A DNA stretch of 64,000 bases from a virus. Below are positions 1 through 64,000 of this stretch, one piece after another; within the stretch, counting starts at the first letter, position 1, and the number at the start of each line of letters is the position of its first letter. Position numbers and translations under genes: made by a program. Under the pieces are notes generated by a model. That model ran no database searches, was not told where the DNA came from, and saw only the letters and a list, made by a program, of their open reading frames with translations. The stretch lies in IMG/VR virus record IMGVR_UViG_3300008050_000030. One strand, written 5' to 3'.

Positions 1-710
1 TCCGAACCCTAGCTGACTTCGCTCTCCCCTTGGGCTGGCGAGTGTGGCATCTGCTGGCCGGGCTCCCTGCCGCCGGCGCCGCGGAAGCCACCCTCTGGGA
101 CAGCGGAGGCCTCTACCCCTGGGCGAGTCTGGTCGGTGGTCCGCACCCCATGGAGATCCTCGCCGGGGCCGCCGACACCAACAAGCGCATTCGGGTCACC
201 GGCATCCGTGCAGGCGCGCTCGTCACGGAGACCAAGACCACCAACGGCGCCAACGGCAGCACGCCGGAAGCCCTCGTCGCCCCCTTCGACCGCGTTCTGT
301 TGGTCGAGGCCCTGGATGCCTGCGCCGGTGCGGTGTCGGTCCGCATCGTCGCGGGAGCAGTCGTTGTTGCGACGATCGCAGCTGGACTGGGCACCTCCCG
401 CATGGGCGTCTTCTCCGTGCCGGCGAACCACCGAGGCTACGTGATCCGCACGGAGTCCTGGCTGAGCGCCTCCGCGGATGTGGAGACCAGGGTCTACGGC
501 CGCCTGGCCGCCACGGACGCCTTCGCTCTGCGGCACCACGGGCCGTGCGGCACGGGACCGAGGGACCTCATCGACATGGGCTTGGGGCCGATGAGCGGTC
601 TGGACTTCCCTGCCGGGTCGGACATCGACATGCGCGCCATCGAATTGACCGGCGTCGTCACCCCCAGAGTGGGCGCCGCCTTCAAGGTCATCACGGTCCC
701 CAACGGGTAG
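1..710 (+). CDS. hypothetical protein, 5'-truncated (open to window start)
   Basis: Frame open from nt 3 to TAG 708-710; very high GC3; Gly/Ala/Val/Thr-rich, possibly structural. Confidence 0.6.
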   Translation, partial: RTLADFALPLGWRVWHLLAGLPAAGAAEATLWDSGGLYPWASLVGGPHPMEILAGAADTNKRIRVTGIRAGALVTETKTTNGANGSTPEALVAPFDRVLLVEALDACAGAVSVRIVAGAVVVATIAAGLGTSRMGVFSVPANHRGYVIRTESWLSASADVETRVYGRLAATDAFALRHHGPCGTGPRDLIDMGLGPMSGLDFPAGSDIDMRAIELTGVVTPRVGAAFKVITVPNG

Positions 711-1090
711 TGGCCACTGACGAACAGCAGCAGGCCGCCGACAGGGCGATCGACAACGCCAAGCACAAGAGGTTCTGGGACAGCCGGAAGTTCTGGTTCG
801 GCATGGCTACCATCGCCTCTTGGACGTACCTGTACGACCGCATGCTGACGCTGGGCATCGGCGCGGGGGCCAAGTCCCTGGAGATCCCCCAGGAGCTCTG
901 GTGGGCCATGGTCATCAAGGGTGCGCTGGAGGCCTTGATCTTCGGTGGCGTCGCTGCGCTGGACGCCTACGCCACGAAGCTACCCTTCTCGGCGATGATC
1001 AACGGAGTGACCGGCCAGGTCACTCCTCCGAAGAGGGAGCCGGAGGAGTCTCCGCCGGCACCGAAGGCGCCTTCGTCAACGGAGCCGTGA
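710..1090 (+). CDS. hypothetical membrane protein
   Basis: GTG start overlaps upstream TAG (TAGTG); two hydrophobic helices; high GC3; 3' end overlaps a convergent minus gene. Confidence 0.5.
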   Translation: MATDEQQQAADRAIDNAKHKRFWDSRKFWFGMATIASWTYLYDRMLTLGIGAGAKSLEIPQELWWAMVIKGALEALIFGGVAALDAYATKLPFSAMINGVTGQVTPPKREPEESPPAPKAPSSTEP

Positions 1091-1436
1091 TCCCCTCCTT
1101 CTTGTAGAACTCGAGCGGCGGCTGCTCGAACCCCTCAGGGGCTTCCCCGCACTTCACCGCGGCCTTGTCCGCCAAGTAGGCGTTGAGCGCGTCGATGTCG
1201 CTGCTCATCTGCTGGAGCTGCTGCTCCTGCGCCTCCAGCCGCTCCTGCACCTTCATCAGCGGAGGAGCGTTCTCCTGGGGCGGAGCAGCCGAGTCGTCAT
1301 CGTCGGAGGCCGAGTCGTCGTCATCCACGACGAGGAAGGGCGGCCCCTCCCGGTAGGTGTCGTCGAGCCACTGGGCCCAGGCGGCCGTCCAGATGAGGGC
1401 GAGGGCGAGCACGAGGAGAATGGTCAGTTTGCGCAT
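1020..1436 (-). CDS. secreted acidic protein with N-terminal signal peptide
   Basis: MRKLTILLVLALALIWTAAWA signal-like N-terminus; D-rich tract; coiled-coil; high GC3. Confidence 0.65.
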   Translation of the reverse strand: MRKLTILLVLALALIWTAAWAQWLDDTYREGPPFLVVDDDDSASDDDDSAAPPQENAPPLMKVQERLEAQEQQLQQMSSDIDALNAYLADKAAVKCGEAPEGFEQPPLEFYKKEGITAPLTKAPSVPAETPPAPSSEE

Positions 1437-1439
1437 GAT

Positions 1440-1724
1440 CTACTCGATCTGAGCGACCGCGAGGGTCAGCCCGTCCAAGGATTTGCGGATGTAGGTCAGG
1501 CTCTCGTCGAGGCGCGCGTCGCGTACCTCTCGGGCCTGCTTCGCGGTCTCCAGGGACTTGACGCGCTCCGTCAGGGCCACGACCTTCGCCTGCTCGAGCA
1601 CGAAGTCCTGCTGCAGGTCGTGGAAGGCCAGGTAGCCGGCGAACACCATCGGGAGGACGACTCCCGCGTACTTGCCGAGGCCCCGCACCCACGGAGGAAG
1701 CATCACTGGTTTGTCGTCGGACAC
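1440..1724 (-). CDS. hypothetical membrane/coiled-coil protein
   Basis: GTG start preceded by AGGAGTAGCC; packed 4 nt after upstream gene; high GC3. Confidence 0.65.
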   Translation of the reverse strand: MSDDKPVMLPPWVRGLGKYAGVVLPMVFAGYLAFHDLQQDFVLEQAKVVALTERVKSLETAKQAREVRDARLDESLTYIRKSLDGLTLAVAQIE

Positions 1725-1732
1725 GGCTACTC

Positions 1733-2242
1733 CTACTCGGTGAGTCTCTTCAGCACCCAGGCCACGGCGCCCATCTTGTCGAGCACGAAGTAGACCCCGC
1801 CCATCAACAAGAACTGGAAGGGCTTGTTGTTCCAGAGTTCTACTACACCTGCCCGGATGTCCCTGGCCAAGTCCTTCTTCTGGTCCGCCTTGTCGGCCGC
1901 GGCAGCGGCCTGCCTCTCCCCGGCCTTCACCAGCCGTTCACGCTGGTCCTCGGCCTCCTTGAGGAGGGCGATGATCTCCCGTTGCACAGGCGCTTGGCCC
2001 CTCAACCACGCCAGCAAGCTCTCGTTGGCCTGCTGGGACTGCACGGCGACCTTCTTCATCTCGAGGAGCAGCCGCACCCAGCGGGCCTCGGGGTCTTCCC
2101 CTTCCCCGGTGGCGAACAGGTAGGCCCGCAGCAGTCGAGCCCGTCGCGGATACTCCTGGGAGATCTCTACGAGAAACTGCTCTACCTCCTCCTGTGTGGG
2201 GATCTCCAGGGAGACCCCGACCGGCTCTTCGGGCTCTGACAT
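1733..2242 (-). CDS. hypothetical protein (169 aa)
   Basis: High GC3 ORF in a tight minus-strand operon. Confidence 0.7.
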   Translation of the reverse strand: MSEPEEPVGVSLEIPTQEEVEQFLVEISQEYPRRARLLRAYLFATGEGEDPEARWVRLLLEMKKVAVQSQQANESLLAWLRGQAPVQREIIALLKEAEDQRERLVKAGERQAAAAADKADQKKDLARDIRAGVVELWNNKPFQFLLMGGVYFVLDKMGAVAWVLKRLTE

Positions 2243-2245
2243 GGA

Positions 2246-3148
2246 TCATCTCGATCGCGGCGAGGGAAGGGGGGCAACGCACTTCAGGCACATACCGGGA
2301 GCGCGCAGGGCCACCCCATACATACCGTCGAACTCCCCGTCCGTGAGAACGGACCCGAAACAGGTCAGCCAGGTGCCTGCGTTGGGGTAGTGGTTGAAGT
2401 TCAGCAGCTTCGTGATCGGGGGCGCCGACGGGTTCTTCTTGAGGGCGTCGAAGGCGGAGATGTGCGAGGGCTCTCCCCAGTCAACCAGCCGAGTACCGAC
2501 GGCATCTGCCGACGCGAAGCCGAACCACTTCTGCGCACCGCCTCCCGCGACCCGGATGTTCACGCCGTCCGCGTCCACCACCCACGCCAGGCAGTCGTCC
2601 ATCAGATCCAGCGTCTTCAGCCAGCCGTTGATGGTTGCGTGCTGCGGAGGAGAGGCCAGGACCGCATCGATTTCCGGGCTCGATGTGATGGCTCGTTCCT
2701 GGGCCTGTAGCCGCTCGACCGTTGCCTTGCCGGCCATCGCTTGCGCGATGAGTCGCTCCTGGGCGACTCTCAGGTTCCTCTCGACAGTCTCCAGTCGTTG
2801 TCCGAGGCCCGCGCTGTGCTCGAGGCGATCACGGCGGGCCTTCTCGTGCTCCTCCCGCACGGTCTCCTTGACGCCGTTCTCTTCCTGCTCGTAGTGGTGC
2901 GTCAGCACGCGGATGCCGGCGATGGCGCTCAGCGTGAGCGCCGCGGCGAAGAGCCGAGTCACCTCGGAAGCCGTCCCCCATCCAAGCAGTTCCAGCTGCA
3001 AGCTCATCGCCACGAGGAAGGTCAGGGCTGCTGAGCCGAGGTAGGCCTTCCTTCGGGGGGAGGACAGCTGTCGAGATCGTACTCCCGACAGCAGCAGGAG
3101 CAGGGACATCGCGGCCAGGACGATCTCAAGGACCAGTGTGCCGAGCAT
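2246..3148 (-). CDS. membrane-anchored coiled-coil protein with globular C-terminal domain
   Basis: ATG preceded by GGAGTAGCCG; N-terminal TM helices; long coiled-coil; 300 aa. Confidence 0.7.
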   Translation of the reverse strand: MLGTLVLEIVLAAMSLLLLLSGVRSRQLSSPRRKAYLGSAALTFLVAMSLQLELLGWGTASEVTRLFAAALTLSAIAGIRVLTHHYEQEENGVKETVREEHEKARRDRLEHSAGLGQRLETVERNLRVAQERLIAQAMAGKATVERLQAQERAITSSPEIDAVLASPPQHATINGWLKTLDLMDDCLAWVVDADGVNIRVAGGGAQKWFGFASADAVGTRLVDWGEPSHISAFDALKKNPSAPPITKLLNFNHYPNAGTWLTCFGSVLTDGEFDGMYGVALRAPGMCLKCVAPLPSPRSR

Positions 3149-3268
3149 CGGCTACTCCATGGTGGGTGCCCCCCGGTTGTTGCGGCTCTGGGGAAGAGCG
3201 GACATCGCTCGTAGAGTACGTGGTGGTAAGCTCGCAGGGCAACAGCCGGATTTTGGGGCATAAGCGCC

Positions 3269-3529
3269 GTGGCCACCTCTTACGTCTCCTTCCGCGACAA
3301 GCGCGGGATTCACCTGAAGCTGGGCGACACCGCCCGGTTCTTCGATGGTGAACGTCGAGTCGTAGGCTGGGTGGAGAACCTCTCCGAAGGGAAGGTCACA
3401 TTGCGCTATCCCCAGACCCTGGTCCCCGTCAGCTCCGACGGCGGACCGACTCCTGAGCGAGCCGCCCCCGACTCCCCGAAGTGGGCCCGCCGCACTCTGC
3501 CTGCTGCCGAGGTGGAGCGGTGGGGGTAG
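3269..3529 (+). CDS. hypothetical small protein (86 aa)
   Basis: GTG start directly after GGGGCATAAGCGCC (motif-like); first gene of the + block. Confidence 0.5.
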   Translation: MATSYVSFRDKRGIHLKLGDTARFFDGERRVVGWVENLSEGKVTLRYPQTLVPVSSDGGPTPERAAPDSPKWARRTLPAAEVERWG

Positions 3530-4050
3530 AGGCGAAGCTCGACCTCGCTCTCCGACATTTGCTGCCCCGAGTCAAGTCCACCCCCCTCAACCTCCTGCGC
3601 GCGAAGAACACCACCGACGCGCTGAGGACGATGATCTGCTGCTGCTCGTGGGTCACGGGCAACGACGGCGACATCTACTGGTGCGGCAACAACGAGGGCA
3701 TCTCCATCTGGCGATGGAAGAAGGGATACGGCCGCGAAGAAGTCACGGTCCCCTGGAAGACCGCGCTGGTGCACGCTCACGAGTCCGGCATCCTGGTTGA
3801 CCTCATCCTCGACACCTACGAGTCCTTCGGCATGTATCGAGCGGATCATCTCCGTTGGAGAACCATGCACCCCTACGGTATGCTCACGACCCCCGGCGCC
3901 ATCCGAGACGAGGCGCGAAGACGAGGGTGGGATGACCCCGCCCCACCCGGAGAACAGCCAGATGCCCCGATTCCGCCGACGCCCGATCACCATCCGAAAC
4001 AGTCCTCCCGTGGCTACCACCCGAGGCGACGTCCTCGACAGCGACGGTGA
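3520..4050 (+). CDS. hypothetical Cys/Trp-rich protein
   Basis: GTG after GAGGTGGAGCG; strong GC3 to about 3840, then it decays; 3' end overlaps next gene by about 120 nt. Confidence 0.5.
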   Translation: MGVEAKLDLALRHLLPRVKSTPLNLLRAKNTTDALRTMICCCSWVTGNDGDIYWCGNNEGISIWRWKKGYGREEVTVPWKTALVHAHESGILVDLILDTYESFGMYRADHLRWRTMHPYGMLTTPGAIRDEARRRGWDDPAPPGEQPDAPIPPTPDHHPKQSSRGYHPRRRPRQRR

Positions 4051-4432
4051 GGCCGTCGCCGACTTCACCTTCTCCGTCCTGAAGACCCAGGTCGACGGCT
4101 ACGAGGCCGTCAAGAACGGCGTGAAGGAGGTCCTCGGCGACAACTCCGCCCCGCAGGTGGTCGACCTCGTCACCTCCATCGTCAAGCTGCAGGTGGGCGA
4201 GGACGAGGCCCACAGCCCGATGCTGAAGAGCCTCGTCGACGACCTCGGGGTCGACGAGGACGAGGTGGAGCTCGCCCAGGACATCATCCTGGCGGGCCTC
4301 GACATCACCGCCCTCATCGCCCAGGCCGTCAACAGCGGCAACCCGAAGGCGGTGCTGTGGCAGATCATGGGGCAGGTCAGCCAGATCATCCCCGAGCTCG
4401 AAGCGGACATCGCCGCGATCAAGCAGGGCTGA
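3929..4432 (+). CDS. hypothetical acidic protein (167 aa)
   Basis: ATG after GAGGGTGGG; high GC3 from the start; +1 frame relative to the upstream ORF. Confidence 0.6.
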   Translation, partial: GMTPPHPENSQMPRFRRRPITIRNSPPVATTRGDVLDSDGEAVADFTFSVLKTQVDGYEAVKNGVKEVLGDNSAPQVVDLVTSIVKLQVGEDEAHSPMLKSLVDDLGVDEDEVELAQDIILAGLDITALIAQAVNSGNPKAVLWQIMGQVSQIIPELEADIAAIKQG

Positions 4433-4512
4433 GGCCGTCGGAGGAAGCGCTGGTCCTGTCGGCGCTTCCTCCGGTACTCTGCCCAGTGTCCATTCCCTCG
4501 AAAGGAGCCCAG

Positions 4513-4794
4513 GTGGCTCATCCGTCTGTGCAGATCCCCGTCCTGTGCGAGGGGAAGCTCCAGCCGAACCCCGCCGTCATCAGCGCCAGCGAAGGCGACG
4601 TGACGATCCTGGTGGGCGCCAGCGCGCTGGTCTACCCCCGCACCGGAGTGGTGCGTCAGCTCATCAACCACTGCTACGAGGCCGACACGGTCCTGCAGGA
4701 CCACCTCCCCTACAAGGTCAAGACCTTCCAGCTCCTGGCAGCCCTCAAGAGGCTCGGGGTGTTCGGGCAGCGAGCGCGAGGCTGTGCCGCGTGA
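4513..4794 (+). CDS. hypothetical protein (93 aa)
   Basis: GTG 5 nt after AAGGAG; overlaps the ligase start by 11 nt. Confidence 0.55.
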   Translation: MAHPSVQIPVLCEGKLQPNPAVISASEGDVTILVGASALVYPRTGVVRQLINHCYEADTVLQDHLPYKVKTFQLLAALKRLGVFGQRARGCAA

Positions 4795-6991
4795 TCTCAA
4801 ACCGCTGAAGGAGTTCGCCCCGGGCCTACCTGAGAAAGGTCGGGCCCGGGGTCTCCCTGCGGTCAAGGGGCGCCAGACCTGGGAACTGGCAGTACAAGAC
4901 CACGACGCTCATCGAGCGGGCAGGCACTTTGATCTTAGGTTGGGAGACCCCTCGACGGGTGTCGCGCACTCCTGGGCGTTGCCCAAGGCGAAGCTCCCCG
5001 GCCCCGGGGAGCGCCCCGTGCTCGCGGTACAGCAAGGCGACCACACCTTGGAGTACATGGACTTCCGCGGGAAGATCCCCTCGGGGTACGGCGCTGGGAC
5101 CGTGAAGCGGCATCTGCGGGACCAGGCGGAGGTCTTCCACGCAGATCCCGACAAGATCAAGTTCAACCACTACCGCGGCTCGGGGCACGACGAGTACATC
5201 CTGCGGCGCACCAAGGACAAGAACTGGCTGCTGCAGAACGTGACTCGGCACTCGGGGCGCACACCCGCCATGCCCAAGCCCAAGTACAAGGAGGAGAAGC
5301 GCGAGGCCCAGCTGACCCCCGAGGATGAGGGCAAGGTCTGGGCGCCGAAGGCGGACGGGTCTCACAACGTCTTCGTGCTGGAGAAGGGGAGGCCGATCCG
5401 TGCCTTCTCACACAGGCCGGCGAAGGCGCGGCGCACTGGCCTGATCGAGCACTCCCACAAGGTCCCCGGCCTGATGGACAAGAAGGTCCCCTCTCACCTG
5501 GATGGCACGATCGTCCGTGGGGAGATCTTCGCACGCCCGCATGGAGGAGGGCGACCTCTCCCTGCTGAGCGAGTCAGCGGCCTGCTCAACGCAGGGGTCT
5601 GGAAGTCCCGGAAGGGGCAGGAAGAGCACGGTCCGCTCGAGGTCATGACCTTCGACGTCGCCAGGTACCGCGGCAAGGACATGTCGGCTGCGCCCTACTC
5701 CGAGAAGCTGCGAGTGCTGAAGCAGGTCCAGGCGGAGTTCCCCGGCCTCAAGAGGACCCCAGTGGCCCGGACGAAGTCGGAGAAGCTCCAGATGCTGGAG
5801 GCCATCCGGCGCAAGGAGCACCCGCTCACCGATGAGGGCATCGTCGAGTGGGATCTCGCCGAGGGCACGAGGCCGAAGAAGTACAAGTTCAAGCCGGACG
5901 AGGACCTGGAGATCGTCGGCTTCTTCAAGACCAAGGGGGGCAAGTACGAGGGCACGCACGTCGGCGGCGTGCTGGTCAAGGACCCCAAGGGCAACGTCAG
6001 TCGTGTCGGCACCGGCTTCACCGACGACTTCCGCCGGCTGGCCCACGAGAAGCCCGAGCTCCTCATCGGGCGCACAGCCAAGATCACCTCGATGGGCAAG
6101 TACCCCAGCGGCAAGCTCCGCATCCCCTCCTTCCAGGGCTTGCACCCCGAGAAGAACGACCCCGACGACCTCAAGAAGCTCGAGGAGGCCGGGGTAACGC
6201 TGGAGCAGATGACCCGCACGAAGAAGGCGCACATCACCATCCTCACGGGCGGCATGGGAGCAGGCAAGAGCACTTGGGCCGAGAAGCATCGGGGCAAGTT
6301 CGACTTGGTCCTGGGGACAGACACGGGCAGCCCAGACGGGAAGGGCGGGTACAGCAGCCCCTCGAAAGAGACGAGGGACCGCATTCGCCAGGAGAAGGAT
6401 GAGCAGGCACTTGCGGCCCACAGGGCAGGGAAGCGAGTGTTGCTGGAGGGTTTCCCCAAGGGGATTCTCCAACACCCGAGGTCTCTGGCCGCAGCCGATC
6501 AACGGCTGGTCATGGGGACAGGGCCCGTGAGAAGGCTGTTCCGTGTCGCGAAGCGCTCAAGGCAGCGGGGAACCTCCACGCTAGAGGATTTGGCCTACGC
6601 AGCTGGGACGTTCAAAACGGACCGGGAGAGCTACAGGAAGATCAAAGAGCACGGGCCCCTCACAAAGGTGGCCTCAGCACTGCTGCGCGGGAAGACGGCC
6701 GCCCTGCTCCCACTCAACAAGCCCGTCGTCGTCTCCAAGACGAAGCAGAAGCACATCGACAGCTGGGAGAAGCGCAAGGGCAAGGAGGACCTGGTCTCGA
6801 CCAACCTGGGCACCGTGGCGTACAACCCCAGCAGGAAGACGATGCACGTGGAGTTCGCCAAGGGTGGCCTGTACAGGTACTCCGGGGTCTCCCCGGAGAC
6901 CTACGCCGGCGTGCTGAAGGCGAAGTCCCACGGCAAGCACTTCCACAAGCACGTGAAGGAGCCGGGGTTCCGGTACAGGAGGCTGGTGTGA
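4784..6991 (+). CDS. multidomain nucleic-acid repair enzyme: LigD-type 3'-phosphoesterase + ATP-dependent ligase + P-loop polynucleotide-kinase-like + KTSC domain
   Basis: PE motifs (HFDLRLGD, SWALPKA, FRGKIPSGYGAG); ligase motifs I KADG, III HLDGTIV, IV DEGIVEW, V KKYKFK, plus VGTGFTD; Walker A ILTGGMGAGKST; C-terminal KTSC-like YRYSGVSPETYAGVLKAKSHGKHF. Confidence 0.85.
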   Translation: MPRDLKPLKEFAPGLPEKGRARGLPAVKGRQTWELAVQDHDAHRAGRHFDLRLGDPSTGVAHSWALPKAKLPGPGERPVLAVQQGDHTLEYMDFRGKIPSGYGAGTVKRHLRDQAEVFHADPDKIKFNHYRGSGHDEYILRRTKDKNWLLQNVTRHSGRTPAMPKPKYKEEKREAQLTPEDEGKVWAPKADGSHNVFVLEKGRPIRAFSHRPAKARRTGLIEHSHKVPGLMDKKVPSHLDGTIVRGEIFARPHGGGRPLPAERVSGLLNAGVWKSRKGQEEHGPLEVMTFDVARYRGKDMSAAPYSEKLRVLKQVQAEFPGLKRTPVARTKSEKLQMLEAIRRKEHPLTDEGIVEWDLAEGTRPKKYKFKPDEDLEIVGFFKTKGGKYEGTHVGGVLVKDPKGNVSRVGTGFTDDFRRLAHEKPELLIGRTAKITSMGKYPSGKLRIPSFQGLHPEKNDPDDLKKLEEAGVTLEQMTRTKKAHITILTGGMGAGKSTWAEKHRGKFDLVLGTDTGSPDGKGGYSSPSKETRDRIRQEKDEQALAAHRAGKRVLLEGFPKGILQHPRSLAAADQRLVMGTGPVRRLFRVAKRSRQRGTSTLEDLAYAAGTFKTDRESYRKIKEHGPLTKVASALLRGKTAALLPLNKPVVVSKTKQKHIDSWEKRKGKEDLVSTNLGTVAYNPSRKTMHVEFAKGGLYRYSGVSPETYAGVLKAKSHGKHFHKHVKEPGFRYRRLV

Positions 6992-7824
6992 TCATCCGAA
7001 ACGCCCTCGCAGAGGAGATCTTCAAGCTCGCCGCTCCCGTAGAGGAGTCCCCCGAAGGCGCCTCCCCCTCCTCGGGCGAGAGCGAGCTGAAGGAGGGCCC
7101 CTCAGAGTACTGGACCCAGCGCCGGCAGAAGGCTCGAGCGCACCGCGTCTTCAAGAACCTCCACGGACGCATGCGAACCGAAGGCGTGCTCACCGGGGCA
7201 GGCAAGTACCGCGTGGCCGTCCCGAAGCACGTGCTGACCAAGCAGGACCTCGAGAAGCACCTGGGCTTCGTGCCGGTCAACATCGCCGTGCCGGAATCGG
7301 GACAGCGGCAGTTCGGCAGCTGGAGGCACCCCTACCACAACAACCACGTGCACGATCACGACTCGCACTGGGTCATGCACGAGGACGATCACGCGTCGAC
7401 GACGATGCTGATGCACAAGCGAAAGCTCGAGCTGGCGAAGATCCGAGAAGCTCGGCGGTCGGGTGGCGGCGGGGGCGGAAGAAAGGGCAAGGACATCCCC
7501 GGCCTGGGCGACATCGCCAAGACCACCATCCAGGGCATGCCGCACCTCATCGGTGAAGGCGGGCCCGGCATCCTCTCGTACACGAAGAACCGCATCCTCG
7601 GCCGAGAGGGCATGCTCTCCATCGTGCAGAAGGGGCTGCCCAAGCAGTACCACCGGCGCGTGCGGCGGATGAAGGCGAGCCCGACCTACCAGCGGGCGGC
7701 GGCAGGCAGCCACGATGCCCGGGAGCAGATGCGGCACGTGGGCCGCCACGCCAACCAGATGCGGCAGAGCGCCATGCGGAAGCAGGCCGCCCTGGACGAG
7801 CTCCGTCGCTGGAGGAAATCGTAG
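6988..7824 (+). CDS. hypothetical His-rich protein coupled to the repair enzyme
   Basis: GTG overlaps ligase stop (GTGA); HPYHNNHVHDHDSHWVMHEDDH cluster; G6 linker; basic C-terminus. Confidence 0.7.
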   Translation: MIIRNALAEEIFKLAAPVEESPEGASPSSGESELKEGPSEYWTQRRQKARAHRVFKNLHGRMRTEGVLTGAGKYRVAVPKHVLTKQDLEKHLGFVPVNIAVPESGQRQFGSWRHPYHNNHVHDHDSHWVMHEDDHASTTMLMHKRKLELAKIREARRSGGGGGGRKGKDIPGLGDIAKTTIQGMPHLIGEGGPGILSYTKNRILGREGMLSIVQKGLPKQYHRRVRRMKASPTYQRAAAGSHDAREQMRHVGRHANQMRQSAMRKQAALDELRRWRKS

Positions 7825-7834
7825 ATCTCCTGTG

Positions 7835-7867
7835 GGATGAGTAGAGTACTGATCCCCAGGAGGCTGC
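7835..7867 (+). promoter_or_regulatory. plus-strand copy of the start-associated cassette
   Basis: GGGATGAGTAGAGTACTGATCCCCAGGAGGCTGCATG. Confidence 0.5.
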
Positions 7868-8407
7868 ATGCACGGATGGGCGCGCGACCTACGTCGCGGC
7901 GATCTCTTGGAGCTGGTTGAGAAGGCGAACGGCACGCGACGTGTCCGGTACCGAGTAGGAGATCCTCTTAGCCGGGGAGACCACCGCGTCGGGTGGGACA
8001 TGCAGATGGTCGGCCCCAGCGGCGACACCATCGGCAAGGCCGTCCCCTACTACGACGCGGACATCGAGTCCGCCTTCCACCAGCTCCACCTCGACAACAA
8101 CCGCTACCCCTACGGCACGCGCGCCCTCCTCATGGTGCACATCACCTACGACGACGGACACGTCGCGCCGCAGCCGTGGGTAGAGGGGTCTGAGTGCCCT
8201 GTGGAGAGCTTCGAGGGGGCGAGCTTCGAGTACCGGGGCCAAGTCGATGCCCGGGCCGCCGGACTCCCTCCTGAGGAACTCTGGGCGCACCAGGACGAGC
8301 TCGTCCTGGGCAACTACCGATTCGTGGGGGCGGGCGGCGAGCTCCGCCCCTCTCCCCGAGACAGCTCCAGCAGCAGGCGCCGCATCCGGCGTTTCCGAGG
8401 ACGATGA
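7868..8407 (+). CDS. hypothetical protein (start possibly about 8002)
   Basis: Preceded by the + strand motif copy GGGATGAGTAGAGTACTGATCCCCAGGAGG; GC3 rises after about 8000. Confidence 0.6.
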   Translation: MHGWARDLRRGDLLELVEKANGTRRVRYRVGDPLSRGDHRVGWDMQMVGPSGDTIGKAVPYYDADIESAFHQLHLDNNRYPYGTRALLMVHITYDDGHVAPQPWVEGSECPVESFEGASFEYRGQVDARAAGLPPEELWAHQDELVLGNYRFVGAGGELRPSPRDSSSSRRRIRRFRGR

Positions 8408-8793
8408 CCGCACTGGATTACATCTGGAACTGGACGGGCCGCTGGGCCCTGAAGCTACTCGCCCTCGTGGGCGAAGAGGAGGCCGTCGTGGCCCAAGAAG
8501 AGATCATGCTCGGCAGCAGGCCGTGCGCGTCCATCACCCTGACCTCGAAGCACTTCGAGGTCATCGAGGACACGAAGGAGGCCCTCATCGGGGGCAGCAT
8601 CTACATCAACGGCAAGCAGCACCACCTGATGGGGCTGAAGGTCGTGGACAAGGACGGGGAGTGGGTCCCCGTGCACGACCCGGACGGGTGGTACGACTCC
8701 GTCTGTGCCCTCGACCAGATCAAGTTCGGCGTCACGGAGATCGAGGGCCTGGACGGGCTCTGGATCCTCTGGACCCACCCCGCGGAGCACTGA
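8404..8793 (+). CDS. hypothetical protein (129 aa)
   Basis: ATGA overlap with upstream gene; high GC3. Confidence 0.7.
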   Translation: MTALDYIWNWTGRWALKLLALVGEEEAVVAQEEIMLGSRPCASITLTSKHFEVIEDTKEALIGGSIYINGKQHHLMGLKVVDKDGEWVPVHDPDGWYDSVCALDQIKFGVTEIEGLDGLWILWTHPAEH

Positions 8794-9074
8794 TGCTGCG
8801 GCTCAACCTGCCGAGGCTCACCGAGGACCTCAGGAACAGGCTCAACGGCTGGCGAGTGGCGTACGTGAACATCGAGGAGGCCCGGACGATCGGGACCTTC
8901 GACCCGCCGTGTGCGTACATCAAGCTCACGAACTGCCTCGGCTATGTGGACGTGGTCGCAGACGGCGAGGTCTTCCTGGACAACGAGAACTGGCAGATGC
9001 CGCTCAAGAGCTTCAAGAAGCAGAAGCACGCCGCGGCCTGGCTGGTCACGCGGCTGGCGAAGGGGAACCAATGA
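8793..9074 (+). CDS. hypothetical protein (93 aa)
   Basis: TGATG overlap with upstream gene; high GC3. Confidence 0.6.
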   Translation: MLRLNLPRLTEDLRNRLNGWRVAYVNIEEARTIGTFDPPCAYIKLTNCLGYVDVVADGEVFLDNENWQMPLKSFKKQKHAAAWLVTRLAKGNQ

Positions 9075-10204
9075 TCACCAACGAAGAGGAGGCTGAGTGC
9101 CCTCTGTGCACGAACGGGACGCTCGGCATCAGCCCCGACCAGGAGAACGGCGAAGCCGAGCTGGTCTGCCGAGGCGAGTGCGGCAGCTACGTGCCCGTGC
9201 AGATGTGCGACTGGATGCGCTACCGCGGCAAGCTCTGCGGTGGGAAGCTCCACATCGTGGAAGGCTCCGGCGCCTGGTGCGGGGAGTGCGAGACGATGTT
9301 CGCCGACGGGAAGGGTCTGCAGGCGGCGTTGAACATGCTGGGCGTGTTCGGGAGCTTCCTCGACGATGACCACACCGAGGCGGACTACGAGAAGTACAGC
9401 GACGTGCTGGGGTTCGTGCAGGGCCACCTCATCGGAGCCGTGAAGCCCGCAGAGCCCACCTGCTGGGTTCTGCTCTACCACCACCGCCACGGCACCGACG
9501 TGGACGTTCACCCGTCTCGGACGGTGGCTGAGGCGGTCGGAGCGTCCATCGTGGCGGACAACCGCCACGAGTTCCCCGACATCCCGAAGGAGTGGTCCAA
9601 CGAGAAGTGCTACGAGCGCTGGGAGGACATGACGGAGGGCATCGAGCGTTTCGAGCTCGTGGAGCGGCCGAGCCCGCTCCCGGCGGTTGCGGCCAACGCT
9701 CAGGCCCTCGTGCCGGTGCCCATGGACGAGGCGTGGATCGAGCAGCTCACCGCTGAGATCGAACGATGGAGGGCTGACGGGTCGGTGCCGATGATGCCGA
9801 TGGACGTGGAGGTGTTGCGCATCCCACCCAACACGCACGGGCTGGAGTCGTTGATGGCGTTCAGCACGGCCCACATCACCCCGGAGACGTGCGGGCGGCT
9901 GGAGGCCGGCGCCAAGTACGCGCGCATGGTCCCCGGACCGAGCAGGACCCGGATCGACGAGATCAAGACGCAGCACGGGCACGTGCCGCGAGATCAGTGG
10001 CTCGAGGCCAGCTTCCTGCGTCAGCGCGGGATGATGCGCCCCGAAGGCTTCCTGCTCCACGTCCCCGAGAACCCTGACGACTGGCCCGAGATGCCCGATG
10101 ACCTGGAGGCCCTGTTCCTCAAGGCGCGGACCAACAACTGCTGCTGGCTGCTGCTCGACGCGGATGGCCCGAAGCACGATGACCTGCCGACCTGGGAGTG
10201 GTGA
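9071..10204 (+). CDS. zinc-finger-containing hypothetical protein (377 aa)
   Basis: ATGA overlap; N-terminal CPLC...CRGEC...CGGK...CGEC cysteine clusters. Confidence 0.7.
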   Translation: MITNEEEAECPLCTNGTLGISPDQENGEAELVCRGECGSYVPVQMCDWMRYRGKLCGGKLHIVEGSGAWCGECETMFADGKGLQAALNMLGVFGSFLDDDHTEADYEKYSDVLGFVQGHLIGAVKPAEPTCWVLLYHHRHGTDVDVHPSRTVAEAVGASIVADNRHEFPDIPKEWSNEKCYERWEDMTEGIERFELVERPSPLPAVAANAQALVPVPMDEAWIEQLTAEIERWRADGSVPMMPMDVEVLRIPPNTHGLESLMAFSTAHITPETCGRLEAGAKYARMVPGPSRTRIDEIKTQHGHVPRDQWLEASFLRQRGMMRPEGFLLHVPENPDDWPEMPDDLEALFLKARTNNCCWLLLDADGPKHDDLPTWEW

Positions 10205-10734
10205 TGACCGACAAGAAGTTCTACCGGACCGTGTTCCGCATCGAGGTCCTCGGAGACGAGTCTCTCATCGACGAGTCTCTCGACATGAAGGACATCCACG
10301 AGATGACCTACGAGGGCCCCCGATCCGGCCGGTTCCTCGACACCTTCGAGGAGGAGGTCACTCCCGCCCACATGGGGCACCTGCTGGAGGCTCAGGGGTC
10401 GGACCCGCAGTTCCTGCTGGGCGACGCCTGGCCCATGAAGCAGGAGCTGGGGAAGCTCGAGTTCGCCTTCAAGACCACGGGGAGCGTTCGGTCGAGCTGG
10501 CCGAGCGGATCGACGAGCTGCGAGCTGACATCGAGGAGGCTGAGCTGTGAAGCAGAACGGACCATGAACGACGTGGCGGAGCGCCAGGGCTGGAACGAGG
10601 CGACCAAGCTCGACCTGGTGTACCGCTTCCTCAACAACCTCGACGTCCTGCAGAAGCGCGAGGACGAGGCACCCCTCGACCACTTCAAGCGGTGGCTCGA
10701 GAACAAGGCCAAGTGGGAGAACAACGATGCCTGA
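10204..10734 (+). CDS. hypothetical protein; coding signal switches to the -1 frame near 10480 (that frame stops at 10550)
   Basis: ORF frame turns Ser/Arg-rich while the -1 frame reads ERSVELAERIDELRADIEEAEL*. Confidence 0.45.
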   Translation: MTDKKFYRTVFRIEVLGDESLIDESLDMKDIHEMTYEGPRSGRFLDTFEEEVTPAHMGHLLEAQGSDPQFLLGDAWPMKQELGKLEFAFKTTGSVRSSWPSGSTSCELTSRRLSCEAERTMNDVAERQGWNEATKLDLVYRFLNNLDVLQKREDEAPLDHFKRWLENKAKWENNDA

Positions 10735-10924
10735 TTACCGAGTCCCCTTCGTTCGCCAGTCGACCGAGAAGGGGTACATCGCGGTCGAAGCCAGCAGCCC
10801 CGCGGACGCAGCGAAGATCGCACAGGAGATGCTCGACGAGAGCGACGAGTGCATCACCTACGCCAAGTACGGGCAGTGCGAGACGATCCTGCAAGACGCC
10901 GTGCTGGCCCCGGAGGACAAGTAG
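10727..10924 (+). CDS. hypothetical small acidic protein
   Basis: 65 aa; high GC3; overlaps upstream stop. Confidence 0.55.
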   Translation: MPDYRVPFVRQSTEKGYIAVEASSPADAAKIAQEMLDESDECITYAKYGQCETILQDAVLAPEDK

Positions 10925-10991
10925 ATGCCGATGATCTGGGCTGCCCACGAAGTGCTGGGAGTCCTGCTGGGCTGCCTGTCTGGAGACTGAC

Positions 10992-11267
10992 ATGAGCATC
11001 GAGAACGCGATGGAGGCGCCCGACATCGGGCCGGGCCCGGGCCGCCAAGTCGTCCGGGTCGTCCTGGAAGTCGAGCGGTACGTCTACGCCGACAACAAGG
11101 ACATGGTCGACGGCGCCTACGCCGACATGGCGAACGAACTGAAGACGGTGCTGCCCAAGGACGAGTTCGTGGCGCGCTGCGAGATCGTCTCGGCCCGGCC
11201 TGAGGACCACATCCACATCAACGACTGGCTGCGCGAGCGGTACGAGCCTGATGCACATCTGCCCTGA
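10992..11267 (+). CDS. hypothetical protein (91 aa)
   Basis: SD TCTGGAGACTGAC before ATG; high GC3. Confidence 0.65.
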   Translation: MSIENAMEAPDIGPGPGRQVVRVVLEVERYVYADNKDMVDGAYADMANELKTVLPKDEFVARCEIVSARPEDHIHINDWLRERYEPDAHLP

Positions 11268-11358
11268 CGAGATTATCGCTGCCGTGGCAACCATCACCTT
11301 CGCCAAGCCGAGCTGGCTGTGGTTGAAGATGAAGATCAAGGCCTGGAGAGAACGATGA
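11251..11358 (+). CDS. possible small hydrophobic peptide (35 aa)
   Basis: Ends with ATGA overlap onto the next gene; weak RBS. Confidence 0.3.
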   Translation: MHICPDEIIAAVATITFAKPSWLWLKMKIKAWRER

Positions 11359-11798
11359 CCCCCAACGAGATGACGAACATCCTCCACCTCGCCCTGTTGA
11401 AGAAGATGACGGAGATCTGCGAGGCCCTGGGGAAGAAGGCCGAGGACCTGGCCGTCGAGGAAGGTGTCGACTACGAGCACCTCCTCGACTTCATCCACCA
11501 GCGGCAGCTTCACCTGCCCACGGTGGTCGCGGTCTTCCGCGCCCTGGGCTTCAGCCTCGACCTGACGCTGACGGGGTACCCCGCCATCACCTTCCACCCC
11601 CTCGCTCCCGCGGAGGCCAAGAAGTACTTCGTCACGCTGACGGGGCTGGCCCGCATGAAGCAGTTCCAGGAGGTGCACGCGGACAGCGAGGAGGCGGCCA
11701 TCGAGGCCGCCTTCCTCCAGTCCGGCGACCGCGTCTGGAAGTACCAGGGGATGGTGGACGACACCCTCGAGGGCGACGCCGCCCTCAAGGAGAACTAG
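11355..11798 (+). CDS. hypothetical protein (147 aa)
   Basis: CTGGAGAGAACGATG initiation context; high GC3. Confidence 0.65.
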   Translation: MTPNEMTNILHLALLKKMTEICEALGKKAEDLAVEEGVDYEHLLDFIHQRQLHLPTVVAVFRALGFSLDLTLTGYPAITFHPLAPAEAKKYFVTLTGLARMKQFQEVHADSEEAAIEAAFLQSGDRVWKYQGMVDDTLEGDAALKEN

Positions 11799-11800
11799 GG

Positions 11801-12070
11801 ATGCCCACGTACCAGTACCGGCGCGAACAGCGCGTCACCATCGAGGCAGACAACGAGGATGCCGCCTGGAAGGCCGCGGAGGAGCTGCAGCTGACCAGCC
11901 GCGATGACGAGTCGGACGACAAGGGGGAGATGGAGCTCCTCGAAGGCGAGGAGTTGCGGGACTGGGGGTGCTGCGGGTGCACCTGCTCGGTCTGCATGAA
12001 CGGCCACTCCGGCGGCGCTCACGCGGAGAACTGCGAGAAGCGGATGGCGGCGAGGCAGGCCGCGGGGTGA
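11801..12070 (+). CDS. Cys-rich small protein
   Basis: AAGGAG SD; WGCCGCTCSVCMNGH cysteine cluster. Confidence 0.65.
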   Translation: MPTYQYRREQRVTIEADNEDAAWKAAEELQLTSRDDESDDKGEMELLEGEELRDWGCCGCTCSVCMNGHSGGAHAENCEKRMAARQAAG

Positions 12071-12627
12071 GCTGGTTCCTGTACGTCGTGGAGTGCAACG
12101 CTCGCGGCAAGCCGCTGTACACCGGCATCTCGACGAACGTCGAGCAGCGCGTCAAGACCCACAACGCCGGCAAGGGCGCGAAGTACGTGAAGGGGAAGCT
12201 CCCCGTCGTCCTGGTGGCGACGTGGGAGTACCCCGACAAGAGCACTGCGCTGAGGGCCGAGATCGCCTTCAAGAGCCTGAGCCGGCTGGCCAAGCAGATC
12301 TACGTCCAGTCCCCCGATCAGTGGGACTGGGAGAATCCGAAAAGACGACGCGTTCAAGCGGATGCTGAAGAAGCTGGGATGGAGAGGGTGATGGCCAAGA
12401 CCAGGATCGTTTCGAGCAAGGAGCTGACCTCTCGGTCGCTCCGGGCCGAGGACTACGTGGACAGGGAGACCGCCTGCTGGGGCTGCGGCAAGTGGTCCTC
12501 CACGATCTACTGCCAGGGGTGCGCCGACGCCGGCAAGGCGAAGTGCCCCCACGACAAGGAGGTCACCGACTGCAACGACTGCATGGTCGAAGGCGACCTC
12601 GCCCACGACGCGAGGAGGGAGGGGTGA
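12067..12627 (+). CDS. GIY-YIG nuclease superfamily protein with C-terminal Cys-rich zinc ribbon
   Basis: WFLYVVECNARGKPLYTGISTNVEQRVKTHNAGKGAKYVKGK matches the YhbQ/UPF0213-type GIY-YIG core; GTGA overlap start. Confidence 0.75.
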   Translation: MSWFLYVVECNARGKPLYTGISTNVEQRVKTHNAGKGAKYVKGKLPVVLVATWEYPDKSTALRAEIAFKSLSRLAKQIYVQSPDQWDWENPKRRRVQADAEEAGMERVMAKTRIVSSKELTSRSLRAEDYVDRETACWGCGKWSSTIYCQGCADAGKAKCPHDKEVTDCNDCMVEGDLAHDARREG

Positions 12628-13592
12628 GGCTCAACGCCGAGCGGATCGTGACCCTGAACCTGGGGCTCGGCCGCGACTCCATCGCGATGCTGCTGTTGCT
12701 CCTCGCCGACGCCCTTGTGGTGGACGGCGAGGAGCGGGGGCAGGAGGACATCGACGTCGTCGTCTTCAGCAACACCGGCGCGGAGTGGCCCCACACTTAC
12801 GCCTTGCTGCCGCAGATCAGAGAGCTGTGCGAGAGCGTGGGGCTCCGCTTCATCGTGCTGGAGAAGCCGCCCGCGGGTGCGTGGCAGCCGTGGCTGCACG
12901 AGAAGATGTCCCAGGGCATCAGCAAGCTGCTCCAGCCCTGGACCCAGGGCGAGTGGCGGACTATCGAGGAGAAGGCGGCCTCGGGCGCCTACCACCTGCG
13001 CCCGCCCATCATCGACGACTACCGCAGCCGCAAGACGGTGGTGTCCATCAGCAAGGGAGACTGCACCGACAACCACAAGATCCAGCCCATCCGCAAGCTC
13101 ATCGCCGACCTCGCGCGTGAGCGCTTCGACGTCAAGAGCAACGCCTCCTGGGGCCACCAGGTCCGCAAGGGCACCCGGCCGACACACCTGAGCCTCATCG
13201 GCATCGCCGCGGATGAAGCCAGCCGGGCGGAGGCGGAGAGCGAGGCGCAGTACGTCAGCGAGGCCTACCCCCTTCTGGAGATGGGCATCACCAAGGCCGG
13301 CGAGAGCGAGATCTTGGAGCCTTGGGGCTTCGATCACGTCTTCAAGAGCGGCTGCTACCACTGCCCCTACCAGCCCCCGGGCTGGTACTGGGTAGTGCGC
13401 GAGACCCTGCCGGACTTCTGGCTGGAGCTCCTGGAGTACGAGGCAGCTGCCCTGGCCGAGAACCCCCGCATGTTCGTCACCGGGAAGAAGCCCCTCGCCG
13501 ATGTGGTGGAGACCTGGAGAGCCAAGAACCCGGACGCGACCATCGAGGCCGTGCTCCGCAAGTCCTACAAGCGGTGCGGACGCGCCGCATGA
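12624..13592 (+). CDS. PAPS-reductase / DndC-like ATP-pyrophosphatase family protein
   Basis: VTLNLGLGRDS PP-loop-like N-terminus; C-terminal CYHCPY cysteines; GGAGGG SD; GTGA overlap. Confidence 0.65.
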   Translation: MRLNAERIVTLNLGLGRDSIAMLLLLLADALVVDGEERGQEDIDVVVFSNTGAEWPHTYALLPQIRELCESVGLRFIVLEKPPAGAWQPWLHEKMSQGISKLLQPWTQGEWRTIEEKAASGAYHLRPPIIDDYRSRKTVVSISKGDCTDNHKIQPIRKLIADLARERFDVKSNASWGHQVRKGTRPTHLSLIGIAADEASRAEAESEAQYVSEAYPLLEMGITKAGESEILEPWGFDHVFKSGCYHCPYQPPGWYWVVRETLPDFWLELLEYEAAALAENPRMFVTGKKPLADVVETWRAKNPDATIEAVLRKSYKRCGRAA

Positions 13593-13601
13593 GGAGCCCC
13601 G

Positions 13602-13898
13602 ATGTACCACATCTGGAAGTGCCTGAACTGCAGCTGGCAAGGAGCATCTCCTGCCCCACCCGAGTACGATGGAGATCGTGCGTCCTGCCCCGACTGTGAG
13701 GGCGTTGTCACTCGGTACGAGTGCGAGTTCCCCATCAAGATCACGATCTACAACTCGAAGGTCACCCACGGGGTTGTGCAGCCCCTGACCTGCCCAGCCA
13801 ACCGCTTCATCATCGTTCACGGAGCCATTGCCTGCTTCGACTGTGGGCAGCAGCTGGTCGCGGAGACCGTGAAGGTCATCGAGGTCGAGGAGGCCTGA
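13602..13898 (+). CDS. zinc-ribbon protein
   Basis: CLNC...CPDC...CFDC motifs; GAGGAG SD. Confidence 0.65.
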   Translation: MYHIWKCLNCSWQGASPAPPEYDGDRASCPDCEGVVTRYECEFPIKITIYNSKVTHGVVQPLTCPANRFIIVHGAIACFDCGQQLVAETVKVIEVEEA

Positions 13899-13904
13899 CG
13901 GATC

Positions 13905-14105
13905 ATGGGAGACTGCACGGCTATACCAGACACCATCCTCGCCACCGTCACCGACCTCGTCCGCGACTTCCTCTACTACGGTCGCAAGGAGGACGAGGAA
14001 CTCCCTCGGGGGAAGATCGAAGAGGCCCTTGCCAACGGCGACATCACCATCGAGCAGATCGTCACGAAGTTCGAGGAGGGTCTTCGTGAGAGGGTGCCGC
14101 AGTGA
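13905..14105 (+). CDS. hypothetical small protein
   Basis: 66 aa; high GC3. Confidence 0.55.
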   Translation: MGDCTAIPDTILATVTDLVRDFLYYGRKEDEELPRGKIEEALANGDITIEQIVTKFEEGLRERVPQ

Positions 14106-14431
14106 CCGACTGGAATCCGAGGTACATCGCCTACTGCGACTCCCTCGGCCTGACCCCTGAGCAGGAGCGCGCCAGCGTCGCCGAGCGCTTCCAAGGCTCC
14201 ACCACGATGCACGAGTTCATCATCTGGATGAGCGCGCGTCAGCGGGAGTTCCAGAAGGATCGGGAGTGCATCGCCAACGAGGACCCCGACCAAGAACGCT
14301 TCTGCTTCCACATGCACATCGCCTGCGACCGCGGGCAAAACGACTGGACGGCTTGGCTCCAAGAGCGGGCGATCCAGCTTCGAGAGGGCAGACCATGGAC
14401 TTCAATCTCCGGCAGCACACCCACCTGCTGA
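14102..14431 (+). CDS. hypothetical protein
   Basis: GTGA overlap start; 3' end overlaps next gene by 37 nt. Confidence 0.55.
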   Translation: MTDWNPRYIAYCDSLGLTPEQERASVAERFQGSTTMHEFIIWMSARQREFQKDRECIANEDPDQERFCFHMHIACDRGQNDWTAWLQERAIQLREGRPWTSISGSTPTC

Positions 14432-15510
14432 CCGTTGCAGGTTCCCGTGCCTACGGTATTCACACCGAGACCAGCGACGTCGACATGGCCGGCGTCGCCA
14501 TCCCCCCGAAGGAGTACACCTACGGCTTCCTGAAGAAGTTCGACCAAGCCGTCGGCAAGAGCCACTTCGGCGCCTTCGCGCACAGGCTCCACCTCGATGA
14601 GGCCCGGGCCTCCGTGAACGGGCTGGAGGGGGTGATCTACGACCTCCGCAAGTTCATGAAGCTGGCGTCGGACTGCAACCCCAACATCCTGGACGTCCTG
14701 TTCTGTCGCGACGATGAGGTCCGGCTCATGACCCCCACCGGCGAGTGGCTGCGTGACCGCCGAGACTGGTTCCTCAGCCAGAAGGCCAAGCACACCTTCA
14801 GCGGGTACGCGATGAGCCAGCTCAAGCGCATCCGTGGGCACCGGAACTGGCTACTCAGCCCTCCGACGGCGCCGCCCTCCCGGAGCGACTTCGGTCTGCC
14901 CGAGCGCACCGTCATCCCTGCTGATCAGCGAGGGGCGGCGCTGTCCCTGGTGAAGAAGCGGATGGCCTCGTGGGACGTGGACCTGGAGGTCCTGGACAAG
15001 CCGGACCGGCTCGCGGTGAAGGGAGAGCTGGAGGCGATGATGGTCGAGCTGCAGCTCGCCTCAGACACGGAGCTGTGGCAGGCCGCGGCGCGCACTGTCG
15101 GGCTCAGCGACAACTTCATCGACCTGCTGGAGCGGGAGCGCGGCTACCGCGCGGCCATGGGCAACTGGAAGCAGTACCAGAACTGGAAGACCAGCCGGAA
15201 CCCGGCTCGCGCTGCCCTGGAGGAGAAGTACGGCTACGACACGAAGCACGGCGGGCACCTCGTCCGCCTCATGAACATGGGGCTCGAGCTGCTCCAGACG
15301 GGGGAGCTCAACGTCTGGCGCGGCGACATCGACGCCGAGTTCATCCTCAGCGTGCGCGCTGGGCACCTCCCCTACGACGAGCTCATCCAGTGGGCCGAGG
15401 ACCGGGAGGCGCTGATGGACGAGGCGGTGAAGACCTCCCCGCTGCCGAAGAGGCCGAACCGCAAGAAGCTGGACGAGCTCTGCGTCCAGCTGATCGAGTC
15501 GAATCTGTAG
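14395..15510 (+). CDS. Pol-beta-superfamily nucleotidyltransferase (pfam10127-like)
   Basis: GSRAYGIHTETSDVDMAGVA is the NTase G-S...D-x-D signature; GAGGG SD before ATG. Confidence 0.7.
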   Translation: MDFNLRQHTHLLTVAGSRAYGIHTETSDVDMAGVAIPPKEYTYGFLKKFDQAVGKSHFGAFAHRLHLDEARASVNGLEGVIYDLRKFMKLASDCNPNILDVLFCRDDEVRLMTPTGEWLRDRRDWFLSQKAKHTFSGYAMSQLKRIRGHRNWLLSPPTAPPSRSDFGLPERTVIPADQRGAALSLVKKRMASWDVDLEVLDKPDRLAVKGELEAMMVELQLASDTELWQAAARTVGLSDNFIDLLERERGYRAAMGNWKQYQNWKTSRNPARAALEEKYGYDTKHGGHLVRLMNMGLELLQTGELNVWRGDIDAEFILSVRAGHLPYDELIQWAEDREALMDEAVKTSPLPKRPNRKKLDELCVQLIESNL

Positions 15511-15520
15511 ACGGAGAGCA

Positions 15521-16268
15521 CATGACCGAAGATCTGGACCGCTTCACCGCGGGCACGCACCCCTTCGCCTTGGTCCGCCGGGCCCCTCCCGAGTTGTTGG
15601 GGGCCCGGCGGAGCCACGAGGACGTCGAGAAGCTGCTGATGGGGGTGACGAGCTCGGACCTGCGCTATGCCTACCAGGACCCCAACTACGCCATCGTCCG
15701 GGGCTTCTCCGAGGAGAGGCTCAAGGAGCTGGGGATCGGCTACGACCTGGACCTGGGCGGCCACGAGTGGTCGAACCCTGCTCCGGATCACCCGCTCGTC
15801 AACGACTGCTGTGCGCTGTGGGAGAGCCCGGACCTGGACTACCTCGGCCTGCAGGACGTCGCGGGGTGGGACGTCGACCTCTGCGCCTTCGCTCCGAACT
15901 CGGGGCACTTCCAAGCGACGCGGTGGCCGCCCACCATGAGGGTGGACGGGGATCCCTACGATCTGGTCGGGCAGGGGATCTACTCCGAGACCGACCACGA
16001 CTGCATCTGCCACGGCGGCCTGGAGTACTGGACCGGCGCCGCCGGCGAACCCAAGGAGCCCATCACCCTCGACCAGCTCGGCGAGTGGTCGGAGAAGGGG
16101 GCGCTGCCCCCGAACATGCTCGCCGACGCCCTTCGTTGGAAGGGCCTGGCCTACTGGAAGTGCTCCGGCAACGTCGGAGACATCCCCTACCCCCTCTGTG
16201 ATCGCTGTGAAGGCGATGGACACGTCACCTCCCCTGGAGGGGAGTGGGCGCTCTACAGGAGAACCTGA
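15521..16268 (+). CDS. hypothetical protein (249 aa)
   Basis: GTAGACGGAGAGCACATG initiation context; high GC3. Confidence 0.7.
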
Positions 16269-16798
16269 TGCAGATTCTGACCGCCCCCCTCGTGGTGGCT
16301 GACCTCGACCTCGTGCAGGTCGTCCTCTGGAAGAAGGCCGTCGACTCGGCCCTGAACAAGGTGTCCGCCGAGGACACGGAGCTGCTTTGCGGCTTGCTCG
16401 ACTTCCTCAACGCTCTGCACGACGCCCACCCGGGCCTGGAGGACACCGCTCGAGCTGCCGAAGCCCTCACCGGCGAGGAGGAGCAGGACAACCTCGCTCC
16501 CGACGCCGTCGACCCCGACTTCGACCCGATGGCCATGCGCCACTGTGCCCAGGTCGGCCCCTTCGGCACGGAGGTCCCCTCCACCACGGACTTCGGCAAG
16601 AAGTACCGGGTCGAGTACACGGCCTACGGCAAGTGGGTCTGCTCCTGCCCCAACTTCCAGCAGCGCGGGGCGGTCTGCAGCCACATCAACACGGTGCAGT
16701 CGTCGCGATGCGACTGGCACCAGCTGCTCCACGGTGACGCCGCCAAGGCCCCCGACTACAAGTGCCCCAAGTGCGGCGGGCCGACCAGCGAGGTGTGA
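16268..16798 (+). CDS. SWIM zinc-finger protein
   Basis: CSCPNFQQRGAVCSHI fits the SWIM C-x-C-xn-C-x-H motif; AGGAGAACCTGATG context. Confidence 0.7.
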   Translation: MQILTAPLVVADLDLVQVVLWKKAVDSALNKVSAEDTELLCGLLDFLNALHDAHPGLEDTARAAEALTGEEEQDNLAPDAVDPDFDPMAMRHCAQVGPFGTEVPSTTDFGKKYRVEYTAYGKWVCSCPNFQQRGAVCSHINTVQSSRCDWHQLLHGDAAKAPDYKCPKCGGPTSEV

Positions 16799-16799
16799 G

Positions 16800-17759
16800 A
16801 TGCAGACCGACGACGAGCTGTACGCGAGCCTTGTGCTCCCCTGGGAGGCCGACAACGCCTCCTCCATCAACATCCAGGGCGCCGACGACCTCGACGCGGC
16901 GCTGACGATGGCGGACCTGGACTGGACCGCGGCGAGCCGCCCGCTCCTGTTCCGGGATCCCGACGACGAGACCAACCTGATCGAGGTGGAGACCCACAAG
17001 GCGGTGGTGCGGGAGGACACGCTGGACCAGATCGGCGTGGTCGGTGTCACCTACGAGATCGTGCAGAACCGAGAGGCTCTGTCCCTGCTCCGCGGCATCG
17101 CCGGCCGGGGCAAGGACCTCACCTTCGTCCGAGGAGGCACCTTCAAGGAGGGCCGGGTCGTCTGGGTGATGCTCAGCATCGACGACTTCCTCATCGAGCC
17201 GGTGCCGGGAGACGTGCTCATCCCCTACATCCTCATCTCGAACAGCCACAACGGCAGTCAGGGGGTGCGAGCCACGTTCTCGGCCCACCGACACGCCGGG
17301 CTGAGCGTGCACAACGTCGGTCGGGGGCTGAGTTTCCGGCACACGAGGCACGTGGTCGATCGGATGGAGCGCGGGGAGAGCGTCCTGGCCGCCGGGCTGG
17401 ACTCCTTCGAGCGGTTCCACGACTTCGCCCTCGACCTGGCGCAGCAACCGATGCCGCAGGAGGACTGGGAGGCCTTCCTGGACGCCTTCATCCCGCCCCC
17501 GGAGGAGGGAGTCCGCCCTGGGCGCCGCAACAAGGCCAGGGCGACGCTCACGCGCCTCTTCGAGTCCGGGCCGGGCACGGACATCCCGGGTGTCAAGAAG
17601 ACGCGCTGGGCGGCGCTCAACGCCGTCTCGCTGTGGCAGACGCACTTCGCCTCGTCCAAGGACGGGGAGAAGGCCCTGAACTCGCTCTGGTTCCAGAGCG
17701 GGGCGTCCAAGCTGGACGTGGCGGCAGGCCTGCTGAGGAAGCTGCACGCGGTGCGGTGA
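16800..17759 (+). CDS. DUF932-like phage/plasmid-associated protein
   Basis: ILISNSHNGSQGVRATFSAHR resembles the DUF932 core; last gene of the + block. Confidence 0.65.
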   Translation: MQTDDELYASLVLPWEADNASSINIQGADDLDAALTMADLDWTAASRPLLFRDPDDETNLIEVETHKAVVREDTLDQIGVVGVTYEIVQNREALSLLRGIAGRGKDLTFVRGGTFKEGRVVWVMLSIDDFLIEPVPGDVLIPYILISNSHNGSQGVRATFSAHRHAGLSVHNVGRGLSFRHTRHVVDRMERGESVLAAGLDSFERFHDFALDLAQQPMPQEDWEAFLDAFIPPPEEGVRPGRRNKARATLTRLFESGPGTDIPGVKKTRWAALNAVSLWQTHFASSKDGEKALNSLWFQSGASKLDVAAGLLRKLHAVR

Positions 17760-17770
17760 TCAGAGCTAAG

Positions 17771-17805
17771 CAAGGACCCCGACCGTCGTGGTCGGGGTCC
17801 TTGCG
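17771..17805. terminator. bidirectional hairpin between convergent blocks
   Basis: CAAGGACCCCGACC-GTCGT-GGTCGGGGTCCTTG preceded by GCTAAG; a second, smaller hairpin follows. Confidence 0.6.
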
Positions 17806-17868
17806 AAAGGGAGTTTGTCTACGGACGAGATCGGCGTCCCTTATGAAAGGGTCGGGGCCGATCCTTTC

Positions 17869-18132
17869 TTAGCTGGAGTCGGGATCAGTGGCCTCAGCCA
17901 GCTCCTGGGGGGTCTTCTTGCGGATCAGCGCGCTGTACAGGTGGCGTTCGCGATCGATGCCCTTGATCATCACCTCGACATCCAGGGTCCGGGCCGCCCA
18001 GAGGGGGAAGTCACGGGGGAAGGAGGGGTCGCGGGTTCGGATGTCGAGGGAGGCTCCCGCAGGCATCTGTGTCCAGGCCGCCATGAGGAAGGCGAGGAAG
18101 GGGATCTCTTGCAGGTCGATGCGGTGTGTCAT
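17869..18132 (-). CDS. hypothetical protein (87 aa)
   Basis: High GC3; ATGA overlap with upstream small ORF. Confidence 0.55.
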   Translation of the reverse strand: MTHRIDLQEIPFLAFLMAAWTQMPAGASLDIRTRDPSFPRDFPLWAARTLDVEVMIKGIDRERHLYSALIRKKTPQELAEATDPDSS

Positions 18133-18224
18133 TTGAACGATTGGTAGATCTTCCACGCTAAGGCCACCGCGAGCGTCACCATGAGGGTGACGCCCGCGGC
18201 GAAGCCGAGGATGAAGCAGGTCAC
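18129..18224 (-). CDS. possible 31-aa hydrophobic membrane peptide
   Basis: GTGA-coupled to upstream gene; all codons GC3-rich; single TM. Confidence 0.3.
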   Translation of the reverse strand: MTCFILGFAAGVTLMVTLAVALAWKIYQSFK

Positions 18225-18487
18225 TCCAGGACGGGCCCGAGCCGTCGCTCGAGCTCGCCCCAGTCGAGGCCAGCGATGCCGGTGACCGGCTTGACCTTGT
18301 GGGTCGTCCAGGCCGCGGGGTCGACCCGCATCTCCAGAGGCGGGTCGATGTCGACGACGATGAGAGCCTCCCCCTCCTTCGCGGGCGGGAACATCTCTCG
18401 CAGACGGGCAGCATCATCTTGGGTGAACTCGGCGCCCTTGCACGATGAAGTGCACGGAACCTTTCCACAGTCAGCGCAGTGGATCAT
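18221..18487 (-). CDS. Cys-rich small protein
   Basis: GGGATAAGTAGAGTAGATCCCAACCAGGAGGCCCCATG upstream context. Confidence 0.6.
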   Translation of the reverse strand: MIHCADCGKVPCTSSCKGAEFTQDDAARLREMFPPAKEGEALIVVDIDPPLEMRVDPAAWTTHKVKPVTGIAGLDWGELERRLGPVLE

Positions 18488-18525
18488 GGGGCCTCCTGGT
18501 TGGGATCTACTCTACTTATCCCGCG
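18488..18525 (-). promoter_or_regulatory. start-associated cassette
   Basis: GGGATAAGTAGAGTAGATCCCAACCAGGAGGCCCCATG. Confidence 0.55.
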
Positions 18526-18531
18526 GATCGA

Positions 18532-19611
18532 CTACGAGCTGATCTGGAAGAGGTCAGCCTGCTCGAAGGCGACGGACAGCTTCAGCAGCCCCGAACGGAC
18601 GTCCCGGGCCATGTCCTCTCCGATGTCCACGACGTACTTGCGGATGGCCCGAGAGACCTGCCGCGCCGTGCCCTCCGGCAGCCGCACCTCCGGGACCCGG
18701 CCGGACTCCGCGTGCCGGGCCAGCAGGGCGCTCAGGCGGTCCTCCAGCTCACGGAGTTCGACCCCCATCGGGGCCGTCTCCTGGATGACGTTCTCTCCTC
18801 GCGGGAGCTGTCGCCGGCGGATGCGGGTGCCGTTCTCGCGCTCCACATCGCCCCCGCCCCCGAGGCCGAGGCCCGAAGCGGTGCGCCGCGTCTTCTTCAT
18901 CTCGTTCATCTGGGCCTTGATGGCCGGGCGCCCGCCCTGCGTGGCGACGGCGATGGGGCGCCCTTGCTCCCGGGCCTGGCGCTTGGCCTCCTCCTTCATC
19001 TCCCAGGCCTCCTCGTAGGTCAGCGGGGTGTTGCCCTTGGAGAAGGCTCGGACGCTTCGCTCGAGCTCGTCGTGCACCGACAAGGCGCCCAGCGTGTCGC
19101 GCTGGGCGTAGGAGCGCAGGGAGTCTGCCGACCGAGGGCGGTCGCGGTCATCTGCAGCAAAGGCCGCGCCCACGCCGAGGAAGGCGTACCGGGCAGCGTC
19201 GGACATGTCACCGCTGAAGGGCCCCTGGGCGGGCATGTCCCGGCTCTTGCTGAACTTCAGCTCCCGCGTCGGCGAGGAGTCCTGGATGGCGAGGATCATG
19301 TCCGCGTCGAAGGGGTGGCTGGCGAAGCCGGCCGGCTTCGCCATCTCGCGCGCCGCCAGGAAGCGGTTGCGGGACTCCGCGGCCCGCACGTCTGCGGCCT
19401 GCAGCTCGTGCTCGTGGAAGATCTCCCGGTGGCTGCGGTCGGCCTGGACCCACCAGAAGCCCGGGAGGTCCGTGACCTCCGAGACGACCTTGCCCACGAT
19501 GGGCCCGGTACGCAGAGCTCCTCCCGTGGGGGAGCGGTTGCCGATCTTGAACTCGTAGTAGCTGCCCTTGGTGGGCGAGGTGGCGACGATGTCGCCGATG
19601 TGGGGGATCAT
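18532..19611 (-). CDS. hypothetical protein (359 aa)
   Basis: CGGAGACACCATG context; high GC3. Confidence 0.75.
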   Translation of the reverse strand: MIPHIGDIVATSPTKGSYYEFKIGNRSPTGGALRTGPIVGKVVSEVTDLPGFWWVQADRSHREIFHEHELQAADVRAAESRNRFLAAREMAKPAGFASHPFDADMILAIQDSSPTRELKFSKSRDMPAQGPFSGDMSDAARYAFLGVGAAFAADDRDRPRSADSLRSYAQRDTLGALSVHDELERSVRAFSKGNTPLTYEEAWEMKEEAKRQAREQGRPIAVATQGGRPAIKAQMNEMKKTRRTASGLGLGGGGDVERENGTRIRRRQLPRGENVIQETAPMGVELRELEDRLSALLARHAESGRVPEVRLPEGTARQVSRAIRKYVVDIGEDMARDVRSGLLKLSVAFEQADLFQISS

Positions 19612-19844
19612 GGTGTCTCCGAATCGCCGCGGTAGTTGGCGGCTTCACGTAGGGAGCCCTCCCAGGTCAGGAGGGCGAAGGGTCCGGCGCCCAGCAGGAA
19701 CTGCGGGCCGTCGTACCAGTCTTCTTGGAGGCCCCAGACCCACTCGGATCGGGGCAGGAGCAGGTGAAGGGCGAAGCCTCGCCAGCCGGCGCAGATCAGG
19801 CCGGCGTTCTTCTCGAGGCCGAAGGACAGGAGCCAGGCGCTCAT
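19608..19844 (-). CDS. hypothetical Trp-rich small protein
   Basis: ATGA overlaps on both sides. Confidence 0.5.
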   Translation of the reverse strand: MSAWLLSFGLEKNAGLICAGWRGFALHLLLPRSEWVWGLQEDWYDGPQFLLGAGPFALLTWEGSLREAANYRGDSETP

Positions 19845-20979
19845 GGGACTCTCGTGGCGGGGATGTAGGGGAGGGACTCGTCGTTGGGGCTCTGGTGCGC
19901 GGCGACCTCGGTCACCTTGATGGCGGTCCACTCGTCGTGGTGCCTCAGGTGCTTGCCGCGCTCCACCAAGAGCTCCTTCAGCTCGTCGTCGTAGTCATCG
20001 CCGGGCATGTAGATCTTGTAGCCTCGCGCCGTGTACTTCTCGTGGTCCTCTCGGGTGATCGGCAGCTTGCCGCGCTTGAAGTACACCCGCTCGTGGCGGG
20101 CGACGTCGAAGCGGTGGGAGTAGTGGCGCTTCACACGCCCCCCGCCCATCAGGTTCGGCATGCGCTCCTTGATCTCGGTCGTCTGCATCTTGACGATGTA
20201 GTAGGGCGGCGGGATGGGCCGCTTGATGCCCAGCTGCTTGCCGATCTTCTTCACCGCCATCCGGTAGGACAGGCGACGATCCCCCTCTTCGATGAAGGAG
20301 CGGTACTGCGTGAGCATCTCGGCGATGCAGGTCAAGATCCAGGGGTGCAGTGTCCTCGGCGTCGGCCACATCATTCGAGTGCGGCTGAAGACGGTGGCGT
20401 AGACCAAGCGGCGGGTGCCGTCGGCCTGCTGCACTCGGTAGATCACCCAGTAGTTGTCGTTGGTCGTGAGCACGGCGCCGAGGAGCTCGGCGCCCACGAG
20501 GCCGATCTGCTCGACCATCTCCCCGGGGAAGTAGACCGACATCTGCTCCGGCTTGAAGCGCATTCCCTGCCCGAAGGCGAGGAAGCACACGTCGAAGGGG
20601 AGCGCCTCGGCCGGCGGCAGAGCATGCCCCGCTTCCGTGGTCATCTCCGCGATCTTGGGCCCCTCCGCCAGGTCCTCGGGGGTGGGCGTCCTGGTGAGGT
20701 CGAGAGGCTTCCAGTCGAAGCCGCACAACTCCTCGGTGATCCATACGTCCGTGCCGTGGTGCAGCGTGATGTAGGTCTGCGGCTGGATGAGGAAGAGCTT
20801 GGCCTCCCGGAGCAGACGCCACAGCCGGCCCGCCTCGTCGTCCGTCTCCTGCTTCCAGCCTCGCCCAGCCCAGAGATCCACCGTCGCAGACCCCTTCTCC
20901 CCTCTCGCCAGCTGCAGCGCCAAGCGCTTGGTCTCCATGAACGTCTCGATGGCCTCGGCGAGGCCCTTCTCCAGCGCCA
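19841..20979 (-). CDS. hypothetical protein (379 aa)
   Basis: Start chosen at ATG 20979 with GGAGGT SD; the upstream part of the longer ORF would translate the operator palindrome. Confidence 0.7.
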
Positions 20980-20995
20980 TGCGTACCTCCGCAAC

Positions 20996-21017
20996 TCTCG
21001 CAAGTATACCTGCGAGA
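20996..21017. promoter_or_regulatory. 22-bp near-perfect palindrome (operator candidate)
   Basis: TCTCGCA-A-GTATAC-C-TGCGAGA; two symmetric mismatches. Confidence 0.5.
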
Positions 21018-21087
21018 TAAAGGTAACGATCTCCGCGTCCCCACAACTGCCAGTTGGCAGCGGGGGACGGAGAAGGTCGGGTTTTCG

Positions 21088-21392
21088 TTACTTCTGGACG
21101 GCCTGCACCTTCGCGCGGGCCAGCACCAGCGCGAAGTCCTCCTTGGGGTGGCGCTCCCAGAGCCACTCGGGCCACTGGTCGAGCCAGGGGAGGACGCGGT
21201 CGGCGAGGTCGGTGGCGGCGCGGGCTTCACCGCGCTCCCGGACGTCGTTCAGGATGTCGATGTCCTCCTGCGTGGGCAGGGGGTACTGGGCGTAGCGGAG
21301 CGCCATGCCCTTGAACCGGGCGGTGGCCTCCTCCTTGCCGTTGCGGAGGGTGAGAGCGAGCAGCAGGCAGCGGTAGTACAGCATCTTCAGCA
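21088..21392 (-). CDS. hypothetical Trp-rich protein (101 aa)
   Basis: GGGATAAGGGAGATGAAGGAGATCCACATG context. Confidence 0.6.
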
Positions 21393-21413
21393 TGTGGATC
21401 TCCTTCATCTCCC

Positions 21414-21686
21414 TTATCCCTCCGGCGGGGGCTCCTCGTTCGTCTCTTCGTTGCTGCGGCGGGCCACGTACAGGTTCACCGGCCACTCGGGGTGGGCGTC
21501 GGGGGTGTAGGCGGCGTAGGCGCTGTAGCCCTCGCCCTCCCCAGTCTCCACGATCTCGATCAGGGGGTAGCCCTTCACGACGAGGATGTACCCCTCGGCC
21601 CGGAAGATGGTGCCGGGCGGTGGGACGACGGGGTAGTTGAAGACGTGCGTGTGGCCGTCTTGGTCTTTGGCGTAGATGGTGAGCAT
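21414..21686 (-). CDS. hypothetical protein (90 aa)
   Basis: Very high GC3; start ATG after CTGATCTGGACTCCCGC. Confidence 0.6.
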   Translation of the reverse strand: MLTIYAKDQDGHTHVFNYPVVPPPGTIFRAEGYILVVKGYPLIEIVETGEGEGYSAYAAYTPDAHPEWPVNLYVARRSNEETNEEPPPEG

Positions 21687-22081
21687 GCGGGAGTCCAGAT
21701 CAGGGGGAAGGGCGCGCTGGCCCAGAGTTGCCGGGCGGTCCAGTCGTAGCACTGATCGCCGACGTAGTTGAACGCGTGCCAGCGCACGCACTCGCGAGCC
21801 TGGTAGACGTAGGGGAAGTCGTAGAAGTAGCCCGTGAAGTCGGGGCTGTGGGACTGCATCTCGATCACGATGACGCCGAAGGTGGGGCGCTCTCCCCAAC
21901 CGTGCTCATCGAACCACGCTCGCTCCTCTTCGGTCTCGCACACCACGCCCTCGCGCAGCAGGAAGTCCATGAACTCTCCACTGGCTTCGACGCAGGCATT
22001 GGAGGCCTCGAAGGGGCTGCGATAGATGCTGCCGGCGCCGTTGGCGAAGGTGGTGACGGCCTCGTCCAATGTCATGGGCAC
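21575..22081 (-). CDS. hypothetical protein; true 3' end uncertain (GC3 decays after about 21690)
   Basis: GAGGAGG SD; GGGCATAAGG upstream; tail overlaps the next gene in its -1 frame. Confidence 0.55.
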   Translation of the reverse strand: MPMTLDEAVTTFANGAGSIYRSPFEASNACVEASGEFMDFLLREGVVCETEEERAWFDEHGWGERPTFGVIVIEMQSHSPDFTGYFYDFPYVYQARECVRWHAFNYVGDQCYDWTARQLWASAPFPLIWTPACSPSTPKTKTATRTSSTTPSSHRPAPSSGPRGTSSS

Positions 22082-22167
22082 CTCCTCGGATCACCTGCCT
22101 TATGCCCTGCAGATCGCTAAGGTTGCGACGCCCGAAGGCGTCGCAGGTGGAAGGTGGTGCCGAGGCT

Positions 22168-22446
22168 CTACGCCTCGGCGGTGGGGGCCGTGCCCCAGCC
22201 CGTCATCATGACGGGACGGTCGGGGCGCGGCATCGCCTTCATCGTCCGGGCCCGCAGCGACGCCGTCCGGGCGTCGAGCTCGGCGGCCTTTTCGTTGTGG
22301 AACCGCACCAGCGGTTCCACGGCCAGGGGCCCGAGCCGCTTGCGCTGCTCGACGATCCGTGCGTTGAAGCGGGCCAGCTTCTCGGTCTCTCGGAGGATGT
22401 CCTCCGCTTCGGCTTCGAGGGCTGCCAGGTCGGGGGGAAGTGCCAT
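22168..22446 (-). CDS. small coiled-coil protein
   Basis: Full cassette GGGATAAGAGAAGTAGACCACCAACCCTGGAGAAAGATCATG. Confidence 0.6.
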   Translation of the reverse strand: MALPPDLAALEAEAEDILRETEKLARFNARIVEQRKRLGPLAVEPLVRFHNEKAAELDARTASLRARTMKAMPRPDRPVMMTGWGTAPTAEA

Positions 22447-22486
22447 GATCTTTCTCCAGGGTTGGTGGTCTACTTCTCTTATCCCT
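22447..22486 (-). promoter_or_regulatory. start-associated cassette
   Basis: GGGATAAGAGAAGTAGACCACCAACCCTGGAGAAAGATCATG. Confidence 0.6.
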
Positions 22487-22515
22487 CGACCAGATCTACG
22501 AGTTGCGCCCCGCAC

Positions 22516-22878
22516 TCATTCCACAGGTTTCCACACTCCCATGTGCAGCTGGAACTGCCCCGTCTCGACGACCCCGAAGAGCAGGTCGCCGTGCTCCTCG
22601 AGCAGGTCTTCGACTCGTCCTTCGAGCTGGCCCCGAGTCAGGGCCGGCTCGCCCGGCCCCCCGAACCCGCTGCTGTCGCAGAAGAGGGTGTCGATTCGCT
22701 CGTGCTTCTCGTCGACGTCGTCGGCGCTGTCGCCGAGGTTCGGGAAGCCGCCGAGCTTGGCGACATCGGTCAGGCTGAAGAACGAGGAGGGGCTCAGGCG
22801 CAGGGGCTGCTTGCCTTCCTCTCGCGCCTTGTCCCCGGCCTCCCGGTTCAGCTCGTTGATCGTCTCAAGTCCCCACAT
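22516..22878 (-). CDS. hypothetical acidic protein (120 aa)
   Basis: AAGGAGTGACACGATG context; high GC3. Confidence 0.65.
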   Translation of the reverse strand: MWGLETINELNREAGDKAREEGKQPLRLSPSSFFSLTDVAKLGGFPNLGDSADDVDEKHERIDTLFCDSSGFGGPGEPALTRGQLEGRVEDLLEEHGDLLFGVVETGQFQLHMGVWKPVE

Positions 22879-22882
22879 CGTG

Positions 22883-23275
22883 TCACTCCTTGATCTTGTT
22901 CCAGCGCTTCACCGTTCGGGTGAATTGGCGCCACAGGGTGTCTCCGGGCCGTACCTTGTCCCGGGCCTGGCCCTCATCCGAGGTCTCCGCCCACAGCTCG
23001 TCGTCGGGGCCCAGCACCTGCCACCACCGTCCCGGGTCGGGCAGGGGAAGGAACCAGGCGATGGCCTCCTCCATGGCGGCATCGAACTCCTCGCGGGTCG
23101 GGTAGACCCCGTGGTTGGTGCCGCGCTTGCCGCTGCGGCTCGTGGTCGTGTAGCTGCCGCTCACCTTGTCGCCCCGCAACGACCAGCTCTCGTCGCCCTC
23201 GAAGCGGACGGCGACGAAGTCGGCGGTGCAGGTGAAGCCGATGACTCGGCCCCCGGCCTTGCCTCGAACAGTCAT
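22883..23275 (-). CDS. hypothetical protein (130 aa)
   Basis: CTGGAGAGATCATG context. Confidence 0.6.
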   Translation of the reverse strand: MTVRGKAGGRVIGFTCTADFVAVRFEGDESWSLRGDKVSGSYTTTSRSGKRGTNHGVYPTREEFDAAMEEAIAWFLPLPDPGRWWQVLGPDDELWAETSDEGQARDKVRPGDTLWRQFTRTVKRWNKIKE

Positions 23276-23526
23276 GATCTCTCCAGTTCCCACTGCCAGT
23301 GCTTGAGGATGTCGGGCAGGCGCTTCAGGGAGTAGAACGGCGGATGGGCGTAGTCGGACGCGCTGGGCTCGACCCAGTGACCGCCGGAGAAGACGACCGA
23401 GGTGATGCGTACCTCGGTCGTCTCGCCGTCTTCGTCCTCCCAGATGACGACGGTCCAGTCCTCTTCAGGCTGCGCCTCCATCTTCGCCAGCTTCTTCTTG
23501 CCGATGGGCTTCAGCTTCGGGCTCAC
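23272..23526 (-). CDS. hypothetical protein (84 aa)
   Basis: GTG after AAGGGGGTG; ATGA-coupled downstream. Confidence 0.6.
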   Translation of the reverse strand: MSPKLKPIGKKKLAKMEAQPEEDWTVVIWEDEDGETTEVRITSVVFSGGHWVEPSASDYAHPPFYSLKRLPDILKHWQWELERS

Positions 23527-23891
23527 GACACCCCCTTCGCACGTTCCTGTGCGCGTTGCAGGTGGGCGGAGGTGATGACGGAGACCACGAACAGTTCGTG
23601 ATCGACCTCCATCAGCAGTTCCTTGCAGTAGTACCGGCTGCGCACGGCGTGCCGGGTCTTCCGTGCGCAGACGGGGTCATCGCCGTGGGCGCAGTCGACG
23701 ACGCAGTCGGAGTAGCGGTCAGCGTCCAGCTCTTCGGTGACGTCGAGGATCAGCTCGTAGCCCTGCACGGTGGAGACGAGGAGCCTCTGGCCCACCGCGG
23801 AGTGCGCGAACCCGTGCAAGGTCACGTCCTTGAGGTCCACGACGTCGCCGCCGAGGCGGGCTTCCAGCACTTTGGGAACGATCACGTCCAT
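23523..23891 (-). CDS. hypothetical protein (122 aa)
   Basis: GAGAAGGG SD; high GC3. Confidence 0.65.
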   Translation of the reverse strand: MDVIVPKVLEARLGGDVVDLKDVTLHGFAHSAVGQRLLVSTVQGYELILDVTEELDADRYSDCVVDCAHGDDPVCARKTRHAVRSRYYCKELLMEVDHELFVVSVITSAHLQRAQERAKGVS

Positions 23892-24274
23892 CCCTTCTCG
23901 AGCTTGATGCTCTTCTCGGCGAGGAGCACGTCGGCACGTCCGTAGCTCATGTCCATGACGAAGAGCATCAGGAGCTGGGCCAGCTCGGCCCCGTTCTCGG
24001 CGACTCGCAGGGACTGGAGCATGTGGTCGTACTTCCCCTTGTCCTGGGCCTGGTCGCGCAGCCGCCGGAAGGGCAGCCGTGCGGTGTGGGCCTCGTCCCG
24101 GAACACGGTGTCGGACAGCCCCCAGCTGTGCGCGAGGTTGCGCACGGTCTCGGGAAGCTGCTCGAAGCGGGCCCGAAGGTCCTCAGGCGAGAGCTTCTCG
24201 TCGGGGCCGACCACGGTGTCGTGGAAGGCGTTCACTCCGCCGCGATCGGCGAAGAGTTCATCGGTGGTCTGCAT
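23882..24274 (-). CDS. hypothetical protein (130 aa)
   Basis: TGATG coupling to upstream gene. Confidence 0.65.
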   Translation of the reverse strand: MQTTDELFADRGGVNAFHDTVVGPDEKLSPEDLRARFEQLPETVRNLAHSWGLSDTVFRDEAHTARLPFRRLRDQAQDKGKYDHMLQSLRVAENGAELAQLLMLFVMDMSYGRADVLLAEKSIKLEKGWT

Positions 24275-24801
24275 CAGGCGTGGTCCACGAAGAAGCGCGG
24301 CAGCCGCTCAGCGGGCTCCGGCTCTTCTTGATTCGGGGTGTCGGCGACGTCGGCGTAGGGGGTGATGTAGAGCGAGTAGTCCTTCATCCGCTTGCCTCCT
24401 CCCAGGTCGATGTAGCCGTTCCAGGTGACCCGGACGGGGTCGCTGGGACCGACCTGCGAGGCATCGATGAGCTGGATGAGCTTCACCCCGGAGAGGGTGA
24501 AGGCGCCGACGCCGGGGACGATGATGAGCGCCACCTCGTAGGGGCCGTACTGCCCCTGGTACAGCGTCCGCCCGGCGTAGTAGCCGGCCAGCTCGCTGCC
24601 CTCCACCTCTGGGCGCCACCGCTGAGGCGCCCGGACCTGCTTCCAGTCGTAGCGCTCCAGGATGTCGTCGCCGACCACCTCAGGCCGCGGACGGCTCTTG
24701 AGGCACTCGAAGCAGGTCACCTTGGCCCAGTCCCTGGTGGAGTCGACGTCCTCCTCGGTGCAGTTGGGGGCTTCGGCGGAGCTGTACCAGTGCGTGATCA
24801 T
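24274..24801 (-). CDS. hypothetical protein (175 aa)
   Basis: GGAGGAGCGAGGATG context. Confidence 0.6.
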   Translation of the reverse strand: MITHWYSSAEAPNCTEEDVDSTRDWAKVTCFECLKSRPRPEVVGDDILERYDWKQVRAPQRWRPEVEGSELAGYYAGRTLYQGQYGPYEVALIIVPGVGAFTLSGVKLIQLIDASQVGPSDPVRVTWNGYIDLGGGKRMKDYSLYITPYADVADTPNQEEPEPAERLPRFFVDHA

Positions 24802-25199
24802 CCTCGCTCCTCCGGCTTGGCGCGCAGGCAGTCGGCGCAGGTGACCTCGGCCCACACCCCAGTGGTGTAGTCGTCGTCGCCTGCGCCGACGCAGTTCTTG
24901 GTGTCGGTGTGCCAGTGCGTCACGGCCCCGGCCTGGACCGGACCGACACCGACGTGCCCGACGAAGCCGCACTTGCACAGGAAGAAGGACGGGCCCTCGT
25001 AGTCGGCCTCCTGGGGGGCGAGCAGGACCACCCGGCTGTGGCAGCCGGGGCAGGTGCTCGACTCCATCTCGGTGACGATGTACGGGCTGGCTTCCGCCCG
25101 CTCGATCGACTCGACCTTCATGGTCAGCTCGAGCTTGATGCCGATGTCGCCGTCATCGTCGATGCCGACGAGGCAGCGGGGGCAGGTGAGATCACTCAT
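24798..25199 (-). CDS. zinc-binding protein with four CxxC pairs
   Basis: CPRC...CPGC...CKC...CADC; GGAGGG SD. Confidence 0.65.
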   Translation of the reverse strand: MSDLTCPRCLVGIDDDGDIGIKLELTMKVESIERAEASPYIVTEMESSTCPGCHSRVVLLAPQEADYEGPSFFLCKCGFVGHVGVGPVQAGAVTHWHTDTKNCVGAGDDDYTTGVWAEVTCADCLRAKPEERG

Positions 25200-25432
25200 G
25201 ATCAGGCTCCCTCCTGAGGATAGCTCCCTCCTCCATGGTGTCCCCGTGCTTGGGGGTGCCGAACTGGGTGATCTTGTTGTGGTGCGGGATCCTCTGCACG
25301 GCTCGAATCCCTCTGGCCGCGTAGGCTTGCCACGGTCCCCAGCTCTTGTCGGGGCGTCGCCGACGCCCCCACCTCTGGCCGCGAGTGAGGGCGCGGAGGG
25401 TGTCGCCCTCCTTGTAGACGGGACGCATGGCT
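25192..25432 (-). CDS. hypothetical basic protein (80 aa)
   Basis: GAGGAGTAGCCATG context. Confidence 0.5.
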
Positions 25433-25499
25433 ACTCCTCGGATTGAAAATGGGCCACACCGCTCGTAGAAGCTGGTGTGGCGGTCCGGCATGTCGGTGT

Positions 25500-25826
25500 T
25501 CAGCAAGTTGAGGATGTCCTGCATCCCCTCGGGCGCCCCCTCAAGGGCACGGGGTGCTTGCCCATGCAGAGCTCGCACACCGTGACCGTGGTGGTCAAGA
25601 ACACCGTCGTCAGCTCTTCGTCCGGGCCCAGAACCCGTGCCAGCGCGGCCTCGCCCCCGAGCATCATCGTCAGTCCCTGCTGGCGGTTCAGGGCGTCCGA
25701 CTTCACCCCGTGCCGCTCCAGCGTCATCCTCCAGAAGAGCGGGAGGCCGCCGGCGCCGATGGGCTTGTCGCACAGCTTGCAGATCGCAGCCGCCCGCAGC
25801 GCATCCTCACGCATGGGGCCCGCCAT
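25500..25826 (-). CDS. hypothetical Cys-containing protein
   Basis: TGATG coupled to upstream gene. Confidence 0.5.
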   Translation of the reverse strand: MAGPMREDALRAAAICKLCDKPIGAGGLPLFWRMTLERHGVKSDALNRQQGLTMMLGGEAALARVLGPDEELTTVFLTTTVTVCELCMGKHPVPLRGRPRGCRTSSTC

Positions 25827-26167
25827 CAGAGGTCCCGCAGCTTGATGTGGAAGGCGCCGGTCTCCTCGCGGAGGAAGAGGCGACGTTGGACGTACCAGAT
25901 CTCCTTGAACTCGGGGTAGCCCGGGTCGATGGGGAAGAGGGACAGGGAGACGAGGACCGTGACGGTCTCGACGTCGATGTCGTCGAAGCTGAGGTCCCGC
26001 ACGATCTCGAGGTCCAGCTCGCCGTCGATCGGGTCGATGCTGATGCGGACCGAGGTGACGTCGCCGTCGACGATGGCGTAGGCGAAGAAGTCCCCCATGT
26101 CGTCGACGAAGTAGCCCCACTCCATCGAGCGCAGGTAGGCGCACAGGCTGTTGATGTCGTCGCCCAT
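25826..26167 (-). CDS. hypothetical acidic protein (113 aa)
   Basis: GAAGGAGG SD; high GC3. Confidence 0.6.
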   Translation of the reverse strand: MGDDINSLCAYLRSMEWGYFVDDMGDFFAYAIVDGDVTSVRISIDPIDGELDLEIVRDLSFDDIDVETVTVLVSLSLFPIDPGYPEFKEIWYVQRRLFLREETGAFHIKLRDL

Positions 26168-26496
26168 CACGCACCTCCTTCGGCGGCCACGGCCTTGGAG
26201 TAGAGCGCGGTCAGCGAGGGGATGGGGGCGAGCCTCTTCCAGCGCTCCCCGATCCAGCCGTAGAAGAGGTCCCCGCTGTAGAGGATGTCGCCTCCACGGG
26301 GCCGCAACCCCTCCTGCAGGGCCCCCTCGGACTCGTTGAGCCAGCGCACGGCGAAGTCGTGGTCGGCGCGGTGTCCCGCGGGCACGGAACGGGTGAGGTT
26401 GACGCGGCTGTCCGGGGGAACGCCGGCGTTGGAGTCGGTGACGAAGAAGACGGTGCGCAGGTGGTCACCGTTGCGGAAGAGGCGGATGCGGTGCAT
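26167..26496 (-). CDS. hypothetical protein (109 aa)
   Basis: CCTGGAGATCTTCAATG context. Confidence 0.55.
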   Translation of the reverse strand: MHRIRLFRNGDHLRTVFFVTDSNAGVPPDSRVNLTRSVPAGHRADHDFAVRWLNESEGALQEGLRPRGGDILYSGDLFYGWIGERWKRLAPIPSLTALYSKAVAAEGGA

Positions 26497-26719
26497 TGAA
26501 GATCTCCAGGTCGGTCCACGACTGCCCGAGGCAGTGGTGCATGGTGGCGATGAAGGAGGTGCCGAGGCCCAGCTGGGCCTCCAGCCACTCCTGCGAGACG
26601 GCGTTGTCGTTGAAGCGGCAGGGGAATCCGCGAGAAGCGCAGTGCCCCAAGACGTGGGCAGGGAGTTCGACGAGCCGGCGCTGGCGCGTCTCGAAGATCT
26701 TGCCGGGTGCGCGAGGCAT
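26465..26719 (-). CDS. hypothetical Cys/His small protein
   Basis: Cassette GGGATAAGGGGCGTAGACCACCAACCCGGAGAACCAATG. Confidence 0.5.
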   Translation of the reverse strand: MPRAPGKIFETRQRRLVELPAHVLGHCASRGFPCRFNDNAVSQEWLEAQLGLGTSFIATMHHCLGQSWTDLEIFNAPHPPLPQR

Positions 26720-26995
26720 TGGTTCTCCGGGTTGGTGGTCTACGCCCCTTATCCCTCCCTCCAACTCTCAGTTGACGCTAAGGAGGGGCGCCACTCCCTC
26801 GACTGTCCCGGCGCACTCGCAACGGGACCAACACGAACTTCATGATCTTTGTCTCCAGGGGTGCGGTTGCCTTATCCCGCTGCGCACGCATGAAGGTGCA
26901 GGGGAGCGACCCTGGTGAAGGATCCCACGGGGAGGGTGTAGGGAGAGAGAGAGAGGGAGGGAGAGCAATGCTCGGGAGCCGGGATCTTGTCGAAC

Positions 26996-27011
26996 ACAAC
27001 TGCGCAGTTGT
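26996..27011. promoter_or_regulatory. perfect 16-bp palindrome ACAACTGCGCAGTTGT
   Basis: Longest version of the recurring CAACTG/CAGTTG half-sites. Confidence 0.55.
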
Positions 27012-27124
27012 CATTCGGCAGAGGCCGTGCGTCCTCCCAGAGAAACAGCAACACCTAGTTGCTCAACAGGGAACTGCGCAAGCGGTCCGAAATCTACGAC
27101 AACCGAGTGTCCTACGCTAAGCGA

Positions 27125-27153
27125 GACCCTCCCCCCAGCGTAGGGGAGAGGGT
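27125..27153. terminator. GC-rich hairpin
   Basis: GACCCTCCCC-CCAGCGTA-GGGGAGAGGGTC, preceded by GCTAAG. Confidence 0.55.
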
Positions 27154-27187
27154 CTGCTTCCAGAGTGCCACGCGGCGACCCCTGGAA

Positions 27188-27205
27188 GAGCGCCGCGCGG
27201 CGCTC
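27188..27205. terminator. perfect palindromic hairpin GAGCGCCGCGCGGCGCTC
   Basis: 18-bp self-complementary sequence just after the stop of the 27205..27405 gene. Confidence 0.55.
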
Positions 27206-27405
27206 TAGTTCGAGGTGTCGGGCTCCTCGGCCTTGGGGGCCTCGGCCTCCTCGGCCTTGGAGAACTTGCCCTTGATCCAGGTGACGGCCTTGCCACCGGT
27301 GCGGGACCAGATCGGCATGGCGGCGACGCCGCTCAGGAAGGTGAGGGCCAGCACGAGGGCGAGCTTGACGAGGGACTGGGCGGTGAAGCGGGCGATGGTC
27401 TTCAT
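27205..27405 (-). CDS. small single-pass membrane protein (MKTIA-family paralog)
   Basis: MKTIARFTAQSLVKLALVLALTF; full promoter cassette upstream. Confidence 0.55.
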   Translation of the reverse strand: MKTIARFTAQSLVKLALVLALTFLSGVAAMPIWSRTGGKAVTWIKGKFSKAEEAEAPKAEEPDTSN

Positions 27406-27588
27406 GATCTTGACTCCAGGGGTTGGTAGGAACGCGTCGCAGAGAGCACTTGCTTCCTGGACACTTCTCTTATCCCCCCGTAGAGGGCTGATTTCACGAG
27501 ATCCGTATATCTCTGCGGCTATCTCAATTCCTGGGCGAGGGGCCTTCATGAGGTAACTGTGTAGTGGCCGCCGATTCAGGGCCCGGAT

Positions 27589-27733
27589 GCCAACCGCTTG
27601 TTGTACCCCCCGCCGGTCGGGGACTTAGGCGTCAACTGCTTGTTGTAGTGACCGCTGGTTTGGGACCTGGGTGCCAACTGCTTGTTGCTCCCATATACCT
27701 GGCCCGGAATCTGGAGTGACAACCACTTGTTGC
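27589..27733. repeat. four tandem direct repeats with about 42-bp period
   Basis: Cores CAACCGCTTGTTG 27591, CAACTGCTTGTTG 27633 and 27675, CAACCACTTGTTG 27720. Confidence 0.7.
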
Positions 27734-27796
27734 TAAGGACAATCGGCCGGGGACCCGGGGCAACGGCATGCAGCCATGTACCCCGGGTCCCAGATC

Positions 27797-28135
27797 TCAT
27801 CGGCCACAGCCAGAGCACTCCGTGAGGGGGAGCCCCTGCTGCTTCTCGTGCCGCACCAGCCGCGGGCTGGTGAGCACGATCTCGTTGCTGTGTCGCCGGT
27901 TCCACGGCATCCAGAGCCGGGTGCGCAGCTCCACGCAGTCTCCGGGGGAGACGACCTTCATGTCCTCGCGGAACACGGAGATCTGCGTACGTGTACGGGG
28001 CACCTCGTACGTGTAGGTCTTGGTCCCGTCCGAGAAGACGTAGACATCCCAGACCTTGTCCGGGGCGCCCTTCTTCTGACGGCGGGCGTCCACCTCGCGG
28101 GAGACGAGGTGGACGCTCAGGGTGACGGCAGCCAT
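27797..28135 (-). CDS. hypothetical protein (112 aa)
   Basis: TGATG coupled; C-terminal CSGCGR. Confidence 0.6.
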   Translation of the reverse strand: MAAVTLSVHLVSREVDARRQKKGAPDKVWDVYVFSDGTKTYTYEVPRTRTQISVFREDMKVVSPGDCVELRTRLWMPWNRRHSNEIVLTSPRLVRHEKQQGLPLTECSGCGR

Positions 28136-28497
28136 CAGCCCAAGGTCACGGTGTCGAGGACCTCGTACACCCAGGCCTCGTGATCCCGGGCCTCACCGCG
28201 CCAGACCTGCTCGTGGCGGAGCATGATCAGCGTGGCCAGGTGGCCAGGCTTGTCGAAGTCACCGAGACGCTCCAGGAGCTTCTCCTTCATCTCCTTCTGG
28301 TACGCGTGGTAGGTCTCGCGGTCGACGCCGTCCGAGAGGTCGATCAGCCAGATCGGTCGGCCGACGAGGTAGCCCTGCAGGCTCATGAGGTAGTTCCGCA
28401 GCTCCATGCGGCGACGCATGGCCCGTCCGAAGAGGCCGACGATTCCGAAGAGGCCGACGATGACGAAGGTGATGAGGAGGCGGGCGAGGGTCTTCAT
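28135..28497 (-). CDS. small membrane protein (MKT-family paralog)
   Basis: MKTLARLLITFVIVGLFGIVGLFG; full cassette upstream. Confidence 0.65.
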   Translation of the reverse strand: MKTLARLLITFVIVGLFGIVGLFGRAMRRRMELRNYLMSLQGYLVGRPIWLIDLSDGVDRETYHAYQKEMKEKLLERLGDFDKPGHLATLIMLRHEQVWRGEARDHEAWVYEVLDTVTLG

Positions 28498-28560
28498 AGT
28501 GAGCTCCAGGGGTGGTTGGTCTACTTCTCTTATCCCCCAGTGACAACTCCCAGTTGTCGC
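28498..28560 (-). promoter_or_regulatory. promoter/5'-UTR cassette
   Basis: Minus sense: GACAACTGGGAGTTGTC ... GGGGGATAAGAGAAGTAGACCAACCACCCCTGGAGCTCACTATG. Confidence 0.6.
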
Positions 28561-28753
28561 CCAACGCTAAGGGAGGGGGATTGGCGATCCCCTTAGCCCA
28601 GATCCCGAAGGAGCTGGTCCCATGAGAGGAAACCTCACCTGCGGCCGGGGCGTCCGGCCGGCGGGGATCGAACCCGCTCCTGTTCATGCCCAGCCCCCTG
28701 CTGCGTGTACGTGGAGGTGCCGGCCTCACCGCAGCAGGGGGTTTGTCGATCAC

Positions 28754-29194
28754 TCAGACGACCCGGAGGCCTCGGGGGTTGCCGGACTCGTCGAGGCCGA
28801 GGGCCGCGCGCTGCTCGGGACCGAGCATGCCGGCCTCCATGAAGGCGTCACGCATCTGCTCTCGGGGCAGCACACCCTCCCAGCGCCACTCGACGGTGCC
28901 GTTGGGGGCGATGTGGCGCTGGGTGTGCGCCACCTCTCCTGGCCGGGCGAGGGCGTGGCCCACGTGCTCCGCCGGCAGGCGGAAGAGCGCGTACCCGACG
29001 TCGAGCTCGACGGACCCGTCGGGGTAGACCGCGGCGACGCGGGCCTCGGTGGGCTGGTCGACGGTCATCGTCTCCGGCTTGGCGGCGGGCTTGGTGGGCT
29101 TGGCGGCGGGCTTGCGCCATCCCAGCAGGGTGACGATGGCTCCGAGGATGAAGCCGAGGATCACGGGGGCGAACAGACGGATGAAGGCCTTCAT
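28754..29194 (-). CDS. membrane protein with Lys/Pro-rich linker (MK-family paralog)
   Basis: MKAFIRLFAPVILGFILGAIV; AKPTKPAAKP linker. Confidence 0.65.
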   Translation of the reverse strand: MKAFIRLFAPVILGFILGAIVTLLGWRKPAAKPTKPAAKPETMTVDQPTEARVAAVYPDGSVELDVGYALFRLPAEHVGHALARPGEVAHTQRHIAPNGTVEWRWEGVLPREQMRDAFMEAGMLGPEQRAALGLDESGNPRGLRVV

Positions 29195-29255
29195 TGGAAA
29201 CTCCAGGGGTTGGTGGTCTACTCCTCTTATCCCGCCGTACCAACTGCCAGTTGCC
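29195..29255 (-). promoter_or_regulatory. promoter/5'-UTR cassette
   Basis: Stop TGA then GGCAACTGGCAGTTGGTACGGCGGGATAAGAGGAGTAGACCACCAACCCCTGGAGTTTCCAATG. Confidence 0.6.
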
Positions 29256-29852
29256 TCAGTCGTACAGGCCCAGCGCAGCGACGACCGCGTGCGCCTTCTT
29301 CAGGGTCTTCTCATCGACCGACCCCCCCGGGTCGATCGAGACCCGGATGTAGATGCCGCTCCGCTCGAGCTCGTAGTCTTCGACGTAGGGGAGCGCCCGC
29401 TCCTCGGGCTCCTCCTGCGTCTCATGCGCGCTTGCGACGGCCAGGGCGTCGCTGAGGTAGCAGTTGCACCGCGGCTCCTCCTCCCAGCTGTTCTGGTGGG
29501 TGCAGGCGTCACCGTGCGCCTGGTCCGAGTCGGAGACGCGCTGGAGCACGGCTCGGAGCAGCGCGATCGTGTGCGCCTCTTCGGAGGGCTCGGAGTAGGT
29601 CTTCTCCGCGTCGCCCATGGCGAAGATGCGAGCCGGCTTCGCATGCGTCCGGAGGATGTTCTGGATCGGCCTTCCCATGAGGAGGCCGGTGGAGTCCTTC
29701 ACGCCGAGGATCTCCCACCCCTCGCCTTCGAGATCTTCGACCGCCTCCTTTGCGATGACGGCGGGACCGGCGATGCCGACCTGCGCACTCGTGGTGCTGT
29801 GGCGGATCTGAAGGAGCTGGGTGCGGGTCAACAGGATGTCTTTGTCTGCCAT
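29256..29852 (-). CDS. hypothetical protein (198 aa)
   Basis: Cassette upstream; high GC3. Confidence 0.7.
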   Translation of the reverse strand: MADKDILLTRTQLLQIRHSTTSAQVGIAGPAVIAKEAVEDLEGEGWEILGVKDSTGLLMGRPIQNILRTHAKPARIFAMGDAEKTYSEPSEEAHTIALLRAVLQRVSDSDQAHGDACTHQNSWEEEPRCNCYLSDALAVASAHETQEEPEERALPYVEDYELERSGIYIRVSIDPGGSVDEKTLKKAHAVVAALGLYD

Positions 29853-29965
29853 GATCTTCTCCGGGGAAGGGGTTCACACCTCTTATCCCCCCATACCAAC
29901 TGGAAGTTGTCAGCTAAGCAGGAGCGAGGGGGGACCCTCGCTGCGACTGCTTTCGGCCCGCCCCC

Positions 29966-30285
29966 CTAGAAGGGGGACAGGTCTTCCAGCCCGGTTCCGA
30001 ACCGGGCCCGGACTGCGTCCCACACGCGGCACGCCGCGTAGTACGGCAGCCCAATGGGTGCCGTCACCACCAGCAGGGCGGCCATGCCCGCGCGCTGCCA
30101 GCCCGACTCCGACGAGTCGGAGGCGAACCCGACCCCGGTCCCGTACAGGGACCCGAGCATCCTCGTCACCGTGACGGTGATGAAGGAGGCGGCGGCGAGA
30201 GCCAGCGGCCGGAGCGCTGCCGTGAGGCAGCGGGTCAGCAGGGTGGCGATGAACTTGGCGAGGAACTTGGCGATGGTCTTCATAT
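29966..30285 (-). CDS. small membrane protein (MKTIA-family paralog)
   Basis: MKTIAKFLAKFIATLL; CCCTGGAGTTCGATATG context. Confidence 0.6.
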
Positions 30286-30563
30286 CGAACTCCAGGGAAC
30301 GAAGACGGCAGGGGCGCGAGAAAACCTCGCAAAGCCTCCTGTTGGTGACACTTCTCTTATCCCCGAAACACCCCCTTTTTCTGCACTTTGCAGCTGCCCT
30401 CACGCCTCCCCATCGAGCGGGTAAGTGTGCCCCTCGGCCCCGGTCAAGGGGCGCGTTTGACGGGCGGGCCGCCCGAGCTATTGCTCCCAGAGTCAGCCAG
30501 GGGTTATTGCCCCTGACCTGTCGCGCGGGGATCGAACCCGCCTCCCTTCACACCTGTCGTCAG

Positions 30564-31151
30564 CTACCCAGCCGGACTCGAACCGGCCCTTTCCTGGATC
30601 GTCTGCTCTCGGTACCAGCACCAGTAGGTCTCGGTGTGGTGCCGCCGCCATGGGTTGTGCCCTTCCGGCTTCGGCACCAAGTCCCAGGCGACCCCGCGGC
30701 TGTGGGTGCGCCGAGGCCGCTGCTTGCAGCCGGGGTCGGGGTCGTGGATGCCCCAGTACTCCGACTTCAGCGCGTAGCAGTAGACGCGGCCCCTCCCTCG
30801 GCCCCAGCGGATGGCCTGATCGATCTCCCAGGGCAGGTCCGCCTCGGCGATCTCAGGCAGGTACCCGTGCTCCTCCACCAGCCGAGTGAGCATCCTCTGG
30901 CCCAGCGCCCTCCTCTCTGCCTTCGTCATCGGGATGAGCGGAGGCCGGGAGGGGAACTTGGGGAGCTCGCCCTCCCAGAGCCGCTTGCAGTCCCCGCAGA
31001 CGTCCTCGGCGAAGATGGACTCGAGCGGGCGCTCGACAGGGTCCTTGGGCAGCGCGTTGTGGTCGACGCCGGCGATGTGCGCCTTGCCTGTGTTCCACGG
31101 GTCCTTCAGGCCGAGCTGGTACTCGGTACGCCGGGCCTGGATGAACCTCAT
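30564..31151 (-). CDS. Cys/His-rich hypothetical protein, possibly HNH-like
   Basis: CGDC...CYALKSEYWGIHDPDPGC...H..H; preceded by a 12-codon uORF. Confidence 0.6.
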   Translation of the reverse strand: MRFIQARRTEYQLGLKDPWNTGKAHIAGVDHNALPKDPVERPLESIFAEDVCGDCKRLWEGELPKFPSRPPLIPMTKAERRALGQRMLTRLVEEHGYLPEIAEADLPWEIDQAIRWGRGRGRVYCYALKSEYWGIHDPDPGCKQRPRRTHSRGVAWDLVPKPEGHNPWRRHHTETYWCWYREQTIQERAGSSPAG

Positions 31152-31188
31152 GTCGGCGTCTCGCGGTAGGTCACGCTCAGGGACATGC

Positions 31189-31395
31189 TCACTTCCTCTC
31201 GTGGGACCGTCGAAGACGCTCGGCGCGCTGCAGGACCCCGGGCCTGCGGGGGCCCAGGCGCAGCTCTTCCCCGAAGCGGAGTCCGCCCTCGTCGAGGATG
31301 AACTTCTTGTGGAAGCCCGGGCCGTAGCCCGAACTCGCTCGAGGGTTCCTGGACCCGTGGGGGATGCCGCGGGCTTCCCAGCTGGGAATGGTCAT
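31189..31395 (-). CDS. hypothetical basic small protein
   Basis: CCTGGAGATCTCACCATG context. Confidence 0.5.
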   Translation of the reverse strand: MTIPSWEARGIPHGSRNPRASSGYGPGFHKKFILDEGGLRFGEELRLGPRRPGVLQRAERLRRSHERK

Positions 31396-31817
31396 GGTGA
31401 GATCTCCAGGCAGGGCGGGTTCTCGCCGCGAATGACGGAACAGCAGAAGGTGATCGAGCGGACGGGCGGCAGGGTGTTGAACTGGCCGCCCTTGCAGTGG
31501 TAGTCGCCGCCGTTGCCGCGCTCCCGGTGCGAGCTCCCCTCCTCCAGCCAGAAGGACTCTCGGTTGATCTCGTACCCGGATCGAGGCAGCCAGGTCTCGA
31601 AGTTGTCGGTCGCGGTGTTGATGTAGACGGTGGCGTCGAGCTCGCGCTCCTCGGACAGCCGGGCCTCCTGGAAGATCCAGAGGATGCCGGCCAGCGCCCC
31701 GATGATGATCAGGGTGATGAGCAGATCCATGCCGCTCATCGAGCCCCCGCCACCGCCCGAGCTGTAGTCGTTGTAGTCCCCGCCACCGCCGCCCGAATCG
31801 AACATTCCATCAGCCAT
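31392..31817 (-). CDS. Gly-rich N-terminus + TM helix protein
   Basis: SGGGGGDYNDYSSGGGGG then DLLITLIIIGALAGILWIF; AAGGAGAAGACCGATG. Confidence 0.65.
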   Translation of the reverse strand: MADGMFDSGGGGGDYNDYSSGGGGGSMSGMDLLITLIIIGALAGILWIFQEARLSEERELDATVYINTATDNFETWLPRSGYEINRESFWLEEGSSHRERGNGGDYHCKGGQFNTLPPVRSITFCCSVIRGENPPCLEISP

Positions 31818-31990
31818 CGGTCTTCTCCTTGTTGTGCGCGGTCACGCCCCGGCTGCGATGACGGCGACGAAGCCCGGGTCGGGACCGAAGTACCAGTAGA
31901 TCCGAGCACTCTTCCTTCTTGCCGAGTTCGATCACGTCTGTCTCCAGTTGGGTGTACCCGCCTTATCCCGTGAACAACTGTCGGTTGCTA

Positions 31991-32061
31991 ATCAGCGAGG
32001 GGGACTCGAACCCCCAACATCTCCTTTGCGCGGGAGGGCTCTACCATTGAGCTATCTCTGA
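31991..32061 (-). tRNA. tRNA-like gene with defective anticodon arm
   Basis: Canonical D-arm TAGCTCAATGGTAGAGC and T-arm GGGGGTTCGAGTCCCCC; acceptor stem with one A-G mismatch; anticodon arm is only CTCC/GGAG with an 8-nt loop lacking U33; no encoded CCA. Confidence 0.5.
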
Positions 32062-32097
32062 CACTCTTCTTATCCCCTCAACAACTCCCAGTTGACG

Positions 32098-32298
32098 CTA
32101 AGCGCAGAGCCCCTCGAAGAGGGGGTGCGCAGTCGTCTCAGGACAGATCGGAGAGCACGAGGAGGACCAGCCAGCGCCGGCCCCCTCACGCCAGATGACG
32201 TAGTCCTTGCCTTCGTGGCGGTGGGTCCCGCATCGGCGGGCGGTGCGGGGCGGCTTGTCCACGATCACCGCCACCCCCAGCCGGGTCTTGACCCTCAT
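32098..32298 (-). CDS. small Cys/His protein (66 aa)
   Basis: ATGA-coupled; stop TAG lies inside the CTTAGC element. Confidence 0.5.
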   Translation of the reverse strand: MRVKTRLGVAVIVDKPPRTARRCGTHRHEGKDYVIWREGAGAGWSSSCSPICPETTAHPLFEGLCA

Positions 32299-32766
32299 CC
32301 CGCGAAGTGGGTGAAGCGCGCTTCGCCCGTCTTCTCTTGGGGAGCGAGCGCGCCTGCGATGATGCGCTGAACCTGCCGCGCCATCAGGCGGAACCGGAAG
32401 TAGTCGATCCACTCGTGCTCGCGCTGGTGGTCCCGCAGCTCGAGCAGGGGCAGGGCCGCCTGGCAGAACTTGACCGCCAGCTCGGGGTTGACCACGGCGA
32501 CGGCCGCCACCATGTCCACCACGGCCTGTCCGTGGACGACGTGGATGCGCTCCCACCACGCGATGTTCTCCTCCCGCGAGGCGCCCGGGACGTCGGCGAA
32601 GACGTCCCGGTTGTCCTCCGTGATCTGATCGACGGCGGGTCGGGCGTCGGGGCAGGCGTCCAGCAGGACGTCGAAGAAGTCCAGCAGGAAGCCGTGGGTG
32701 CAGGAGTGGTCGTTGGCCAGCAACAGGCGCTGGAACTTCTCGGTCGGGTTCTCTTCGTTGAGCATG
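32295..32766 (-). CDS. hypothetical protein (157 aa)
   Basis: Cassette GGGATAAGGAGATCACAACCCTGGAGGAGCACATG. Confidence 0.65.
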
Positions 32767-32873
32767 TGCTCCTCCAGGGTTGTGATCTCCTTATCCCGCC
32801 GGACCCGCATCGGTTGCTAAGAGCGAGCGTCCACCGGACCCAGGAACCACGAGGGTTCCTGGGTCCGAGGACT

Positions 32874-33582
32874 TCAGCTCGCTGCCCGGGCGGAGAACCG
32901 CAGGACCCCCGGCTTGGCGACGTCCAGGAGTCCCTCGGCCCGCCACCGGAAGACGGTGGCCCTCTCGTTGAGCATCGTCGCCGTGCGGGTCGCGGCGTAC
33001 TGCTGCGCGGCGTACTCTTCTGCGGGACGGAGGAGAGCCGCCCATGCCTGCTCGTCGTACGGCAGCTCGAGCTCGAACTTCGCGTCCCCTGGGTCCGAGT
33101 CCGGGGGCGAGCCGGCGGCTTCCCACTCCGCGTAGAGGGCCTCGTCCTCGGCCACTACTTTCTGCAGCCTCTCCTGGAGGTCGGTGGTGTCCCAGTAGGC
33201 CGAGACGGCCTTGCGCGCCTCCTCGCGCTCGACCTTCTCCTTGGCTGCTGCGCGCTCTCGCCCCAGCGCGGCCTCGTGCCGCTCCAGGGCGCCGGCCGTC
33301 ATGGCCTTGATGTCTTGGAAGGCCGCAGCGGTGGCCTTGGCCACGATGGCGCGGTGGTGTCCCCGCAGGGCCTTGGCCAGGTCCGCGGAGATGGCCTTCT
33401 CTGAGAAGGTGGGGCCGTCGTCCACCTTCAGGGTGAGGCCGTCGCCGTCGTCCACGTAGAGGAGGAGCTTCAGGCAGCTCCCCTCGAACTTGCACTCGAG
33501 GTCGCAGAGGTCGACCTTCCACTCTCCGGGGAGGGCGTCGGCCGCGTCGAAGAGGGCGTCGAGGATGGTCTTCTTGCTCATG
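32874..33582 (-). CDS. hypothetical protein (236 aa)
   Basis: Cassette with CCCCCGGAGATCATCATG. Confidence 0.65.
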
Positions 33583-33647
33583 ATGATCTCCGGGGGTTGT
33601 GGTCTGCTTCTCTTATCCCTCCGCGGCAACCCCCAGTTGACGCTAAG

Positions 33648-33680
33648 AGAGGAGGGGCAGCCGTAGCCGCCCCTCCTCTC
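33648..33680. terminator. GC-rich hairpin
   Basis: GAGGAGGGGC-AGCCGTAG-CCGCCCCTCCTC between stop and next cassette. Confidence 0.55.
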
Positions 33681-33697
33681 CCTCGGCCGCCGCCGTC

Positions 33698-34225
33698 CTA
33701 CATGTCGTCGAAGCCGGCCGCCGCCGGCTCGTCGTCGGACACCCACTGGGTGCCCTCGGCGGCCTCGTCGGCGGGGACCGTGAAGGAGTCGGCCACCGCC
33801 TCGCGGCGGCGGCGCTCCTCGGCCAGGAAGGACGACGCCTGCGCCGCCTCGGCCTGCAGACCCGCCATGCGGGCGCGCATCTCCTCCATCTCCATCGCGA
33901 TGGCCTCCTGGCCGTTGCCGATGACCTCGAGCGCCGGGCGCTCGAGGCCGAAGATGGCGCTGACGGTGTCGTGGGCGGCGACGGCGGGGATCCCCGCCTC
34001 CGTCATCGTCGCGAAGGCCTTCGCGAAGGCCGTCGCCTTCGCCGTCGCCACCTCGACGCTCTGGAGGCGCACCTGGTGCACCCCCATCACGATGCCGGTG
34101 ATGGCGGACGTACCGAGCGTCACGAGGCTGGTGGCGTGTGCGAGTTCGTCTTCGAGGCGGGCCTTGCGCTCCTCGCGCTCGAGCTCCATCTCCTTGCGGC
34201 GGGCAGCGATCTGGTCCTTGGTCAT
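33698..34225 (-). CDS. hypothetical Ala/Glu-rich coiled-coil protein
   Basis: CCTGGAGACTGAGACCATG context. Confidence 0.65.
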   Translation of the reverse strand: MTKDQIAARRKEMELEREERKARLEDELAHATSLVTLGTSAITGIVMGVHQVRLQSVEVATAKATAFAKAFATMTEAGIPAVAAHDTVSAIFGLERPALEVIGNGQEAIAMEMEEMRARMAGLQAEAAQASSFLAEERRRREAVADSFTVPADEAAEGTQWVSDDEPAAAGFDDM

Positions 34226-34314
34226 GGTCTCAGTCTCCAGGTCGAGGGGAAGTTGAAGTCCTCGACACCTCTCTTATCCCTCCAACAACCGCCAGTTGCA
34301 CTCGGATCTAAAAG

Positions 34315-34385
34315 TTGAAAAACAAGCTCTCGGCGATGCCCAGGCCGAACGATCTCACCGAGAGCAGTCCTGATTGAGTGCGTTC
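34315..34385 (-). ncRNA. candidate small RNA with its own cassette promoter and a U-tract terminator
   Basis: GGGGGATAAGGAGAACG promoter copy at 34381-34396; 8-bp stem GCTCTCGG/CCGAGAGC (34326-34365) followed by TTGTTTTTCAACTTTTAG; no ORF. Confidence 0.35.
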
Positions 34386-34424
34386 TCCTTATCCCCCGAA
34401 ATCGGGGAGTTGCCGATCGGGGAG

Positions 34425-34455
34425 GAGGGACCTAGATCCCTCCTCCCCTTCTCCG
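34425..34455. terminator. GC-rich hairpin downstream of the kinase gene
   Basis: GGGGAGGAGGGA-CCTAGATCC-CTCCTCCCC. Confidence 0.55.
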
Positions 34456-34562
34456 CGGGCAGGCACCGAGGCGGGGTACAGACTCCACGCCTTCTGTTCG
34501 TGCGGGTCGCCCTCAGCCACGCTCTCGGGCATGAGTCCCGCCCTGCGGACTTTCGATCGAAC

Positions 34563-35012
34563 TCAGCCCCTATCCCAAGGAGGCACGGGGTTGCCGGCTC
34601 CCCAGGGGTGCTCCCACCTGGACCGCATGCGGCGAATCGCGTCCAGAGGGACCCCATGGCTGTTCCGCTTGAACAGCTGCTCGTCGGTGAGCCCTCCGTC
34701 GAAGAGGTCGACGATGAAGGTCTTCAGGCGGAGAGGGGAGTCGGAGAGCTGGAGGTAGGGCTCCAGCTCCCACCGAGTGCTGAAGGTGTTGGCCACCGCG
34801 GTGATGGGCTGCCCGGCCAGGACCGACTCCTGGGCGCCCTTGATGCACTGGGCGTGGGCCTGCGCCAGCTCCTGCGGCTTGAAGGTGTACGTGCCGTCCT
34901 CCGCGGTGAAGTAGTCGTCGGCCGAGAAGATGGCGGCGTCGAGGAGGTGAGCGAAGGAGGTCTTCCCCGAGCCGGGGAGGCCTCGAACGAGAATCAAGAT
35001 CTGGTCAGTCAT
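34563..35012 (-). CDS. P-loop kinase (AAA_33 / polynucleotide-kinase-like)
   Basis: ILVRGLPGSGKTSFAHLL Walker A near N-terminus; about 150 aa; ATGA-coupled. Confidence 0.7.
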   Translation of the reverse strand: MTDQILILVRGLPGSGKTSFAHLLDAAIFSADDYFTAEDGTYTFKPQELAQAHAQCIKGAQESVLAGQPITAVANTFSTRWELEPYLQLSDSPLRLKTFIVDLFDGGLTDEQLFKRNSHGVPLDAIRRMRSRWEHPWGAGNPVPPWDRG

Positions 35013-35134
35013 CCGAGCACCAGGGCGAGGAGAGCCAGCACCCCGAGGAGGGAGAGCCAGGGGAGGGAGACGATGAGCACGATGAAGAGCACCGTGTTGC
35101 GGGCGACGCGGCGGAGGTAGCGGAGGAGGCGCAT
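35009..35134 (-). CDS. possible 41-aa membrane peptide
   Basis: MRLLRYLRRVARNTVLFIVLIVSLPWLSLLGVLALLALVLG; weak RBS. Confidence 0.3.
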   Translation of the reverse strand: MRLLRYLRRVARNTVLFIVLIVSLPWLSLLGVLALLALVLG

Positions 35135-35142
35135 GGGTTGTC

Positions 35143-35778
35143 TCAGAGGACCGAGACGCCGCACAGCTCCCAGAGAGGCTGCGTGGTGATGTCGAGGACA
35201 TCGACGAGGCGGGCCAGCGCAGTGGCGCTGAGCTCGCGGACGTTCCAGTTCAGGGACACCTGGGTCTCCATCTCTCCGTGCCGCGGCCCGTTCACCCAGG
35301 ACTCCTCGGGGATGGGCCCGGGGCCGCGGTGGGTCGAGGAGCGGTCCAGGTGCGGGCGCTCGTCCATGTTGGTGAGTCGGCAGCCCTCGGACGCGGCCAG
35401 CTCCCGAATCTGCTTCCAGGTCTCGGCCTCGGCATCGAAGGCGATGAACTCCGTGGACAGGTCGATCATCTCCTTCTTCTCGGTCCACAGCCCGTAGACG
35501 CGCCAGCGCGACCGGCGGGCGACGACGTCCTGGAGCGGGCGGACGCGGGCCAGGAAGGCGCGCTCGCCGTCGGAGAGGTGCAGGAACTCCTCGGTCTGGT
35601 AGTGGAGGCGGATGGCCTCTCGCCACGCCGGAGAGTCGAGGCCGGCAGGTTGCTCGGGCGGCCACGTCAGGTTGGCGGCCTTGGCCAAGTCGGGCAGGTG
35701 GCAGGTGGAGACGTCGCGGAGGTACTCACCGTGGCGGTGAATCTCCCCGATGCTGTTGATGTGGAGACCGATCTGCAT
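35143..35778 (-). CDS. hypothetical protein (211 aa)
   Basis: High GC3; preceded by a 200-bp lower-GC leader carrying the TATACCTGCGAGAT box. Confidence 0.7.
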   Translation of the reverse strand: MQIGLHINSIGEIHRHGEYLRDVSTCHLPDLAKAANLTWPPEQPAGLDSPAWREAIRLHYQTEEFLHLSDGERAFLARVRPLQDVVARRSRWRVYGLWTEKKEMIDLSTEFIAFDAEAETWKQIRELAASEGCRLTNMDERPHLDRSSTHRGPGPIPEESWVNGPRHGEMETQVSLNWNVRELSATALARLVDVLDITTQPLWELCGVSVL

Positions 35779-35983
35779 TCATGTCCCTCGGTAAGCATTG
35801 TGGAGGTCGGGCCGACGATCGCATCGGAAAGTCTGTTGTGTCTTGTGCACGTCCGTCCTCTAGCAACCTCCTTATACCTGCGAGATCACAGCACTTTCAG
35901 GGCTAAAGATGCGGTCCTTTCGGTCCTAGATCGAGGTCACGACTCCTCTTGAAGTGATCACCTGTGGTTTTGATCTACTCTAT

Positions 35984-36166
35984 TTATGCCTCCAGGCGCC
36001 CGCGGATTTCACTCCGCAGGCGCCCATCAGCACGTTCTCTCAGCCGCCCCGTCAGGACGTAGATGACCTCGCCGATCGGGCGGGCGACGAGGTTGTGGGC
36101 GGTCCACTGCAGCCGGCGGGGAAGCCGGTCGAGCAGCGGGGCGAAGAAGCCAGTCTTCTGTTCCAT
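35984..36166 (-). CDS. hypothetical small protein
   Basis: CCTGGAGATCTGATG context; its stop lies inside a motif copy GGCATAAATAGAGTAGATC. Confidence 0.45.
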   Translation of the reverse strand: MEQKTGFFAPLLDRLPRRLQWTAHNLVARPIGEVIYVLTGRLRERADGRLRSEIRGRLEA

Positions 36167-36224
36167 CAGATCTCCAGGTAGGTAGGTGGTCGTCCTACTT
36201 ATCCAGGAAATCCGCCCACTTTCA

Positions 36225-36875
36225 TCAGCCGAGGGTGAGCCACTTCTCCTCGTACGCGGCGATGGCCTTGCACTCCTCCTCGATCTTGCCGAGGAGTTCG
36301 TCCGCCCCCACCGAGAGCCCCTCGAGCCCCTCGAGCATGTCCCGGTACCGCCGGTTGCCGCCGGCGAGGTTCCGCACGAAGCGGTGCGAGGACACCGGCG
36401 GCTTCGGCGCGTGCGACCCGATGATGTTGATGAGGGCGTGCGTCGCCCCCATCTCGGTGAAGGCGTCCCGCGCCGCCTGGGTGACTTGGCGGTCGGCGAG
36501 GAACGCGTCCGCCGTGTACACCACCGCCCCCACGAAGGCGGGGGTCAGGTCGGCGCCCTTCTTCTGGAACCAGGCGCGGTCTCCGACGAGGACCACCTCG
36601 CCCCGGTGGATCCGCGGCTTGAACATCTCCGGCTGCGGCACGGCGGGCCGCTCGATGGCGCCCGACACGACCATGTCGTACGCCCAGGCGGGCAGGGGCA
36701 CCATCTCCTGGCCGTTCTCCGGGAACTTGAACTCTGCGGCGGCCTCCGCCACGACATCCTGGATTTCGTGGTGGCGCCCGTCCGCGCAGAGGAACGAGGG
36801 GTCCATGACGGTGCCGACGGCGCCGCCGCCGATCTGGTCGAGGGCGAGGGGGTGGGTGAAGAGATTCATGGTCAC
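36225..36875 (-). CDS. hypothetical protein (216 aa)
   Basis: CGGAGACGTGACCATG context; high GC3. Confidence 0.7.
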   Translation of the reverse strand: MTMNLFTHPLALDQIGGGAVGTVMDPSFLCADGRHHEIQDVVAEAAAEFKFPENGQEMVPLPAWAYDMVVSGAIERPAVPQPEMFKPRIHRGEVVLVGDRAWFQKKGADLTPAFVGAVVYTADAFLADRQVTQAARDAFTEMGATHALINIIGSHAPKPPVSSHRFVRNLAGGNRRYRDMLEGLEGLSVGADELLGKIEEECKAIAAYEEKWLTLG

Positions 36876-36937
36876 GTCTCCGTGCCGGGGGAAGTTAGGG
36901 TCCCAGCACTCCTCTTATCCCTCCGTTGATCCCTAAA

Positions 36938-36979
36938 CGACGAAGGGCGCCCCACCAGTCGGTGGGGCGCCCTTCGTCG
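36938..36979. terminator. long GC hairpin
   Basis: CGACGAAGGGCGCCCCACC-AGTC-GGTGGGGCGCCCTTCGTCG. Confidence 0.6.
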
Positions 36980-36997
36980 GTGTCGCTCGGCGGAGGG

Positions 36998-37477
36998 TCA
37001 GGCGGCCTTGGCTTCTCGCGCCTTCTTGGCCTTCTTGGCCCGGCAGGTGCGGCAGTGGGACTGCGCGGCGACGCGGACCTTCTCGCCCTCCTTCTTCGTC
37101 TTCGTCTTCATGTTGCGGTAGCCGAACATCTTCGCGATGTCGCCCGTCTCGTTGCAGCTGGGGCAGGTCTTCTCGCCCGTCGGCCCACCCGTCGGCGTCT
37201 TCCGCTTCGCCGGCGTCTTCTTCGCCTTGGCCTTCTTGGCCGGCGCCTTCTTGGGCTTGGCGGCCGGGGCCTCGTCCGCGGCCAGCAGCTTGGTCAGCCG
37301 CGTCTGCGCGGGCTTCACGACGAGGACGCGGGCCTCTCGGGGCTCCACGCCGGCGTCGGTGTCCCCGACGAGGGCACGCAGCACATCGACGTTGTCCTCC
37401 TTGCGGACGGCGTTGCGGGCGTCGACGCCCCGCATGCCCAGGATCTCGGTGATGCGGTCTTCGGTGGTCTGGCTCAT
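36998..37477 (-). CDS. lysine-rich nucleoid-associated-like protein with C-terminal zinc ribbon
   Basis: AKPKKAPAKKAKAKKTPAKRK tract; CPSC...CRTC; N-terminal SAP/Rho_N-like helix. Confidence 0.7.
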   Translation of the reverse strand: MSQTTEDRITEILGMRGVDARNAVRKEDNVDVLRALVGDTDAGVEPREARVLVVKPAQTRLTKLLAADEAPAAKPKKAPAKKAKAKKTPAKRKTPTGGPTGEKTCPSCNETGDIAKMFGYRNMKTKTKKEGEKVRVAAQSHCRTCRAKKAKKAREAKAA

Positions 37478-37501
37478 GGTCTGGCTCCGGTGTGGGTTGA
37501 T

Positions 37502-37530
37502 CTGCGGATCTTGACAGCCAAGATCTGCGA
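37502..37530. promoter_or_regulatory. imperfect palindrome GCAGATCTTGGC-T-GTCAAGATCCGC
   Basis: 12-bp arms with 2 mismatches, upstream of the nucleoid-protein gene; contains TTGACA on the + strand. Confidence 0.45.
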
Positions 37531-37554
37531 TTGCAACTAAGAGGATCGGGTTTC

Positions 37555-37582
37555 GGCGGCCCCCCGAAAGGAGGGCCGCCGG
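37555..37582. terminator. GC hairpin
   Basis: CGGCGGCCC-CCGAAAGGAG-GGCCGCCG after the stop of the 2H phosphoesterase gene. Confidence 0.55.
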
Positions 37583-37588
37583 CAGGGG

Positions 37589-38059
37589 TTAGAGGGAGAC
37601 GGTCTCGCCCAGCTCGGTGCCGGGCTCGAACGCTGGGCCCACCGAGCTGAACGGGCTGCCGTCCTTGTTGACGAGGCTCAGGTGGAAGACCCGCCCCTCG
37701 TCGATCACGGGGATGCCCATGGCCCCCAGCAGGCGCATGCGCCAGCTGTGCCAGAGGGGCTGGTCCTGGAGCCTGCAGGCCCAGGACCATCGACCCGACT
37801 CCAGTTGCTGGAGCTGGGCCGAGAGCTCGATGCTCGCCCTCGGCGGGGCGGGCAACTCGTCCTCTCGTCCCACCCACGACTTGAGGATGTCGCGGTGGGG
37901 CTTGAGGCTCCCGAAGCTGCACACCGTGACGTGCAGCTTCCCGGCCGGGAGGGGAACACCTTCCTGGTCGGTGATGATCGCCTGCTGGAGGCGCGAGGCC
38001 TCCGCCAAGGCACCGACCCCTACGCCGACACCGATGAAGGTCTTGGAGATGCGCAGCAT
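37589..38059 (-). CDS. 2H phosphoesterase (LigT/CPDase-like)
   Basis: Two H-x-T/S-x motifs (LHVTVCSF and VFHLSLVN); AAGGAGG SD; TGATG-coupled. Confidence 0.7.
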   Translation of the reverse strand: MLRISKTFIGVGVGVGALAEASRLQQAIITDQEGVPLPAGKLHVTVCSFGSLKPHRDILKSWVGREDELPAPPRASIELSAQLQQLESGRWSWACRLQDQPLWHSWRMRLLGAMGIPVIDEGRVFHLSLVNKDGSPFSSVGPAFEPGTELGETVSL

Positions 38060-38358
38060 CACGCCTCCTTCTTCGGTGCGGGCTTGGGGTTGGCGGCCAG
38101 GTGCGCCTGGTGGCGCAGGTGCGCGTCCACGCCCTGGGCGTGCTCCTCCGCCTCCGTCTTGTTGTAGAAGATCTCCCCCGTCAGGGGGTCCTCGTAGGAG
38201 GCCGCCATCTGGGTCTGGCGGCGGAGGGAGGCACCCAGGCTGTCGGTCCAGGAGGCCCGCTTCTCGCGGGCCTCCCGGCTGAAGAAGACCTTGTAGATGA
38301 TGCCGGCGCAGGCGGAGTAGACGGCCACGATGAGCAGCCGGAGAGCGAGTTTCTTCAT
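38059..38358 (-). CDS. small membrane protein (MKK-family paralog)
   Basis: MKKLALRLLIVAVYSACAG; cassette GGGATAAGAGGAGTACACCCCCTACCTGGAGATCTCATG. Confidence 0.6.
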   Translation of the reverse strand: MKKLALRLLIVAVYSACAGIIYKVFFSREAREKRASWTDSLGASLRRQTQMAASYEDPLTGEIFYNKTEAEEHAQGVDAHLRHQAHLAANPKPAPKKEA

Positions 38359-38396
38359 GAGATCTCCAGGTAGGGGGTGTACTCCTCTTATCCCTG
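38359..38396 (-). promoter_or_regulatory. start-associated cassette
   Basis: GGGATAAGAGGAGTACACCCCCTACCTGGAGATCTCATG. Confidence 0.6.
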
Positions 38397-38399
38397 ATC

Positions 38400-38879
38400 T
38401 CAGGGGCAGTTCTCGTTCACGAACTCACGAGCTTCATCGGGCCGCAACTCGGCCCCGAAGTAGTCCTCCCGGGCGAAGGTCGTCTCCACGAGATCGTGTC
38501 CGTGGCGCCCCCAGCTGTGGGATCGCCAGACCCCGTCGTCGAGGCAGTATCCGGTGATGAGGACGAGCCTCTCGTCGAGAAGCCACTCGTGGGAGATGTT
38601 GGAGTGGCAGCGTCCGGCCTCCCCCTCCCGGAGCTGGATCTTCTCCGGGCGGTAGGGCTGGCCGCGCTCGAGGAGGATCTTCAGATGCTCCTCGATGCCG
38701 TTGACGCAGATCTCTTCCCCTCCCTCAGCGAGGAGCACCTCCCGCAGTCTTGCCAGCGCCGGCTGCACGCGTAGGGCGCTCTCGTACCTCGATCTCAGGA
38801 AGGTCAGTTGTCGTGGGGTCATCAGGCAGTCGTTGCTGAAGGAGTCGTTGAGCGCGCTTCGGCTCGGTTCCGAAGGCAC
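38400..38879 (-). CDS. hypothetical protein (GTG 38879 or ATG about 38822)
   Basis: Strong GC3; +1 frame relative to the 3' tail of the sigma factor ORF. Confidence 0.55.
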   Translation of the reverse strand: MPSEPSRSALNDSFSNDCLMTPRQLTFLRSRYESALRVQPALARLREVLLAEGGEEICVNGIEEHLKILLERGQPYRPEKIQLREGEAGRCHSNISHEWLLDERLVLITGYCLDDGVWRSHSWGRHGHDLVETTFAREDYFGAELRPDEAREFVNENCP

Positions 38880-39816
38880 CGCGCACTGCGCCGGCGGAGA
38901 CGCCGGGAGGGAGCACGGTCTCGGTCAAGATCTCGTAGGACTCCGCCATCCCGGCCAGAGAGCCTTCCAGCTCTCGGACACGGGCGCGCAGAGCCGCCAC
39001 GGTGTACAGGTCGTCCTCGGTCATTCCCTCCGCCATCTCGGCCATCTTCTTCATGGCCCGCAGCTCAAGTTGTCGTACACGTTCGCGAGTCAGGCCCATG
39101 TCGGTCCCGACCATCTCCAGGGAGTCGCCTTCCTTCACGAGCGAGGGGTGGCCGCCAGGAAGCATCCTTCGCCGAAGGATGATGTACCGCTCTCTCGCCG
39201 GAAGAGCCCCCAGGAGCATGCGGACGACCAGTTCTCGTCGAGAGGCTCGCCACTGGATGTCGTAGGCGTCCTCGGGGGTGTGTCGGTCGATGAACAGCTG
39301 GTGAGGAGGGCGGTCCTCGTCCCCCAGATCTTCTCGCTGCTCCCACCGCAGAACGGCCTGGAGCCGGATGAGGTCCTCCACGGGGCGGCCCACATCCTTG
39401 GACAGGCTCTCCATGAACTTGTCGTCTCCCAGGGTCTCCGAGACGGAGTTCCCGGTCTTCATCATGTGCCGGGTGATGCGAACCAAGGCCGCTTGTGCCC
39501 AGGAGGAGCGAGTGGCCTTGAACTGGTCCTTTTCGAGGCGGCGGTAGCGCTGGAGAAACGCCTTGATCCAGTGGTAGCAGTAGGTGGACAGGCGGGCCTT
39601 CTCGGGGTCGTACTTCAGCACGGCTCGGTGGAACCCCATGGCGACCTCCTGGAAGGCGTCATCCGGGTCCAGACCCTTGCCGTGCGTGTGCACCATCTTC
39701 CAGAACAACTGCACGTACGAGCGCGTGAGCGTGTTCATGGCGTTCGAGTCCCCCGCCTGTGCAGCGCGAGCAAGCCGGTCCTGCTCCTCTGCCGGGAAGG
39801 GAGGTAAGGGGGTCAT
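38725..39816 (-). CDS. RNA polymerase sigma factor, sigma-70 family
   Basis: Region 2 (STYCYHWIKAFLQRY) and region 4 (GLTRERVRQLELRAMKKMAE); GCTGGAGGTGCCGATG context; coding GC3 fades after about 38880. Confidence 0.8.
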   Translation of the reverse strand: MTPLPPFPAEEQDRLARAAQAGDSNAMNTLTRSYVQLFWKMVHTHGKGLDPDDAFQEVAMGFHRAVLKYDPEKARLSTYCYHWIKAFLQRYRRLEKDQFKATRSSWAQAALVRITRHMMKTGNSVSETLGDDKFMESLSKDVGRPVEDLIRLQAVLRWEQREDLGDEDRPPHQLFIDRHTPEDAYDIQWRASRRELVVRMLLGALPARERYIILRRRMLPGGHPSLVKEGDSLEMVGTDMGLTRERVRQLELRAMKKMAEMAEGMTEDDLYTVAALRARVRELEGSLAGMAESYEILTETVLPPGVSAGAVRGAFGTEPKRAQRLLQQRLPDDPTTTDLPEIEVRERPTRAAGAGKTAGGAPR

Positions 39817-39830
39817 CGGCACCTCCAGCG

Positions 39831-39856
39831 GTGCCCGGCACGAAGGCCGGGCACCG
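39831..39856. terminator. perfect 10-bp-stem hairpin
   Basis: GGTGCCCGGC-ACGAAG-GCCGGGCACC between the HicA/STAS-like and sigma genes. Confidence 0.6.
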
Positions 39857-39867
39857 CGGTATCTGGC

Positions 39868-40756
39868 TCAGGACCGCTCGACCACGATGGTCGGCAGGCC
39901 CTCGGTGGTCCGCTCCTCCAGCAGCAGCTGGCCGCCGCGGGCGAAGGTGAGGCCGGACAGGTTCTGGAGGCGGCACAACCGCTCCAGCGCCCAGCCGATG
40001 GTCTCCAGGTTGGACAAGTCGACGACGATGTCGCCACGGTAGTCGAAGCCGATCCCCTCGGAGTCCGCCCGCATCTCTTCGCGCCAGGGCTTCGCCGTCT
40101 CCTCGACCTTGTCGGCCGGGCGGAGCTTGACCGGCGCCTTCTTCGGGGCCTTCTTGGCCGGCTCCTTGGTCGGCTCCGCGCTCACCCGCTCCACGACGCG
40201 CCCGAGGCGGTCGAAGCGGAACGGGGCCGTCTCCGGCGTCGTGAGCAGCGTGCCCAGTCCGCCGTTCTGGACCATCTTCGTCTCCATCGCGGTGAGGGTG
40301 AGGTGCTGCGCCGTCTTGCCGACGCTGGGGTCGAGCGCGGTCTTCCCCTTCGCCGCCGCGACGGCGTTGCGCAGCACGGAGCAGGTCGGGGAGCTGATGC
40401 CCTTCCCGTGCTCCTTCTTGACGGCCGACTGCAAGGCCGACTGCCCCGTCGCGGGGTTCTCGGCGACGACGTTGATGGCGGTGAAGCGCCGGCGAGCGGA
40501 CTCGCGCTGCTTGTCGGGCAGCTCGGCCCAGAGGTGGGTGGTCGTGGTCATGGTCTCTTCTTCCAGTTGTTTTCGCAGGGCGTTGTAGGCGCGCATGAGG
40601 CGGTTGGAGCTGTGCTTCCGCAGATAGCGCTTCTCCACCTTCAGGGACCGTCCGTCTGGCGATTTCCAGAGTTCGGACTGTCCTCGATTGCCCACACGCG
40701 ACCAGCCGTTGCGGGTCAGGAACTGGAGAATCTCGGTGGTCATGGGTGTCTTCATG
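39868..40756 (-). CDS. protein with HicA/YcfA-like N-terminal domain and STAS-like C-terminus
   Basis: GWSRVGNRGQSELWKSPDGRSLKV resembles the HicA core; C-terminal VVDLSNLETIG...LTFARGG; lysine-rich linker. Confidence 0.6.
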
Positions 40757-40869
40757 CTCGAGCCTCCAGGGGTAACAATGCCCTTATCCCGCGCAGATCC
40801 GCGCATTGCTAAGCGAGGGCCCACCCCACGGTGGGGTAGTCGCCGTGCGGCGGGCCCTGCTTCGGATCC

Positions 40870-41160
40870 TCAGCCGCCGGCGATGCGCCGGCGGACTCGG
40901 ATCCTCGTCCCCACCTGGAGAGGGGACGTTTCCTGGGGCGCCTCGGGAGGCGCCTGCACCTTCTTGGGCTTCGGCGGAGGTGCCGCCATCGCCCGCTGCC
41001 GGTGCATCTCGCGGGCGAGGGCCCGCTTCATCTTGATCTTCGCTCGTGCTCGGCGGCGCTTCATCTTGCGGGAGGGCTTGCGTCCTCCGCTACCGCTGCG
41101 CGTGAGCTTCTTCTGCGTTCCAGGTCGGGGGTGACCCCCGGTGTGGCGGTGGTGATCCAC
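40870..41160 (-). CDS. highly basic small protein
   Basis: KMKRRRARAKIKMKRALAREMHRQR; high GC3; weak RBS. Confidence 0.5.
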   Translation of the reverse strand: MDHHRHTGGHPRPGTQKKLTRSGSGGRKPSRKMKRRRARAKIKMKRALAREMHRQRAMAAPPPKPKKVQAPPEAPQETSPLQVGTRIRVRRRIAGG

Positions 41161-41181
41161 GTTCGTCTTTCGTGTGTGGGG

Positions 41182-41469
41182 CTACAGCAATCGCTGCCAC
41201 AGGGGCTTCTTGCGCTCTTCGATGCGGGCGAGGATCTCCTCTTCCGTCACCCCGGTCTCCTCGCGGAGCTGCGGGTGGTGGAGGAGGACGAGTTCCTCGG
41301 GCAGAAACCGCCCCATCGTCCCGTCGTCGAGCTGGTAGTCCACTCCCTCCTTCTCGAGCCGTGCCAGGTGGCTTGCGAAGGCGCCCGTGTGAGCGGCGAG
41401 GAAGGGGACCGTGAAGGGGAACATGGAGGCCGCGCCGGCCAACAGTCCCCAGATCAGTGCGTACAACAT
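41182..41469 (-). CDS. small membrane protein (95 aa)
   Basis: MLYALIWGLLAGAASMFPFTVPFLAA; AAGGGA SD. Confidence 0.55.
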   Translation of the reverse strand: MLYALIWGLLAGAASMFPFTVPFLAAHTGAFASHLARLEKEGVDYQLDDGTMGRFLPEELVLLHHPQLREETGVTEEEILARIEERKKPLWQRLL

Positions 41470-41536
41470 CGAACCGTCCCTTCAGGCGTGCGACGCCCCC
41501 CAGAATCGGGGGACGCCGCATTCCCTGGAGAAAGGA

Positions 41537-42370
41537 CTACTCCGCCTCGTCGGCGGGCTTGTCCTTGCGCCCCCGGTACCAGCGGGAGCCGGCCTTGACC
41601 GTTTCCGTGGTGACCGAGAGCCCCGCGCCGACCGTGACCACCACGGCGCGAGAGTTGGGCAGCCGGGAGATCTTCCCGGCCACGAGCTTGTAGAGGAGTC
41701 CGAAGGCCACGGCCTTCGCGACGGTGTTGACGGGGTCGAAGGCCGCTCGGCCGCTGATGCGGCTGTAGTCCAGGGCCACCTGGCCCCACGGCGTCGTGGC
41801 GCGCTTCGGGGCGGCCTCCTCGCGGGCCACCTTCGCGGCCCGCTCGATGGCCGAGGCCATGTCCGCCGTCATGGCCTCGCGGATGACGGCCTCGAGGCCC
41901 TTGGCCATGGCCTCCACCTCGTGGTCCTCGCTCACCTCCATCGAGAGGAGGTACTCGCGGACCACGCCCCCGAGCGCCTCGGGGCTGATGGCCGAGGAGA
42001 GGTCGTCCTTGGTGGGGACCTTGCCGTCGGCGACCATCTGGTTGAACTTGGAGACCTCGGCCTCCAGCTTCTTCCAGGTCTTCTGGCCGAGGATCGACTC
42101 GATGCGGGCGTCGACGGCGGGGCCGGCGGCCTCGAGGGCGGGGCCGGCGAGCGCCTTGGCCTCGTGCTTGAGCACGATGGCGCCGAGCTCGACGGCGAGG
42201 GCCTCGGAGACCTCCGGGCTGACCGCGTCGCAGTTGCCGACGGCGGCATCGAGCAGGAGCGCCATGACGACCTTCTGGTCGTCGGGGTTGAGCTCGTTGA
42301 GGGGGACGCTGACCACGTCCCCTCCTTCGGGGAGGATCACCTCGGTGGGGGCGGAACTGGAATCGGTCAC
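41537..42370 (-). CDS. Ala/Glu-rich hypothetical protein (277 aa)
   Basis: GTG start; cassette GGGGATAAGGCGACTACAACCCCAGGCACACGTGCCCCAACGGAGATACATCTAGTG. Confidence 0.7.
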   Translation of the reverse strand: MTDSSSAPTEVILPEGGDVVSVPLNELNPDDQKVVMALLLDAAVGNCDAVSPEVSEALAVELGAIVLKHEAKALAGPALEAAGPAVDARIESILGQKTWKKLEAEVSKFNQMVADGKVPTKDDLSSAISPEALGGVVREYLLSMEVSEDHEVEAMAKGLEAVIREAMTADMASAIERAAKVAREEAAPKRATTPWGQVALDYSRISGRAAFDPVNTVAKAVAFGLLYKLVAGKISRLPNSRAVVVTVGAGLSVTTETVKAGSRWYRGRKDKPADEAE

Positions 42371-42443
42371 TAGATGTATCTCCGTTGGGGCACGTGTGCC
42401 TGGGGTTGTAGTCGCCTTATCCCCTTCTTCTGGGCAGTTTTCA

Positions 42444-42461
42444 GGCAACTCAAAAGTTGCC
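42444..42461. promoter_or_regulatory. palindrome GGCAACT-CAAA-AGTTGCC in divergent intergenic region
   Basis: Perfect 7-bp arms; variant of the CAACT/AGTTG site. Confidence 0.5.
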
Positions 42462-42526
42462 AGTCGAGATCTGAAGGGCCATACTCCTGGTGCGGGTGTA
42501 TTCCCGCAGGAAGGAAGGGCTGTACG

Positions 42527-42709
42527 GTGTTGGCCGCGCTCGAGATCCCGCTGCAGAGAGTCGACCAGGAGATCTGGAAGGTCACCGAGACCTTGCGGAC
42601 AGCTCATGGGCGCGAGGCATCCGAGCTGCAGGCGCGGCTTCGGAAGCTCCGGCGCATCCGTGATCTGGCGCAGGATGTCGTGAACCTGCGCTCTCGCTCG
42701 GCGGCGTAG
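42527..42709 (+). CDS. small coiled-coil protein (60 aa)
   Basis: GTG after AAGGAAGGG; first gene of the + block. Confidence 0.5.
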   Translation: MLAALEIPLQRVDQEIWKVTETLRTAHGREASELQARLRKLRRIRDLAQDVVNLRSRSAA

Positions 42710-43494
42710 TGCGCCTGCGTGTGATGCACGTGGGCCCCGAGCGAGGCGCCCACGAAGGGTCCCGCCTGCTCTGGGAACGAGCATCGGCGGGTGTCGGCCC
42801 CTCGGCGTACCTGCCGATCCCGGAAGGCATGAAGGACCGCGCACTCCGGGACTGGCTCGTCTTCCAGAGGAAGAAGCACCGTCCCTCCCTCCTGGTCACG
42901 CACTGCGACGATGCGGTCGGCCCCGCAGCCTGGGCTGCGGGGTCGGCCCGTGTCCTATGCCACCGCTACACCTCGAAGGCCCTTCAGAGGAAGACGGTCA
43001 AGGGAGCGTCTCGCCGCGTCACCTTCATCGTGCATTCCCTGGAGGCCGAGGAAGCCGTCACGGCAGTCAGCGCCGTTGCGAAGGTGGTGGACCCGCTCCC
43101 TCTGGAGCTGGAGCCCAGCGCCGCTCCCGAGACCTACGCGGTGGGGACCGTACGAGCGGCTGACGCAGAGAAGATCAGGGGCCACTTCTTGATCCATGGG
43201 GTCGAGATCCCGGTGATCTCAGGAGACGAGCTTTCGGTTTTGCGAGGGGCGTCCGTCGTGGTAGATCTGGCGCCCTCGCCGGAGCCCAACCAGGTCTTGT
43301 TGGAAGCGCAGAGGTGGGGGAGACTGGTGGCCGTTCCCGAGGGGACGCCGCATCTCTCGGCGTACGGGGAGGAGGCGCTCGTGTTCAGTCCCAGAACCCT
43401 GTACAGCATCTTGCTGTCTCCGCCCGAGTTCCCGGAGCCGCGTCGCTTCCGCGGCCTGCAGCAGCTCCGGCAGATCTACCTGGGGGCCTCGTGA
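42709..43494 (+). CDS. hypothetical protein with glycosyltransferase-like C-terminus
   Basis: 261 aa; C-terminal EPNQVLLEAQRWGRLVAVPEG resembles the GT1 C-terminal motif (weak). Confidence 0.6.
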   Translation: MRLRVMHVGPERGAHEGSRLLWERASAGVGPSAYLPIPEGMKDRALRDWLVFQRKKHRPSLLVTHCDDAVGPAAWAAGSARVLCHRYTSKALQRKTVKGASRRVTFIVHSLEAEEAVTAVSAVAKVVDPLPLELEPSAAPETYAVGTVRAADAEKIRGHFLIHGVEIPVISGDELSVLRGASVVVDLAPSPEPNQVLLEAQRWGRLVAVPEGTPHLSAYGEEALVFSPRTLYSILLSPPEFPEPRRFRGLQQLRQIYLGAS

Positions 43495-43757
43495 GCTACA
43501 CCGTCCCACGCCTGAACCCCCGCGCGGCGAAGAAGACCGCTCGAACGGCCCGGATGGGGCGGCCCCGCCGCTCGGCGAGCTCCAAGGACACCGTCGACCT
43601 CCTCTCCCACGCCGGCGCGCTGGCCACGTGGTACCGCGAGGAGTTCCTTCCCTCCCCGCTGGGCGGCCTCCTTCGGGACGGGCTCGCCGGCGAGACCAAC
43701 GCCCTGGCCGACGCCGTCCGCACGGGCGACCTCGAGGAGATCGTCGAATGGCGATGA
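43491..43757 (+). CDS. hypothetical protein (88 aa)
   Basis: GTGA overlap; high GC3. Confidence 0.55.
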   Translation: MSYTVPRLNPRAAKKTARTARMGRPRRSASSKDTVDLLSHAGALATWYREEFLPSPLGGLLRDGLAGETNALADAVRTGDLEEIVEWR

Positions 43758-44041
43758 CGGGCGCGACGACGAAGGTGCTGACCCAGGAGGACGTAGCTCT
43801 CCTGGTGCGGGTGGAGAAGTTCGCGCTCACCATCGATGAGGTGCTCTTCTGCTCCGCGGACAGGTCGGCAGGGGAGAAGGTCATCTTCCTGTCGGTCGGC
43901 GTGGCGCGTGACGTCGGCCCGGCCCGTAGAACGTGGATCCACGGACTGCTCAGCAGCCGTGCCCAGCAACAAGGCTGGACCCCCAACATCCGGATCCTTC
44001 GGGGGTCTGGCAGAGGACCCAATGCTGAAAGTGATCACTAG
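43748..44041 (+). CDS. hypothetical protein (97 aa)
   Basis: ATG overlaps upstream stop by 10 nt. Confidence 0.5.
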   Translation: MAMTGATTKVLTQEDVALLVRVEKFALTIDEVLFCSADRSAGEKVIFLSVGVARDVGPARRTWIHGLLSSRAQQQGWTPNIRILRGSGRGPNAESDH

Positions 44042-44201
44042 CCCCAGGTGTCCGAAGTGCCAGCGAGAGAACATGCAGCGGTTCGGGTACCGGAAGGAGA
44101 AGGGCGGGTCGGAGTACGGCTGCCGGAACCCCGAGTGTCGACACACCCTCCTCGTCCCCACCCTCCGCTTTCGCCTGTCCCCGGTCCGCCCGACCCAGTG
44201 A
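44019..44201 (+). CDS. zinc-ribbon small protein
   Basis: CPKC...CRNPEC; GAGGA SD. Confidence 0.5.
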   Translation, partial: PMLKVITSPRCPKCQRENMQRFGYRKEKGGSEYGCRNPECRHTLLVPTLRFRLSPVRPTQ

Positions 44202-44383
44202 TTCAGGCGCTCGACGCTGAACGGCTCCGCAGGGGGCTGAGTCACAGGCAGCTGGGAGAGATGTGCGGGATGAAGCGGCAGCAGGTGAGCCGCCTGCTGG
44301 CCGGCAACGACCCGCGGCTGTCCACCGTACGACGCGTAGCCTCTGCGCTCGGAATGAAGCTCGGAATCCTCCTGGCTCCTTGA
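44198..44383 (+). CDS. XRE-family helix-turn-helix protein
   Basis: LSHRQLGEMCGMKRQQVSRLLAGNDPRLSTVRRVASALGMKL is the HTH_3 pattern; GTGA overlap. Confidence 0.65.
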   Translation: MIQALDAERLRRGLSHRQLGEMCGMKRQQVSRLLAGNDPRLSTVRRVASALGMKLGILLAP

Positions 44384-44414
44384 CAGTCCTCGCGGGACGA
44401 GTTCAGACTGTCAG
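44381..44414. promoter_or_regulatory. inverted repeat TGACAGTC-N18-GACTGTCA with promoter-like TTGACA / TACATA
   Basis: Lies between the HTH gene and the next gene; AT-rich TTTGTACATAC directly before the ATG. Confidence 0.5.
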
Positions 44415-44429
44415 CACGTTTGTACATAC

Positions 44430-44909
44430 ATGCCTCTATCCGCCTCCCAGATGAAGCTGCTTCGGAACCTCGAAGATCAGCCCTACGCCCAGCTGAGTCC
44501 CGACGACAAGCTGATGCTCCGCCGTTTGAAGGAGCGGGCGCAGGGGCTGTCGGCCGACATGACGAGGACGGGAGGCAAGTCGATCCTGGACATGATTCAG
44601 ATCGGCCAGGAGGAGGGTGCTGGTGCCGGAGCGCCCACGATGGCTCGTCGTCAGACGCGGCCGTCGCTGGCCCAGCCCTGTCGGAAGTGCCAGACCCTGA
44701 CCCGGGCGAAGGGCGCGGTGGGCAAGAACATCTATCGGTGCCCGAACGCGAAGTGCCGCTTCGTGTGGAGTGGTCCCACCTCGGTCCCCATCCAAGAGAT
44801 CCAGCCCGTGCCCGTTGTCCAGCCCCCCATCACGCCTCAGGAGGGTGGCCCGGAGTGGCTGGCTTCCGGGCAGAAGTCGCGGATCTACGCCAGCGGCAAG
44901 GAAGAATGA
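44430..44909 (+). CDS. zinc-ribbon protein (159 aa)
   Basis: CRKC...CPNAKC; high GC3. Confidence 0.65.
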   Translation: MPLSASQMKLLRNLEDQPYAQLSPDDKLMLRRLKERAQGLSADMTRTGGKSILDMIQIGQEEGAGAGAPTMARRQTRPSLAQPCRKCQTLTRAKGAVGKNIYRCPNAKCRFVWSGPTSVPIQEIQPVPVVQPPITPQEGGPEWLASGQKSRIYASGKEE

Positions 44910-44913
44910 CCCG

Positions 44914-45846
44914 ATGACCGATGTGCCCATCACGGACCAGGAAGTCCCGCAGTCCGAAATCGACCGCGCGAAGTCGTTGCTCGATCGTGCCCGCGGGGGG
45001 ACCGCGAACCGGGCGATCAGCCCGCCGCGAGAGAACACGCCCGCCTTCAGCTCCGTCATCCAGCAGGAAGGGCAGCCCGTGCCGCGCCCGGGGCTGCCCA
45101 CCATGCAGCCCGGTGAGCTGGCGCAGCGCCTCCAGACGGGTGAGGCCGTAGGGGGCGTTGGGGCTGCCTACGAGCAGAACCAGCCCTCCGCCCCGGCCCG
45201 CGGCCTGCGGAGGGAGACCGTGCAGGGGCTGAACGCCCTGGCGGAGGCTCAGGCAGCTCCCGCGCCGCCGCCCCAGGAAGAGATCGCGCCGACCGAGGAG
45301 GGCGCGGCCCCCGATGTCGAGGAGGACGGGCTCTCGGCCGAGGAGGTGGAGGCCACGCTCCGCTCCATCCAGGGCCGCACGGTCTTCTCCCCCATCCGGG
45401 ACCTCTTCGACAACGACCGCCGGGTGGCCCTGGAGAAGGACCTGCCCCCGCTGAGCATCAGCGACATCCTCATCAACCAGGACGCCCGCCAGGCCGTGCC
45501 CCTGACGAAGGGGCTGCACATCACCTACCGCTCCCTCAACGGGCACGAGACGGACTACATCGAGAAGTTCATCTGGGAGCGGTTCCAGGGGGACCTCACC
45601 CAGCAGATCTACGCCATGACGCGCAGCCTGGCCGCGCTGACCCTCTCCGTCGTCTCCGTCGGCAAGCAGAAGATGCCCGAGTGCCGGACGGAGGGCGGCT
45701 CGGTCGACGACAAGCTGTTCGAGACGAAGTGGCGGGCGCTCCTGCGCTGGCCGGGCTTCGTCCTCGAGGCCGCGGACATCAACCGGGTGTGGTTCGAGGA
45801 GCGCTGCGCGCAGCTCCTCGACGTAGGGGCGGTGGGAAATGGCTGA
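44914..45846 (+). CDS. hypothetical protein (310 aa) with slippery heptamer before its stop
   Basis: AAGGAAG SD; G_GGA_AAT at 45834-45840, two codons before TGA. Confidence 0.7.
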   Translation: MTDVPITDQEVPQSEIDRAKSLLDRARGGTANRAISPPRENTPAFSSVIQQEGQPVPRPGLPTMQPGELAQRLQTGEAVGGVGAAYEQNQPSAPARGLRRETVQGLNALAEAQAAPAPPPQEEIAPTEEGAAPDVEEDGLSAEEVEATLRSIQGRTVFSPIRDLFDNDRRVALEKDLPPLSISDILINQDARQAVPLTKGLHITYRSLNGHETDYIEKFIWERFQGDLTQQIYAMTRSLAALTLSVVSVGKQKMPECRTEGGSVDDKLFETKWRALLRWPGFVLEAADINRVWFEERCAQLLDVGAVGNG

Positions 45847-46349
45847 AGACCCCTGCCGGGTGGGCGCGGGCGAAGATCTGGTACGCCAAGCTGGATCGCT
45901 CCCCACGCCCGGGCTCCTGGCAGGAGGTCCTGGCCATCCTCGTAGTTCTTGGCGAGAGCGAGCTCGACGTGGCCAGGACGCGGGTCATGGTGCAGGCAGC
46001 GCGGCAGGCCAAGGACATCGCCGCCGAGTTCACGTCGTACGTGGACGCAGCCTTCCCCTACCGCCGCAAGGTGGAGGAGGAGGTCAAGAACCAGCAGCAG
46101 AAGGTGCTCACGCAGTGGACAGCCATGGGGAAGATCCCGATCATGCCTTCGGAGCGGGACGACCCGGAGAAGGGTCTCCGCGAGCGGCAGCGGGAGAAGG
46201 GGCGGAAGCTCCAGATGCCTCGGCCAGCGCCGAAGAACCTTCCCGGGGCGTGGACGCCGTCAAAGCGAACTCGATCTGCTTCCTCGACCGTGCCCGTCCC
46301 TGCGAGATCTCCTGTACGGCTGCACATCCCGTCGGGAGTAGCCGAGTGA
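45838..46349 (+). other. candidate -1 frameshift extension (about 167 codons)
   Basis: The -1 frame has high GC3 immediately after the slip site and no start codon before 45966. Confidence 0.4.
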
Positions 46350-46438
46350 CGTGCCTCCTCCTGCATCGGCCCGATACGGGGCCGCAGATCCTTCAACTGC
46401 CGGCACACCTGTCGGCTCCCGTCCCCAAGGTGACCCAA

Positions 46439-46776
46439 TGATTTCGTGCGTCGAAGCCGGCCAGACCGTGAACTTCCAGACCGGGGCGATGACCAACCGC
46501 TTGGTCCTCCGCAACAGCCGAGGCAACTCGGTGGAGCTCCACGTGGACGTGGGCGTCCTGCAGCAGGTCATGTCCCTCCTGGAGCAGGAGAAGGAAGCGC
46601 CCCCACAGGAGCCCGGCCTCTCGGACGAGGAGATCGCCATCATCCGGGCTCACCGGGCCCAGGCGCCTCCCCCGAACACCGAGGAGCTCGCTGACCGGCT
46701 GATGCGGGGCGAGGAGATCGGCGACGAGCTCTTCGAGGACGAAGAGCAGCCCCTCTCCACCCCCTTCCAGGGCTGA
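46439..46776 (+). CDS. hypothetical acidic protein
   Basis: AAGGTGACCCAATG; high GC3. Confidence 0.65.
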
Positions 46777-46777
46777 C

Positions 46778-47116
46778 ATGTACCTGGCCGACCCCAAGGA
46801 GAAGATGGTCTTCGCCGCCGCCGACTTCGGCGGACGGGCCCGTCTCGGCTTGTCCGGGGGCAAGCTCTTCTCGGTGGCGGCCAGCAGGCTCATCACGCTG
46901 GCGGAGGCCGGCTACAACCGGGTGAGTGTGCAGTGGCCGCGGGCCGGAGAGGTCGTGGACCTGGACGGCCCGTACGAGCCCCACCTGGTCTACGAGGAGG
47001 GCAAGCCGGTGGCGGTGAAGTACCTCCAGAACGGCAGCGGGGACCAGCGGCTCTGGCTCTGTGCGGGTCAGGGGTTTGCCGCGGTGTTCGCGGTGACGAG
47101 GACTCCCGATGTCTGA
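46778..47116 (+). CDS. hypothetical protein (112 aa)
   Basis: Start 2 nt after upstream stop. Confidence 0.65.
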   Translation: MYLADPKEKMVFAAADFGGRARLGLSGGKLFSVAASRLITLAEAGYNRVSVQWPRAGEVVDLDGPYEPHLVYEEGKPVAVKYLQNGSGDQRLWLCAGQGFAAVFAVTRTPDV

Positions 47117-47414
47117 CGCGAAGGTGATGGAGCGCCTCCTGATCGTCGAGCACAAGCTCGACGCCCTCATCGGCGCGGCGCGTGTCGGCGTCCCCCCGAT
47201 GGCGTCCGGGCTGATGTGTCCGGCGTGCGAGAAGGAGATCTCCTTCTCCGCGGACTTCATGTCCAAGATGATCCTCCGTACCTGCGGCTGCGGGCACGGG
47301 CAACGAGCGCCGATGATTGGATTCGGCGACCTGAACAGTGGAGCAAGGAACGATGGCAGGACAGCTCAAGACGTACGGCTCGGACCCGAACGCAGCGATC
47401 TCGAGGAGGGTTGA
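47109..47414 (+). CDS. Cys-rich small protein
   Basis: CPAC...CGCGHG; GAGGA SD; 3' part overlaps next gene. Confidence 0.55.
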   Translation: MSDAKVMERLLIVEHKLDALIGAARVGVPPMASGLMCPACEKEISFSADFMSKMILRTCGCGHGQRAPMIGFGDLNSGARNDGRTAQDVRLGPERSDLEEG

Positions 47415-47730
47415 CCGAGGCCGGGCAAAGAAGCCGGCCTTCATCGGCCTGACGGTCGGCAAGGTGGTCGCCGTCAAGGTGCACGACCCCAAGGCCCGGG
47501 CGGACCGCACGCGCCTCGCGCTCGTCTTCAACGAGCACACCGAGTCGCCGCAGGTCCTCCTCTTCCCGGAGAACACGGCCTTCGAGAGCCTGCGGGACGA
47601 CATCACCCGCGAGGTCGCCCTCAAGGTGCGCGAGTTCCCCGAGTTCCTGGCCCAGCAGCCGGTGGCCTCCCTCAGCGCGGAAGAAGTCGCCGAGACCGTG
47701 ACCGCCGCCGGGGAGGCCGCGGAGCTGTGA
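47353..47730 (+). CDS. hypothetical protein (125 aa)
   Basis: AAGGAACGATG. Confidence 0.6.
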   Translation: MAGQLKTYGSDPNAAISRRVDRGRAKKPAFIGLTVGKVVAVKVHDPKARADRTRLALVFNEHTESPQVLLFPENTAFESLRDDITREVALKVREFPEFLAQQPVASLSAEEVAETVTAAGEAAEL

Positions 47731-48113
47731 GAGCCGATCAAGTCAGCCCACAAGGGAACTGGGTTTTCCTGCGCCTCGACGCGCGTCGGGAGCAGGTGGG
47801 GCTCATCCACCTGCCCGGCGAGACGACGGGCGTGGAGAAGGTGGGCCACAACACGGCGCACGTCGTGGCGGTGGGGCCTGGCCGGGACGAGGAGCGCGGG
47901 GACAAGGGCAAGGTCTACTGCTTCCGCCCCCGTCAGCACCTGTCCCCCGGCGACCGGATCCTCTTCCGGGACTTCCACCGGGAGTTCCACCCCATCAACG
48001 TGGAGGACGAGGGCACCTACTTCCTCCTCCACTTCAACGACATCGAGGCCGCCGTGGAGGAGGGTGTCCTCATCGGCGCGTGGTCGGGGATTCAGGATGC
48101 CGAGGCGGGTTGA
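47727..48113 (+). CDS. GroES/Cpn10-like co-chaperonin
   Basis: WVFLRLD...HLPGETTGVEKVGHNTAHVVAVGPGRDEERGDKGKV matches the GroES fold, including the mobile loop and the VVAVGPGR roof region. Confidence 0.7.
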   Translation: MRADQVSPQGNWVFLRLDARREQVGLIHLPGETTGVEKVGHNTAHVVAVGPGRDEERGDKGKVYCFRPRQHLSPGDRILFRDFHREFHPINVEDEGTYFLLHFNDIEAAVEEGVLIGAWSGIQDAEAG

Positions 48114-48294
48114 TGCCCGGCTCCGCGGGGAGCAAGATCCCTACCGGGCTCGGGGCCGCAAGGACCCGCACTCCTTCCGCCCCTTCGGGGAACCGCCGCA
48201 GGAAGGAGAAGAGGAGGGCGAGGTCTTCCTCGCCGAGGCCACTCGAGTGCTCATGGGGGAGATGGCGGCTCTCCTGACGAAGGGAAGACGATGA
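48097..48294 (+). CDS. possible small basic/acidic protein
   Basis: Moderate GC3; overlaps GroES-like 3' end. Confidence 0.4.
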   Translation: MPRRVDARLRGEQDPYRARGRKDPHSFRPFGEPPQEGEEEGEVFLAEATRVLMGEMAALLTKGRR

Positions 48295-48530
48295 ACGACT
48301 ACCGCAACCTCGCGGCAGCTGTGAACGAGGCCGAGGGACGACTGAACGACAGGGACCTGCGCGGGAACACCGTGGAGCTGCCTCCTCTCCAGTACGAGCT
48401 CGCCAAGTCCGAGGGAGACATGCTCCTGGGCCTGCGGGTGAAGCGCGGAGAGGCCGCTCGGGTGGTGACGCACGAGCGGTTCGGTCCCCAGCACGAGTCG
48501 ATCACCCTGCCGGAGCCCGCCGCACGATGA
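48291..48530 (+). CDS. hypothetical protein (79 aa)
   Basis: ATGA overlap. Confidence 0.6.
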   Translation: MNDYRNLAAAVNEAEGRLNDRDLRGNTVELPPLQYELAKSEGDMLLGLRVKRGEAARVVTHERFGPQHESITLPEPAAR

Positions 48531-49468
48531 CGATCTACCTACAGCGCGGCGACAAGGGCGCCCGTGGCGACGGCGCGAAGGGCGACTGGATCGTCTCCTG
48601 GCAGGCTTTCCTCGCCGGCGAAGGCCACTACGAGGGGGACTACAGCCCGCATTTCGGGCCCAAGACCCAAGCGGCCACCGAGTCGTTTCAGTCGGCTCAC
48701 ACCTTGATGATGGATGGGATCGTCGGGGACGGGGTCACCGCCACTGCGCGAGGGAGGGGCCTCAACCCTCCGTGGTCGCCGAACAAGAACGACACGACGA
48801 TCGAGCAGCTCGACGATGAGGACGAGGGGTACATGGACCCCGACTGGCCTCAGCCGGCAGACCTGGACGGCGACGGCCGCGCGGACCTGGTCTACCTCAA
48901 GGAGGCCGAACGCCAGAAGCTCTGGGGCCCACTCAAGTTCAAGGTGGTGGACGGCAAGCCGAAGCTGACCAACGACTGGTACAGCAAGTACATCCGCCGC
49001 GTGTTCGTGCCGCAGCTCAAGGGCGTCGACTGCTACGGCAGTCCCAGCAGCGGGAACGTGCTCTTCCACAAGCTCGCGATCCCGCAGCTGCTCGGCGCCC
49101 TCCAGGAGTGCGAGGACGAGGGGCTCATCGGCGACATCGAGTCGTTCGGCGGGACCTACGTGATGCGCTTCATCCGCGGGTCGACGAAGACGCTCTCGAA
49201 CCACGCGTTCGGAGTCGCCCCCGACTTCAACATGAAGGAGAACGGGCTCGGCAAGCAGCCGGCGCTCGTCGGCGAGAAGGGCACCCTGCGCCGCATCGTC
49301 AAGATCTTCGAGAGGTGGGGCTTCTTCTGGGGCGGCTGGTACCGCAACCGCAAGGACGGCATGCACTTCGAGTGCGTGAAGCTCATCCCGACGAACGAAC
49401 TCTGCGACATGGTCGCGCAGCTCAGCACGGTCGACCACATCCTCCCCTGGCTGAAGGACGTGGCATGA
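48527..49468 (+). CDS. endolysin: peptidoglycan-binding domain + M15 peptidase (L-Ala-D-Glu peptidase-like)
   Basis: PG_binding_1-like N-terminus (FGPKTQAATESFQSAHTLMMDGIVG); M15 motifs SNHAFGVAPD and DGMHFE. Confidence 0.85.
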   Translation: MTIYLQRGDKGARGDGAKGDWIVSWQAFLAGEGHYEGDYSPHFGPKTQAATESFQSAHTLMMDGIVGDGVTATARGRGLNPPWSPNKNDTTIEQLDDEDEGYMDPDWPQPADLDGDGRADLVYLKEAERQKLWGPLKFKVVDGKPKLTNDWYSKYIRRVFVPQLKGVDCYGSPSSGNVLFHKLAIPQLLGALQECEDEGLIGDIESFGGTYVMRFIRGSTKTLSNHAFGVAPDFNMKENGLGKQPALVGEKGTLRRIVKIFERWGFFWGGWYRNRKDGMHFECVKLIPTNELCDMVAQLSTVDHILPWLKDVA

Positions 49469-49785
49469 AGTTCGACCCCGCCAACATCGAGCTGCCTGCT
49501 GGGCAGGTCGCTGCGCTCTGCGAGCCGATCAAGGACCCCTTCCGCCCGGGCGACCGGGTGCACCTCGAAGACCGCGACGGCGTCGACGACCAGGTGACCC
49601 TGCACCTGGACGACGTCATCGTCCTCAGGAACCCGGACGGCCGGCTCACCCTGTCGCGGCTCGGAGTCATCAACACCCTCCTCGACCACGCGGCGCCCGG
49701 CCTCCGCTTGGTTGCCCACGTACCGGGCCCCTACGATGATCCCTCCGAGGGGCCGTTCGGGCTCAGCCTCCAGGTGATTCCGTGA
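49465..49785 (+). CDS. hypothetical protein (106 aa)
   Basis: ATGA overlap. Confidence 0.6.
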   Translation: MKFDPANIELPAGQVAALCEPIKDPFRPGDRVHLEDRDGVDDQVTLHLDDVIVLRNPDGRLTLSRLGVINTLLDHAAPGLRLVAHVPGPYDDPSEGPFGLSLQVIP

Positions 49786-49982
49786 CGGAGCCTGGGAAGT
49801 TCGAGTACCACCTCTGTGGAGATCGTACGATGGATTCCTACGGCATTGTCATGCGCCAATGGCTGTGTGCCTCCAAGGCAGGGCAGACATCGGGATGGCG
49901 CCTCGGCGCAGATGTCGAGGACATCCCCATCACCTTCTGCCCCTTTTGCGGGGTGGAGCTACCAGAGGAGCCGAGGCTGTGA
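49782..49982 (+). CDS. Cys-containing small protein
   Basis: GTGA overlap; CPFCG. Confidence 0.55.
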   Translation: MTEPGKFEYHLCGDRTMDSYGIVMRQWLCASKAGQTSGWRLGADVEDIPITFCPFCGVELPEEPRL

Positions 49983-50521
49983 GCAAGGTCAATCCCAGCT
50001 ACGTCCCCCTCCTGCTCTGCATCGACCCGAACGAGGAGCCCTGGTCCGCCCGGGAGCTCCGTGTCCTTGCCGTCGGCATGAGCAAGTGGGAGTGGGCGGA
50101 CCCCGTCCGCAAGAAGCGACTCCCCTCCCTGGTGGAGTTCACCGGCGACGAGCACAGCTGCGACGTCATCGTCCGCTGGGAAGACGACATGGGCATGACC
50201 GACGTGGAGGTCGATGACGACACCGCGGGCAAGGTGACCCGTTCCGTGCCCGTCCTCGGCTCCGTCGACACCGACCTCACCGGCCGCGAGAAGGTCATCA
50301 TGCGGCTCTCCCGCAAGATCTTCACCGAGGTCGATGCCACGAACTGGAGCCGGGCCGCCCAGCACGAGATCGGCCACTGCCTCGGCCTTCGGCACAGCGA
50401 CGGCGGCATCATGCAGGGCATCGGCCTGAGCCCGTCGTTCATCACCCAGCGCAACCGCGAGGCCGCGGCCGAGTTCCGCAACCAGGGTGTCGTCGGCGTG
50501 GACAGCCTCGAAGGGGATTGA
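49979..50521 (+). CDS. metzincin-type zinc metallopeptidase
   Basis: HEIGHCLGLRH is the HExxHxxGxxH signature; GTGA overlap. Confidence 0.7.
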   Translation: MSKVNPSYVPLLLCIDPNEEPWSARELRVLAVGMSKWEWADPVRKKRLPSLVEFTGDEHSCDVIVRWEDDMGMTDVEVDDDTAGKVTRSVPVLGSVDTDLTGREKVIMRLSRKIFTEVDATNWSRAAQHEIGHCLGLRHSDGGIMQGIGLSPSFITQRNREAAAEFRNQGVVGVDSLEGD

Positions 50522-50522
50522 A

Positions 50523-50759
50523 GTGATTCGGACGAATATCGAGGTCCAAGGCCACCGCTCGGACAAGGTCTGTCCCTCTGGGCAGCCCGGTCACCAGCTC
50601 ACCATCGTGCGCCAAGCCCTCGTCTGCAGCGAGTGCGGTGTCGCCCCCATCACCCGGTACTACCTCGAGGTGGACCAGGGAGACTACGACCGGGTGATCA
50701 AGCGCCTGGAAGGTCCCGTGCCCGTCACCAACAACAACCCTCCCTGCGAGTTCACCTGA
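50523..50759 (+). CDS. Cys-containing small protein
   Basis: GTG after AAGGGGATTGAA. Confidence 0.55.
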   Translation: MIRTNIEVQGHRSDKVCPSGQPGHQLTIVRQALVCSECGVAPITRYYLEVDQGDYDRVIKRLEGPVPVTNNNPPCEFT

Positions 50760-50761
50760 TC

Positions 50762-51244
50762 ATGCGCCTCTTCTCCTCCCCCTTCGAGACCGTCCTCGTC
50801 GCCGTCAAGCCCCGCAAGCAGGGCCCCGACGACGATCGCACCCTCGTCGTCGACCTCGTCGTGGACATCCTGGTGCCGGACCTCCAGATGGCCTACCAGA
50901 TCGACGACTGCGCCGGCGACATCCTCTTCGGTCCCACCGCCCAGCTGGTGAAGACCGTGCAGGTGGCGACGCGGCGCGCGAAGTGCGGTTCGTACGACAT
51001 CTCCGTCGGCTTCTCGCCCATCGCCGACGAGCAGGACGACGCCGTCGACCTCTTCTTCGCGCAGGCGCAGGCCAAGATCACGCACCTGAAGCCGGACCCC
51101 GAGGAGACCTCGATGGTCCGCGCGGTCCTGACGGTGTCGCCCGACGACCACCGCGCCGTGCAGCTGATGATGGAGAAGCTCGAAGACTCCATCTGGTGCG
51201 TTGCGACCGAGGCCATCATGGAGCAGGAGGACCGAGCAGCATGA
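50762..51244 (+). CDS. hypothetical acidic protein (160 aa)
   Basis: High GC3. Confidence 0.65.
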   Translation: MRLFSSPFETVLVAVKPRKQGPDDDRTLVVDLVVDILVPDLQMAYQIDDCAGDILFGPTAQLVKTVQVATRRAKCGSYDISVGFSPIADEQDDAVDLFFAQAQAKITHLKPDPEETSMVRAVLTVSPDDHRAVQLMMEKLEDSIWCVATEAIMEQEDRAA

Positions 51245-51462
51245 CCCCCACCAGAACCATCGCCGAGTGCCAGGACCTCGCCGAGCTGTGGCTCGGGGGC
51301 GAGAAGGACGCCGTGATCGAGCAGCTGGGCGGGGAGCCGTCGGAGCGGTTCATCGCCGACTACCGGCCGGGCGGCCCCTACGGCCTGCCCGTCCGAGAGA
51401 GCCTGAAGCTCGTGGACACCGTGAAGACGGCCGGCAAGGTCAAGACCAAGAAGGGCGCCTGA
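51241..51462 (+). CDS. hypothetical protein (73 aa)
   Basis: ATGA overlap. Confidence 0.55.
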   Translation: MTPTRTIAECQDLAELWLGGEKDAVIEQLGGEPSERFIADYRPGGPYGLPVRESLKLVDTVKTAGKVKTKKGA

Positions 51463-51821
51463 TGCACTGCTTCTTCCTCAACCAGAAGGAGGCCAACGAC
51501 CGCCAAGTCGCGCACCTCATCTCGGAGGGCACCTCGCAGGAGGCCGCGCAGCTCCAGGTCAAGGGGAGCCCTCCGGCCCCCATCCTCGAGGTGCAGTGGC
51601 AGTGGTTCCCCAACTTCATCGCCGTCGACCAGCCGATGCAGCGCCGCCTCTACGCGGCCTGGAACAAGCGCTGGGCCGGGCAGGAGGTGGTGGAGGGCGA
51701 GCTCGCCTGCGCCGCCGAGATGCACGAGTGGATCCTCAACTGGGTCACGACGCAGTACCCCTTCGTCAACGGCCTGCGCGACTACCTGAAGGGGATCGAG
51801 CAGGTCTCGCAGGCGGCCTGA
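51462..51821 (+). CDS. hypothetical Trp-rich protein
   Basis: TGATG overlap. Confidence 0.6.
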   Translation: MHCFFLNQKEANDRQVAHLISEGTSQEAAQLQVKGSPPAPILEVQWQWFPNFIAVDQPMQRRLYAAWNKRWAGQEVVEGELACAAEMHEWILNWVTTQYPFVNGLRDYLKGIEQVSQAA

Positions 51822-51822
51822 C

Positions 51823-52323
51823 GTGGCGGGGTATTGGGCAACTCGGCAGGAGAGCCGGTACTACCGCGCCGTCCTCCGGCTGGCCAAGAAGTACGCGGCG
51901 TCGGCGCAGAGCATGCTCGATGTCGGCACCGGGCCATGTCCCTACCCCGAGTGGTTCACCTGGATCCCTCGCAAGGTTCTCGTGGACAAGCGAGAGGGGC
52001 CTGCGGCACCCGGGACTGAGCGCATCTGCGCCGACTTCATGACGCTCGATATGGACGAGGCCTTCGACTTGGTCACCTGCCTGCAGGTGCTGGAGCACCT
52101 GCCTGACCCGGAGAAGATGGCGGCCCGGCTGCTGAAGCAAGGCAAAGCGGTGATCGTGTCGGTGCCGTACATGTGGCCCAAGGAGGCCTGCAGGTTCCAT
52201 GTCCAGGACCCGGTCAGCGAGAAGAAGCTCCTCTCGTGGTTCGGGGTGCCGGCGACCGAGACCTTGAAGGTGACCGAGCCAGGCACCAACGTCACCCGGC
52301 TGATCGCGGTCTTCGTTCTGTGA
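51823..52323 (+). CDS. class I SAM-dependent methyltransferase
   Basis: Motif I MLDVGTGPCP; post-I acidic LDMDEAFDLVTCLQVLEHL. Confidence 0.7.
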   Translation: MAGYWATRQESRYYRAVLRLAKKYAASAQSMLDVGTGPCPYPEWFTWIPRKVLVDKREGPAAPGTERICADFMTLDMDEAFDLVTCLQVLEHLPDPEKMAARLLKQGKAVIVSVPYMWPKEACRFHVQDPVSEKKLLSWFGVPATETLKVTEPGTNVTRLIAVFVL

Positions 52324-53051
52324 TCCGTCACCGCCAGCCCTCCTTCTCCGTGGGCTTGGCCGTGCGGGGTCGCGAGCCGGAGCGCCTGGCCAGGTGCCTG
52401 GCCAGCCTGCAGGCGCAGGAGAAGCGCCCGGTGCAGGTGGCTGTCGTGGAGATGCCTCTCGGAGGGGTTGTTCGGCACCGCCGGACCTGCCAGGAGTATG
52501 GGGCCAGGCACTTGGTCGTGGACCAGGTCGAGGGCCTCTTCCCTCTGGCCAGGTTGGCCAACATCGCGGCCAGGCAGCTCGTGGGCACGGCGACCCACTT
52601 CGTCAAGACCGACGTGGACGCCGTCTTCCTGCCCTCCGTGCTCCAGAGGCTGTCGTGGCGTCTGGAGGAAGGCCCCACCGACCTACTCAGCCTCCGCCCC
52701 CGCAGGCTCCCTGCGCACTACCTGTACCCTCGCCCGGGCCCAGTCAGGTGGGCCCGGGACGGCGTGATGGAGCCCGGGGACGAGAAGATGTGGGGCCTGT
52801 GCATGGTCCACGACTTCGACTCTTTCGGGGAGCTTCGCGGATTCGATGAGTCATTCGTGGGCTGGGGAGGAGAGGATCGGAACTACGTGCACCGCGCACA
52901 GCAGATCGGGAGGTGCACGGAGATGTTGGAGTGGGGCTCCCTGCTGCTGCACCAGTGGCATACTGTGGAGGAGGGCTCCAGGGTGAACGAGACCAAGCAC
53001 AAGGAGTGGCGCAAGAGGAAGCAGCGCAATGGGCCGGGGTGGGGTCGATGA
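52320..53051 (+). CDS. family 2 glycosyltransferase
   Basis: FSVGLAV...LARCLASLQAQ N-terminus; FVGWGGEDRNYVHRAQQIG C-terminus. Confidence 0.7.
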   Translation: MIRHRQPSFSVGLAVRGREPERLARCLASLQAQEKRPVQVAVVEMPLGGVVRHRRTCQEYGARHLVVDQVEGLFPLARLANIAARQLVGTATHFVKTDVDAVFLPSVLQRLSWRLEEGPTDLLSLRPRRLPAHYLYPRPGPVRWARDGVMEPGDEKMWGLCMVHDFDSFGELRGFDESFVGWGGEDRNYVHRAQQIGRCTEMLEWGSLLLHQWHTVEEGSRVNETKHKEWRKRKQRNGPGWGR

Positions 53052-53893
53052 TTCCCCCCACCAGAAAGGGCCGTCCGGGGGACCGGGCGCAGCCTCCGAA
53101 GCTGCCAGTGAAGATGCCGAAGGACCCGAAGTTCCGGCTGAGCGCGGTCATCCCTCTGCGGGACCGCCCGGCTAAGCACCTCGATGCGGCCTTGGGGTTC
53201 CTGGCAGCGCAGCGCCTGCCCATGGAAGAGGTCATCGTGGTGGACCAAGCCAGCCGGGCCAAGTTCCGGCAACGGTACGCGAAGGTCTGCGCCCGGCGAG
53301 GAAGTCGGAACTTCCCGGTGCGGCATGTGCTGCGCTCGGGCCCACCCAAGTGGAACAAGCCGATGGCGGCGAACTTCGGCATCCGCTCCACGTCGGAGAA
53401 GGCGACTCATGTCCTCAGCATGGACTGCGACATGCTGTTTGCTCCCCACGCGGCGGAGACCTTCCGCAGCCTGTCTCTGGGGAGCGAAACGGATCTTCTC
53501 GTGATCGGGCACCGGCACGACCTGGTGGACCCGGACCGAGTGCTGAAGCAAGCAGCACCCTGGAGCACCCTGGAACGCGCATCGAGGCTCACGGACCGCG
53601 TGGCGCACCCGTGGCACTTCGCGTCGAGGGAGTGGTTCTTCAAGATCCGCGGGTACGATGAGCGGATGTGGGGCAGGGGCGCCATGGATACGGACCTCTC
53701 CGCTCGAGCGGAGAGAGACAACGATGTCACTGTGGTGAGGCTCCGGGAGCAGCAGATCCTGGCGGTACATTACAGCCACGGCAGGCCGCCGTGGGAGCAA
53801 ACACGCAAGAAGCCCGAGACGATCCTGAACCGCCGCCTGAGGAACACCGACGAGTCGATCGTGCGCAACGACGAGACGTGGGGGACGACGTGA
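53048..53893 (+). CDS. family 2 glycosyltransferase (second copy)
   Basis: LSAVIPLRDRPAKHLDAALGFLAAQ; RGYDERMWGRGAMDTDL. Confidence 0.7.
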   Translation: MIPPTRKGRPGDRAQPPKLPVKMPKDPKFRLSAVIPLRDRPAKHLDAALGFLAAQRLPMEEVIVVDQASRAKFRQRYAKVCARRGSRNFPVRHVLRSGPPKWNKPMAANFGIRSTSEKATHVLSMDCDMLFAPHAAETFRSLSLGSETDLLVIGHRHDLVDPDRVLKQAAPWSTLERASRLTDRVAHPWHFASREWFFKIRGYDERMWGRGAMDTDLSARAERDNDVTVVRLREQQILAVHYSHGRPPWEQTRKKPETILNRRLRNTDESIVRNDETWGTT

Positions 53894-54051
53894 GCTGCAA
53901 CTGCAGGAAGAAGCGCGAGCGGAAGAAAGCGCCGAAGAGTGCCCGCAAGAGCACGACTCGTGTAGTGTACACACAGCGTGGCGTACATCGCAGAAGTCGG
54001 GGCGCCAACGAGCAGGTCGACCAGAAGGTGAGGCGGATCGGTGAGCAGTAA
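53890..54051 (+). CDS. possible basic small protein
   Basis: GTGA overlap; K/R-rich. Confidence 0.4.
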   Translation: MSCNCRKKRERKKAPKSARKSTTRVVYTQRGVHRRSRGANEQVDQKVRRIGEQ

Positions 54052-54061
54052 GGATGCACGG

Positions 54062-54229
54062 ATGCAGATCCGCCTTCCTGAGGATCTGAAGCAGTTCGCC
54101 ATCGAAGAGGCCGCCGAGGACGCCCAGGCAGGGGGCAACGTCTCGAAGCTGCTGAGAGGCATGCTCGAGGCCCGGCGGGAAGAGAAGCGGGCGAGGACGC
54201 TCGAAGGGATCAAGACGCATGAGTTCTGA
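54062..54229 (+). CDS. ribbon-helix-helix (CopG/Arc-like) protein
   Basis: MQIRLPEDLKQFAIEEAA...NVSKLLRGMLE; AAGGA SD. Confidence 0.55.
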   Translation: MQIRLPEDLKQFAIEEAAEDAQAGGNVSKLLRGMLEARREEKRARTLEGIKTHEF

Positions 54230-54899
54230 GCAAGTCGAGCGCGCTCACCGCCTGCAGCGGACGGATCCCGCCGGCATGGCCCGGCAGCTGCGCGAGCAGC
54301 TGGAGCAGGGCGGGGTGTCGGCCGCGGTCCTCAACATCGAGGAGCGGGTTCTCCTGGTGGTCCGCTCCGCTCAGGCGCAGCAGCAGATCGACCTCCGTGA
54401 GGAGGAGCAGATCGTCGCGGCGTCCCTGGACCCCCTGGATCGCGCCCAGGAGAACCTCACGGAGTTGAACGTCCGCGGCCTCTCGCTGCGCGGCGCTCTC
54501 TTCGAGGCCGCCGACGCTGCCGCTCAGGAGGGCGGGACGGTGGTGGCCTGGGTCTGCGGCGATCCCGCCGCAGTGGCCGAGCGCCTGGGCCGCAGAGCCC
54601 CGCGCATGCAGAACCAGCACCTGTTCCTCTTGCAGGCCCCCTTGCGGCACTCCTCGCGCCTCGACACGGCCGACCTCGTGGCGTGCGTCGGTCCGTCGCT
54701 CGATGACCCCAGCGAAGTGCTGGGTGGCATCCTCATCCACCTGGAGGACACGGCCTCCGAGGGAGCTCGACGTGAAGATTCTCCAGGTCCTGATCGAGAG
54801 CTCTCTGGTTCCCCAGCAGGCGGTCGGCCTCCTCGTGAAGCAGGGACTGCTGGATCAGGCGGAGGCCGACCGCTTTGGGCGGGCCCCGCTCCCAGTTGA
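54219..54899 (+). CDS. hypothetical protein; last 130 nt overlap the next gene with junk-like translation
   Basis: ATG overlaps the RHH gene stop. Confidence 0.5.
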   Translation: MSSEQVERAHRLQRTDPAGMARQLREQLEQGGVSAAVLNIEERVLLVVRSAQAQQQIDLREEEQIVAASLDPLDRAQENLTELNVRGLSLRGALFEAADAAAQEGGTVVAWVCGDPAAVAERLGRRAPRMQNQHLFLLQAPLRHSSRLDTADLVACVGPSLDDPSEVLGGILIHLEDTASEGARREDSPGPDRELSGSPAGGRPPREAGTAGSGGGRPLWAGPAPS

Positions 54900-55224
54900 C
54901 AACGAGGGGCTCCGCGAGCTCGCAGAACGAGTAGAGGAGGCTCTCGCGGATGCCCCCGAGGCAGAGACGTTCGACGACATCACTCGCGGGGCGGATGTCC
55001 TGGTCCGCGGCCAGTTCGATGCCCACGAGTCCCTGGCCGGCAAGGTGTGCGGCCAGGTCCTCTACCTCCGGCTCCCGCCGGACGTGGACGAGGACAGCCT
55101 GTTCCTCCTGCTCCCGGAAGAGATCGAGATCGTGGCGTGGGGAGGCAGCACGGTCGGCGTGCAGTACCGCTCCCCCGAGGTGGTGCAACACCGCGGCCAG
55201 CGCTGGCTGCGAGCGGAGCTGTAG
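54770..55224 (+). CDS. hypothetical acidic protein (151 aa)
   Basis: GTG after GAGGGAGCTCGAC; high GC3. Confidence 0.55.
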
Positions 55225-55227
55225 GTG

Positions 55228-55743
55228 ATGTCCTTCGCGAAGAGGCTGGAGAAGGCCCTCCTGAACACCGGGACGGTGTCGTCCATCTGGAGCTGCGTAG
55301 GCACCCAGGACGAGGCGACGGCGCTGTGCCGTGCCAACGGAGCAACCCGACAGGAGAAGGAGCGGACCATGGAGGCCCTGGCCCGCCTCGTCGCGCCGGC
55401 CGGCGTCTTCGTCGCCAAGCAGTTCATCTGCAAGGAGGGCGCCTTCGGGTACACCTGGAACGTGTCCGTCTTCGACGAGGAGCACCTCCGCATCCTGGAG
55501 GAGGTGCACCTGGCCCCTCCTACGCCCCCGCCTGCCCGGAAGGAGCCGACGGAGGATGACGGCTGGCGGGTAGGCCAGAACGAGGAGGGGGAGGACTACT
55601 ACTTCCGGGACTTTGCACTGCCTCATGCACCCGGCGGAGATCGAAACGCTCCGTCCGATGGTAGAGGTGATGGCCTGCACCCGGCCCCGTTGGGCCACGG
55701 GCGTGGAGCATCGAGAACGAAGAGGAACAGCAGGCGACGATGA
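55228..55743 (+). CDS. hypothetical protein; GC3 decays in the last 40 codons
   Basis: ATG after TAGGTG. Confidence 0.5.
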   Translation: MSFAKRLEKALLNTGTVSSIWSCVGTQDEATALCRANGATRQEKERTMEALARLVAPAGVFVAKQFICKEGAFGYTWNVSVFDEEHLRILEEVHLAPPTPPPARKEPTEDDGWRVGQNEEGEDYYFRDFALPHAPGGDRNAPSDGRGDGLHPAPLGHGRGASRTKRNSRRR

Positions 55744-56540
55744 CGAACGATCTGAAGCGGCGGGAGGAGTACTCCCCCGGCACCATCAAGAAGCACCACG
55801 ACCTGCACCAGAGCCGTGAGGGTGCGCAGCACCCGGACGCGAAGCTGGCCCAGGGCGAGGTGGACCCGGGCCTCGTGGAGGACTTGAAGCAGTTCGTGGT
55901 CGAGACCGCGCTCGAGCGCGAGAAGAAGGCCCGCTACAAGATCGAGGTCACCTTCAGCTCCGGCCGCACCCCGAACGGCTTCCCGAACGGCAACGCCGCA
56001 GTCATCTGCATCTACTCCAGCGGATCACGGCTGCACGGAGGCGGGGACGAGCTCGCTCTGTGGTGCGAGCAGCGGGATCCCGGGGCAGGGAAGCTGGCCC
56101 AGTTCGACCCCTCCAAGCTGAAGCCGGTCCGCAGGAACGAGCGGCTCGGGTGCGGGAAGGTCATCCACCCCGACTCCGTCATCACCAAGAACGTGCCGAG
56201 CGGCAAGGGAGGCATGGTCAGCAAGCGGATCGCCATCTGCCCCCACTGCCAGCGATCCTGGGACGTGCGGTACCTCACCGAGGAGATCTACGGTCGGTGG
56301 ACCACGCCTCGGCTGGCCATGCTGCTGTCGAAGCTGTGGCGCCGTGCGGGAGCCAACGCGGACATCTACGTGAAGTACCATCACACGGACATCAGGTACC
56401 AGATGATGGAGAAGGAGCACGGCACCGCTACGGCCAGGAGGCTGCGCGGGGCAGTGATCTACCCGTTGCAGCGCATCCTGGCCGACACCGCCACTGGAGC
56501 AGCTCTGGAGGCGCGTTTCCGCGCGCTTCTCTCGAGCTAA
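55740..56540 (+). CDS. hypothetical His/Cys-containing protein (266 aa)
   Basis: ATGA overlap; CPHCQRSWD. Confidence 0.65.
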   Translation: MTNDLKRREEYSPGTIKKHHDLHQSREGAQHPDAKLAQGEVDPGLVEDLKQFVVETALEREKKARYKIEVTFSSGRTPNGFPNGNAAVICIYSSGSRLHGGGDELALWCEQRDPGAGKLAQFDPSKLKPVRRNERLGCGKVIHPDSVITKNVPSGKGGMVSKRIAICPHCQRSWDVRYLTEEIYGRWTTPRLAMLLSKLWRRAGANADIYVKYHHTDIRYQMMEKEHGTATARRLRGAVIYPLQRILADTATGAALEARFRALLSS

Positions 56541-56701
56541 GAAGTGGGGCAAAAGCAGGTGCGCGGTCTCTTCATGTTCAGAGGGAACACTCACCAGACC
56601 GCGCGGCCAAGGCCGGGGACCTGCCCCCTGCGGGGGGTCGGCGCCAACCAACCCGCGCGCCTTGACCGCCACCCTTATACCCCGGATCAGCGGAGTTTGC
56701 C

Positions 56702-56935
56702 ATGAAGGCCGCAGAGCTTGTAGAGCAGGTGAAGGGACTGGACGGCCGCATTGCCGTGTGGTCCCATCTCCTCGAGATCGCAGAAGCGTCGCTTCACCAG
56801 GAGGGGCGTGATCTCCCCGCCCAGGTGCGCGACGTCCCCAAGGAGAGCATCACCGAGGTCACGCAGGAGTTGGAGGCGCAGATCGCCGAACTGAAGACTG
56901 CGCGCGACGACCTCCTGGACATGGACGTGAGCTGA
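56702..56935 (+). CDS. small coiled-coil protein
   Basis: GGAGTTTGCCATG; TTGACC / CCCTTATACCCC upstream. Confidence 0.6.
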   Translation: MKAAELVEQVKGLDGRIAVWSHLLEIAEASLHQEGRDLPAQVRDVPKESITEVTQELEAQIAELKTARDDLLDMDVS

Positions 56936-57408
56936 TGGCCAAGGAACCGAAGACGAAGAAGGACCTGATCGCGAGGCTGAAGAAGGAGCTGCACACGTAC
57001 ATCGAGCAGCGGCTCGATGCCTTCCGCAACGCGGTCAACGAGGCCACCGAGGTCAACATGCAGCGCGTGGGTGGGTGGCTCAACCACACCTCCTACGCCC
57101 TCGACTTCCAGGTCGACCGTGTCTCGGCGCTGATCGAGCTGACCACGACCAAGCTCGGCATCGCACCGGAGGAGTTCGAGGCCGAGGTCAAGCGGCAGCG
57201 CGAGCTGCGCCTGGCACGGGTCGAGGAGGTCCGGCAGCAGCAGAAGGCGGCGCAGGAGGCGGCCAAGGAGGCCGCGGAAGCTCCGCCCGAGGAGGAGGCC
57301 GAGCGGCCTCCGACCGAAGAGGAGGTCCTCCTGGCTGCCTCTTCGGAGAAGTTCACGACCGGCCCCGAGGGGGATCATCCTCCCGAGGCGCAGATCTTCG
57401 GAGGCTGA
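56935..57408 (+). CDS. Ala/Glu-rich coiled-coil protein
   Basis: TGATG overlap. Confidence 0.65.
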   Translation: MAKEPKTKKDLIARLKKELHTYIEQRLDAFRNAVNEATEVNMQRVGGWLNHTSYALDFQVDRVSALIELTTTKLGIAPEEFEAEVKRQRELRLARVEEVRQQQKAAQEAAKEAAEAPPEEEAERPPTEEEVLLAASSEKFTTGPEGDHPPEAQIFGG

Positions 57409-57409
57409 G

Positions 57410-57586
57410 ATGGCGAAGCAGAAGACCCAGGTGCGCGGCGTCGAGGTGAAGACCCAGGTGCGCCAAGCCCCCAAGAAGGGGCTCAACAACCTCCGCTGTG
57501 GCTGCGGCGGGGTGCTGCAGCGTGACGGCAAGGGCGCGATGAGGTGCACCAAGTGCCGCACCTCCAAGGTGGAGACCCCTCTGTAG
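57410..57586 (+). CDS. zinc-ribbon peptide (58 aa)
   Basis: GGAGGCTGAGATG; CGCGG...CTKC. Confidence 0.5.
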   Translation: MAKQKTQVRGVEVKTQVRQAPKKGLNNLRCGCGGVLQRDGKGAMRCTKCRTSKVETPL

Positions 57587-57694
57587 ACTGCGGCGGTGTC
57601 GAATCGCCCCCGCCCTGCCCTCGTGTCGTTGATGTGGGTGGCTGCCGCGGTGGGGATGGCGATCGGGGTGCTCCTCCCGACATGCTGAGCTAAG

Positions 57695-57720
57695 AGGAGG
57701 GGCGCCGCGGCGCCCCTCCC
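57695..57720. terminator. GC hairpin between convergent blocks
   Basis: GGAGGGGCGCC-GCG-GCGCCCCTCC preceded by GCTAAG. Confidence 0.6.
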
Positions 57721-57721
57721 G

Positions 57722-58159
57722 TCACCGGCGTTTCCTTCGTCGTCGGCGGGGTTTCTCCTCGGGCGTGACGCCCTTCTCCAGGACCAGCAGCCTCAACAGG
57801 CGCTGGCAGTCCTTCACGCCGAAGCGCGCGATGTGTGCGTCCTCCTTGGTCAGTCCCATGGCGTCCTGCATCCAGCGGTACGCAGCCCCGCGGCTGTAGT
57901 CCCCCGTCTTCCAGAGCTGATCGAAGGCGGAGTGCGCCTTGTTCCTCCAGTGCTTGTCGGCCTGCTGGATGGGAATCCCCAGCGGGACGCCGTCGGGGTG
58001 AGCTCCGATGCCACCGAGGCAGTCGAAGCGCCCGTAGTGCTCGCAGCGGTAGTGGAGCCCGTACATGGATTTGCGCAGCTTGAGCTGCCCCGAGCACTCG
58101 GGCTCGGGGCAGCTCAGAGGGTGCTCCCAGTACGGGACGCCGTCGATCTCAACCAGCAC
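57722..58159 (-). CDS. Cys/His-rich hypothetical protein
   Basis: CPEPEC...CEHYGRFDC; basic tail RRRRRKRR. Confidence 0.65.
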   Translation of the reverse strand: MLVEIDGVPYWEHPLSCPEPECSGQLKLRKSMYGLHYRCEHYGRFDCLGGIGAHPDGVPLGIPIQQADKHWRNKAHSAFDQLWKTGDYSRGAAYRWMQDAMGLTKEDAHIARFGVKDCQRLLRLLVLEKGVTPEEKPRRRRRKRR

Positions 58160-58321
58160 GTCGGGCCTCGGAGACCCTCTTGATCGTCTCGAACTCCTCT
58201 CGGGACACCAGCTGCCGCTCCGCCACGGTCAGGTGGGAGTACTCCCACTTGATGTCCTTGAAGTAGTAGTGGCTGAGCTTCAGCAGCGCGATCAGCGCGG
58301 CCTTCTCGTCGTCGGTCATGG
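58149..58321 (-). CDS. hypothetical small protein
   Basis: AAGGA SD; ATGA-coupled to the ligase. Confidence 0.5.
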
Positions 58322-59797
58322 CAGTCCTTGGAGCTTCGAGTTGACGCACTCCTCCACTTCCTTGTCGTCGCGGAAGGCGACGATGCGGGGGTGGATCATG
58401 GCGTTGGTCTTGCCCCCCTCGGAGACGTAGAAGCGCGTGGAGTACTCCACGCGCACGACCAGGGGGTAGAGGTCAGGGTCGGCCAGGTTGGCTTTGTTCT
58501 CCTTCGTCAGGCCGCCTCCGCAGTCGCAGAGGTAGATCAGGTCGCCATCGTCGGTGAGCTGGTGCAGCGCCACGCTGCCCACCTGCCCCTGGTACTTCCC
58601 CGTGCCCCAGGTGCCGAGGCCCTGGTCCGGCTCCCAGTAGGCGATGCAGTCGTCCTCGTAGACCGGCTTGAGCTTCCCAGTGAACTTGCCCGGCCGGTCC
58701 GGCTTGCCGCGGAAGTTGTAGGCCCGATCGCCGAAGACGCCCTTGGGGTCGACGACCACCCAGCCCTCCCAGCCGTTGTACTGCGCGAGGGCTCGGGCGA
58801 TCTGGTCGAGGTGGACCACCACCTCCTCCTTGCCCCCGCCCTCCATGAGGACGGCCGTCGGGAAGAGGGACCGTCGCTTGGAGTAGCGGAGCTCGCGCCC
58901 CTCCTGACCGGCGGCCCAGATCACCGCGCGGATGCCCTCCTCCCAGACCTGCTTGGGGGTGAGGGTCTGCAGAGGGAGCAGCCACTGCGCGTCCTTGGTG
59001 AGCTCCTCGATGGTCCCCATGCGCTCCGAGAAGGTGCGCGTGGTCCCCACCATCTCCCCGTCCCACGCCCCGATGTCCCAGACGTACATCGAGAGCCAGG
59101 GGTTGCCTCCGGACTGCTGGAGCTGGAGCGCCTTGTTGGTGTAGGACTTGGTGACCTGCTGGACGAAGGCGAAGTCGTCCTTGCCTCCTCGGTCGGCGAC
59201 GAGCTCCCCCAGCAGGATGGAGTTCGGAGGGATGACGCCCTCCCGCAGCATCACGAGGACCTCCTCGTAGAGCATGGGGAAGCGCTCGGCCCAGAGGCGG
59301 TAGCTCTCCCCCTCCGCCTCTCGGTCATGGGTGGGCCGCATCCGACGGCTGTAGATCTCCACGTCGTCGTCGGTGGTGCGGATGACGTGCATCATCCCCT
59401 CGCGCTTCCGCCCGAAGAGCACGCCCTTGCCCAGCAGCACCTTCTTGAGGAGCGTGGCGGACAGCGTGTTGTCCGGCTTGTAGAAGCAGAGGGAGAGCGG
59501 CAACTGCTCGTCGGGGAGCAGGGCGATGGGGGCCGCGTCCTCGCCGTCCTCGAGGTACCCCTTGTACACCTGCAGCATGATCTTTCGGGCGGCCCGGTCC
59601 AGGGCGTAGTCCTCGGCGTCGATCTCGTTGGACTTGCCCACGTTGATGGCGCTGTAGGTGTGGGAGGTCTCCTGCATGGCGCCCCCGAGGACGCCGTGGG
59701 TGGTGGTTTCGGTCGCGCCGTCGACGCGGATGGTCCAGGCCAGCGTGTGCTTGCGGCCCTTCTGTCGGAACTCGCGGGTCTCACCCGTCCAGGCCAT
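58316..59797 (-). CDS. ATP-dependent DNA (or RNA) ligase
   Basis: Motif I KREGMMHVIR...IYSRR; III LLGELV; IV EGWVVVDPKG; V GKLKPV; VI HPRIVAFRDDKEVEE. Confidence 0.75.
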   Translation of the reverse strand: MAWTGETREFRQKGRKHTLAWTIRVDGATETTTHGVLGGAMQETSHTYSAINVGKSNEIDAEDYALDRAARKIMLQVYKGYLEDGEDAAPIALLPDEQLPLSLCFYKPDNTLSATLLKKVLLGKGVLFGRKREGMMHVIRTTDDDVEIYSRRMRPTHDREAEGESYRLWAERFPMLYEEVLVMLREGVIPPNSILLGELVADRGGKDDFAFVQQVTKSYTNKALQLQQSGGNPWLSMYVWDIGAWDGEMVGTTRTFSERMGTIEELTKDAQWLLPLQTLTPKQVWEEGIRAVIWAAGQEGRELRYSKRRSLFPTAVLMEGGGKEEVVVHLDQIARALAQYNGWEGWVVVDPKGVFGDRAYNFRGKPDRPGKFTGKLKPVYEDDCIAYWEPDQGLGTWGTGKYQGQVGSVALHQLTDDGDLIYLCDCGGGLTKENKANLADPDLYPLVVRVEYSTRFYVSEGGKTNAMIHPRIVAFRDDKEVEECVNSKLQGLP

Positions 59798-60404
59798 CGT
59801 CTGCTCCTTCGCTCAGCTTCAGCTGCTTCTGGTTCTCGCACCAGGCGTGGTAGCCCAGGCGGGTGTCGCCGTTGGCGACTTCGTACTGCCAGTCCTTCGA
59901 GGGGTTGGTCGGGTCCTCCTCCCAGTGGCCGGGCGTCTCGGCCTTCAGGCTGTCCTCCTGGTCGCGGATCCAGCTCTGGGTGCCTCCCCAGCGGATGTCG
60001 TCGCGCAGGATGAAGCAGGCCCAGCCCCCGTGCTCCCCCTGGCGGAGCTTGTCGCAGGTGAAGGCGCCCTCGACCCAGAGGTAGGGGTACTCCTCCTCGT
60101 CCAGGCCCGTGAGGATGTGCTGAAGGAGGGTCGCCCCGTCCTCCGAGAGGCCGTATTCGCAGAAGAGGTAGAACTTGCCGCCCTGGGGCTCGAAGTCCAG
60201 TCGCCCGTCGCGGTACTCGTAGGTGAGGCCCAGGGCAATGGCCTTGCGGTCGAGAGCGAGCTGTTCGGTGTTCTCGGGGTCGAGGACCGTGCCGTCGTCG
60301 AAGTCGATCGCGGCGTCGTCGGGGTCCCAGCGAAGGAGGTCCTGTTGGGCCTCGGTCAAGGGGAGGAGAGGGGAAACGGTCCCCTGGGAGTGGTTGTTGG
60401 CCAT
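59781..60404 (-). CDS. hypothetical acidic protein (207 aa)
   Basis: High GC3; coupled downstream to the ligase. Confidence 0.65.
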   Translation of the reverse strand: MANNHSQGTVSPLLPLTEAQQDLLRWDPDDAAIDFDDGTVLDPENTEQLALDRKAIALGLTYEYRDGRLDFEPQGGKFYLFCEYGLSEDGATLLQHILTGLDEEEYPYLWVEGAFTCDKLRQGEHGGWACFILRDDIRWGGTQSWIRDQEDSLKAETPGHWEEDPTNPSKDWQYEVANGDTRLGYHAWCENQKQLKLSEGADDGLDG

Positions 60405-60434
60405 GTCTGCTTGATCCTAAGTTTTCACGCGCAA

Positions 60435-60468
60435 GGGAGCCCCACCAGCTTGTGCTGGTGGGGCTCCC
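60435..60468. terminator. GC hairpin after the MVP-like gene
   Basis: GGGAGCCCCACCAGC-TTGT-GCTGGTGGGGCTCCC preceded by CCTAAG. Confidence 0.55.
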
Positions 60469-60488
60469 GGGTTGTCTGCGGACGAGCT

Positions 60489-63092
60489 CTACGCCTGGGC
60501 GTCGACCCCGTTGCTGGGCGCCTGGAGCGCTCCCAGCACCTTCTGACCGATCGCGGTGCCGCCGAGGACCGTGGCGATCGTGCCGCCGAAGTCCCCGCCG
60601 TCCAGCGCCGTCTGGACCTTGAGGGCCTCCGCGAGCTGGATGACCGTCTGCTTGTCGCCCAGGGCCATGATGGCCTGGGAGACGTCACCGCTGACGGCCT
60701 TCGCCTTGTCGGTGAACGCGGCCGTCTGCGCCTGGATGAGGGCCAGCTCGATGACCTGCTTCGCCTGGGAGAAGGCGATCTCCTGGTCCTGCCCGGCCTT
60801 GCGCCGGGCGATGGCCGCCGTGTTCCGCTCGCCGTCGATCGCGTCGGAGGCCTTCTGCAGCTCGAGCTGCTGCTCGTGCTCGGCCTTGGTGGCCAGCTGC
60901 CGCGCCTCCGTCTCGGTCTTGAGCCGCGCGATGGCTTCCAGCTCGAGCTTGGCGTTCAGCGCCGCGGTCGCATCCTTCACCTCCATGCCCTGACGCTTGA
61001 GGTCCTCACGCTCGGTGGTCGCCTTCAGCTGACGACGCGCCTGCTCCAGGCTCAGGTTGAGGGTGATGGCCTCGACGGCCGCGTTGGTCAGCTGCTCGCC
61101 GATCTGGCGGTGGAGGATCTGGATGTCCAGCACCTCCACGTCCTTCACGTGCAGCCCGTTCTCCTCGAAGCTCAGCCCCGCACGGGACGCGGCCTCGGTC
61201 TTCTTGCCCTCCTTCTTCTCGCCCAGGATGGTGTCGCGGACGAACGCCTCGCCGTTCTTGAAGAACGACTCGATGCTCTCCTTGCGCACCGCCGCCCGCA
61301 GCATGCTGCGCGCCCGGTCCGTGAGCATCTTCACGTAGTTGTCCACGGTGAACCACTTGCTGTCGTCGCCGGTGAAGTCGCACCGGAAGGACAGCTTGAG
61401 GTTCACCTTGACGTGGTCCGACGTCTCGACGGTGACCACGTCCGACACCTGGTTGTTGGCGACGCGCAGGTACACGTCGGTGATCAGGCGATCCGTCGTC
61501 TTCGGCTTGCCCGTGGACAGGCTGAAGTACTCCAGGTCCTCGTCGTACGCCAGCAGCACCGGGGCCGGGCCCGTCACCACTCGGCGGTTCCCCTGCTTGT
61601 CCACGATCTGGACCGCGTAGCCCGTGTGGATGTTGAGGAGCGGGGCGCCGTTGAAGCGGCCCGAGAGGGTCACCATCCGCGGCTCGGTGAAGTTGGACTT
61701 GCGGGTGAACTCGTCGCCCACCGCGGAGCCCGTGCCGTAGGAGACCGAGGACCGCGCGGCGACGGCGCCGTCGATGTTCTCGGTGCCCCCGCCAGCCCGA
61801 CGGATCTTCTTGTTCCGGCGCACCTGGCCCTCGGACACGGTGCCCGCCCGGGTGGACGGCGTGCCGCGCATGGCCCGGCGGAGGGCGTCGTTGTACTCCA
61901 TCACCTCCTGGTTGTTGGGGTACCAGTGGCCACACTGGCGGGGGGACAGGATGCGACGGACGATCACCTCCTCGACGGGGTTGGGGAGCAGCATCGCCGG
62001 CCCCTTGACCATGCGGATGACGCCCGTGGTGCGGTTCATGACGTACCGCGCGTCGCCCGCGGGGATGGCCACCGCGTAGGACTTGGCCTCGCCGTCGTAC
62101 TTCACGAACGAGACGTGCTCGGTCGGGAAGAAGATGGTGGTGTCCTTGCCCGTGATGAAGACCTCCTGGCCCTCCTCGAACTCGCGCCCCTTCTTGCCGT
62201 AGACCCCGTTGGTGTCCTTGAACCCCGCGATGAAGCGGAGGTGGACGCCCTGGATCGGCGACAGCTCGATGGGGCTGAAGATGCGAATCGGGTTGCCCGC
62301 CTCGTCGATCTCCTCGGAGTGGAACCGCTGCGTCGGCGCGGGGAACACCACCGCCGGGCCGCGGACGAACGACTTGTCGCCGCTCTCGTCGACCAGGATG
62401 CAGTACTCGAGCCGCTCCAGCGTCACCGCGTCGCGGACGTACGTCTTGTGCCGGTCCGGGACCACCTCCACGCCCGTGGGCGGGATGTAGTAGGACACGT
62501 CCGTGCCCTTGACCAGGTACAGCTTGCCCTCGGCCAGGTCGGCCGGGATGCCGCTGTCCGCCGAGGCGATCTCCGTCGAGGCGGTCTCCTCGCCCTGGTT
62601 CTCCGGGTTGGGGGCGGCCGGCTTCATGACCGCCGAGCCCCAGTTCTCCCGCGCGTCGTCCGCGTCGTAGACGCGGATCAGCAGGTACTGGTTGCTCCGG
62701 AGCTGGTGCCCCGGGATCAGCTCGACGTGCTGGTGCGGCCAGGGGACGAAGTTCGCCGGGCCGTTGATGACGACGCGGCGGCCCATGTCCAGCTCGGCGC
62801 TGGGGCGGCTGCCCTTGATCGGGAACGGGGCGTCGTCGGACGCCGGGTTCTCGAGGATGGCGTACTGGCCCTTCTCCACCAGGATGGCGTTGTGGACGGC
62901 GTCGTACATCTGGTCGACGGCCAGGATGGCGCGCTGGCGGTGGTCGTAGTTGACGGCCTGCTCGGCACCGCTGATCTTGACGACGGTGGGCCCCACGTGC
63001 ACGTGGACGACTCCGGTCGTCGACGTGTCCTGCACGAAGGCGTACTGCCCCACGGGCAGCACGAGGTCACTGTTGTTTCGGCGAGGATCCAT
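60489..63092 (-). CDS. major vault protein (MVP) homolog
   Basis: Colinear with eukaryotic MVP: repeat domains, then VVTVETSDHVKVNLKLSFRCDF (compare [22 protein letters not shown]), shoulder WFTVDNYVKMLTDRARSMLRAAVRKESIESFFKN, cap-helix coiled coil; CACCTGGAGATAGAGAATG start context. Confidence 0.85.
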   Translation of the reverse strand: MDPRRNNSDLVLPVGQYAFVQDTSTTGVVHVHVGPTVVKISGAEQAVNYDHRQRAILAVDQMYDAVHNAILVEKGQYAILENPASDDAPFPIKGSRPSAELDMGRRVVINGPANFVPWPHQHVELIPGHQLRSNQYLLIRVYDADDARENWGSAVMKPAAPNPENQGEETASTEIASADSGIPADLAEGKLYLVKGTDVSYYIPPTGVEVVPDRHKTYVRDAVTLERLEYCILVDESGDKSFVRGPAVVFPAPTQRFHSEEIDEAGNPIRIFSPIELSPIQGVHLRFIAGFKDTNGVYGKKGREFEEGQEVFITGKDTTIFFPTEHVSFVKYDGEAKSYAVAIPAGDARYVMNRTTGVIRMVKGPAMLLPNPVEEVIVRRILSPRQCGHWYPNNQEVMEYNDALRRAMRGTPSTRAGTVSEGQVRRNKKIRRAGGGTENIDGAVAARSSVSYGTGSAVGDEFTRKSNFTEPRMVTLSGRFNGAPLLNIHTGYAVQIVDKQGNRRVVTGPAPVLLAYDEDLEYFSLSTGKPKTTDRLITDVYLRVANNQVSDVVTVETSDHVKVNLKLSFRCDFTGDDSKWFTVDNYVKMLTDRARSMLRAAVRKESIESFFKNGEAFVRDTILGEKKEGKKTEAASRAGLSFEENGLHVKDVEVLDIQILHRQIGEQLTNAAVEAITLNLSLEQARRQLKATTEREDLKRQGMEVKDATAALNAKLELEAIARLKTETEARQLATKAEHEQQLELQKASDAIDGERNTAAIARRKAGQDQEIAFSQAKQVIELALIQAQTAAFTDKAKAVSGDVSQAIMALGDKQTVIQLAEALKVQTALDGGDFGGTIATVLGGTAIGQKVLGALQAPSNGVDAQA

Positions 63093-63172
63093 TCTCTATC
63101 TCCAGGTGCACACGGGGAACGGCCCGTATACTGCTCAAGTTGTGATGGCCACCGTCTGGCCGGGAGTCTTGA
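63093..63172. promoter_or_regulatory. divergent intergenic region (MVP-like gene / + gene)
   Basis: 80 bp containing GTATAC and CAACTTGAGCAG half-site-like sequences. Confidence 0.4.
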
Positions 63173-63370
63173 ATGAAGTTGCAGATGTCCGTGATCGATG
63201 GGGAGGTGCCTGCGTCTCCGGAGGAGATGAAGGCTCTCGTGGACGAGGAGCTCGCCCGCTTCGATCGGTGGTGGGCGGCACAACCGGGCCACGAGGACCC
63301 GATGCACCCGCTGGAGCGGATGCTGGTGGCCACCTACATCGTGCAGAAGCTCAGGGGAGAGATCCCCTAA
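63173..63370 (+). CDS. hypothetical small protein (65 aa)
   Basis: GGGAG SD; high GC3. Confidence 0.55.
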   Translation: MKLQMSVIDGEVPASPEEMKALVDEELARFDRWWAAQPGHEDPMHPLERMLVATYIVQKLRGEIP

Positions 63371-63492
63371 TGAACGCTCGAGACCTCTACCCTATGGTCG
63401 CACGGGGCGCCGGCGGTGGAGGTATGCACCGTTCTCTGCAGTACGGGGCTTATCCCCGGCATCCCGTGGGTCTTTCGCGGTAGGAGTCGTTC

Positions 63493-64000
63493 GTGGTCTG
63501 GACATCCTCACAGACGTCGGCCCTGACGGCGCAGTCCCAGCAGGGCTTCATGCAGCAGGCCCAGATGTCGCAGCAGATCGGCGTCTCCGTCGGCACGGCG
63601 CCGGCCTACATGCACGGGTACCAGAACCCGACTCCGCGCTTCGCACAGAACATGGCCGCCACTGGAGGCATGGGGATCCCTCTGGCGTCGGGCATGGCTC
63701 ACGGGGCGCTCGCCTACGCGGCCCCCACGGTCTTCAACCCGATGTCGGCCGGCATGGCGGGGTACGGCGCAGCCGGTGCAGCCGGCATGGGGACGGTCGG
63801 CGCGGTGGGCATGGGGCTCGGGGCCGCGGCGCTACCCATGGCCGGGATCGCCGCAGGGGCTCGGATGGGGCAGGAGGCCTTCGCCGGCTTCCGGCACGGA
63901 GCCTCGTTCCGCCAGCAGGCGTCGGCGAACATGAACTTCGTCAACACGTCCAGCATGACCGGGCGCGGGATGGCCACCAAGCAGGTCACCGAGATGGCCA
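63493..64000 (+). CDS. Gly/Ala/Met-rich protein, 3'-truncated
   Basis: GTG after AGGAG; very high GC3; GMG/AAG repeats; continues past window end. Confidence 0.6.
   Translation, partial: MVWTSSQTSALTAQSQQGFMQQAQMSQQIGVSVGTAPAYMHGYQNPTPRFAQNMAATGGMGIPLASGMAHGALAYAAPTVFNPMSAGMAGYGAAGAAGMGTVGAVGMGLGAAALPMAGIAAGARMGQEAFAGFRHGASFRQQASANMNFVNTSSMTGRGMATKQVTEMA

Follow-up and report, generated by a model that had tools for sequence, protein, structure and literature searches.

A repeated intergenic cassette was found in the window, the whole 64,000-nucleotide stretch of viral DNA analysed here: a GCAACT box, 15-17 nt and then GGGATAAG, placed ahead of about 21 small genes of unknown function and a few small RNAs. 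Judged from sequence, GGGATAAG is probably the extended -10 element of one sigma-70-type promoter class, built into a reusable cassette. The window belongs to a very large uncultured marine phage of at least 188 kb.

Distribution of the motif

The minus strand of the whole window has 22 copies of GATAAG and the plus strand none, a one-sidedness with a chance probability of about 5e-7, and the 20 kb of flanking sequence add no further copy. All but one of the 22 extend to GGGATAAG (21 minus, 0 plus), the second commonest 8-mer of the minus strand in DNA of 66% G+C. Twenty-one GATAAG copies are found in the gaps between genes at 18.5-42.4 kb; the public gene calls place every copy in intergenic DNA or on a stop codon, and those that look functional all fall between genes of a single co-directional block. 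When up to one mismatch is allowed, GGGATAAGAG has 14 matches against 2.6 expected, a number reached in 0 of 100 shuffles. The repeated, start-associated cassette noticed in an earlier sequence-only reading is confirmed: all 21 minus-strand coordinates listed there coincide with a GGATAAG copy, and one copy, at 36204 (TGGATAAG), had been overlooked.

The plus-strand copy that the same reading placed at 7835 is present, as a degenerate variant, GGGATGAGTAGAGTA; this sole plus-strand variant (7832..7870, +) has the form GTGGGATGAGTAGAGTAC...CAGGAGG...ATG upstream of gene 7868-8407. Two degenerate variants share 35864..36005 (-), TGAAAT-N16-GCATAAATAGAGTAGATC at about 35989 and TGAAAG-N17-TATAAGGAGG at about 35877, and a further one, GGGCATAAGG at about 22105 (22090..22145, -), follows a 9-bp hairpin and CTTAGC. 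The isolated GGGATAAG at 63449..63456 (-) is probably non-functional and may be a chance match, since it lacks a conserved -35 box and leader and has no start codon close by.

Anatomy of the cassette and predicted transcription start

The search for conservation yielded one diverged relative, phage B, with 34-75% protein identity and 19 more copies of the motif. Expectation-maximisation over the 39 copies of the two phages recovers (G/T)CAACT upstream of GATAAG, with a spacer of 15-17 nt in 33 of them; a minority -35-like form is TGAAAn. Downstream, all 21 copies have a pyrimidine at index 12 and a purine at index 13, an invariant pyrimidine/purine step 7 nt from GATAAG. A -10 hexamer normally lies 7 nt from +1, and this purine is the predicted transcription start. 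The proposal that GATAAG is a -10 element gains from the fixed -35-like spacing, this step, a promoter-shaped footprint and non-coding RNA genes that begin at the predicted +1 (see below).

The leader is short, about 24 nt and C/A-rich, and is followed by GGAG and ATG. Its conservation had been overstated, the full 24-nt version being found only in about 4-6 copies and the rest being degenerate. The start codon does lie a short distance downstream of the motif, at 26-70 nt from the first G of GGATAAG (median ~37) rather than the 25-50 nt given earlier, and GGAG precedes it by 4-9 nt rather than 6-9 nt. A shorter RBS-start spacer, GGAGTAGCC, recurs as described at 1733, 3158 and 25437 (-), and also at 46335 (+). 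The 5'-terminal hairpins of long leaders begin at nt 1. CTTAGC, preceded by a strong hairpin, is often found upstream, and several cassettes are directly downstream of such an element; only 4 of the 21 block copies have a hairpin with a stem of 9 bp or more that ends no further than 40 nt upstream, and with all copies pooled the upstream hairpins are not significantly stronger than at random positions of this GC-rich DNA (p = 0.28). The block has no competing canonical sigma-70 promoters, the matches to that consensus numbering 2 against 1.2 expected.

Cassettes along the leftward block

All the cassettes are on the minus strand. Cassette 42422 (42368..42444) has an AAAACT -35-like box, GGGATAAG at 42416-42423, its predicted +1 at 42409 and a 39-nt leader to the GTG of a 277-aa gene, with a phage B ortholog at L033 4323. 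Cassette 40789 (40753..40811; GCAATG, GGGATAAG at 40783-40790, predicted +1 at 40776) has an imperfect long hairpin and CTTAGC upstream and a 21-nt leader to the ATG of a 295-aa gene, while 38393 (38356..38415; AGAACT, 38387-38394, +1 38380) serves the ATG of a 99-aa gene. At 36920 (36867..36979; GGGATAAG 36914-36921, +1 36907) a terminator-like 19-bp hairpin at 36938-36979 precedes the motif, and a 38-nt leader runs to the ATG of a 214-aa gene. The variant cassette 36204 (36164..36226) combines TGGATAAG with a TGAAAG -35-like box before the ATG of a 60-aa gene.

Cassette 34394 (34317..34448) begins with a 13-bp hairpin at 34419-34448, followed by GCAACT, GGGATAAG at 34388-34395 and a predicted +1 at 34381. 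Its neighbour 34279 (34223..34301; GCAACT, 34273-34280, +1 34266) has a 41-nt leader with a hairpin stem from nt 1, ahead of the ATG of a 175-aa gene. In 33618 (33579..33682; TCAACT, 33612-33619, +1 33605; ATG of a 235-aa gene) a 17-bp hairpin at 33645-33682 runs into CTTAGC, and in 32796 (32763..32868) a 15-bp hairpin at 32834-32868 is followed by CTTAGC, GCAACC, GGGATAAG at 32790-32797 and an ATG at 32765. CTTAGC and TCAACTGGGAGTTG precede GGGATAAG at 32069-32076 in cassette 32075 (31991..32102; +1 32062); 31968 (31933..31990; GCAACC, 31962-31969), directly after the tRNA-like RNA described below, leads to the GTG of a 41-aa ORF.

Further leftward, 30362 (30281..30384; GAAAAA -35-like, 30356-30363, +1 30349) has a structured leader before a 105-aa gene starting at 30283 by the public gene call. 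Three more cassettes with CTTAGC follow: 29888 (29850..29918; ACAACTTCCAGTTG, GGGATAAG 29882-29889, ATG of a 198-aa gene), 28535 (28495..28571; ACAACTGGGAGTTG, 28529-28536, ATG of a 120-aa gene) and 26754 (26717..26782; TCAACTGAGAGTTG, 26748-26755, ATG of an 84-aa gene). Near consensus is 29232 (29192..29254), GCAACTGGCAGTTG-N8-GGGATAAGAGGAGTAGACCACCAACCCCTGGAG-N6-ATG, before a 146-aa gene, and the best weight-matrix match is 22484 (22444..22506; GCAACT, GGGATAAGAGAAGTAGACCACCAACCCTGGAG, ATG of a 92-aa gene). Cassette 27475 (27403..27497; TGAAAT -35-like, 27469-27476) has a 57-nt leader with a 5'-terminal hairpin before the ATG of a 66-aa gene; 26877 (26778..26899; 26871-26878) has an SD and an ATG at 26843. 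In 21419 (21391..21441), where no clear -35 is seen, GGGATAAG at 21413-21420 overlaps the TAA stop of an upstream 54-aa ORF and a 13-nt leader runs to the ATG at 21393; 18521 (18485..18543; TCAGCT, GGGATAAGTAGAGTAGATC) precedes the ATG of an 88-aa gene.

Non-coding products

Behind three copies in the window and two in phage B lies a non-coding RNA or a micro-ORF: tRNA-like RNAs, a terminated small RNA and a 21-codon ORF. Cassette 32075 leads to a tRNA-like RNA at 31991-32061/62 with an abnormal anticodon loop, which begins 6 nt past GATAAG, as the sequence-only reading had it. The arrangement is orthologous in phage B (L019 4124, then 4138-4205), and both tRNA-like RNAs begin at the predicted +1. 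So does the small RNA of cassette 34394, about 65-70 nt with no ORF, which ends in an intrinsic terminator (CTCTCGG...CCGAGAGCTTGTTTTT) and has a phage B ortholog from about L019 2191 with compensatory stem changes. The micro-ORF, of cassette 26877, ends in TTAGC.

These products rule out a purely translational element, and they bear on the broader idea that the motif acts at the RNA level, as a start-associated or translation-enhancing sequence or as a processing site at which transcripts are cut. Such action would account for the roughly constant short distance from the motif to SD and ATG, and the tRNA-like elements beside two copies could be processing punctuation. The motif core also loosely resembles GGGATAGGAGCCC, the core of the start-associated sequence (SAS) of cluster K phages (PMC3203893). 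Against this, several copies precede RNAs without SD or ATG, the SD is an element separate from the motif, the fixed-spacing -35 box is left without an RNA-level explanation, and GGGATAAG would lie outside the RNA of its own cassette if +1 is as predicted. The cluster K SAS lies 3-7 nt from the start codon, whereas the phage motif is 26-70 nt away, and the SAS consensus has 0 matches at up to two mismatches. The suggestion of a translation-control element of this kind is therefore rejected, and any RNA-level role for the motif is very improbable.

Conservation and probable module exchange

All 9 orthologous pairs of the window and phage B agree in GGGATAAG and in the +1 base, whereas spacer positions match in just 0-4 of 9. 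On this comparison the footprint has the shape expected for a promoter, a conclusion that we regard as supported.

A quite unlikely alternative is that GGGATAAG is chiefly the binding site of a phage regulator, a stoperator or an activator box, with the palindrome CAACTnnnAGTTG as a dimeric operator; the models would be the repressor stoperators of cluster A mycobacteriophages and the activator box of T4 MotA. A palindrome, CAACT-N3-(A/G)GTTG, is indeed present in about 10 copies, centred near -28, and in the divergent region it overlaps the -35 of the rightward promoter. About half of the copies, however, lack its right half, while the left half stays at promoter spacing, and an operator alone would not suffice to fix the pyrimidine/purine step and the RNA 5' ends 7 nt from GATAAG. 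Stoperators occur throughout both arms, but the rightward blocks here are without a copy of the motif, and the 84 kb examined showed neither a repressor nor an integrase, which also counts against this reading. Eight invariant asymmetric bases in intergenic DNA, in one orientation relative to transcription, are nevertheless stoperator-like (compare the contrast in PMC3203893). Regulator binding and promoter reading could be compatible. A run of eight invariant bases is also the expected look of a site for a DNA-binding regulator.

Motif-bounded modules are permuted between the two phages, as seen in the differing relative positions of the small-RNA module and gene 32874-33581, and many motif-led ORFs are confined to one of the two. 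As near-identical repeats, the cassettes probably also serve as recombination sites at which gene modules are shuffled, like the PeSL cassettes of T4-like phages. The case is circumstantial, given one relative and no strain-level insertions or deletions seen at cassettes in copies from other samples, which are 99.96-100% identical. To oppose a repeated mobile sequence to a regulatory site, as had been done, is a false choice; the cassette resembles both.

Candidate readers of the motif

The putative -10 carries G, not T, at -7 and G at -12, and the -35 is unlike TTGACA, so that no known holoenzyme can be named as its reader. The near-invariance of the eight bases, together with the two G residues, points to a dedicated specificity factor or a modified host polymerase, not to an ordinary housekeeping sigma.

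One candidate, put forward in the sequence-only reading, is the phage's own 363-aa sigma-70-family protein, encoded at 38725..39816 (-) inside the motif-driven block. With regions 2 and 4 present and sigma-32 as its best profile matches, it is by sequence a genuine RpoH-like sigma. On this hypothesis it would take the place of the host sigma and read the motif promoters specifically, switching on the leftward block and its own gene in a positive loop. It shares HWIKA (region 2.4) and ERVRQLE..AMKK (region 4.2) with E. coli RpoH, and Q437 and T440, which we take to be the sigma-70 residues that read the -12 T, are altered to A and Q. Region 4.2, on the other hand, retains R-E-R-x-R-Q, presumably the readers of a TTGACA-like -35. 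The minority form TGAAAn-N13-GGGGAT has a layout like that of E. coli sigma-32 (TTGAAA / CCCCATWT; PMC6687850), with four identical bases before AT, but the run is GGGG instead of CCCC and the main -35, GCAACT, is unlike TTGAAA. The sigma gene is preceded only by an SD and a 12-bp hairpin at 39828-39857, the nearest motif promoter upstream being cassette 40789; behind this hairpin and with no motif-independent promoter, the sigma could not start its own expression. Moreover, a deletion of about 900 bp, with the same junction in contigs of at least three samples, leaves phage B with about 26 N-terminal codons of the gene, headed by TTG instead of ATG, and yet phage B keeps 19 GGGATAAG promoters, including every ortholog tested. 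Since the promoters outlived the gene, this sigma is unlikely to be the reader.

That phage B tolerates this loss fits with early promoters read directly by the host housekeeping sigma, like those of PeSL cassettes and other early promoters of phages, the odd consensus then reflecting the host's preference or an activator-assisted class. A at -11, the 15-17 nt spacer and the 6-nt discriminator follow general sigma-70-family geometry. To our knowledge, however, G at -7 and -12 with a GCAACT -35 fits poorly to any known housekeeping consensus. A divergent rightward promoter of canonical sigma-70 type, TTGCCA-17-CATACT (42457..42485, +), the only such site in the intergenic DNA of the window, is conserved at the divergent junction in both phages, which suggests a preference of the host sigma for the usual consensus. 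The genes of the block are small orphans without Pfam hits, typical of early host-takeover regions, and PeSL cassettes, which carry host sigma-70 promoters, occupy the same kind of region in T4-like phages (PMC2839356). We regard direct reading by the host sigma as rather unlikely.

Proposed function and likeness to known cassettes

In the preferred reading, a promoter class built into a cassette, an optional strong GC-rich hairpin with CTTAGC would end incoming upstream transcription. The polymerase would then recognise a -35-like box, (G/T)CAACT or in a minority TGAAAn, and, after a non-conserved spacer of 15-17 nt, GGG-GATAAG as extended -10; a 6-nt purine-rich discriminator with a final pyrimidine would lead to a purine as +1. 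An unstructured, C/A-rich leader of about 24 nt (AGACCACCAACCCC) would bring the ribosome to GGAG and, 5-8 nt further on, ATG. Each of about 21 small genes of unknown function would thus receive its own strong transcription and translation start, and two tRNA-like or small RNAs would likewise be served, all in the leftward block.

Among known designs, the nearest is the PeSL terminator-promoter cassette of T4-like phages. Published PeSLs consist of a promoter, a GGGG..CCCC stem-loop, an SD and an ATG, and lie in regions rich in orphan genes, a layout that the phage cassette matches (PMC2839356, PMC4122927). The cassette may therefore be seen as a new sequence for a familiar phage design.

A strand-asymmetric repeat in one leftward gene block

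The window contains 22 copies of the hexamer GATAAG on its minus strand and none on its plus strand, the greatest strand asymmetry found among 60 hexamers of equal base composition. It is preceded by G in all 22 copies and by GG in 21, and GGGATAAG ranks second in frequency among the minus-strand 8-mers, in DNA of 66% G+C. Twenty-one of the copies lie between 18.5 and 42.4 kb, a region in which every gene is on the minus strand, and all of these are intergenic or fall on a stop codon. The plus-strand blocks of the window contain no copy, the distribution being confined to one block, and no further GATAAG was found in 20 kb flanking the window; the copy at 63455 is devoid of any flanking feature. 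When GGGATAAGAG was searched with at most one mismatch, 14 matches were obtained against 2.6 expected, a number reached in 0 of 100 shuffles. The repeated motif noticed in the sequence-only reading is thus real, and all 21 of its coordinates were confirmed, although one copy, at 36204 (TGGATAAG), had been overlooked and the actual core is sharper (GATAAG, 22:0 by strand) than had been described. The plus-strand copy that it placed at 7835 is only a degenerate variant, GGGATGAG, one of four extra weak variants (35989, 35877, 22105 and 7835) returned by a weight-matrix scan of the window.

Architecture of the cassettes

The copies were aligned on GGATAAG, taking its first G as index 0. The alignment contains a G at index -3, an invariant GGG-ATAAG from index -1 to 6, and a purine-rich stretch downstream of GATAAG at index 7–11. 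In 21/21 copies a pyrimidine at index 12 is followed by a purine at index 13; an A-C-C-rich sequence comes next. GATAAG, the sole AT-rich patch of the cassette, is invariant both in the 21 copies of the block and in 19/19 copies of a diverged relative, phage B (see below). Expectation-maximisation over 39 copies from the two phages revealed a second box, (G/T)CAACT or, in a minority, TGAAAn, whose 3' end is 15–17 nt from GATAAG in 33 of them. The TGAAAn form is present in only about 5 window copies, and a palindrome, CAACT-N3-(A/G)GTTG, extends the second box in ~10 copies.

If index 13 is the transcription start, leader lengths range from 12 to 65 nt, with a median of 24 nt. The motif is 26–70 nt away from the start codon and separate from the Shine–Dalgarno (SD) sequence, a GGAG core located 4–9 nt before ATG or GTG in 18 of the 21 window copies; putative promoter, SD and ATG are all present in 18/21. 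The common leader, AGACCACCAACCCCUGGAG, is essentially unstructured, and longer leaders fold into a hairpin with a stem starting at nucleotide 1. A rarer second conserved SD-spacer form, GGAGTAGCC, is found directly before start codons at 1733, 3158, 25437 (-) and 46335 (+), in agreement with the earlier description, and is unrelated to the GGGATAAG cassettes.

Stems of 13–19 bp are located upstream of several cassettes (36979-36938, 33682-33645, 32868-32834 and 34448-34419), with the hexamer CTTAGC within 0–12 nt after the strong ones. The same pair also closes gene blocks that are not followed by a promoter (17804-17770, 57720-57695 and 27155-27124), and CTTAGC is therefore part of a terminator-like module, not of the promoter. 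TTAGC was also considered as a -35 element and rejected, since it lies at no fixed distance from GATAAG and is found even after hairpins that no promoter follows. Hairpins with a stem of at least 9 bp ending at most 40 nt upstream were found at 4 of the 21 copies, with shorter stems at several more. The upstream hairpin energy pooled over all copies did not differ significantly from that of random control positions in this GC-rich DNA, and the terminator module therefore belongs to some cassettes only. Behind the strong GC-rich hairpins CTTAGC replaces the U-tract, as at 17765-17770, 18157-18162, 27116-27121, 33642-33647 and 57689-57694, all on the minus strand. With 18 copies in the window, 15 of them minus-strand, against 9 expected, it may serve as a signal in termination or in the processing of 3' ends.

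Conservation of the cassettes in a diverged relative

A scan of metagenomes with the promoter core yielded 16 chance matches and one true relative, contig L019, with 14 GGGATAAG copies within 9 kb on a single strand. The overlapping contigs L033–L036 were added by a look-up through a shared kinase-like protein and constitute, together with L019, phage B. This relative is syntenic with the window from 46.8 to 27.2 kb, with proteins 34–75% identical, and its 19 distinct GGGATAAG cassettes are built like those of the window. Comparison of nine orthologous pairs showed GGGATAAG and the purine at the predicted start to be identical in 9/9 and index 12 in 8/9, the spacer positions agreeing in only 0–4 of the nine. 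At the sequence level, this pattern of conservation is the footprint expected of a promoter.

Between the window and phage B, cassette DNA is 84–94% identical even in non-orthologous cassettes, and coding DNA 67–78%. A small-RNA module and gene 32874-33581 differ in relative position between the two phages, and seven motif-led ORFs of L019 are without a homolog in the window. Two deletions in phage B end within ORFs, not at cassettes, each leaving an N-terminal stub of the first ~24–26 codons (L033 ~6918-7000 and 9891-9962, to be compared with the window sigma gene, 38725-39816, and a 211-aa gene, 35143-35778, respectively). Because these deletions end inside ORFs and a single relative is available, shuffling at the cassettes is proposed here only tentatively. 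Copies of the window phage from several other marine samples are 99.96–100% identical, and therefore hold no strain-level cassette insertions or deletions to be scored.

Non-coding products of the cassettes

A tRNA-like RNA at 31991-32061 (-) starts exactly 6 nt after the GATAAG of copy 32075, where the sequence-only reading had placed it at about that distance. It scores 45.4 bits with the Rfam tRNA model, above the threshold, and ARAGORN calls a four-base anticodon, the RNA having an 8-nt loop, CGCGCAAA, and no normal anticodon loop. The tRNA-like RNA of phage B (L019 4138-4205, plus strand), which is also above the Rfam tRNA threshold, starts at the same offset from the motif, and a GCAA tetraloop replaces its anticodon loop. 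Both RNAs begin at the predicted start of the motif promoter and would therefore lack a 5' leader from the outset; they might serve as decoys, as processing signals or as primers.

Copy 34394 is followed by a small RNA of ~65–70 nt without ORF (34381 to ~34317, minus strand), composed of a single-stranded 5' part and an intrinsic terminator, a hairpin with a U-tract at its end. This RNA is conserved at L019 ~2191-2258, where the stems differ from those of the window by compensatory changes and the fold has a z-score of -5.6. Copy 26877 leads only a 21-codon micro-ORF. A translation-control element had been suggested as an alternative to a promoter; since these three copies precede a tRNA-like RNA, a small RNA and a micro-ORF, a purely translational role is excluded.

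Hairpins resembling a T-arm (GGGTTCGAxxCCC) are found in long intergenic stretches, at 30584, 30538 and 28674 (-) of the window and at 5682 of L019. The segments 28753-28498 of the window and 5666-5875 of L019 share 67% identity, suggestive of a further conserved structured RNA. Two further ARAGORN calls, a tRNA-Pro (29953-30029) and a 95-nt tRNA-Thr (30563-30657), have no Rfam support.

A predicted promoter class

These sequences are most simply, and most probably, read as one class of sigma-70-type promoters. GATAAG would occupy positions -12 to -7, with its A at -11, the GGG run would act as an extended -10 element, the discriminator would measure 6 nt, and GCAACT would be the -35 box at normal spacing. 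The predicted transcription start is the purine 7 nt after GATAAG. The pyrimidine/purine step falls there in 21/21 copies, and it is also where the leader hairpins, both tRNA-like RNAs and the small RNA begin. Each promoter would pass directly into a short, translation-optimised leader and would often be insulated by an upstream terminator. A promoter for a T7-type single-subunit polymerase was rejected, as the variable 15–17 nt spacing counts against it.

The motif might also be read as a stoperator-like site or an activator box, which is conceivable from the sequence. Stoperators of cluster A mycobacteriophages are 13-bp asymmetric repressor sites present in both genome arms and oriented along transcription. 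The motif resembles them in being a short, asymmetric, highly conserved intergenic site with many copies oriented with transcription, but it is restricted to one block, and no repressor or lysogeny genes were seen in the 84 kb examined. Such a reading leaves unexplained why the motif keeps a fixed, promoter-like spacing from both the -35 box and the 5' ends of the RNAs.

Candidate readers of the predicted promoter

The phage's own sigma factor, the 363-aa product of 38725-39816 (-), had been proposed to read the motif. This protein is a true sigma, with regions 2 and 4 above the Pfam cut-offs; the top NCBIfam models are those of sigma-32 (78.8 bits, far under the equivalog cut-off of 315), and it is 25% identical to E. 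coli RpoH, with HWIKA and ERVRQLE..AMKK in common. A protein search returned only the protein itself and cellular sigmas at 25–32% identity, and no relative was found in IMG/VR. The gene is without a promoter of its own, except for motif cassette 40789, which lies upstream of a hairpin. In phage B it has lost ~900 bp, with ~26 N-terminal codons left and the ATG changed to TTG, and the deletion junction is identical in contigs from at least three samples; despite this loss, phage B keeps every orthologous motif promoter. The absence of close relatives and of a motif-independent promoter, together with the loss of the gene in a relative that keeps the promoters, weakens the proposal, and we consider it quite improbable that this sigma reads the motif. 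A 12-bp GC-rich hairpin at 39828-39857 (-), between the gene of a 295-aa protein and the sigma start codon, occupies the same place in phage B and might dampen transcription that reads through into the sigma gene.

The layout TGAAAn-N13-GGGGAT is somewhat like the sigma-32 promoter consensus, TTGAAA / CCCCATWT (PMC6687850), but the -10 region is GGGGATAAG instead of CCCCATWT and TGAAAn is present in ~5 window copies. The housekeeping consensus TTGACA / TATAAT is not matched either, with G at -12 and -7 and GCAACT as the -35 box. A putative second sigma-like gene, with a weak Sigma70_r3 match, lies ~9 kb beyond the window (~92.5 kb of the record), and its N-terminal 146 aa gave no confirmation. 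The candidates that remain are another phage factor, a remodelled host polymerase or the host sigma itself.

The sole canonical sigma-70-like promoter in the intergenic DNA of the window is TTGCCA-17-CATACT at 42457-42485 (+), oriented rightward at the divergent junction. This site, whose -35 box is within a palindrome, GGCAACT-N4-AGTTGCC, is conserved in phage B. A consensus scan of the block found no excess of canonical sigma-70 promoters. Since the only canonical intergenic promoter is the divergent one and it is conserved in phage B, we suggest that the ordinary sigma of the host recognises ordinary promoters and that GGGATAAG depends on something other than that sigma.

The source phage and its gene content

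The window corresponds to bases 19,896-83,895 of a 188,377-bp ENA metagenome contig, which we take to come from a very large phage. When 8-kb and 24-kb stretches of the window were compared with phage and plasmid records by megablast, nothing matched. Of three motif patterns searched in IMG/VR, two found no sequence, and one of these also gave 0 matches in a genome collection; the third gave seven single matches in low-GC contigs, judged to be due to chance. A search with the neighbouring 295-aa protein had only the protein itself among the matches listed.

The block at 17.9–42.4 kb comprises ~55 small genes, with Pfam matches only for the sigma and one weak AAA_33, and Pfam scans of 20 proteins added little. 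An 867-aa protein (60489-63092, minus strand) contains the shoulder and repeat domains of the major vault protein (MVP) and is 38% identical, over 82–96% of its length, to proteins of LR756500-3, 'uncultured phage' genomes of 462–735 kb. An endolysin-type M15 peptidase, a giant protein with a lysozyme domain and many orphan genes are also present. LR756500 and LR756501, which share the MVP-like protein, have 24–32% G+C and lack the motif, and are therefore of no use for comparison. One segment of these distant huge phages (LR756500.1 979-43363, 24% G+C) has a repeat of its own, TAAATATAATAAC, found ~15 times in 42 kb, which is probably a promoter motif particular to it. Genes of repair or nucleic-acid type are found in the window at 4784-6991 (+), 58316-59797 (-), 14395-15510 (+) and 16800-17759 (+); they include a fusion of LigD phosphoesterase, ligase OB and KTSC, an ATP-dependent ligase-like protein, a RlaP nucleotidyltransferase and a DUF932 protein.

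Comparison with known systems

The start-associated sequences (SAS/ESAS) of cluster K mycobacteriophages (Pope et al. 2011, PMC3203893), to which the repeat had been likened, are also asymmetric, found in a single orientation at non-structural genes only and mostly at ATG starts, with a core beginning GGGATA and an upstream inverted repeat in about half of the copies. They lie 3–7 bp from the start and hold the SD, whereas the motif described here is 26–70 nt upstream with the SD apart, its inverted repeat is 5+5 bp and not 17+17 bp, and copies also precede non-coding RNAs. The 13-bp SAS consensus, GGGATAGGAGCCC, has 0 matches in the window with at most two deviations. Membership of this class was rejected on the absence of the consensus and on the different position relative to start codon and SD.

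Among phage-specific promoter classes, the T4 late promoter, TATAAATA, is read by gp55, and the SPO1 middle and late promoters by gp28 and gp33/34. As in these, a near-invariant 8-base box in the -10 region defines one gene class; as in sigma-32 promoters, a run of four identical bases directly precedes AT, and the phage encodes an RpoH-like sigma. The sequence is unlike all of them, a -35 box is present in contrast to T4 late promoters, and the candidate phage sigma is dispensable in phage B. Repeated promoters specific to a phage are well known, so the finding is not surprising in kind. The tRNA-like RNAs, the terminator-associated CTTAGC and the loss of sigma in the relative may be more interesting than the repeat, and promoter-fused tRNA-like RNAs without anticodon loops merit a study of their own.

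The closest parallel in function and layout appears to be the promoter-early stem-loop (PeSL) cassettes of T4-like phages (Arbiol et al. 2010, PMC2839356; Comeau et al. 2014, PMC4122927), in which a stem-loop, a promoter, an SD and an ATG are repeated among orphan genes and serve expression, insulation and modular shuffling; by this analogy the match is good. Both are composite units of ~60–110 bp that combine a promoter, SD and start codon with a GC-rich stem-loop (GGGG..CCCC), the latter here at some cassettes only, and both recur in many copies and a single orientation where a large phage has its small orphan genes. The concentration of PeSLs in hyperplastic orphan-gene regions has its equivalent in the motif block, and modules bounded by cassettes may likewise differ in order and content between relatives, here the window phage and phage B. 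The promoter differs, being GCAACT / GGGATAAG and not the strong host sigma-70 early promoter TTGACA / TATAAT. Where a stem-loop with its CTTAGC tail is present, it always precedes the -35 box; tRNA-like RNAs or a small RNA are the predicted products of some cassettes, and the phage is a 66% G+C huge phage in which no similarity to T4 was detected. Recombination at cassettes, associated with mini-circles in PeSLs, is putative here.

The repeat is a real, well-defined regulatory element, a new predicted promoter consensus in PeSL-like cassettes of an uncultured huge phage. A broader proposal, which we regard as speculative and rather unlikely as a whole, is that GGGATAAG represents a new promoter specificity of a clade of high-GC huge marine phages, read by an unrecognised phage specificity factor or a remodelled host polymerase and by no annotated sigma, and that the cassettes launch leaderless tRNA-like decoys needing no RNase P and act as recombination joints in an integron-like swapping of orphan modules. 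The cassettes provide a ready-made map of predicted transcription units in an uncultured phage that measures at least 188 kb and has almost only genes of unknown function, and each is a compact, portable promoter-and-leader part from a high-GC system. The PeSL principle, repeated terminator-promoter cassettes that express and shuffle orphan genes, would thus extend well beyond the T4-like phages.

Follow-up and report, generated by a model that had tools for sequence, protein, structure and literature searches.

Architecture of the locus

The window, that is, the whole 64,000-nt stretch that was analysed, belongs to a large uncultured phage with a full genome of 188 kb. The heptamer GGATAAG is strictly one-stranded in it (22 occurrences on the minus strand, 0 on the plus strand), and 21 predicted GGATAAG promoters lie in the block from 18.5 to 42.4 kb. 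Eight of these 21, all within 34.3-26.7 kb, carry a palindrome of the consensus CAACTG-N-CAGTTG directly upstream, and about four further promoters of the block carry its upstream half alone. The repeated cassette is ordered as follows: a GC-rich terminator-like hairpin, (C)TTAGC, the palindrome, 5-7 nt, GGGATAAG(AG), a CA-rich leader, GGAG and ATG. Strong hairpins (z <= -4) precede 5 of the 22 promoters and weaker ones precede others. The features of the locus are listed in Table 1.

Table 1. Palindromes, predicted promoters and genes discussed in the text (window coordinates).
Feature	Position	Strand	Remarks
Cassette module	26746-34280	minus	Fronts ORFans and a tRNA-like gene
Palindrome CAACTGGCGGTTG (gene-strand reading)	34286-34298		6 nt before GGATAAG 34273-34279
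Palindrome CAACTGGGGGTTG	33627-33639		8 nt before GGATAAG 33612-33618; behind strong hairpin and CTTAGCG
Palindrome CAACTGGGAGTTG	32082-32094		6 nt before GGATAAG 32069-32075, then tRNA-like gene
tRNA-like gene	31990-32062	minus	5' end 6-7 nt after GGATAAG; places the predicted transcription start
Palindrome CAACCGACAGTTG	31975-31987		Directly behind tRNA-like gene; 6 nt before GGATAAG 31962-31968
Palindrome CAACTTCCAGTTG	29897-29909		8 nt before GGATAAG 29882-29888
Perfect palindrome CAACTGGCAGTTG	29241-29253		8 nt before GGATAAG 29226-29232
Palindrome (GA)CAACTGGGAGTTG(TC)	28544-28556		8 nt before GGATAAG 28529-28535
Palindrome CAACTGAGAGTTG	26762-26774		7 nt before GGATAAG 26748-26754
Putative -10-like 10-mers with palindrome	34271-34280, 33610-33619, 32067-32076, 31960-31969, 29880-29889, 29224-29233, 28527-28536, 26746-26755	minus	
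Upstream half only, CAACTCGTAGATCTG	22491-22505	minus	Usual distance from GGATAAG 22478-22484
Other half-only sites	32803-32816, 34398-34412, 40794-40808		Same kind as 22491-22505
Array of four free-standing copies (27720, 27675, 27633, 27591)	27591-27732		42-45 bp spacing
Second non-coding cluster	26996-27111		ACAACTGCGCAGTTGT 26996-27011, CAACTAGGTGTTG 27049-27061, degenerate GACACTCGGTTGTC 27098-27111
Free-standing perfect copy	21044-21056		Behind stop of gene 21088-21486; about 40 nt upstream of TATACT -10-like hexamer 21003-21008
Variant GGCAACT-N4-AGTTGCC = GGCAACTCAAAAGTTGCC	42444-42461		Divergent region; right arm holds -35 of the predicted rightward promoter
Predicted sigma70-type promoter TTGCCA-N17-CATACT	42457-42485	plus	Would drive rightward operon; conserved in L155 and L158
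Divergent sigma-70 family gene (regions 2 and 4)	38725-39816	minus	Accessory gene
Zn-ribbon protein	44022-44201		Conserved phage protein
61-aa Cro-like XRE HTH protein	44198-44383	plus	Best candidate binder (plausible)

Abundance and sequence of the palindrome

The pattern CAAC-N5-GTTG has 14 matches in the window against 0.34 expected, all intergenic (between called genes) and ranging from 21044 to 34298. None of 100 dinucleotide shuffles reached 14 matches, and the palindrome family noted in the preliminary description withstands the shuffled-sequence control. Among all palindromes made of a 4-mer, a spacer of N4-6 and its reverse complement, CAAC-N5-GTTG ranks first. The stricter pattern CAACTGNCAGTTG, allowing at most two mismatches, gives 12 matches versus 1.57 expected. 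With a spacing of N4 there are 0 matches in the window. The N6 spacing gives two (0.52 expected), a count that is not significant alone, and these sites, at 26996 and 42444, draw their support from syntenic conservation in relatives rather than from counts. As their half-sites stand one base further apart, they may belong to another protein. All palindromes listed in the preliminary description exist, including the perfect 16-mer at 26996 and the 42444 variant, with one start corrected from 32083 to 32082; the tandem repeats at 27589-27733, described as built from a related half-palindrome, resolve into four CAAC(C/T)(G/A)CTTGTTG copies. The 6-bp arms, 1 bp apart, are conserved as half-sites while the centre is unconstrained (A5 C5 G8 T1).

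The predicted promoter and the position of the palindrome

The GGGATAAG motif lies at a fixed 25-35 nt ahead of GGAG-ATG, from which it is separate, and the tRNA-like genes begin 6-8 nt after GGATAAG in both the window and the metagenomic relative L118. Because these genes start so close behind the motif in two phages, GGGATAAG can be read as the -10-like element of a phage-specific promoter. Transcription would then begin about 7 nt after GGGATAAG, and therefore the eight linked palindromes would cover approximately -34 to -20, the -35/spacer zone of the predicted promoters. The proposed fixed place of the palindrome upstream of a repeated downstream motif holds for these eight copies, which stand 5-7 nt from GGGATAAG; measured to GGATAAG, the distance is 4-8 nt, mostly 6 or 8, across the window, L118 and another relative, L148. 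The downstream 10-mer, with 14 occurrences at no more than one mismatch against 2.6 expected, is not always GGGATAAGAG as had been described, and reads GGGATAAGGG at 26746, GGGATAAGAA at 32067 and GGGATAAGGC at 31960. A sigma70 consensus scan found no match at the cassettes, where GGGATAAG has no TTGACA-like -35. A MerR-type arrangement, with the dyad in a 19-20 bp spacer between fixed -35 and -10 hexamers, was considered and rejected; the sole upstream conserved block, TTAGC, sits at a variable 18-30 nt from GATAAG.

A serious rival to an operator is that the upstream half is itself read by RNA polymerase. CAACTG would be a -35-like element with GGGATAAG as its -10, recognised by holoenzyme through a phage RpoH/RpoS-like sigma or another factor, and the inverted half would be secondary or otherwise used. 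CAAC starts 21 to 19 nt before GGATAAG in 26 of 55 promoters (about 0.5 expected), and the 12-14 nt between CAACTG and GGGATA match spacings known for group-3 and RpoH-type sigmas. The upstream half stands alone at about 11 promoters and the downstream half, present in 15 of the 55, never does, a pattern more in keeping with a -35-like element than with operators in decay. The upstream half is also slightly better conserved at the promoter-proximal sites (G6 in 17/19 versus C8 in 11/19), and the window encodes a divergent sigma factor with regions 2 and 4. However, perfect two-fold symmetric copies exist, at least nine copies have no GGATAAG nearby, the other half is the better conserved one in the window's array, CAAC is wholly missing from about half of the promoters, and there are relatives with both motifs but no sigma gene at the syntenic place. 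On this balance, we regard a -35-like role as possible but rather unlikely.

Protein site or nucleic acid structure

The variation within the arms indicates what is recognised. Among the inner arm pairs of the 19 promoter-proximal sites, 19 pairs have the consensus, one shows a double change, five are G-T and 13 are mismatches. Changes in the half-sites are thus non-compensatory, which favours sequence-specific recognition by a protein over a hairpin. It could still be supposed that the palindrome acts as nucleic-acid structure, either as a cruciform or as an RNA hairpin formed on read-through, which would terminate or be processed, given that it lies directly behind terminator-like hairpins, that folding energies of -7.5 and -8.6 kcal/mol are reached by its longer versions, and that the conserved arms at 42444 show one change that still allows G-U pairing. 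Yet mismatches outnumber compensatory changes by 13 to 1, the ordinary 13-mers, at only -1.9 to -2.8 kcal/mol, are no more stable than shuffled sequence, and between phages it is the sequence that is conserved rather than the pairing. With neither a stable stem kept by compensatory change nor a T-tract behind it, the palindrome does not qualify as an intrinsic terminator or RNA hairpin. A structural role is thus largely refuted already and is the least credible of the explanations considered.

Free-standing copies

The promoter-less copies of the palindrome are conserved in synteny. The array of four occupies a non-coding stretch of 320 bp in which some blocks are locally richer in AT. It precedes the promoter at 27469-27475 by 115-245 nt and has a counterpart of three copies at the syntenic place in L118 (6336, 6428 and 6464). 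The second cluster is conserved with L118 7290-7650, and L148 has a copy at position 7405, syntenic to 21044. The clusters at 27.0-27.7 kb might instead be replication-origin iterons or a partition site, with the promoter copies as secondary sites of an initiator or partition protein. Four regularly spaced copies in such a stretch and the conserved clustering in L118 would suit iterons, but the spacing is not conserved there (92 and 36 bp), no initiator or ParB-like gene is seen nearby and the majority of copies are at promoters, which makes an origin or partition site very improbable.

The 42444 variant lies over the -35 of the predicted rightward promoter and has its centre near -43.5 relative to the start predicted for the leftward GGATAAG promoter (42416-42422). 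In L155 and L158 its arms are conserved and its centre is variable.

Conservation in related phages

Conservation of the site in related elements, which had been suggested as a check, is observed. The palindrome is kept at the same place in related metagenomic phages, and L118 has nine copies in 9 kb (0.04 expected), among them perfect CAACTG(A/T/G)CAGTTG, although orthologous sites in relatives are non-independent observations. The GGATAAG promoter motif is present in all relatives. The cassettes are 76-90% identical, compared with 34-36% for the orthologous proteins encoded between them, where these are not replaced altogether.

Such a pattern also raises the question of whether the palindrome is mainly part of a repeated cassette of about 50 bp that provides homology for recombination and so shuffles ORFan modules, possibly as the target of a recombination protein. 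Cassettes of this type have a documented precedent in the T4-type PeSL (PMC2839356; PMC4122927). Window cassettes match many different L118 cassettes (79-90% over 40-55 bp), the gene content between them is largely different, and the gene at 32874 precedes a small ORF and a tRNA in the window but follows both in L118. However, conservation falls in discrete blocks with free positions and variable spacing between them, which points to selected motifs more than to simple homology. Free-standing copies occur without the other cassette elements, no linked recombinase is seen, and any repeat may give rise to shuffling passively. Recombination as the main role of the palindrome is therefore considered improbable.

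A putative operator, its scope and its candidate binder

Since the palindrome stands just upstream of a phage promoter motif at about eight small genes and is kept in related phages, CAACTG-N-CAGTTG is best read as the putative operator of a dimeric phage-encoded DNA-binding regulator, a reading to which we give a probability of about one half. Two-fold symmetry, several copies over predicted core promoter elements and conservation of sequence rather than pairing agree with this. The recognition site for a dimeric regulator put forward in the preliminary description thus stands as the best reading, on conserved arms, a free centre, non-compensatory changes, promoter-less copies and conservation in relatives. 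Its extension to coordination of the whole cassette regulon does not, since only 8 of 21 promoters carry the palindrome. A bound regulator would bring the eight insulated cassettes in the 34.3-26.7 kb module, each with a single gene or a tRNA, under joint control, with repression by occlusion somewhat likelier than activation, and the free-standing clusters would form a high-occupancy region before one particular promoter.

Among the binders proposed earlier, the XRE protein is the best candidate, and a plausible one. It is 67-69% conserved in relatives, with an identical CGMKRQQVSRL stretch that is presumably the DNA-reading helix. Its gene is within the operon whose predicted sigma70-type -35 sits inside the 42444 palindrome, an arrangement that autoregulation would predict. 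The RHH candidate had no HMM support. Sigma-associated proteins are not favoured because L151, L155/156 and L158 lack the sigma gene at the syntenic place and still have GGATAAG; L158, like L118, also keeps palindromes. Overall, the palindrome would be a genuine phage control element of a fairly common type.

Comparison with known systems

The SAS and ESAS of Cluster K mycobacteriophages (Pope et al., 2011; PMC3203893), whose function was still untested in 2025 (PMC12699233), offer a close formal likeness. SAS is an asymmetric motif in one orientation, with 11-19 copies before non-structural genes and sites kept before different gene families, and it opens with GGGATAGGAG, a ten-base stretch one mismatch away from GGGATAAGAG. 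About half of the SAS copies have an imperfect inverted repeat, ESAS, immediately upstream, with the left arm better conserved, a fraction similar to the 8 of 21 seen here. However, just 3-7 bp separate the 13-bp SAS from the start codon, and it overlaps with the ribosome-binding site, whereas the motif described here stands 25-35 nt ahead of ATG, comes with a separate GGAG and is found before tRNA-like genes as well. ESAS has 17-bp arms 4-13 bp apart, in contrast to 6-bp arms 1 bp apart. Motif position and inverted-repeat geometry thus place the locus outside SAS/ESAS, and no sequence or phage relatedness to Cluster K phages is found.

T4-type PeSL (promoter-early stem-loop) cassettes likewise combine a terminator-like stem-loop with a promoter (PMC2839356; PMC4122927). 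PeSL cassettes are found around ORFans, in the hyperplastic part of a large phage genome, are more conserved than the genes and bear evidence of module shuffling. Here too a stem-loop followed by a promoter flanks ORFans, in a region of variable gene content. One module has a different order in L118, which may point to recombination between cassettes. PeSL promoters, however, match the sigma70 consensus, which the cassettes here do not, and lack an operator-like palindrome.

Two further systems place a phage-specific element at or near the -35 position. The palindrome, centred at -26 to -28 beside a -10-type element, resembles the box of T4 middle promoters, and the 42444 variant, by its distance from the GGATAAG promoter, resembles the Mu Mor/C dyads. 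The MotA box at -30 replaces the -35, is asymmetric and is read by a monomer together with AsiA; the Mor/C dyads are at -43.5. No MotA, AsiA or Mor homologues were detected among the proteins scanned.

The conserved inverted repeats (CIRs) of Streptomyces phage phiC31 are 17 bp long, have another sequence and are bound by a known repressor; no repressor or integrase is evident here, unlike in phiC31. The CIRs are reportedly repressor-bound at multiple conserved early promoters, and the likeness to the present locus extends to many palindrome copies at an unusual, highly conserved promoter family in a high-GC phage, with promoters often behind terminators and, as predicted here, one regulator acting at many promoters.

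Palindromic sites in the window

Palindromes of the CAACTG-N-CAGTTG family, searched for as CAAC-N5-GTTG, are found 14 times in the window against 0.34 expected. The sites listed in the preliminary description exist, with coordinates and example sequences right to within one base, and their enrichment holds in a shuffled-sequence control, in which no shuffle attains 14 copies. When up to two mismatches are allowed, the 13-mer CAACTGNCAGTTG gives 12 matches (1.57 expected). The enrichment is specific to the spacing, with no copies for N4 and two for N6, and the N5 pattern ranks first among all palindromes of the same format, a ranking in which several coding-periodicity palindromes are likewise inflated relative to the naive background. 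All 14 copies are intergenic and confined to 21044-34298. The count of N6 sites, at 26996 and 42444, is not significant; each is a long, perfect palindrome found again at the syntenic place in relatives. The genome flanks of the window (8.3 kb left and 6.4 kb right, 14.7 kb together) hold neither GGATAAG nor a palindrome of the family.

A hairpin or terminator can be rejected as the explanation of the palindrome. Among the inner arm pairs of 19 promoter-proximal sites, which had been found by their outer CAAC/GTTG, there are 19 consensus pairs, five G-T pairs and 13 mismatches against one compensatory double change. Typical copies have folding energies of -1.9 to -2.8 kcal/mol, which do not improve on those of shuffles, and no T-tract follows them. 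Each half comes close to a consensus sequence, with the base between them free to vary, as predicted for a protein site with two-fold symmetry; this is qualified by the use of the outer CAAC/GTTG in finding the sites.

The promoter-like motif and its cassette

GGATAAG, the core of GGGATAAGAG, occurs in 22 minus-strand and no plus-strand copies in the window, and 21 of the 22 lie in the leftward gene block. The distance from GGATAAG to GGAG-N5-8-ATG is 25-35 nt, with a conserved CA-rich leader, GTAGACCACCAACCC, in between. The 5' end of a tRNA-like gene follows the copy at 32069-32075 after 6-7 nt, and 7 nt separate GGATAAG from another tRNA-like gene in L118, a fragment of a related metagenomic phage. 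From this gap, which matches that between a -10 hexamer (GATAAG, cf. TATAAT) and the transcription start, we infer that GGGATAAG is a -10-like promoter element, an assignment that is well supported; the 5' ends of both tRNA-like genes would then be the predicted starts. Relative to the predicted start the 13-mer spans -34 to -22 with an 8-nt gap to GGATAAG, and -32 to -20 with a 6-nt gap.

Strong GC-rich hairpins followed by (C)TTAGC are found upstream of some GGATAAG promoters (z <=-4 in 5 of 22), with weaker ones at others; no T-tract was found after these cassette hairpins. A variable spacing of 18-30 nt rules out TTAGC as a -35 element or in a MerR geometry. The sites do not consistently fit an upstream ORF that begins at the SAS-like motif (SAS being the repeated motif of Cluster K mycobacteriophages), as GTG follows only some copies.

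An Rfam scan returned tRNA and nothing else. The tRNA-like genes right behind GGATAAG promoters have abnormal anticodon loops: in the L118 copy (4138-4205) the Rfam alignment has only 4 nt (GCAA) where the loop belongs, and ARAGORN calls no tRNA.

Source phage and conservation in relatives

The window (66% G+C) corresponds to positions 19,896-83,895 of a 188,377-bp ENA metagenome contig. Since this contig codes for an endolysin, glycosyltransferases and ligases and, just beyond the window, for proteins that exceed 1,100 aa, one of which has a phage lysozyme domain, the source is a large uncultured tailed phage. All genes from 18.2 to 42.4 kb are oriented leftward, and a rightward operon begins at 42.5 kb. 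Almost all proteins of the lineage are ORFans. No close relative was found by DNA search of phage records, in IMG/VR or in GTDB genomes; the sigma protein has only remote matches (<=33% identity) in phage and plasmid records, and the sole match of the 32874 protein is itself. The 867-aa vault-domain protein shares 38% identity, across 96% of its length, with proteins of LR756500-503, 462-735 kb records labelled 'uncultured phage' or 'huge phage'. The homopolymer difference at 32186 is either an assembly error or a frame-shifting population variant.

Relatives were obtained solely by a metagenome scan with the promoter/leader pattern and look-ups of the encoding contigs, which yielded fragments from three or more related phages (L118/L148/L158-161, L151/L140 and L155-157) and a further fragment, L115. 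GGATAAG lies on the gene strand ahead of genes in all of them. The palindrome is conserved as well: L118, syntenic with 34.3-26.5 kb, has nine CAAC-N5-GTTG copies in 9 kb against 0.04 expected, including the perfect palindromes CAACTGACAGTTG, CAACTGTCAGTTG and CAACTGGCAGTTG, and seven of its palindromes sit 4-8 nt ahead of GGATAAG. Free-standing copies are also syntenic, with 27720/27675/27633/27591 corresponding to L118 6336/6428/6464, 27098/27049/26996 to L118 7374/7477, and 21044 to L148 7405. The stretch at 26880-27200, in which no ORF is conserved between the two phages, contains a CT-rich tract and three palindrome-like sites; it might serve as a regulatory region or an origin, or encode a small RNA.

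Cassettes are 76-90% identical between the window and L118, whereas the proteins encoded between them either share 34-36% identity or are unrelated. Cassettes of the window have matches among many different L118 cassettes; across 26-34 kb the module order differs and most genes between cassettes are unrelated. In one cassette-bounded module the 32874 gene precedes a small ORF and a tRNA-like gene in the window and comes after them in L118. This is a hyperplastic region with apparent shuffling like that of PeSL, the promoter/stem-loop cassettes of T4-type phages, which the repeats may simply bring about passively.

Feature coordinates in the window
Feature	Position	Strand	Remarks
TATACT hexamer region	21003-21021	-	~40 nt downstream of free-standing palindrome 21044; resembles CATACT of the sigma70-type promoter; at gene starting 20981, which is without GGATAAG
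Non-coding stretch	26880-27200	-	~320 nt, kept in L118 (7290-7650); 68% over 208 nt
tRNA-like gene	31990-32062	-	ARAGORN 'tRNA-???', 4-base anticodon cgca
Homopolymer	32186		Inside small ORF 32137-32298; C5 in window, C6 in ENA assembly of same phage
Early protein	36998-37477	-	Highly conserved, 61-67% identity in relatives
Sigma-70 family gene	38725-39816	-	C-terminal extension ~100 aa; accessory
GGCAACT-N4-AGTTGCC palindrome	42444-42461		Arms conserved, centre variable in window, L155, L158
Sigma70-type promoter TTGCCA-N17-CATACT	42457-42485	+	Reads rightwards; conserved
Small leader hairpin	42486-42530	+	Downstream of TTGCCA-N17-CATACT; then GAAGGAAGG, then GTG start
XRE gene	44198-44383	+	
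Promoter-like block	44379-44420	+	Second such conserved block, after XRE gene; CCTTGACAG...GTTCAGACTGTCAGCAC, inverted repeat TGACAGTC/GACTGTCA
RHH candidate	54062-54229		
Vault-domain protein	60489-63092	-	867 aa; major-vault-protein shoulder and repeat domains

Role of the palindrome at promoters

The palindrome had been proposed to coordinate the whole cassette regulon. This is not borne out: of the 21 promoters in the leftward block just 8 have it, all in a single module at 34.3-26.7 kb; it is mostly missing from the 42.4-34.4 kb part, where the sigma gene lies, and from the 26-18 kb part. Among 55 GGATAAG promoters from all phages, 26 have a CAAC that starts at -21 to -19 from GGATAAG, and only 15 have GTTG at -12 to -10. 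The upstream half stands alone at about 11 of the 55, often followed by GATCTG, and the downstream half alone at none, so the upstream half may double as a -35-like contact. This reading is the main rival to a protein site, unless one sequence plays both roles. Of the 55 promoters about half have neither half, and GGGATAAG therefore seems sufficient for recognition. Since it appears sufficient, a regulator at the predicted protein site would more likely repress by occlusion than act as an obligatory activator. The palindrome is real and conserved and probably regulatory, as a predicted operator.

Divergent region and candidate regulators

The right arm of the palindrome at 42444-42461 contains the -35 of the TTGCCA-N17-CATACT promoter, and the operon driven by this promoter ends with the gene for a 61-aa Cro-like XRE protein, a layout that resembles an autoregulated early operon. 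The centre of the site is near -43.5 relative to the first leftward GGATAAG promoter. The leader hairpin has compensatory stem changes among the window, L155 and L158, and the promoter-like block behind the XRE gene is kept in the latter two.

In Pfam, PHROGs and NCBIfam scans of ~45 proteins, the XRE HTH and sigma proteins were the only DNA-binding proteins found. The XRE protein is 67-69% identical in relatives, with an invariant CGMKRQQVSRL stretch, and a PDB search with it gave just one weak match, HigA. The sigma protein is a divergent family member, nearest to RpoH/RpoS models and far below their cut-offs. Its gene is present in the window phage and L115, whereas L151, L155/156 and L158 lack it at the syntenic place; these relatives keep GGATAAG, and L118/L158 keep the palindromes too. 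Sigma is thus weakened as a reader or binder; barring a copy elsewhere in the relatives' genomes, neither motif is obviously read by it. Of the binders named in the preliminary description, a sigma-associated protein is consequently not favoured, and the RHH candidate is without support, having no HMM match; its single-sequence AlphaFold model, one long helix at pLDDT 75, is uninformative. The early protein at 36998-37477, for which no family match was found, may bind DNA. Its N-terminus looks by eye like a HeH/SAP-like DNA-binding motif, and it also has a lysine-rich linker and, at the C-terminus, a zinc ribbon.

Comparison with known systems

Although the motif itself is new, and its phage lineage uncharacterised, elements of this kind are already known. 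The cassettes provide a regulatory grammar for an uncultured phage lineage with a genome of 188 kb or more, in which a terminator-like hairpin and an operator-like palindrome are combined with a non-sigma70 -10 motif and a leader, and the palindrome is a short, testable DNA site that can serve as bait for its regulator. In other respects, this is phage control of a conventional kind.

The closest documented analogue is the SAS/ESAS system of Cluster K, with an asymmetric motif, GGGATAGGAGCCC, and an imperfect inverted repeat upstream at about half of the sites (PMC3203893). The defining positions and dimensions of SAS/ESAS are not found here, so the window cassettes are not family members. SAS/ESAS function in actinobacteriophages has had no experimental explanation so far (PMC12699233), and the SAS-like motif here, clearly apart from the ribosome-binding site, bears on that question. 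It is unlikely, at roughly one chance in eight, that the cassette is the transcriptional counterpart of SAS/ESAS, with GGGATA(A/G)GAG as a -10-type element for a modified polymerase and the dyad for a phage factor that occupies the -35 position. Such a system would work by MotA-like 'sigma appropriation', but by a dimeric factor at the upstream dyad, where the left half alone would give basal recognition and the full dyad switched control. If true, this would speak for a transcriptional and against a translational action of SAS-type motifs, because the window motif lies ahead of tRNA-like genes and is not coupled to the ribosome-binding site.

The different placement of one cassette-bounded module in the window and L118 is of the sort described for PeSL cassettes (PMC2839356, PMC4122927). 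The window cassettes differ from the PeSL definition in the sigma70 consensus, and from MerR promoter/operator geometry in the spacer. Most alike in working is the CIR/early-promoter system of phiC31.
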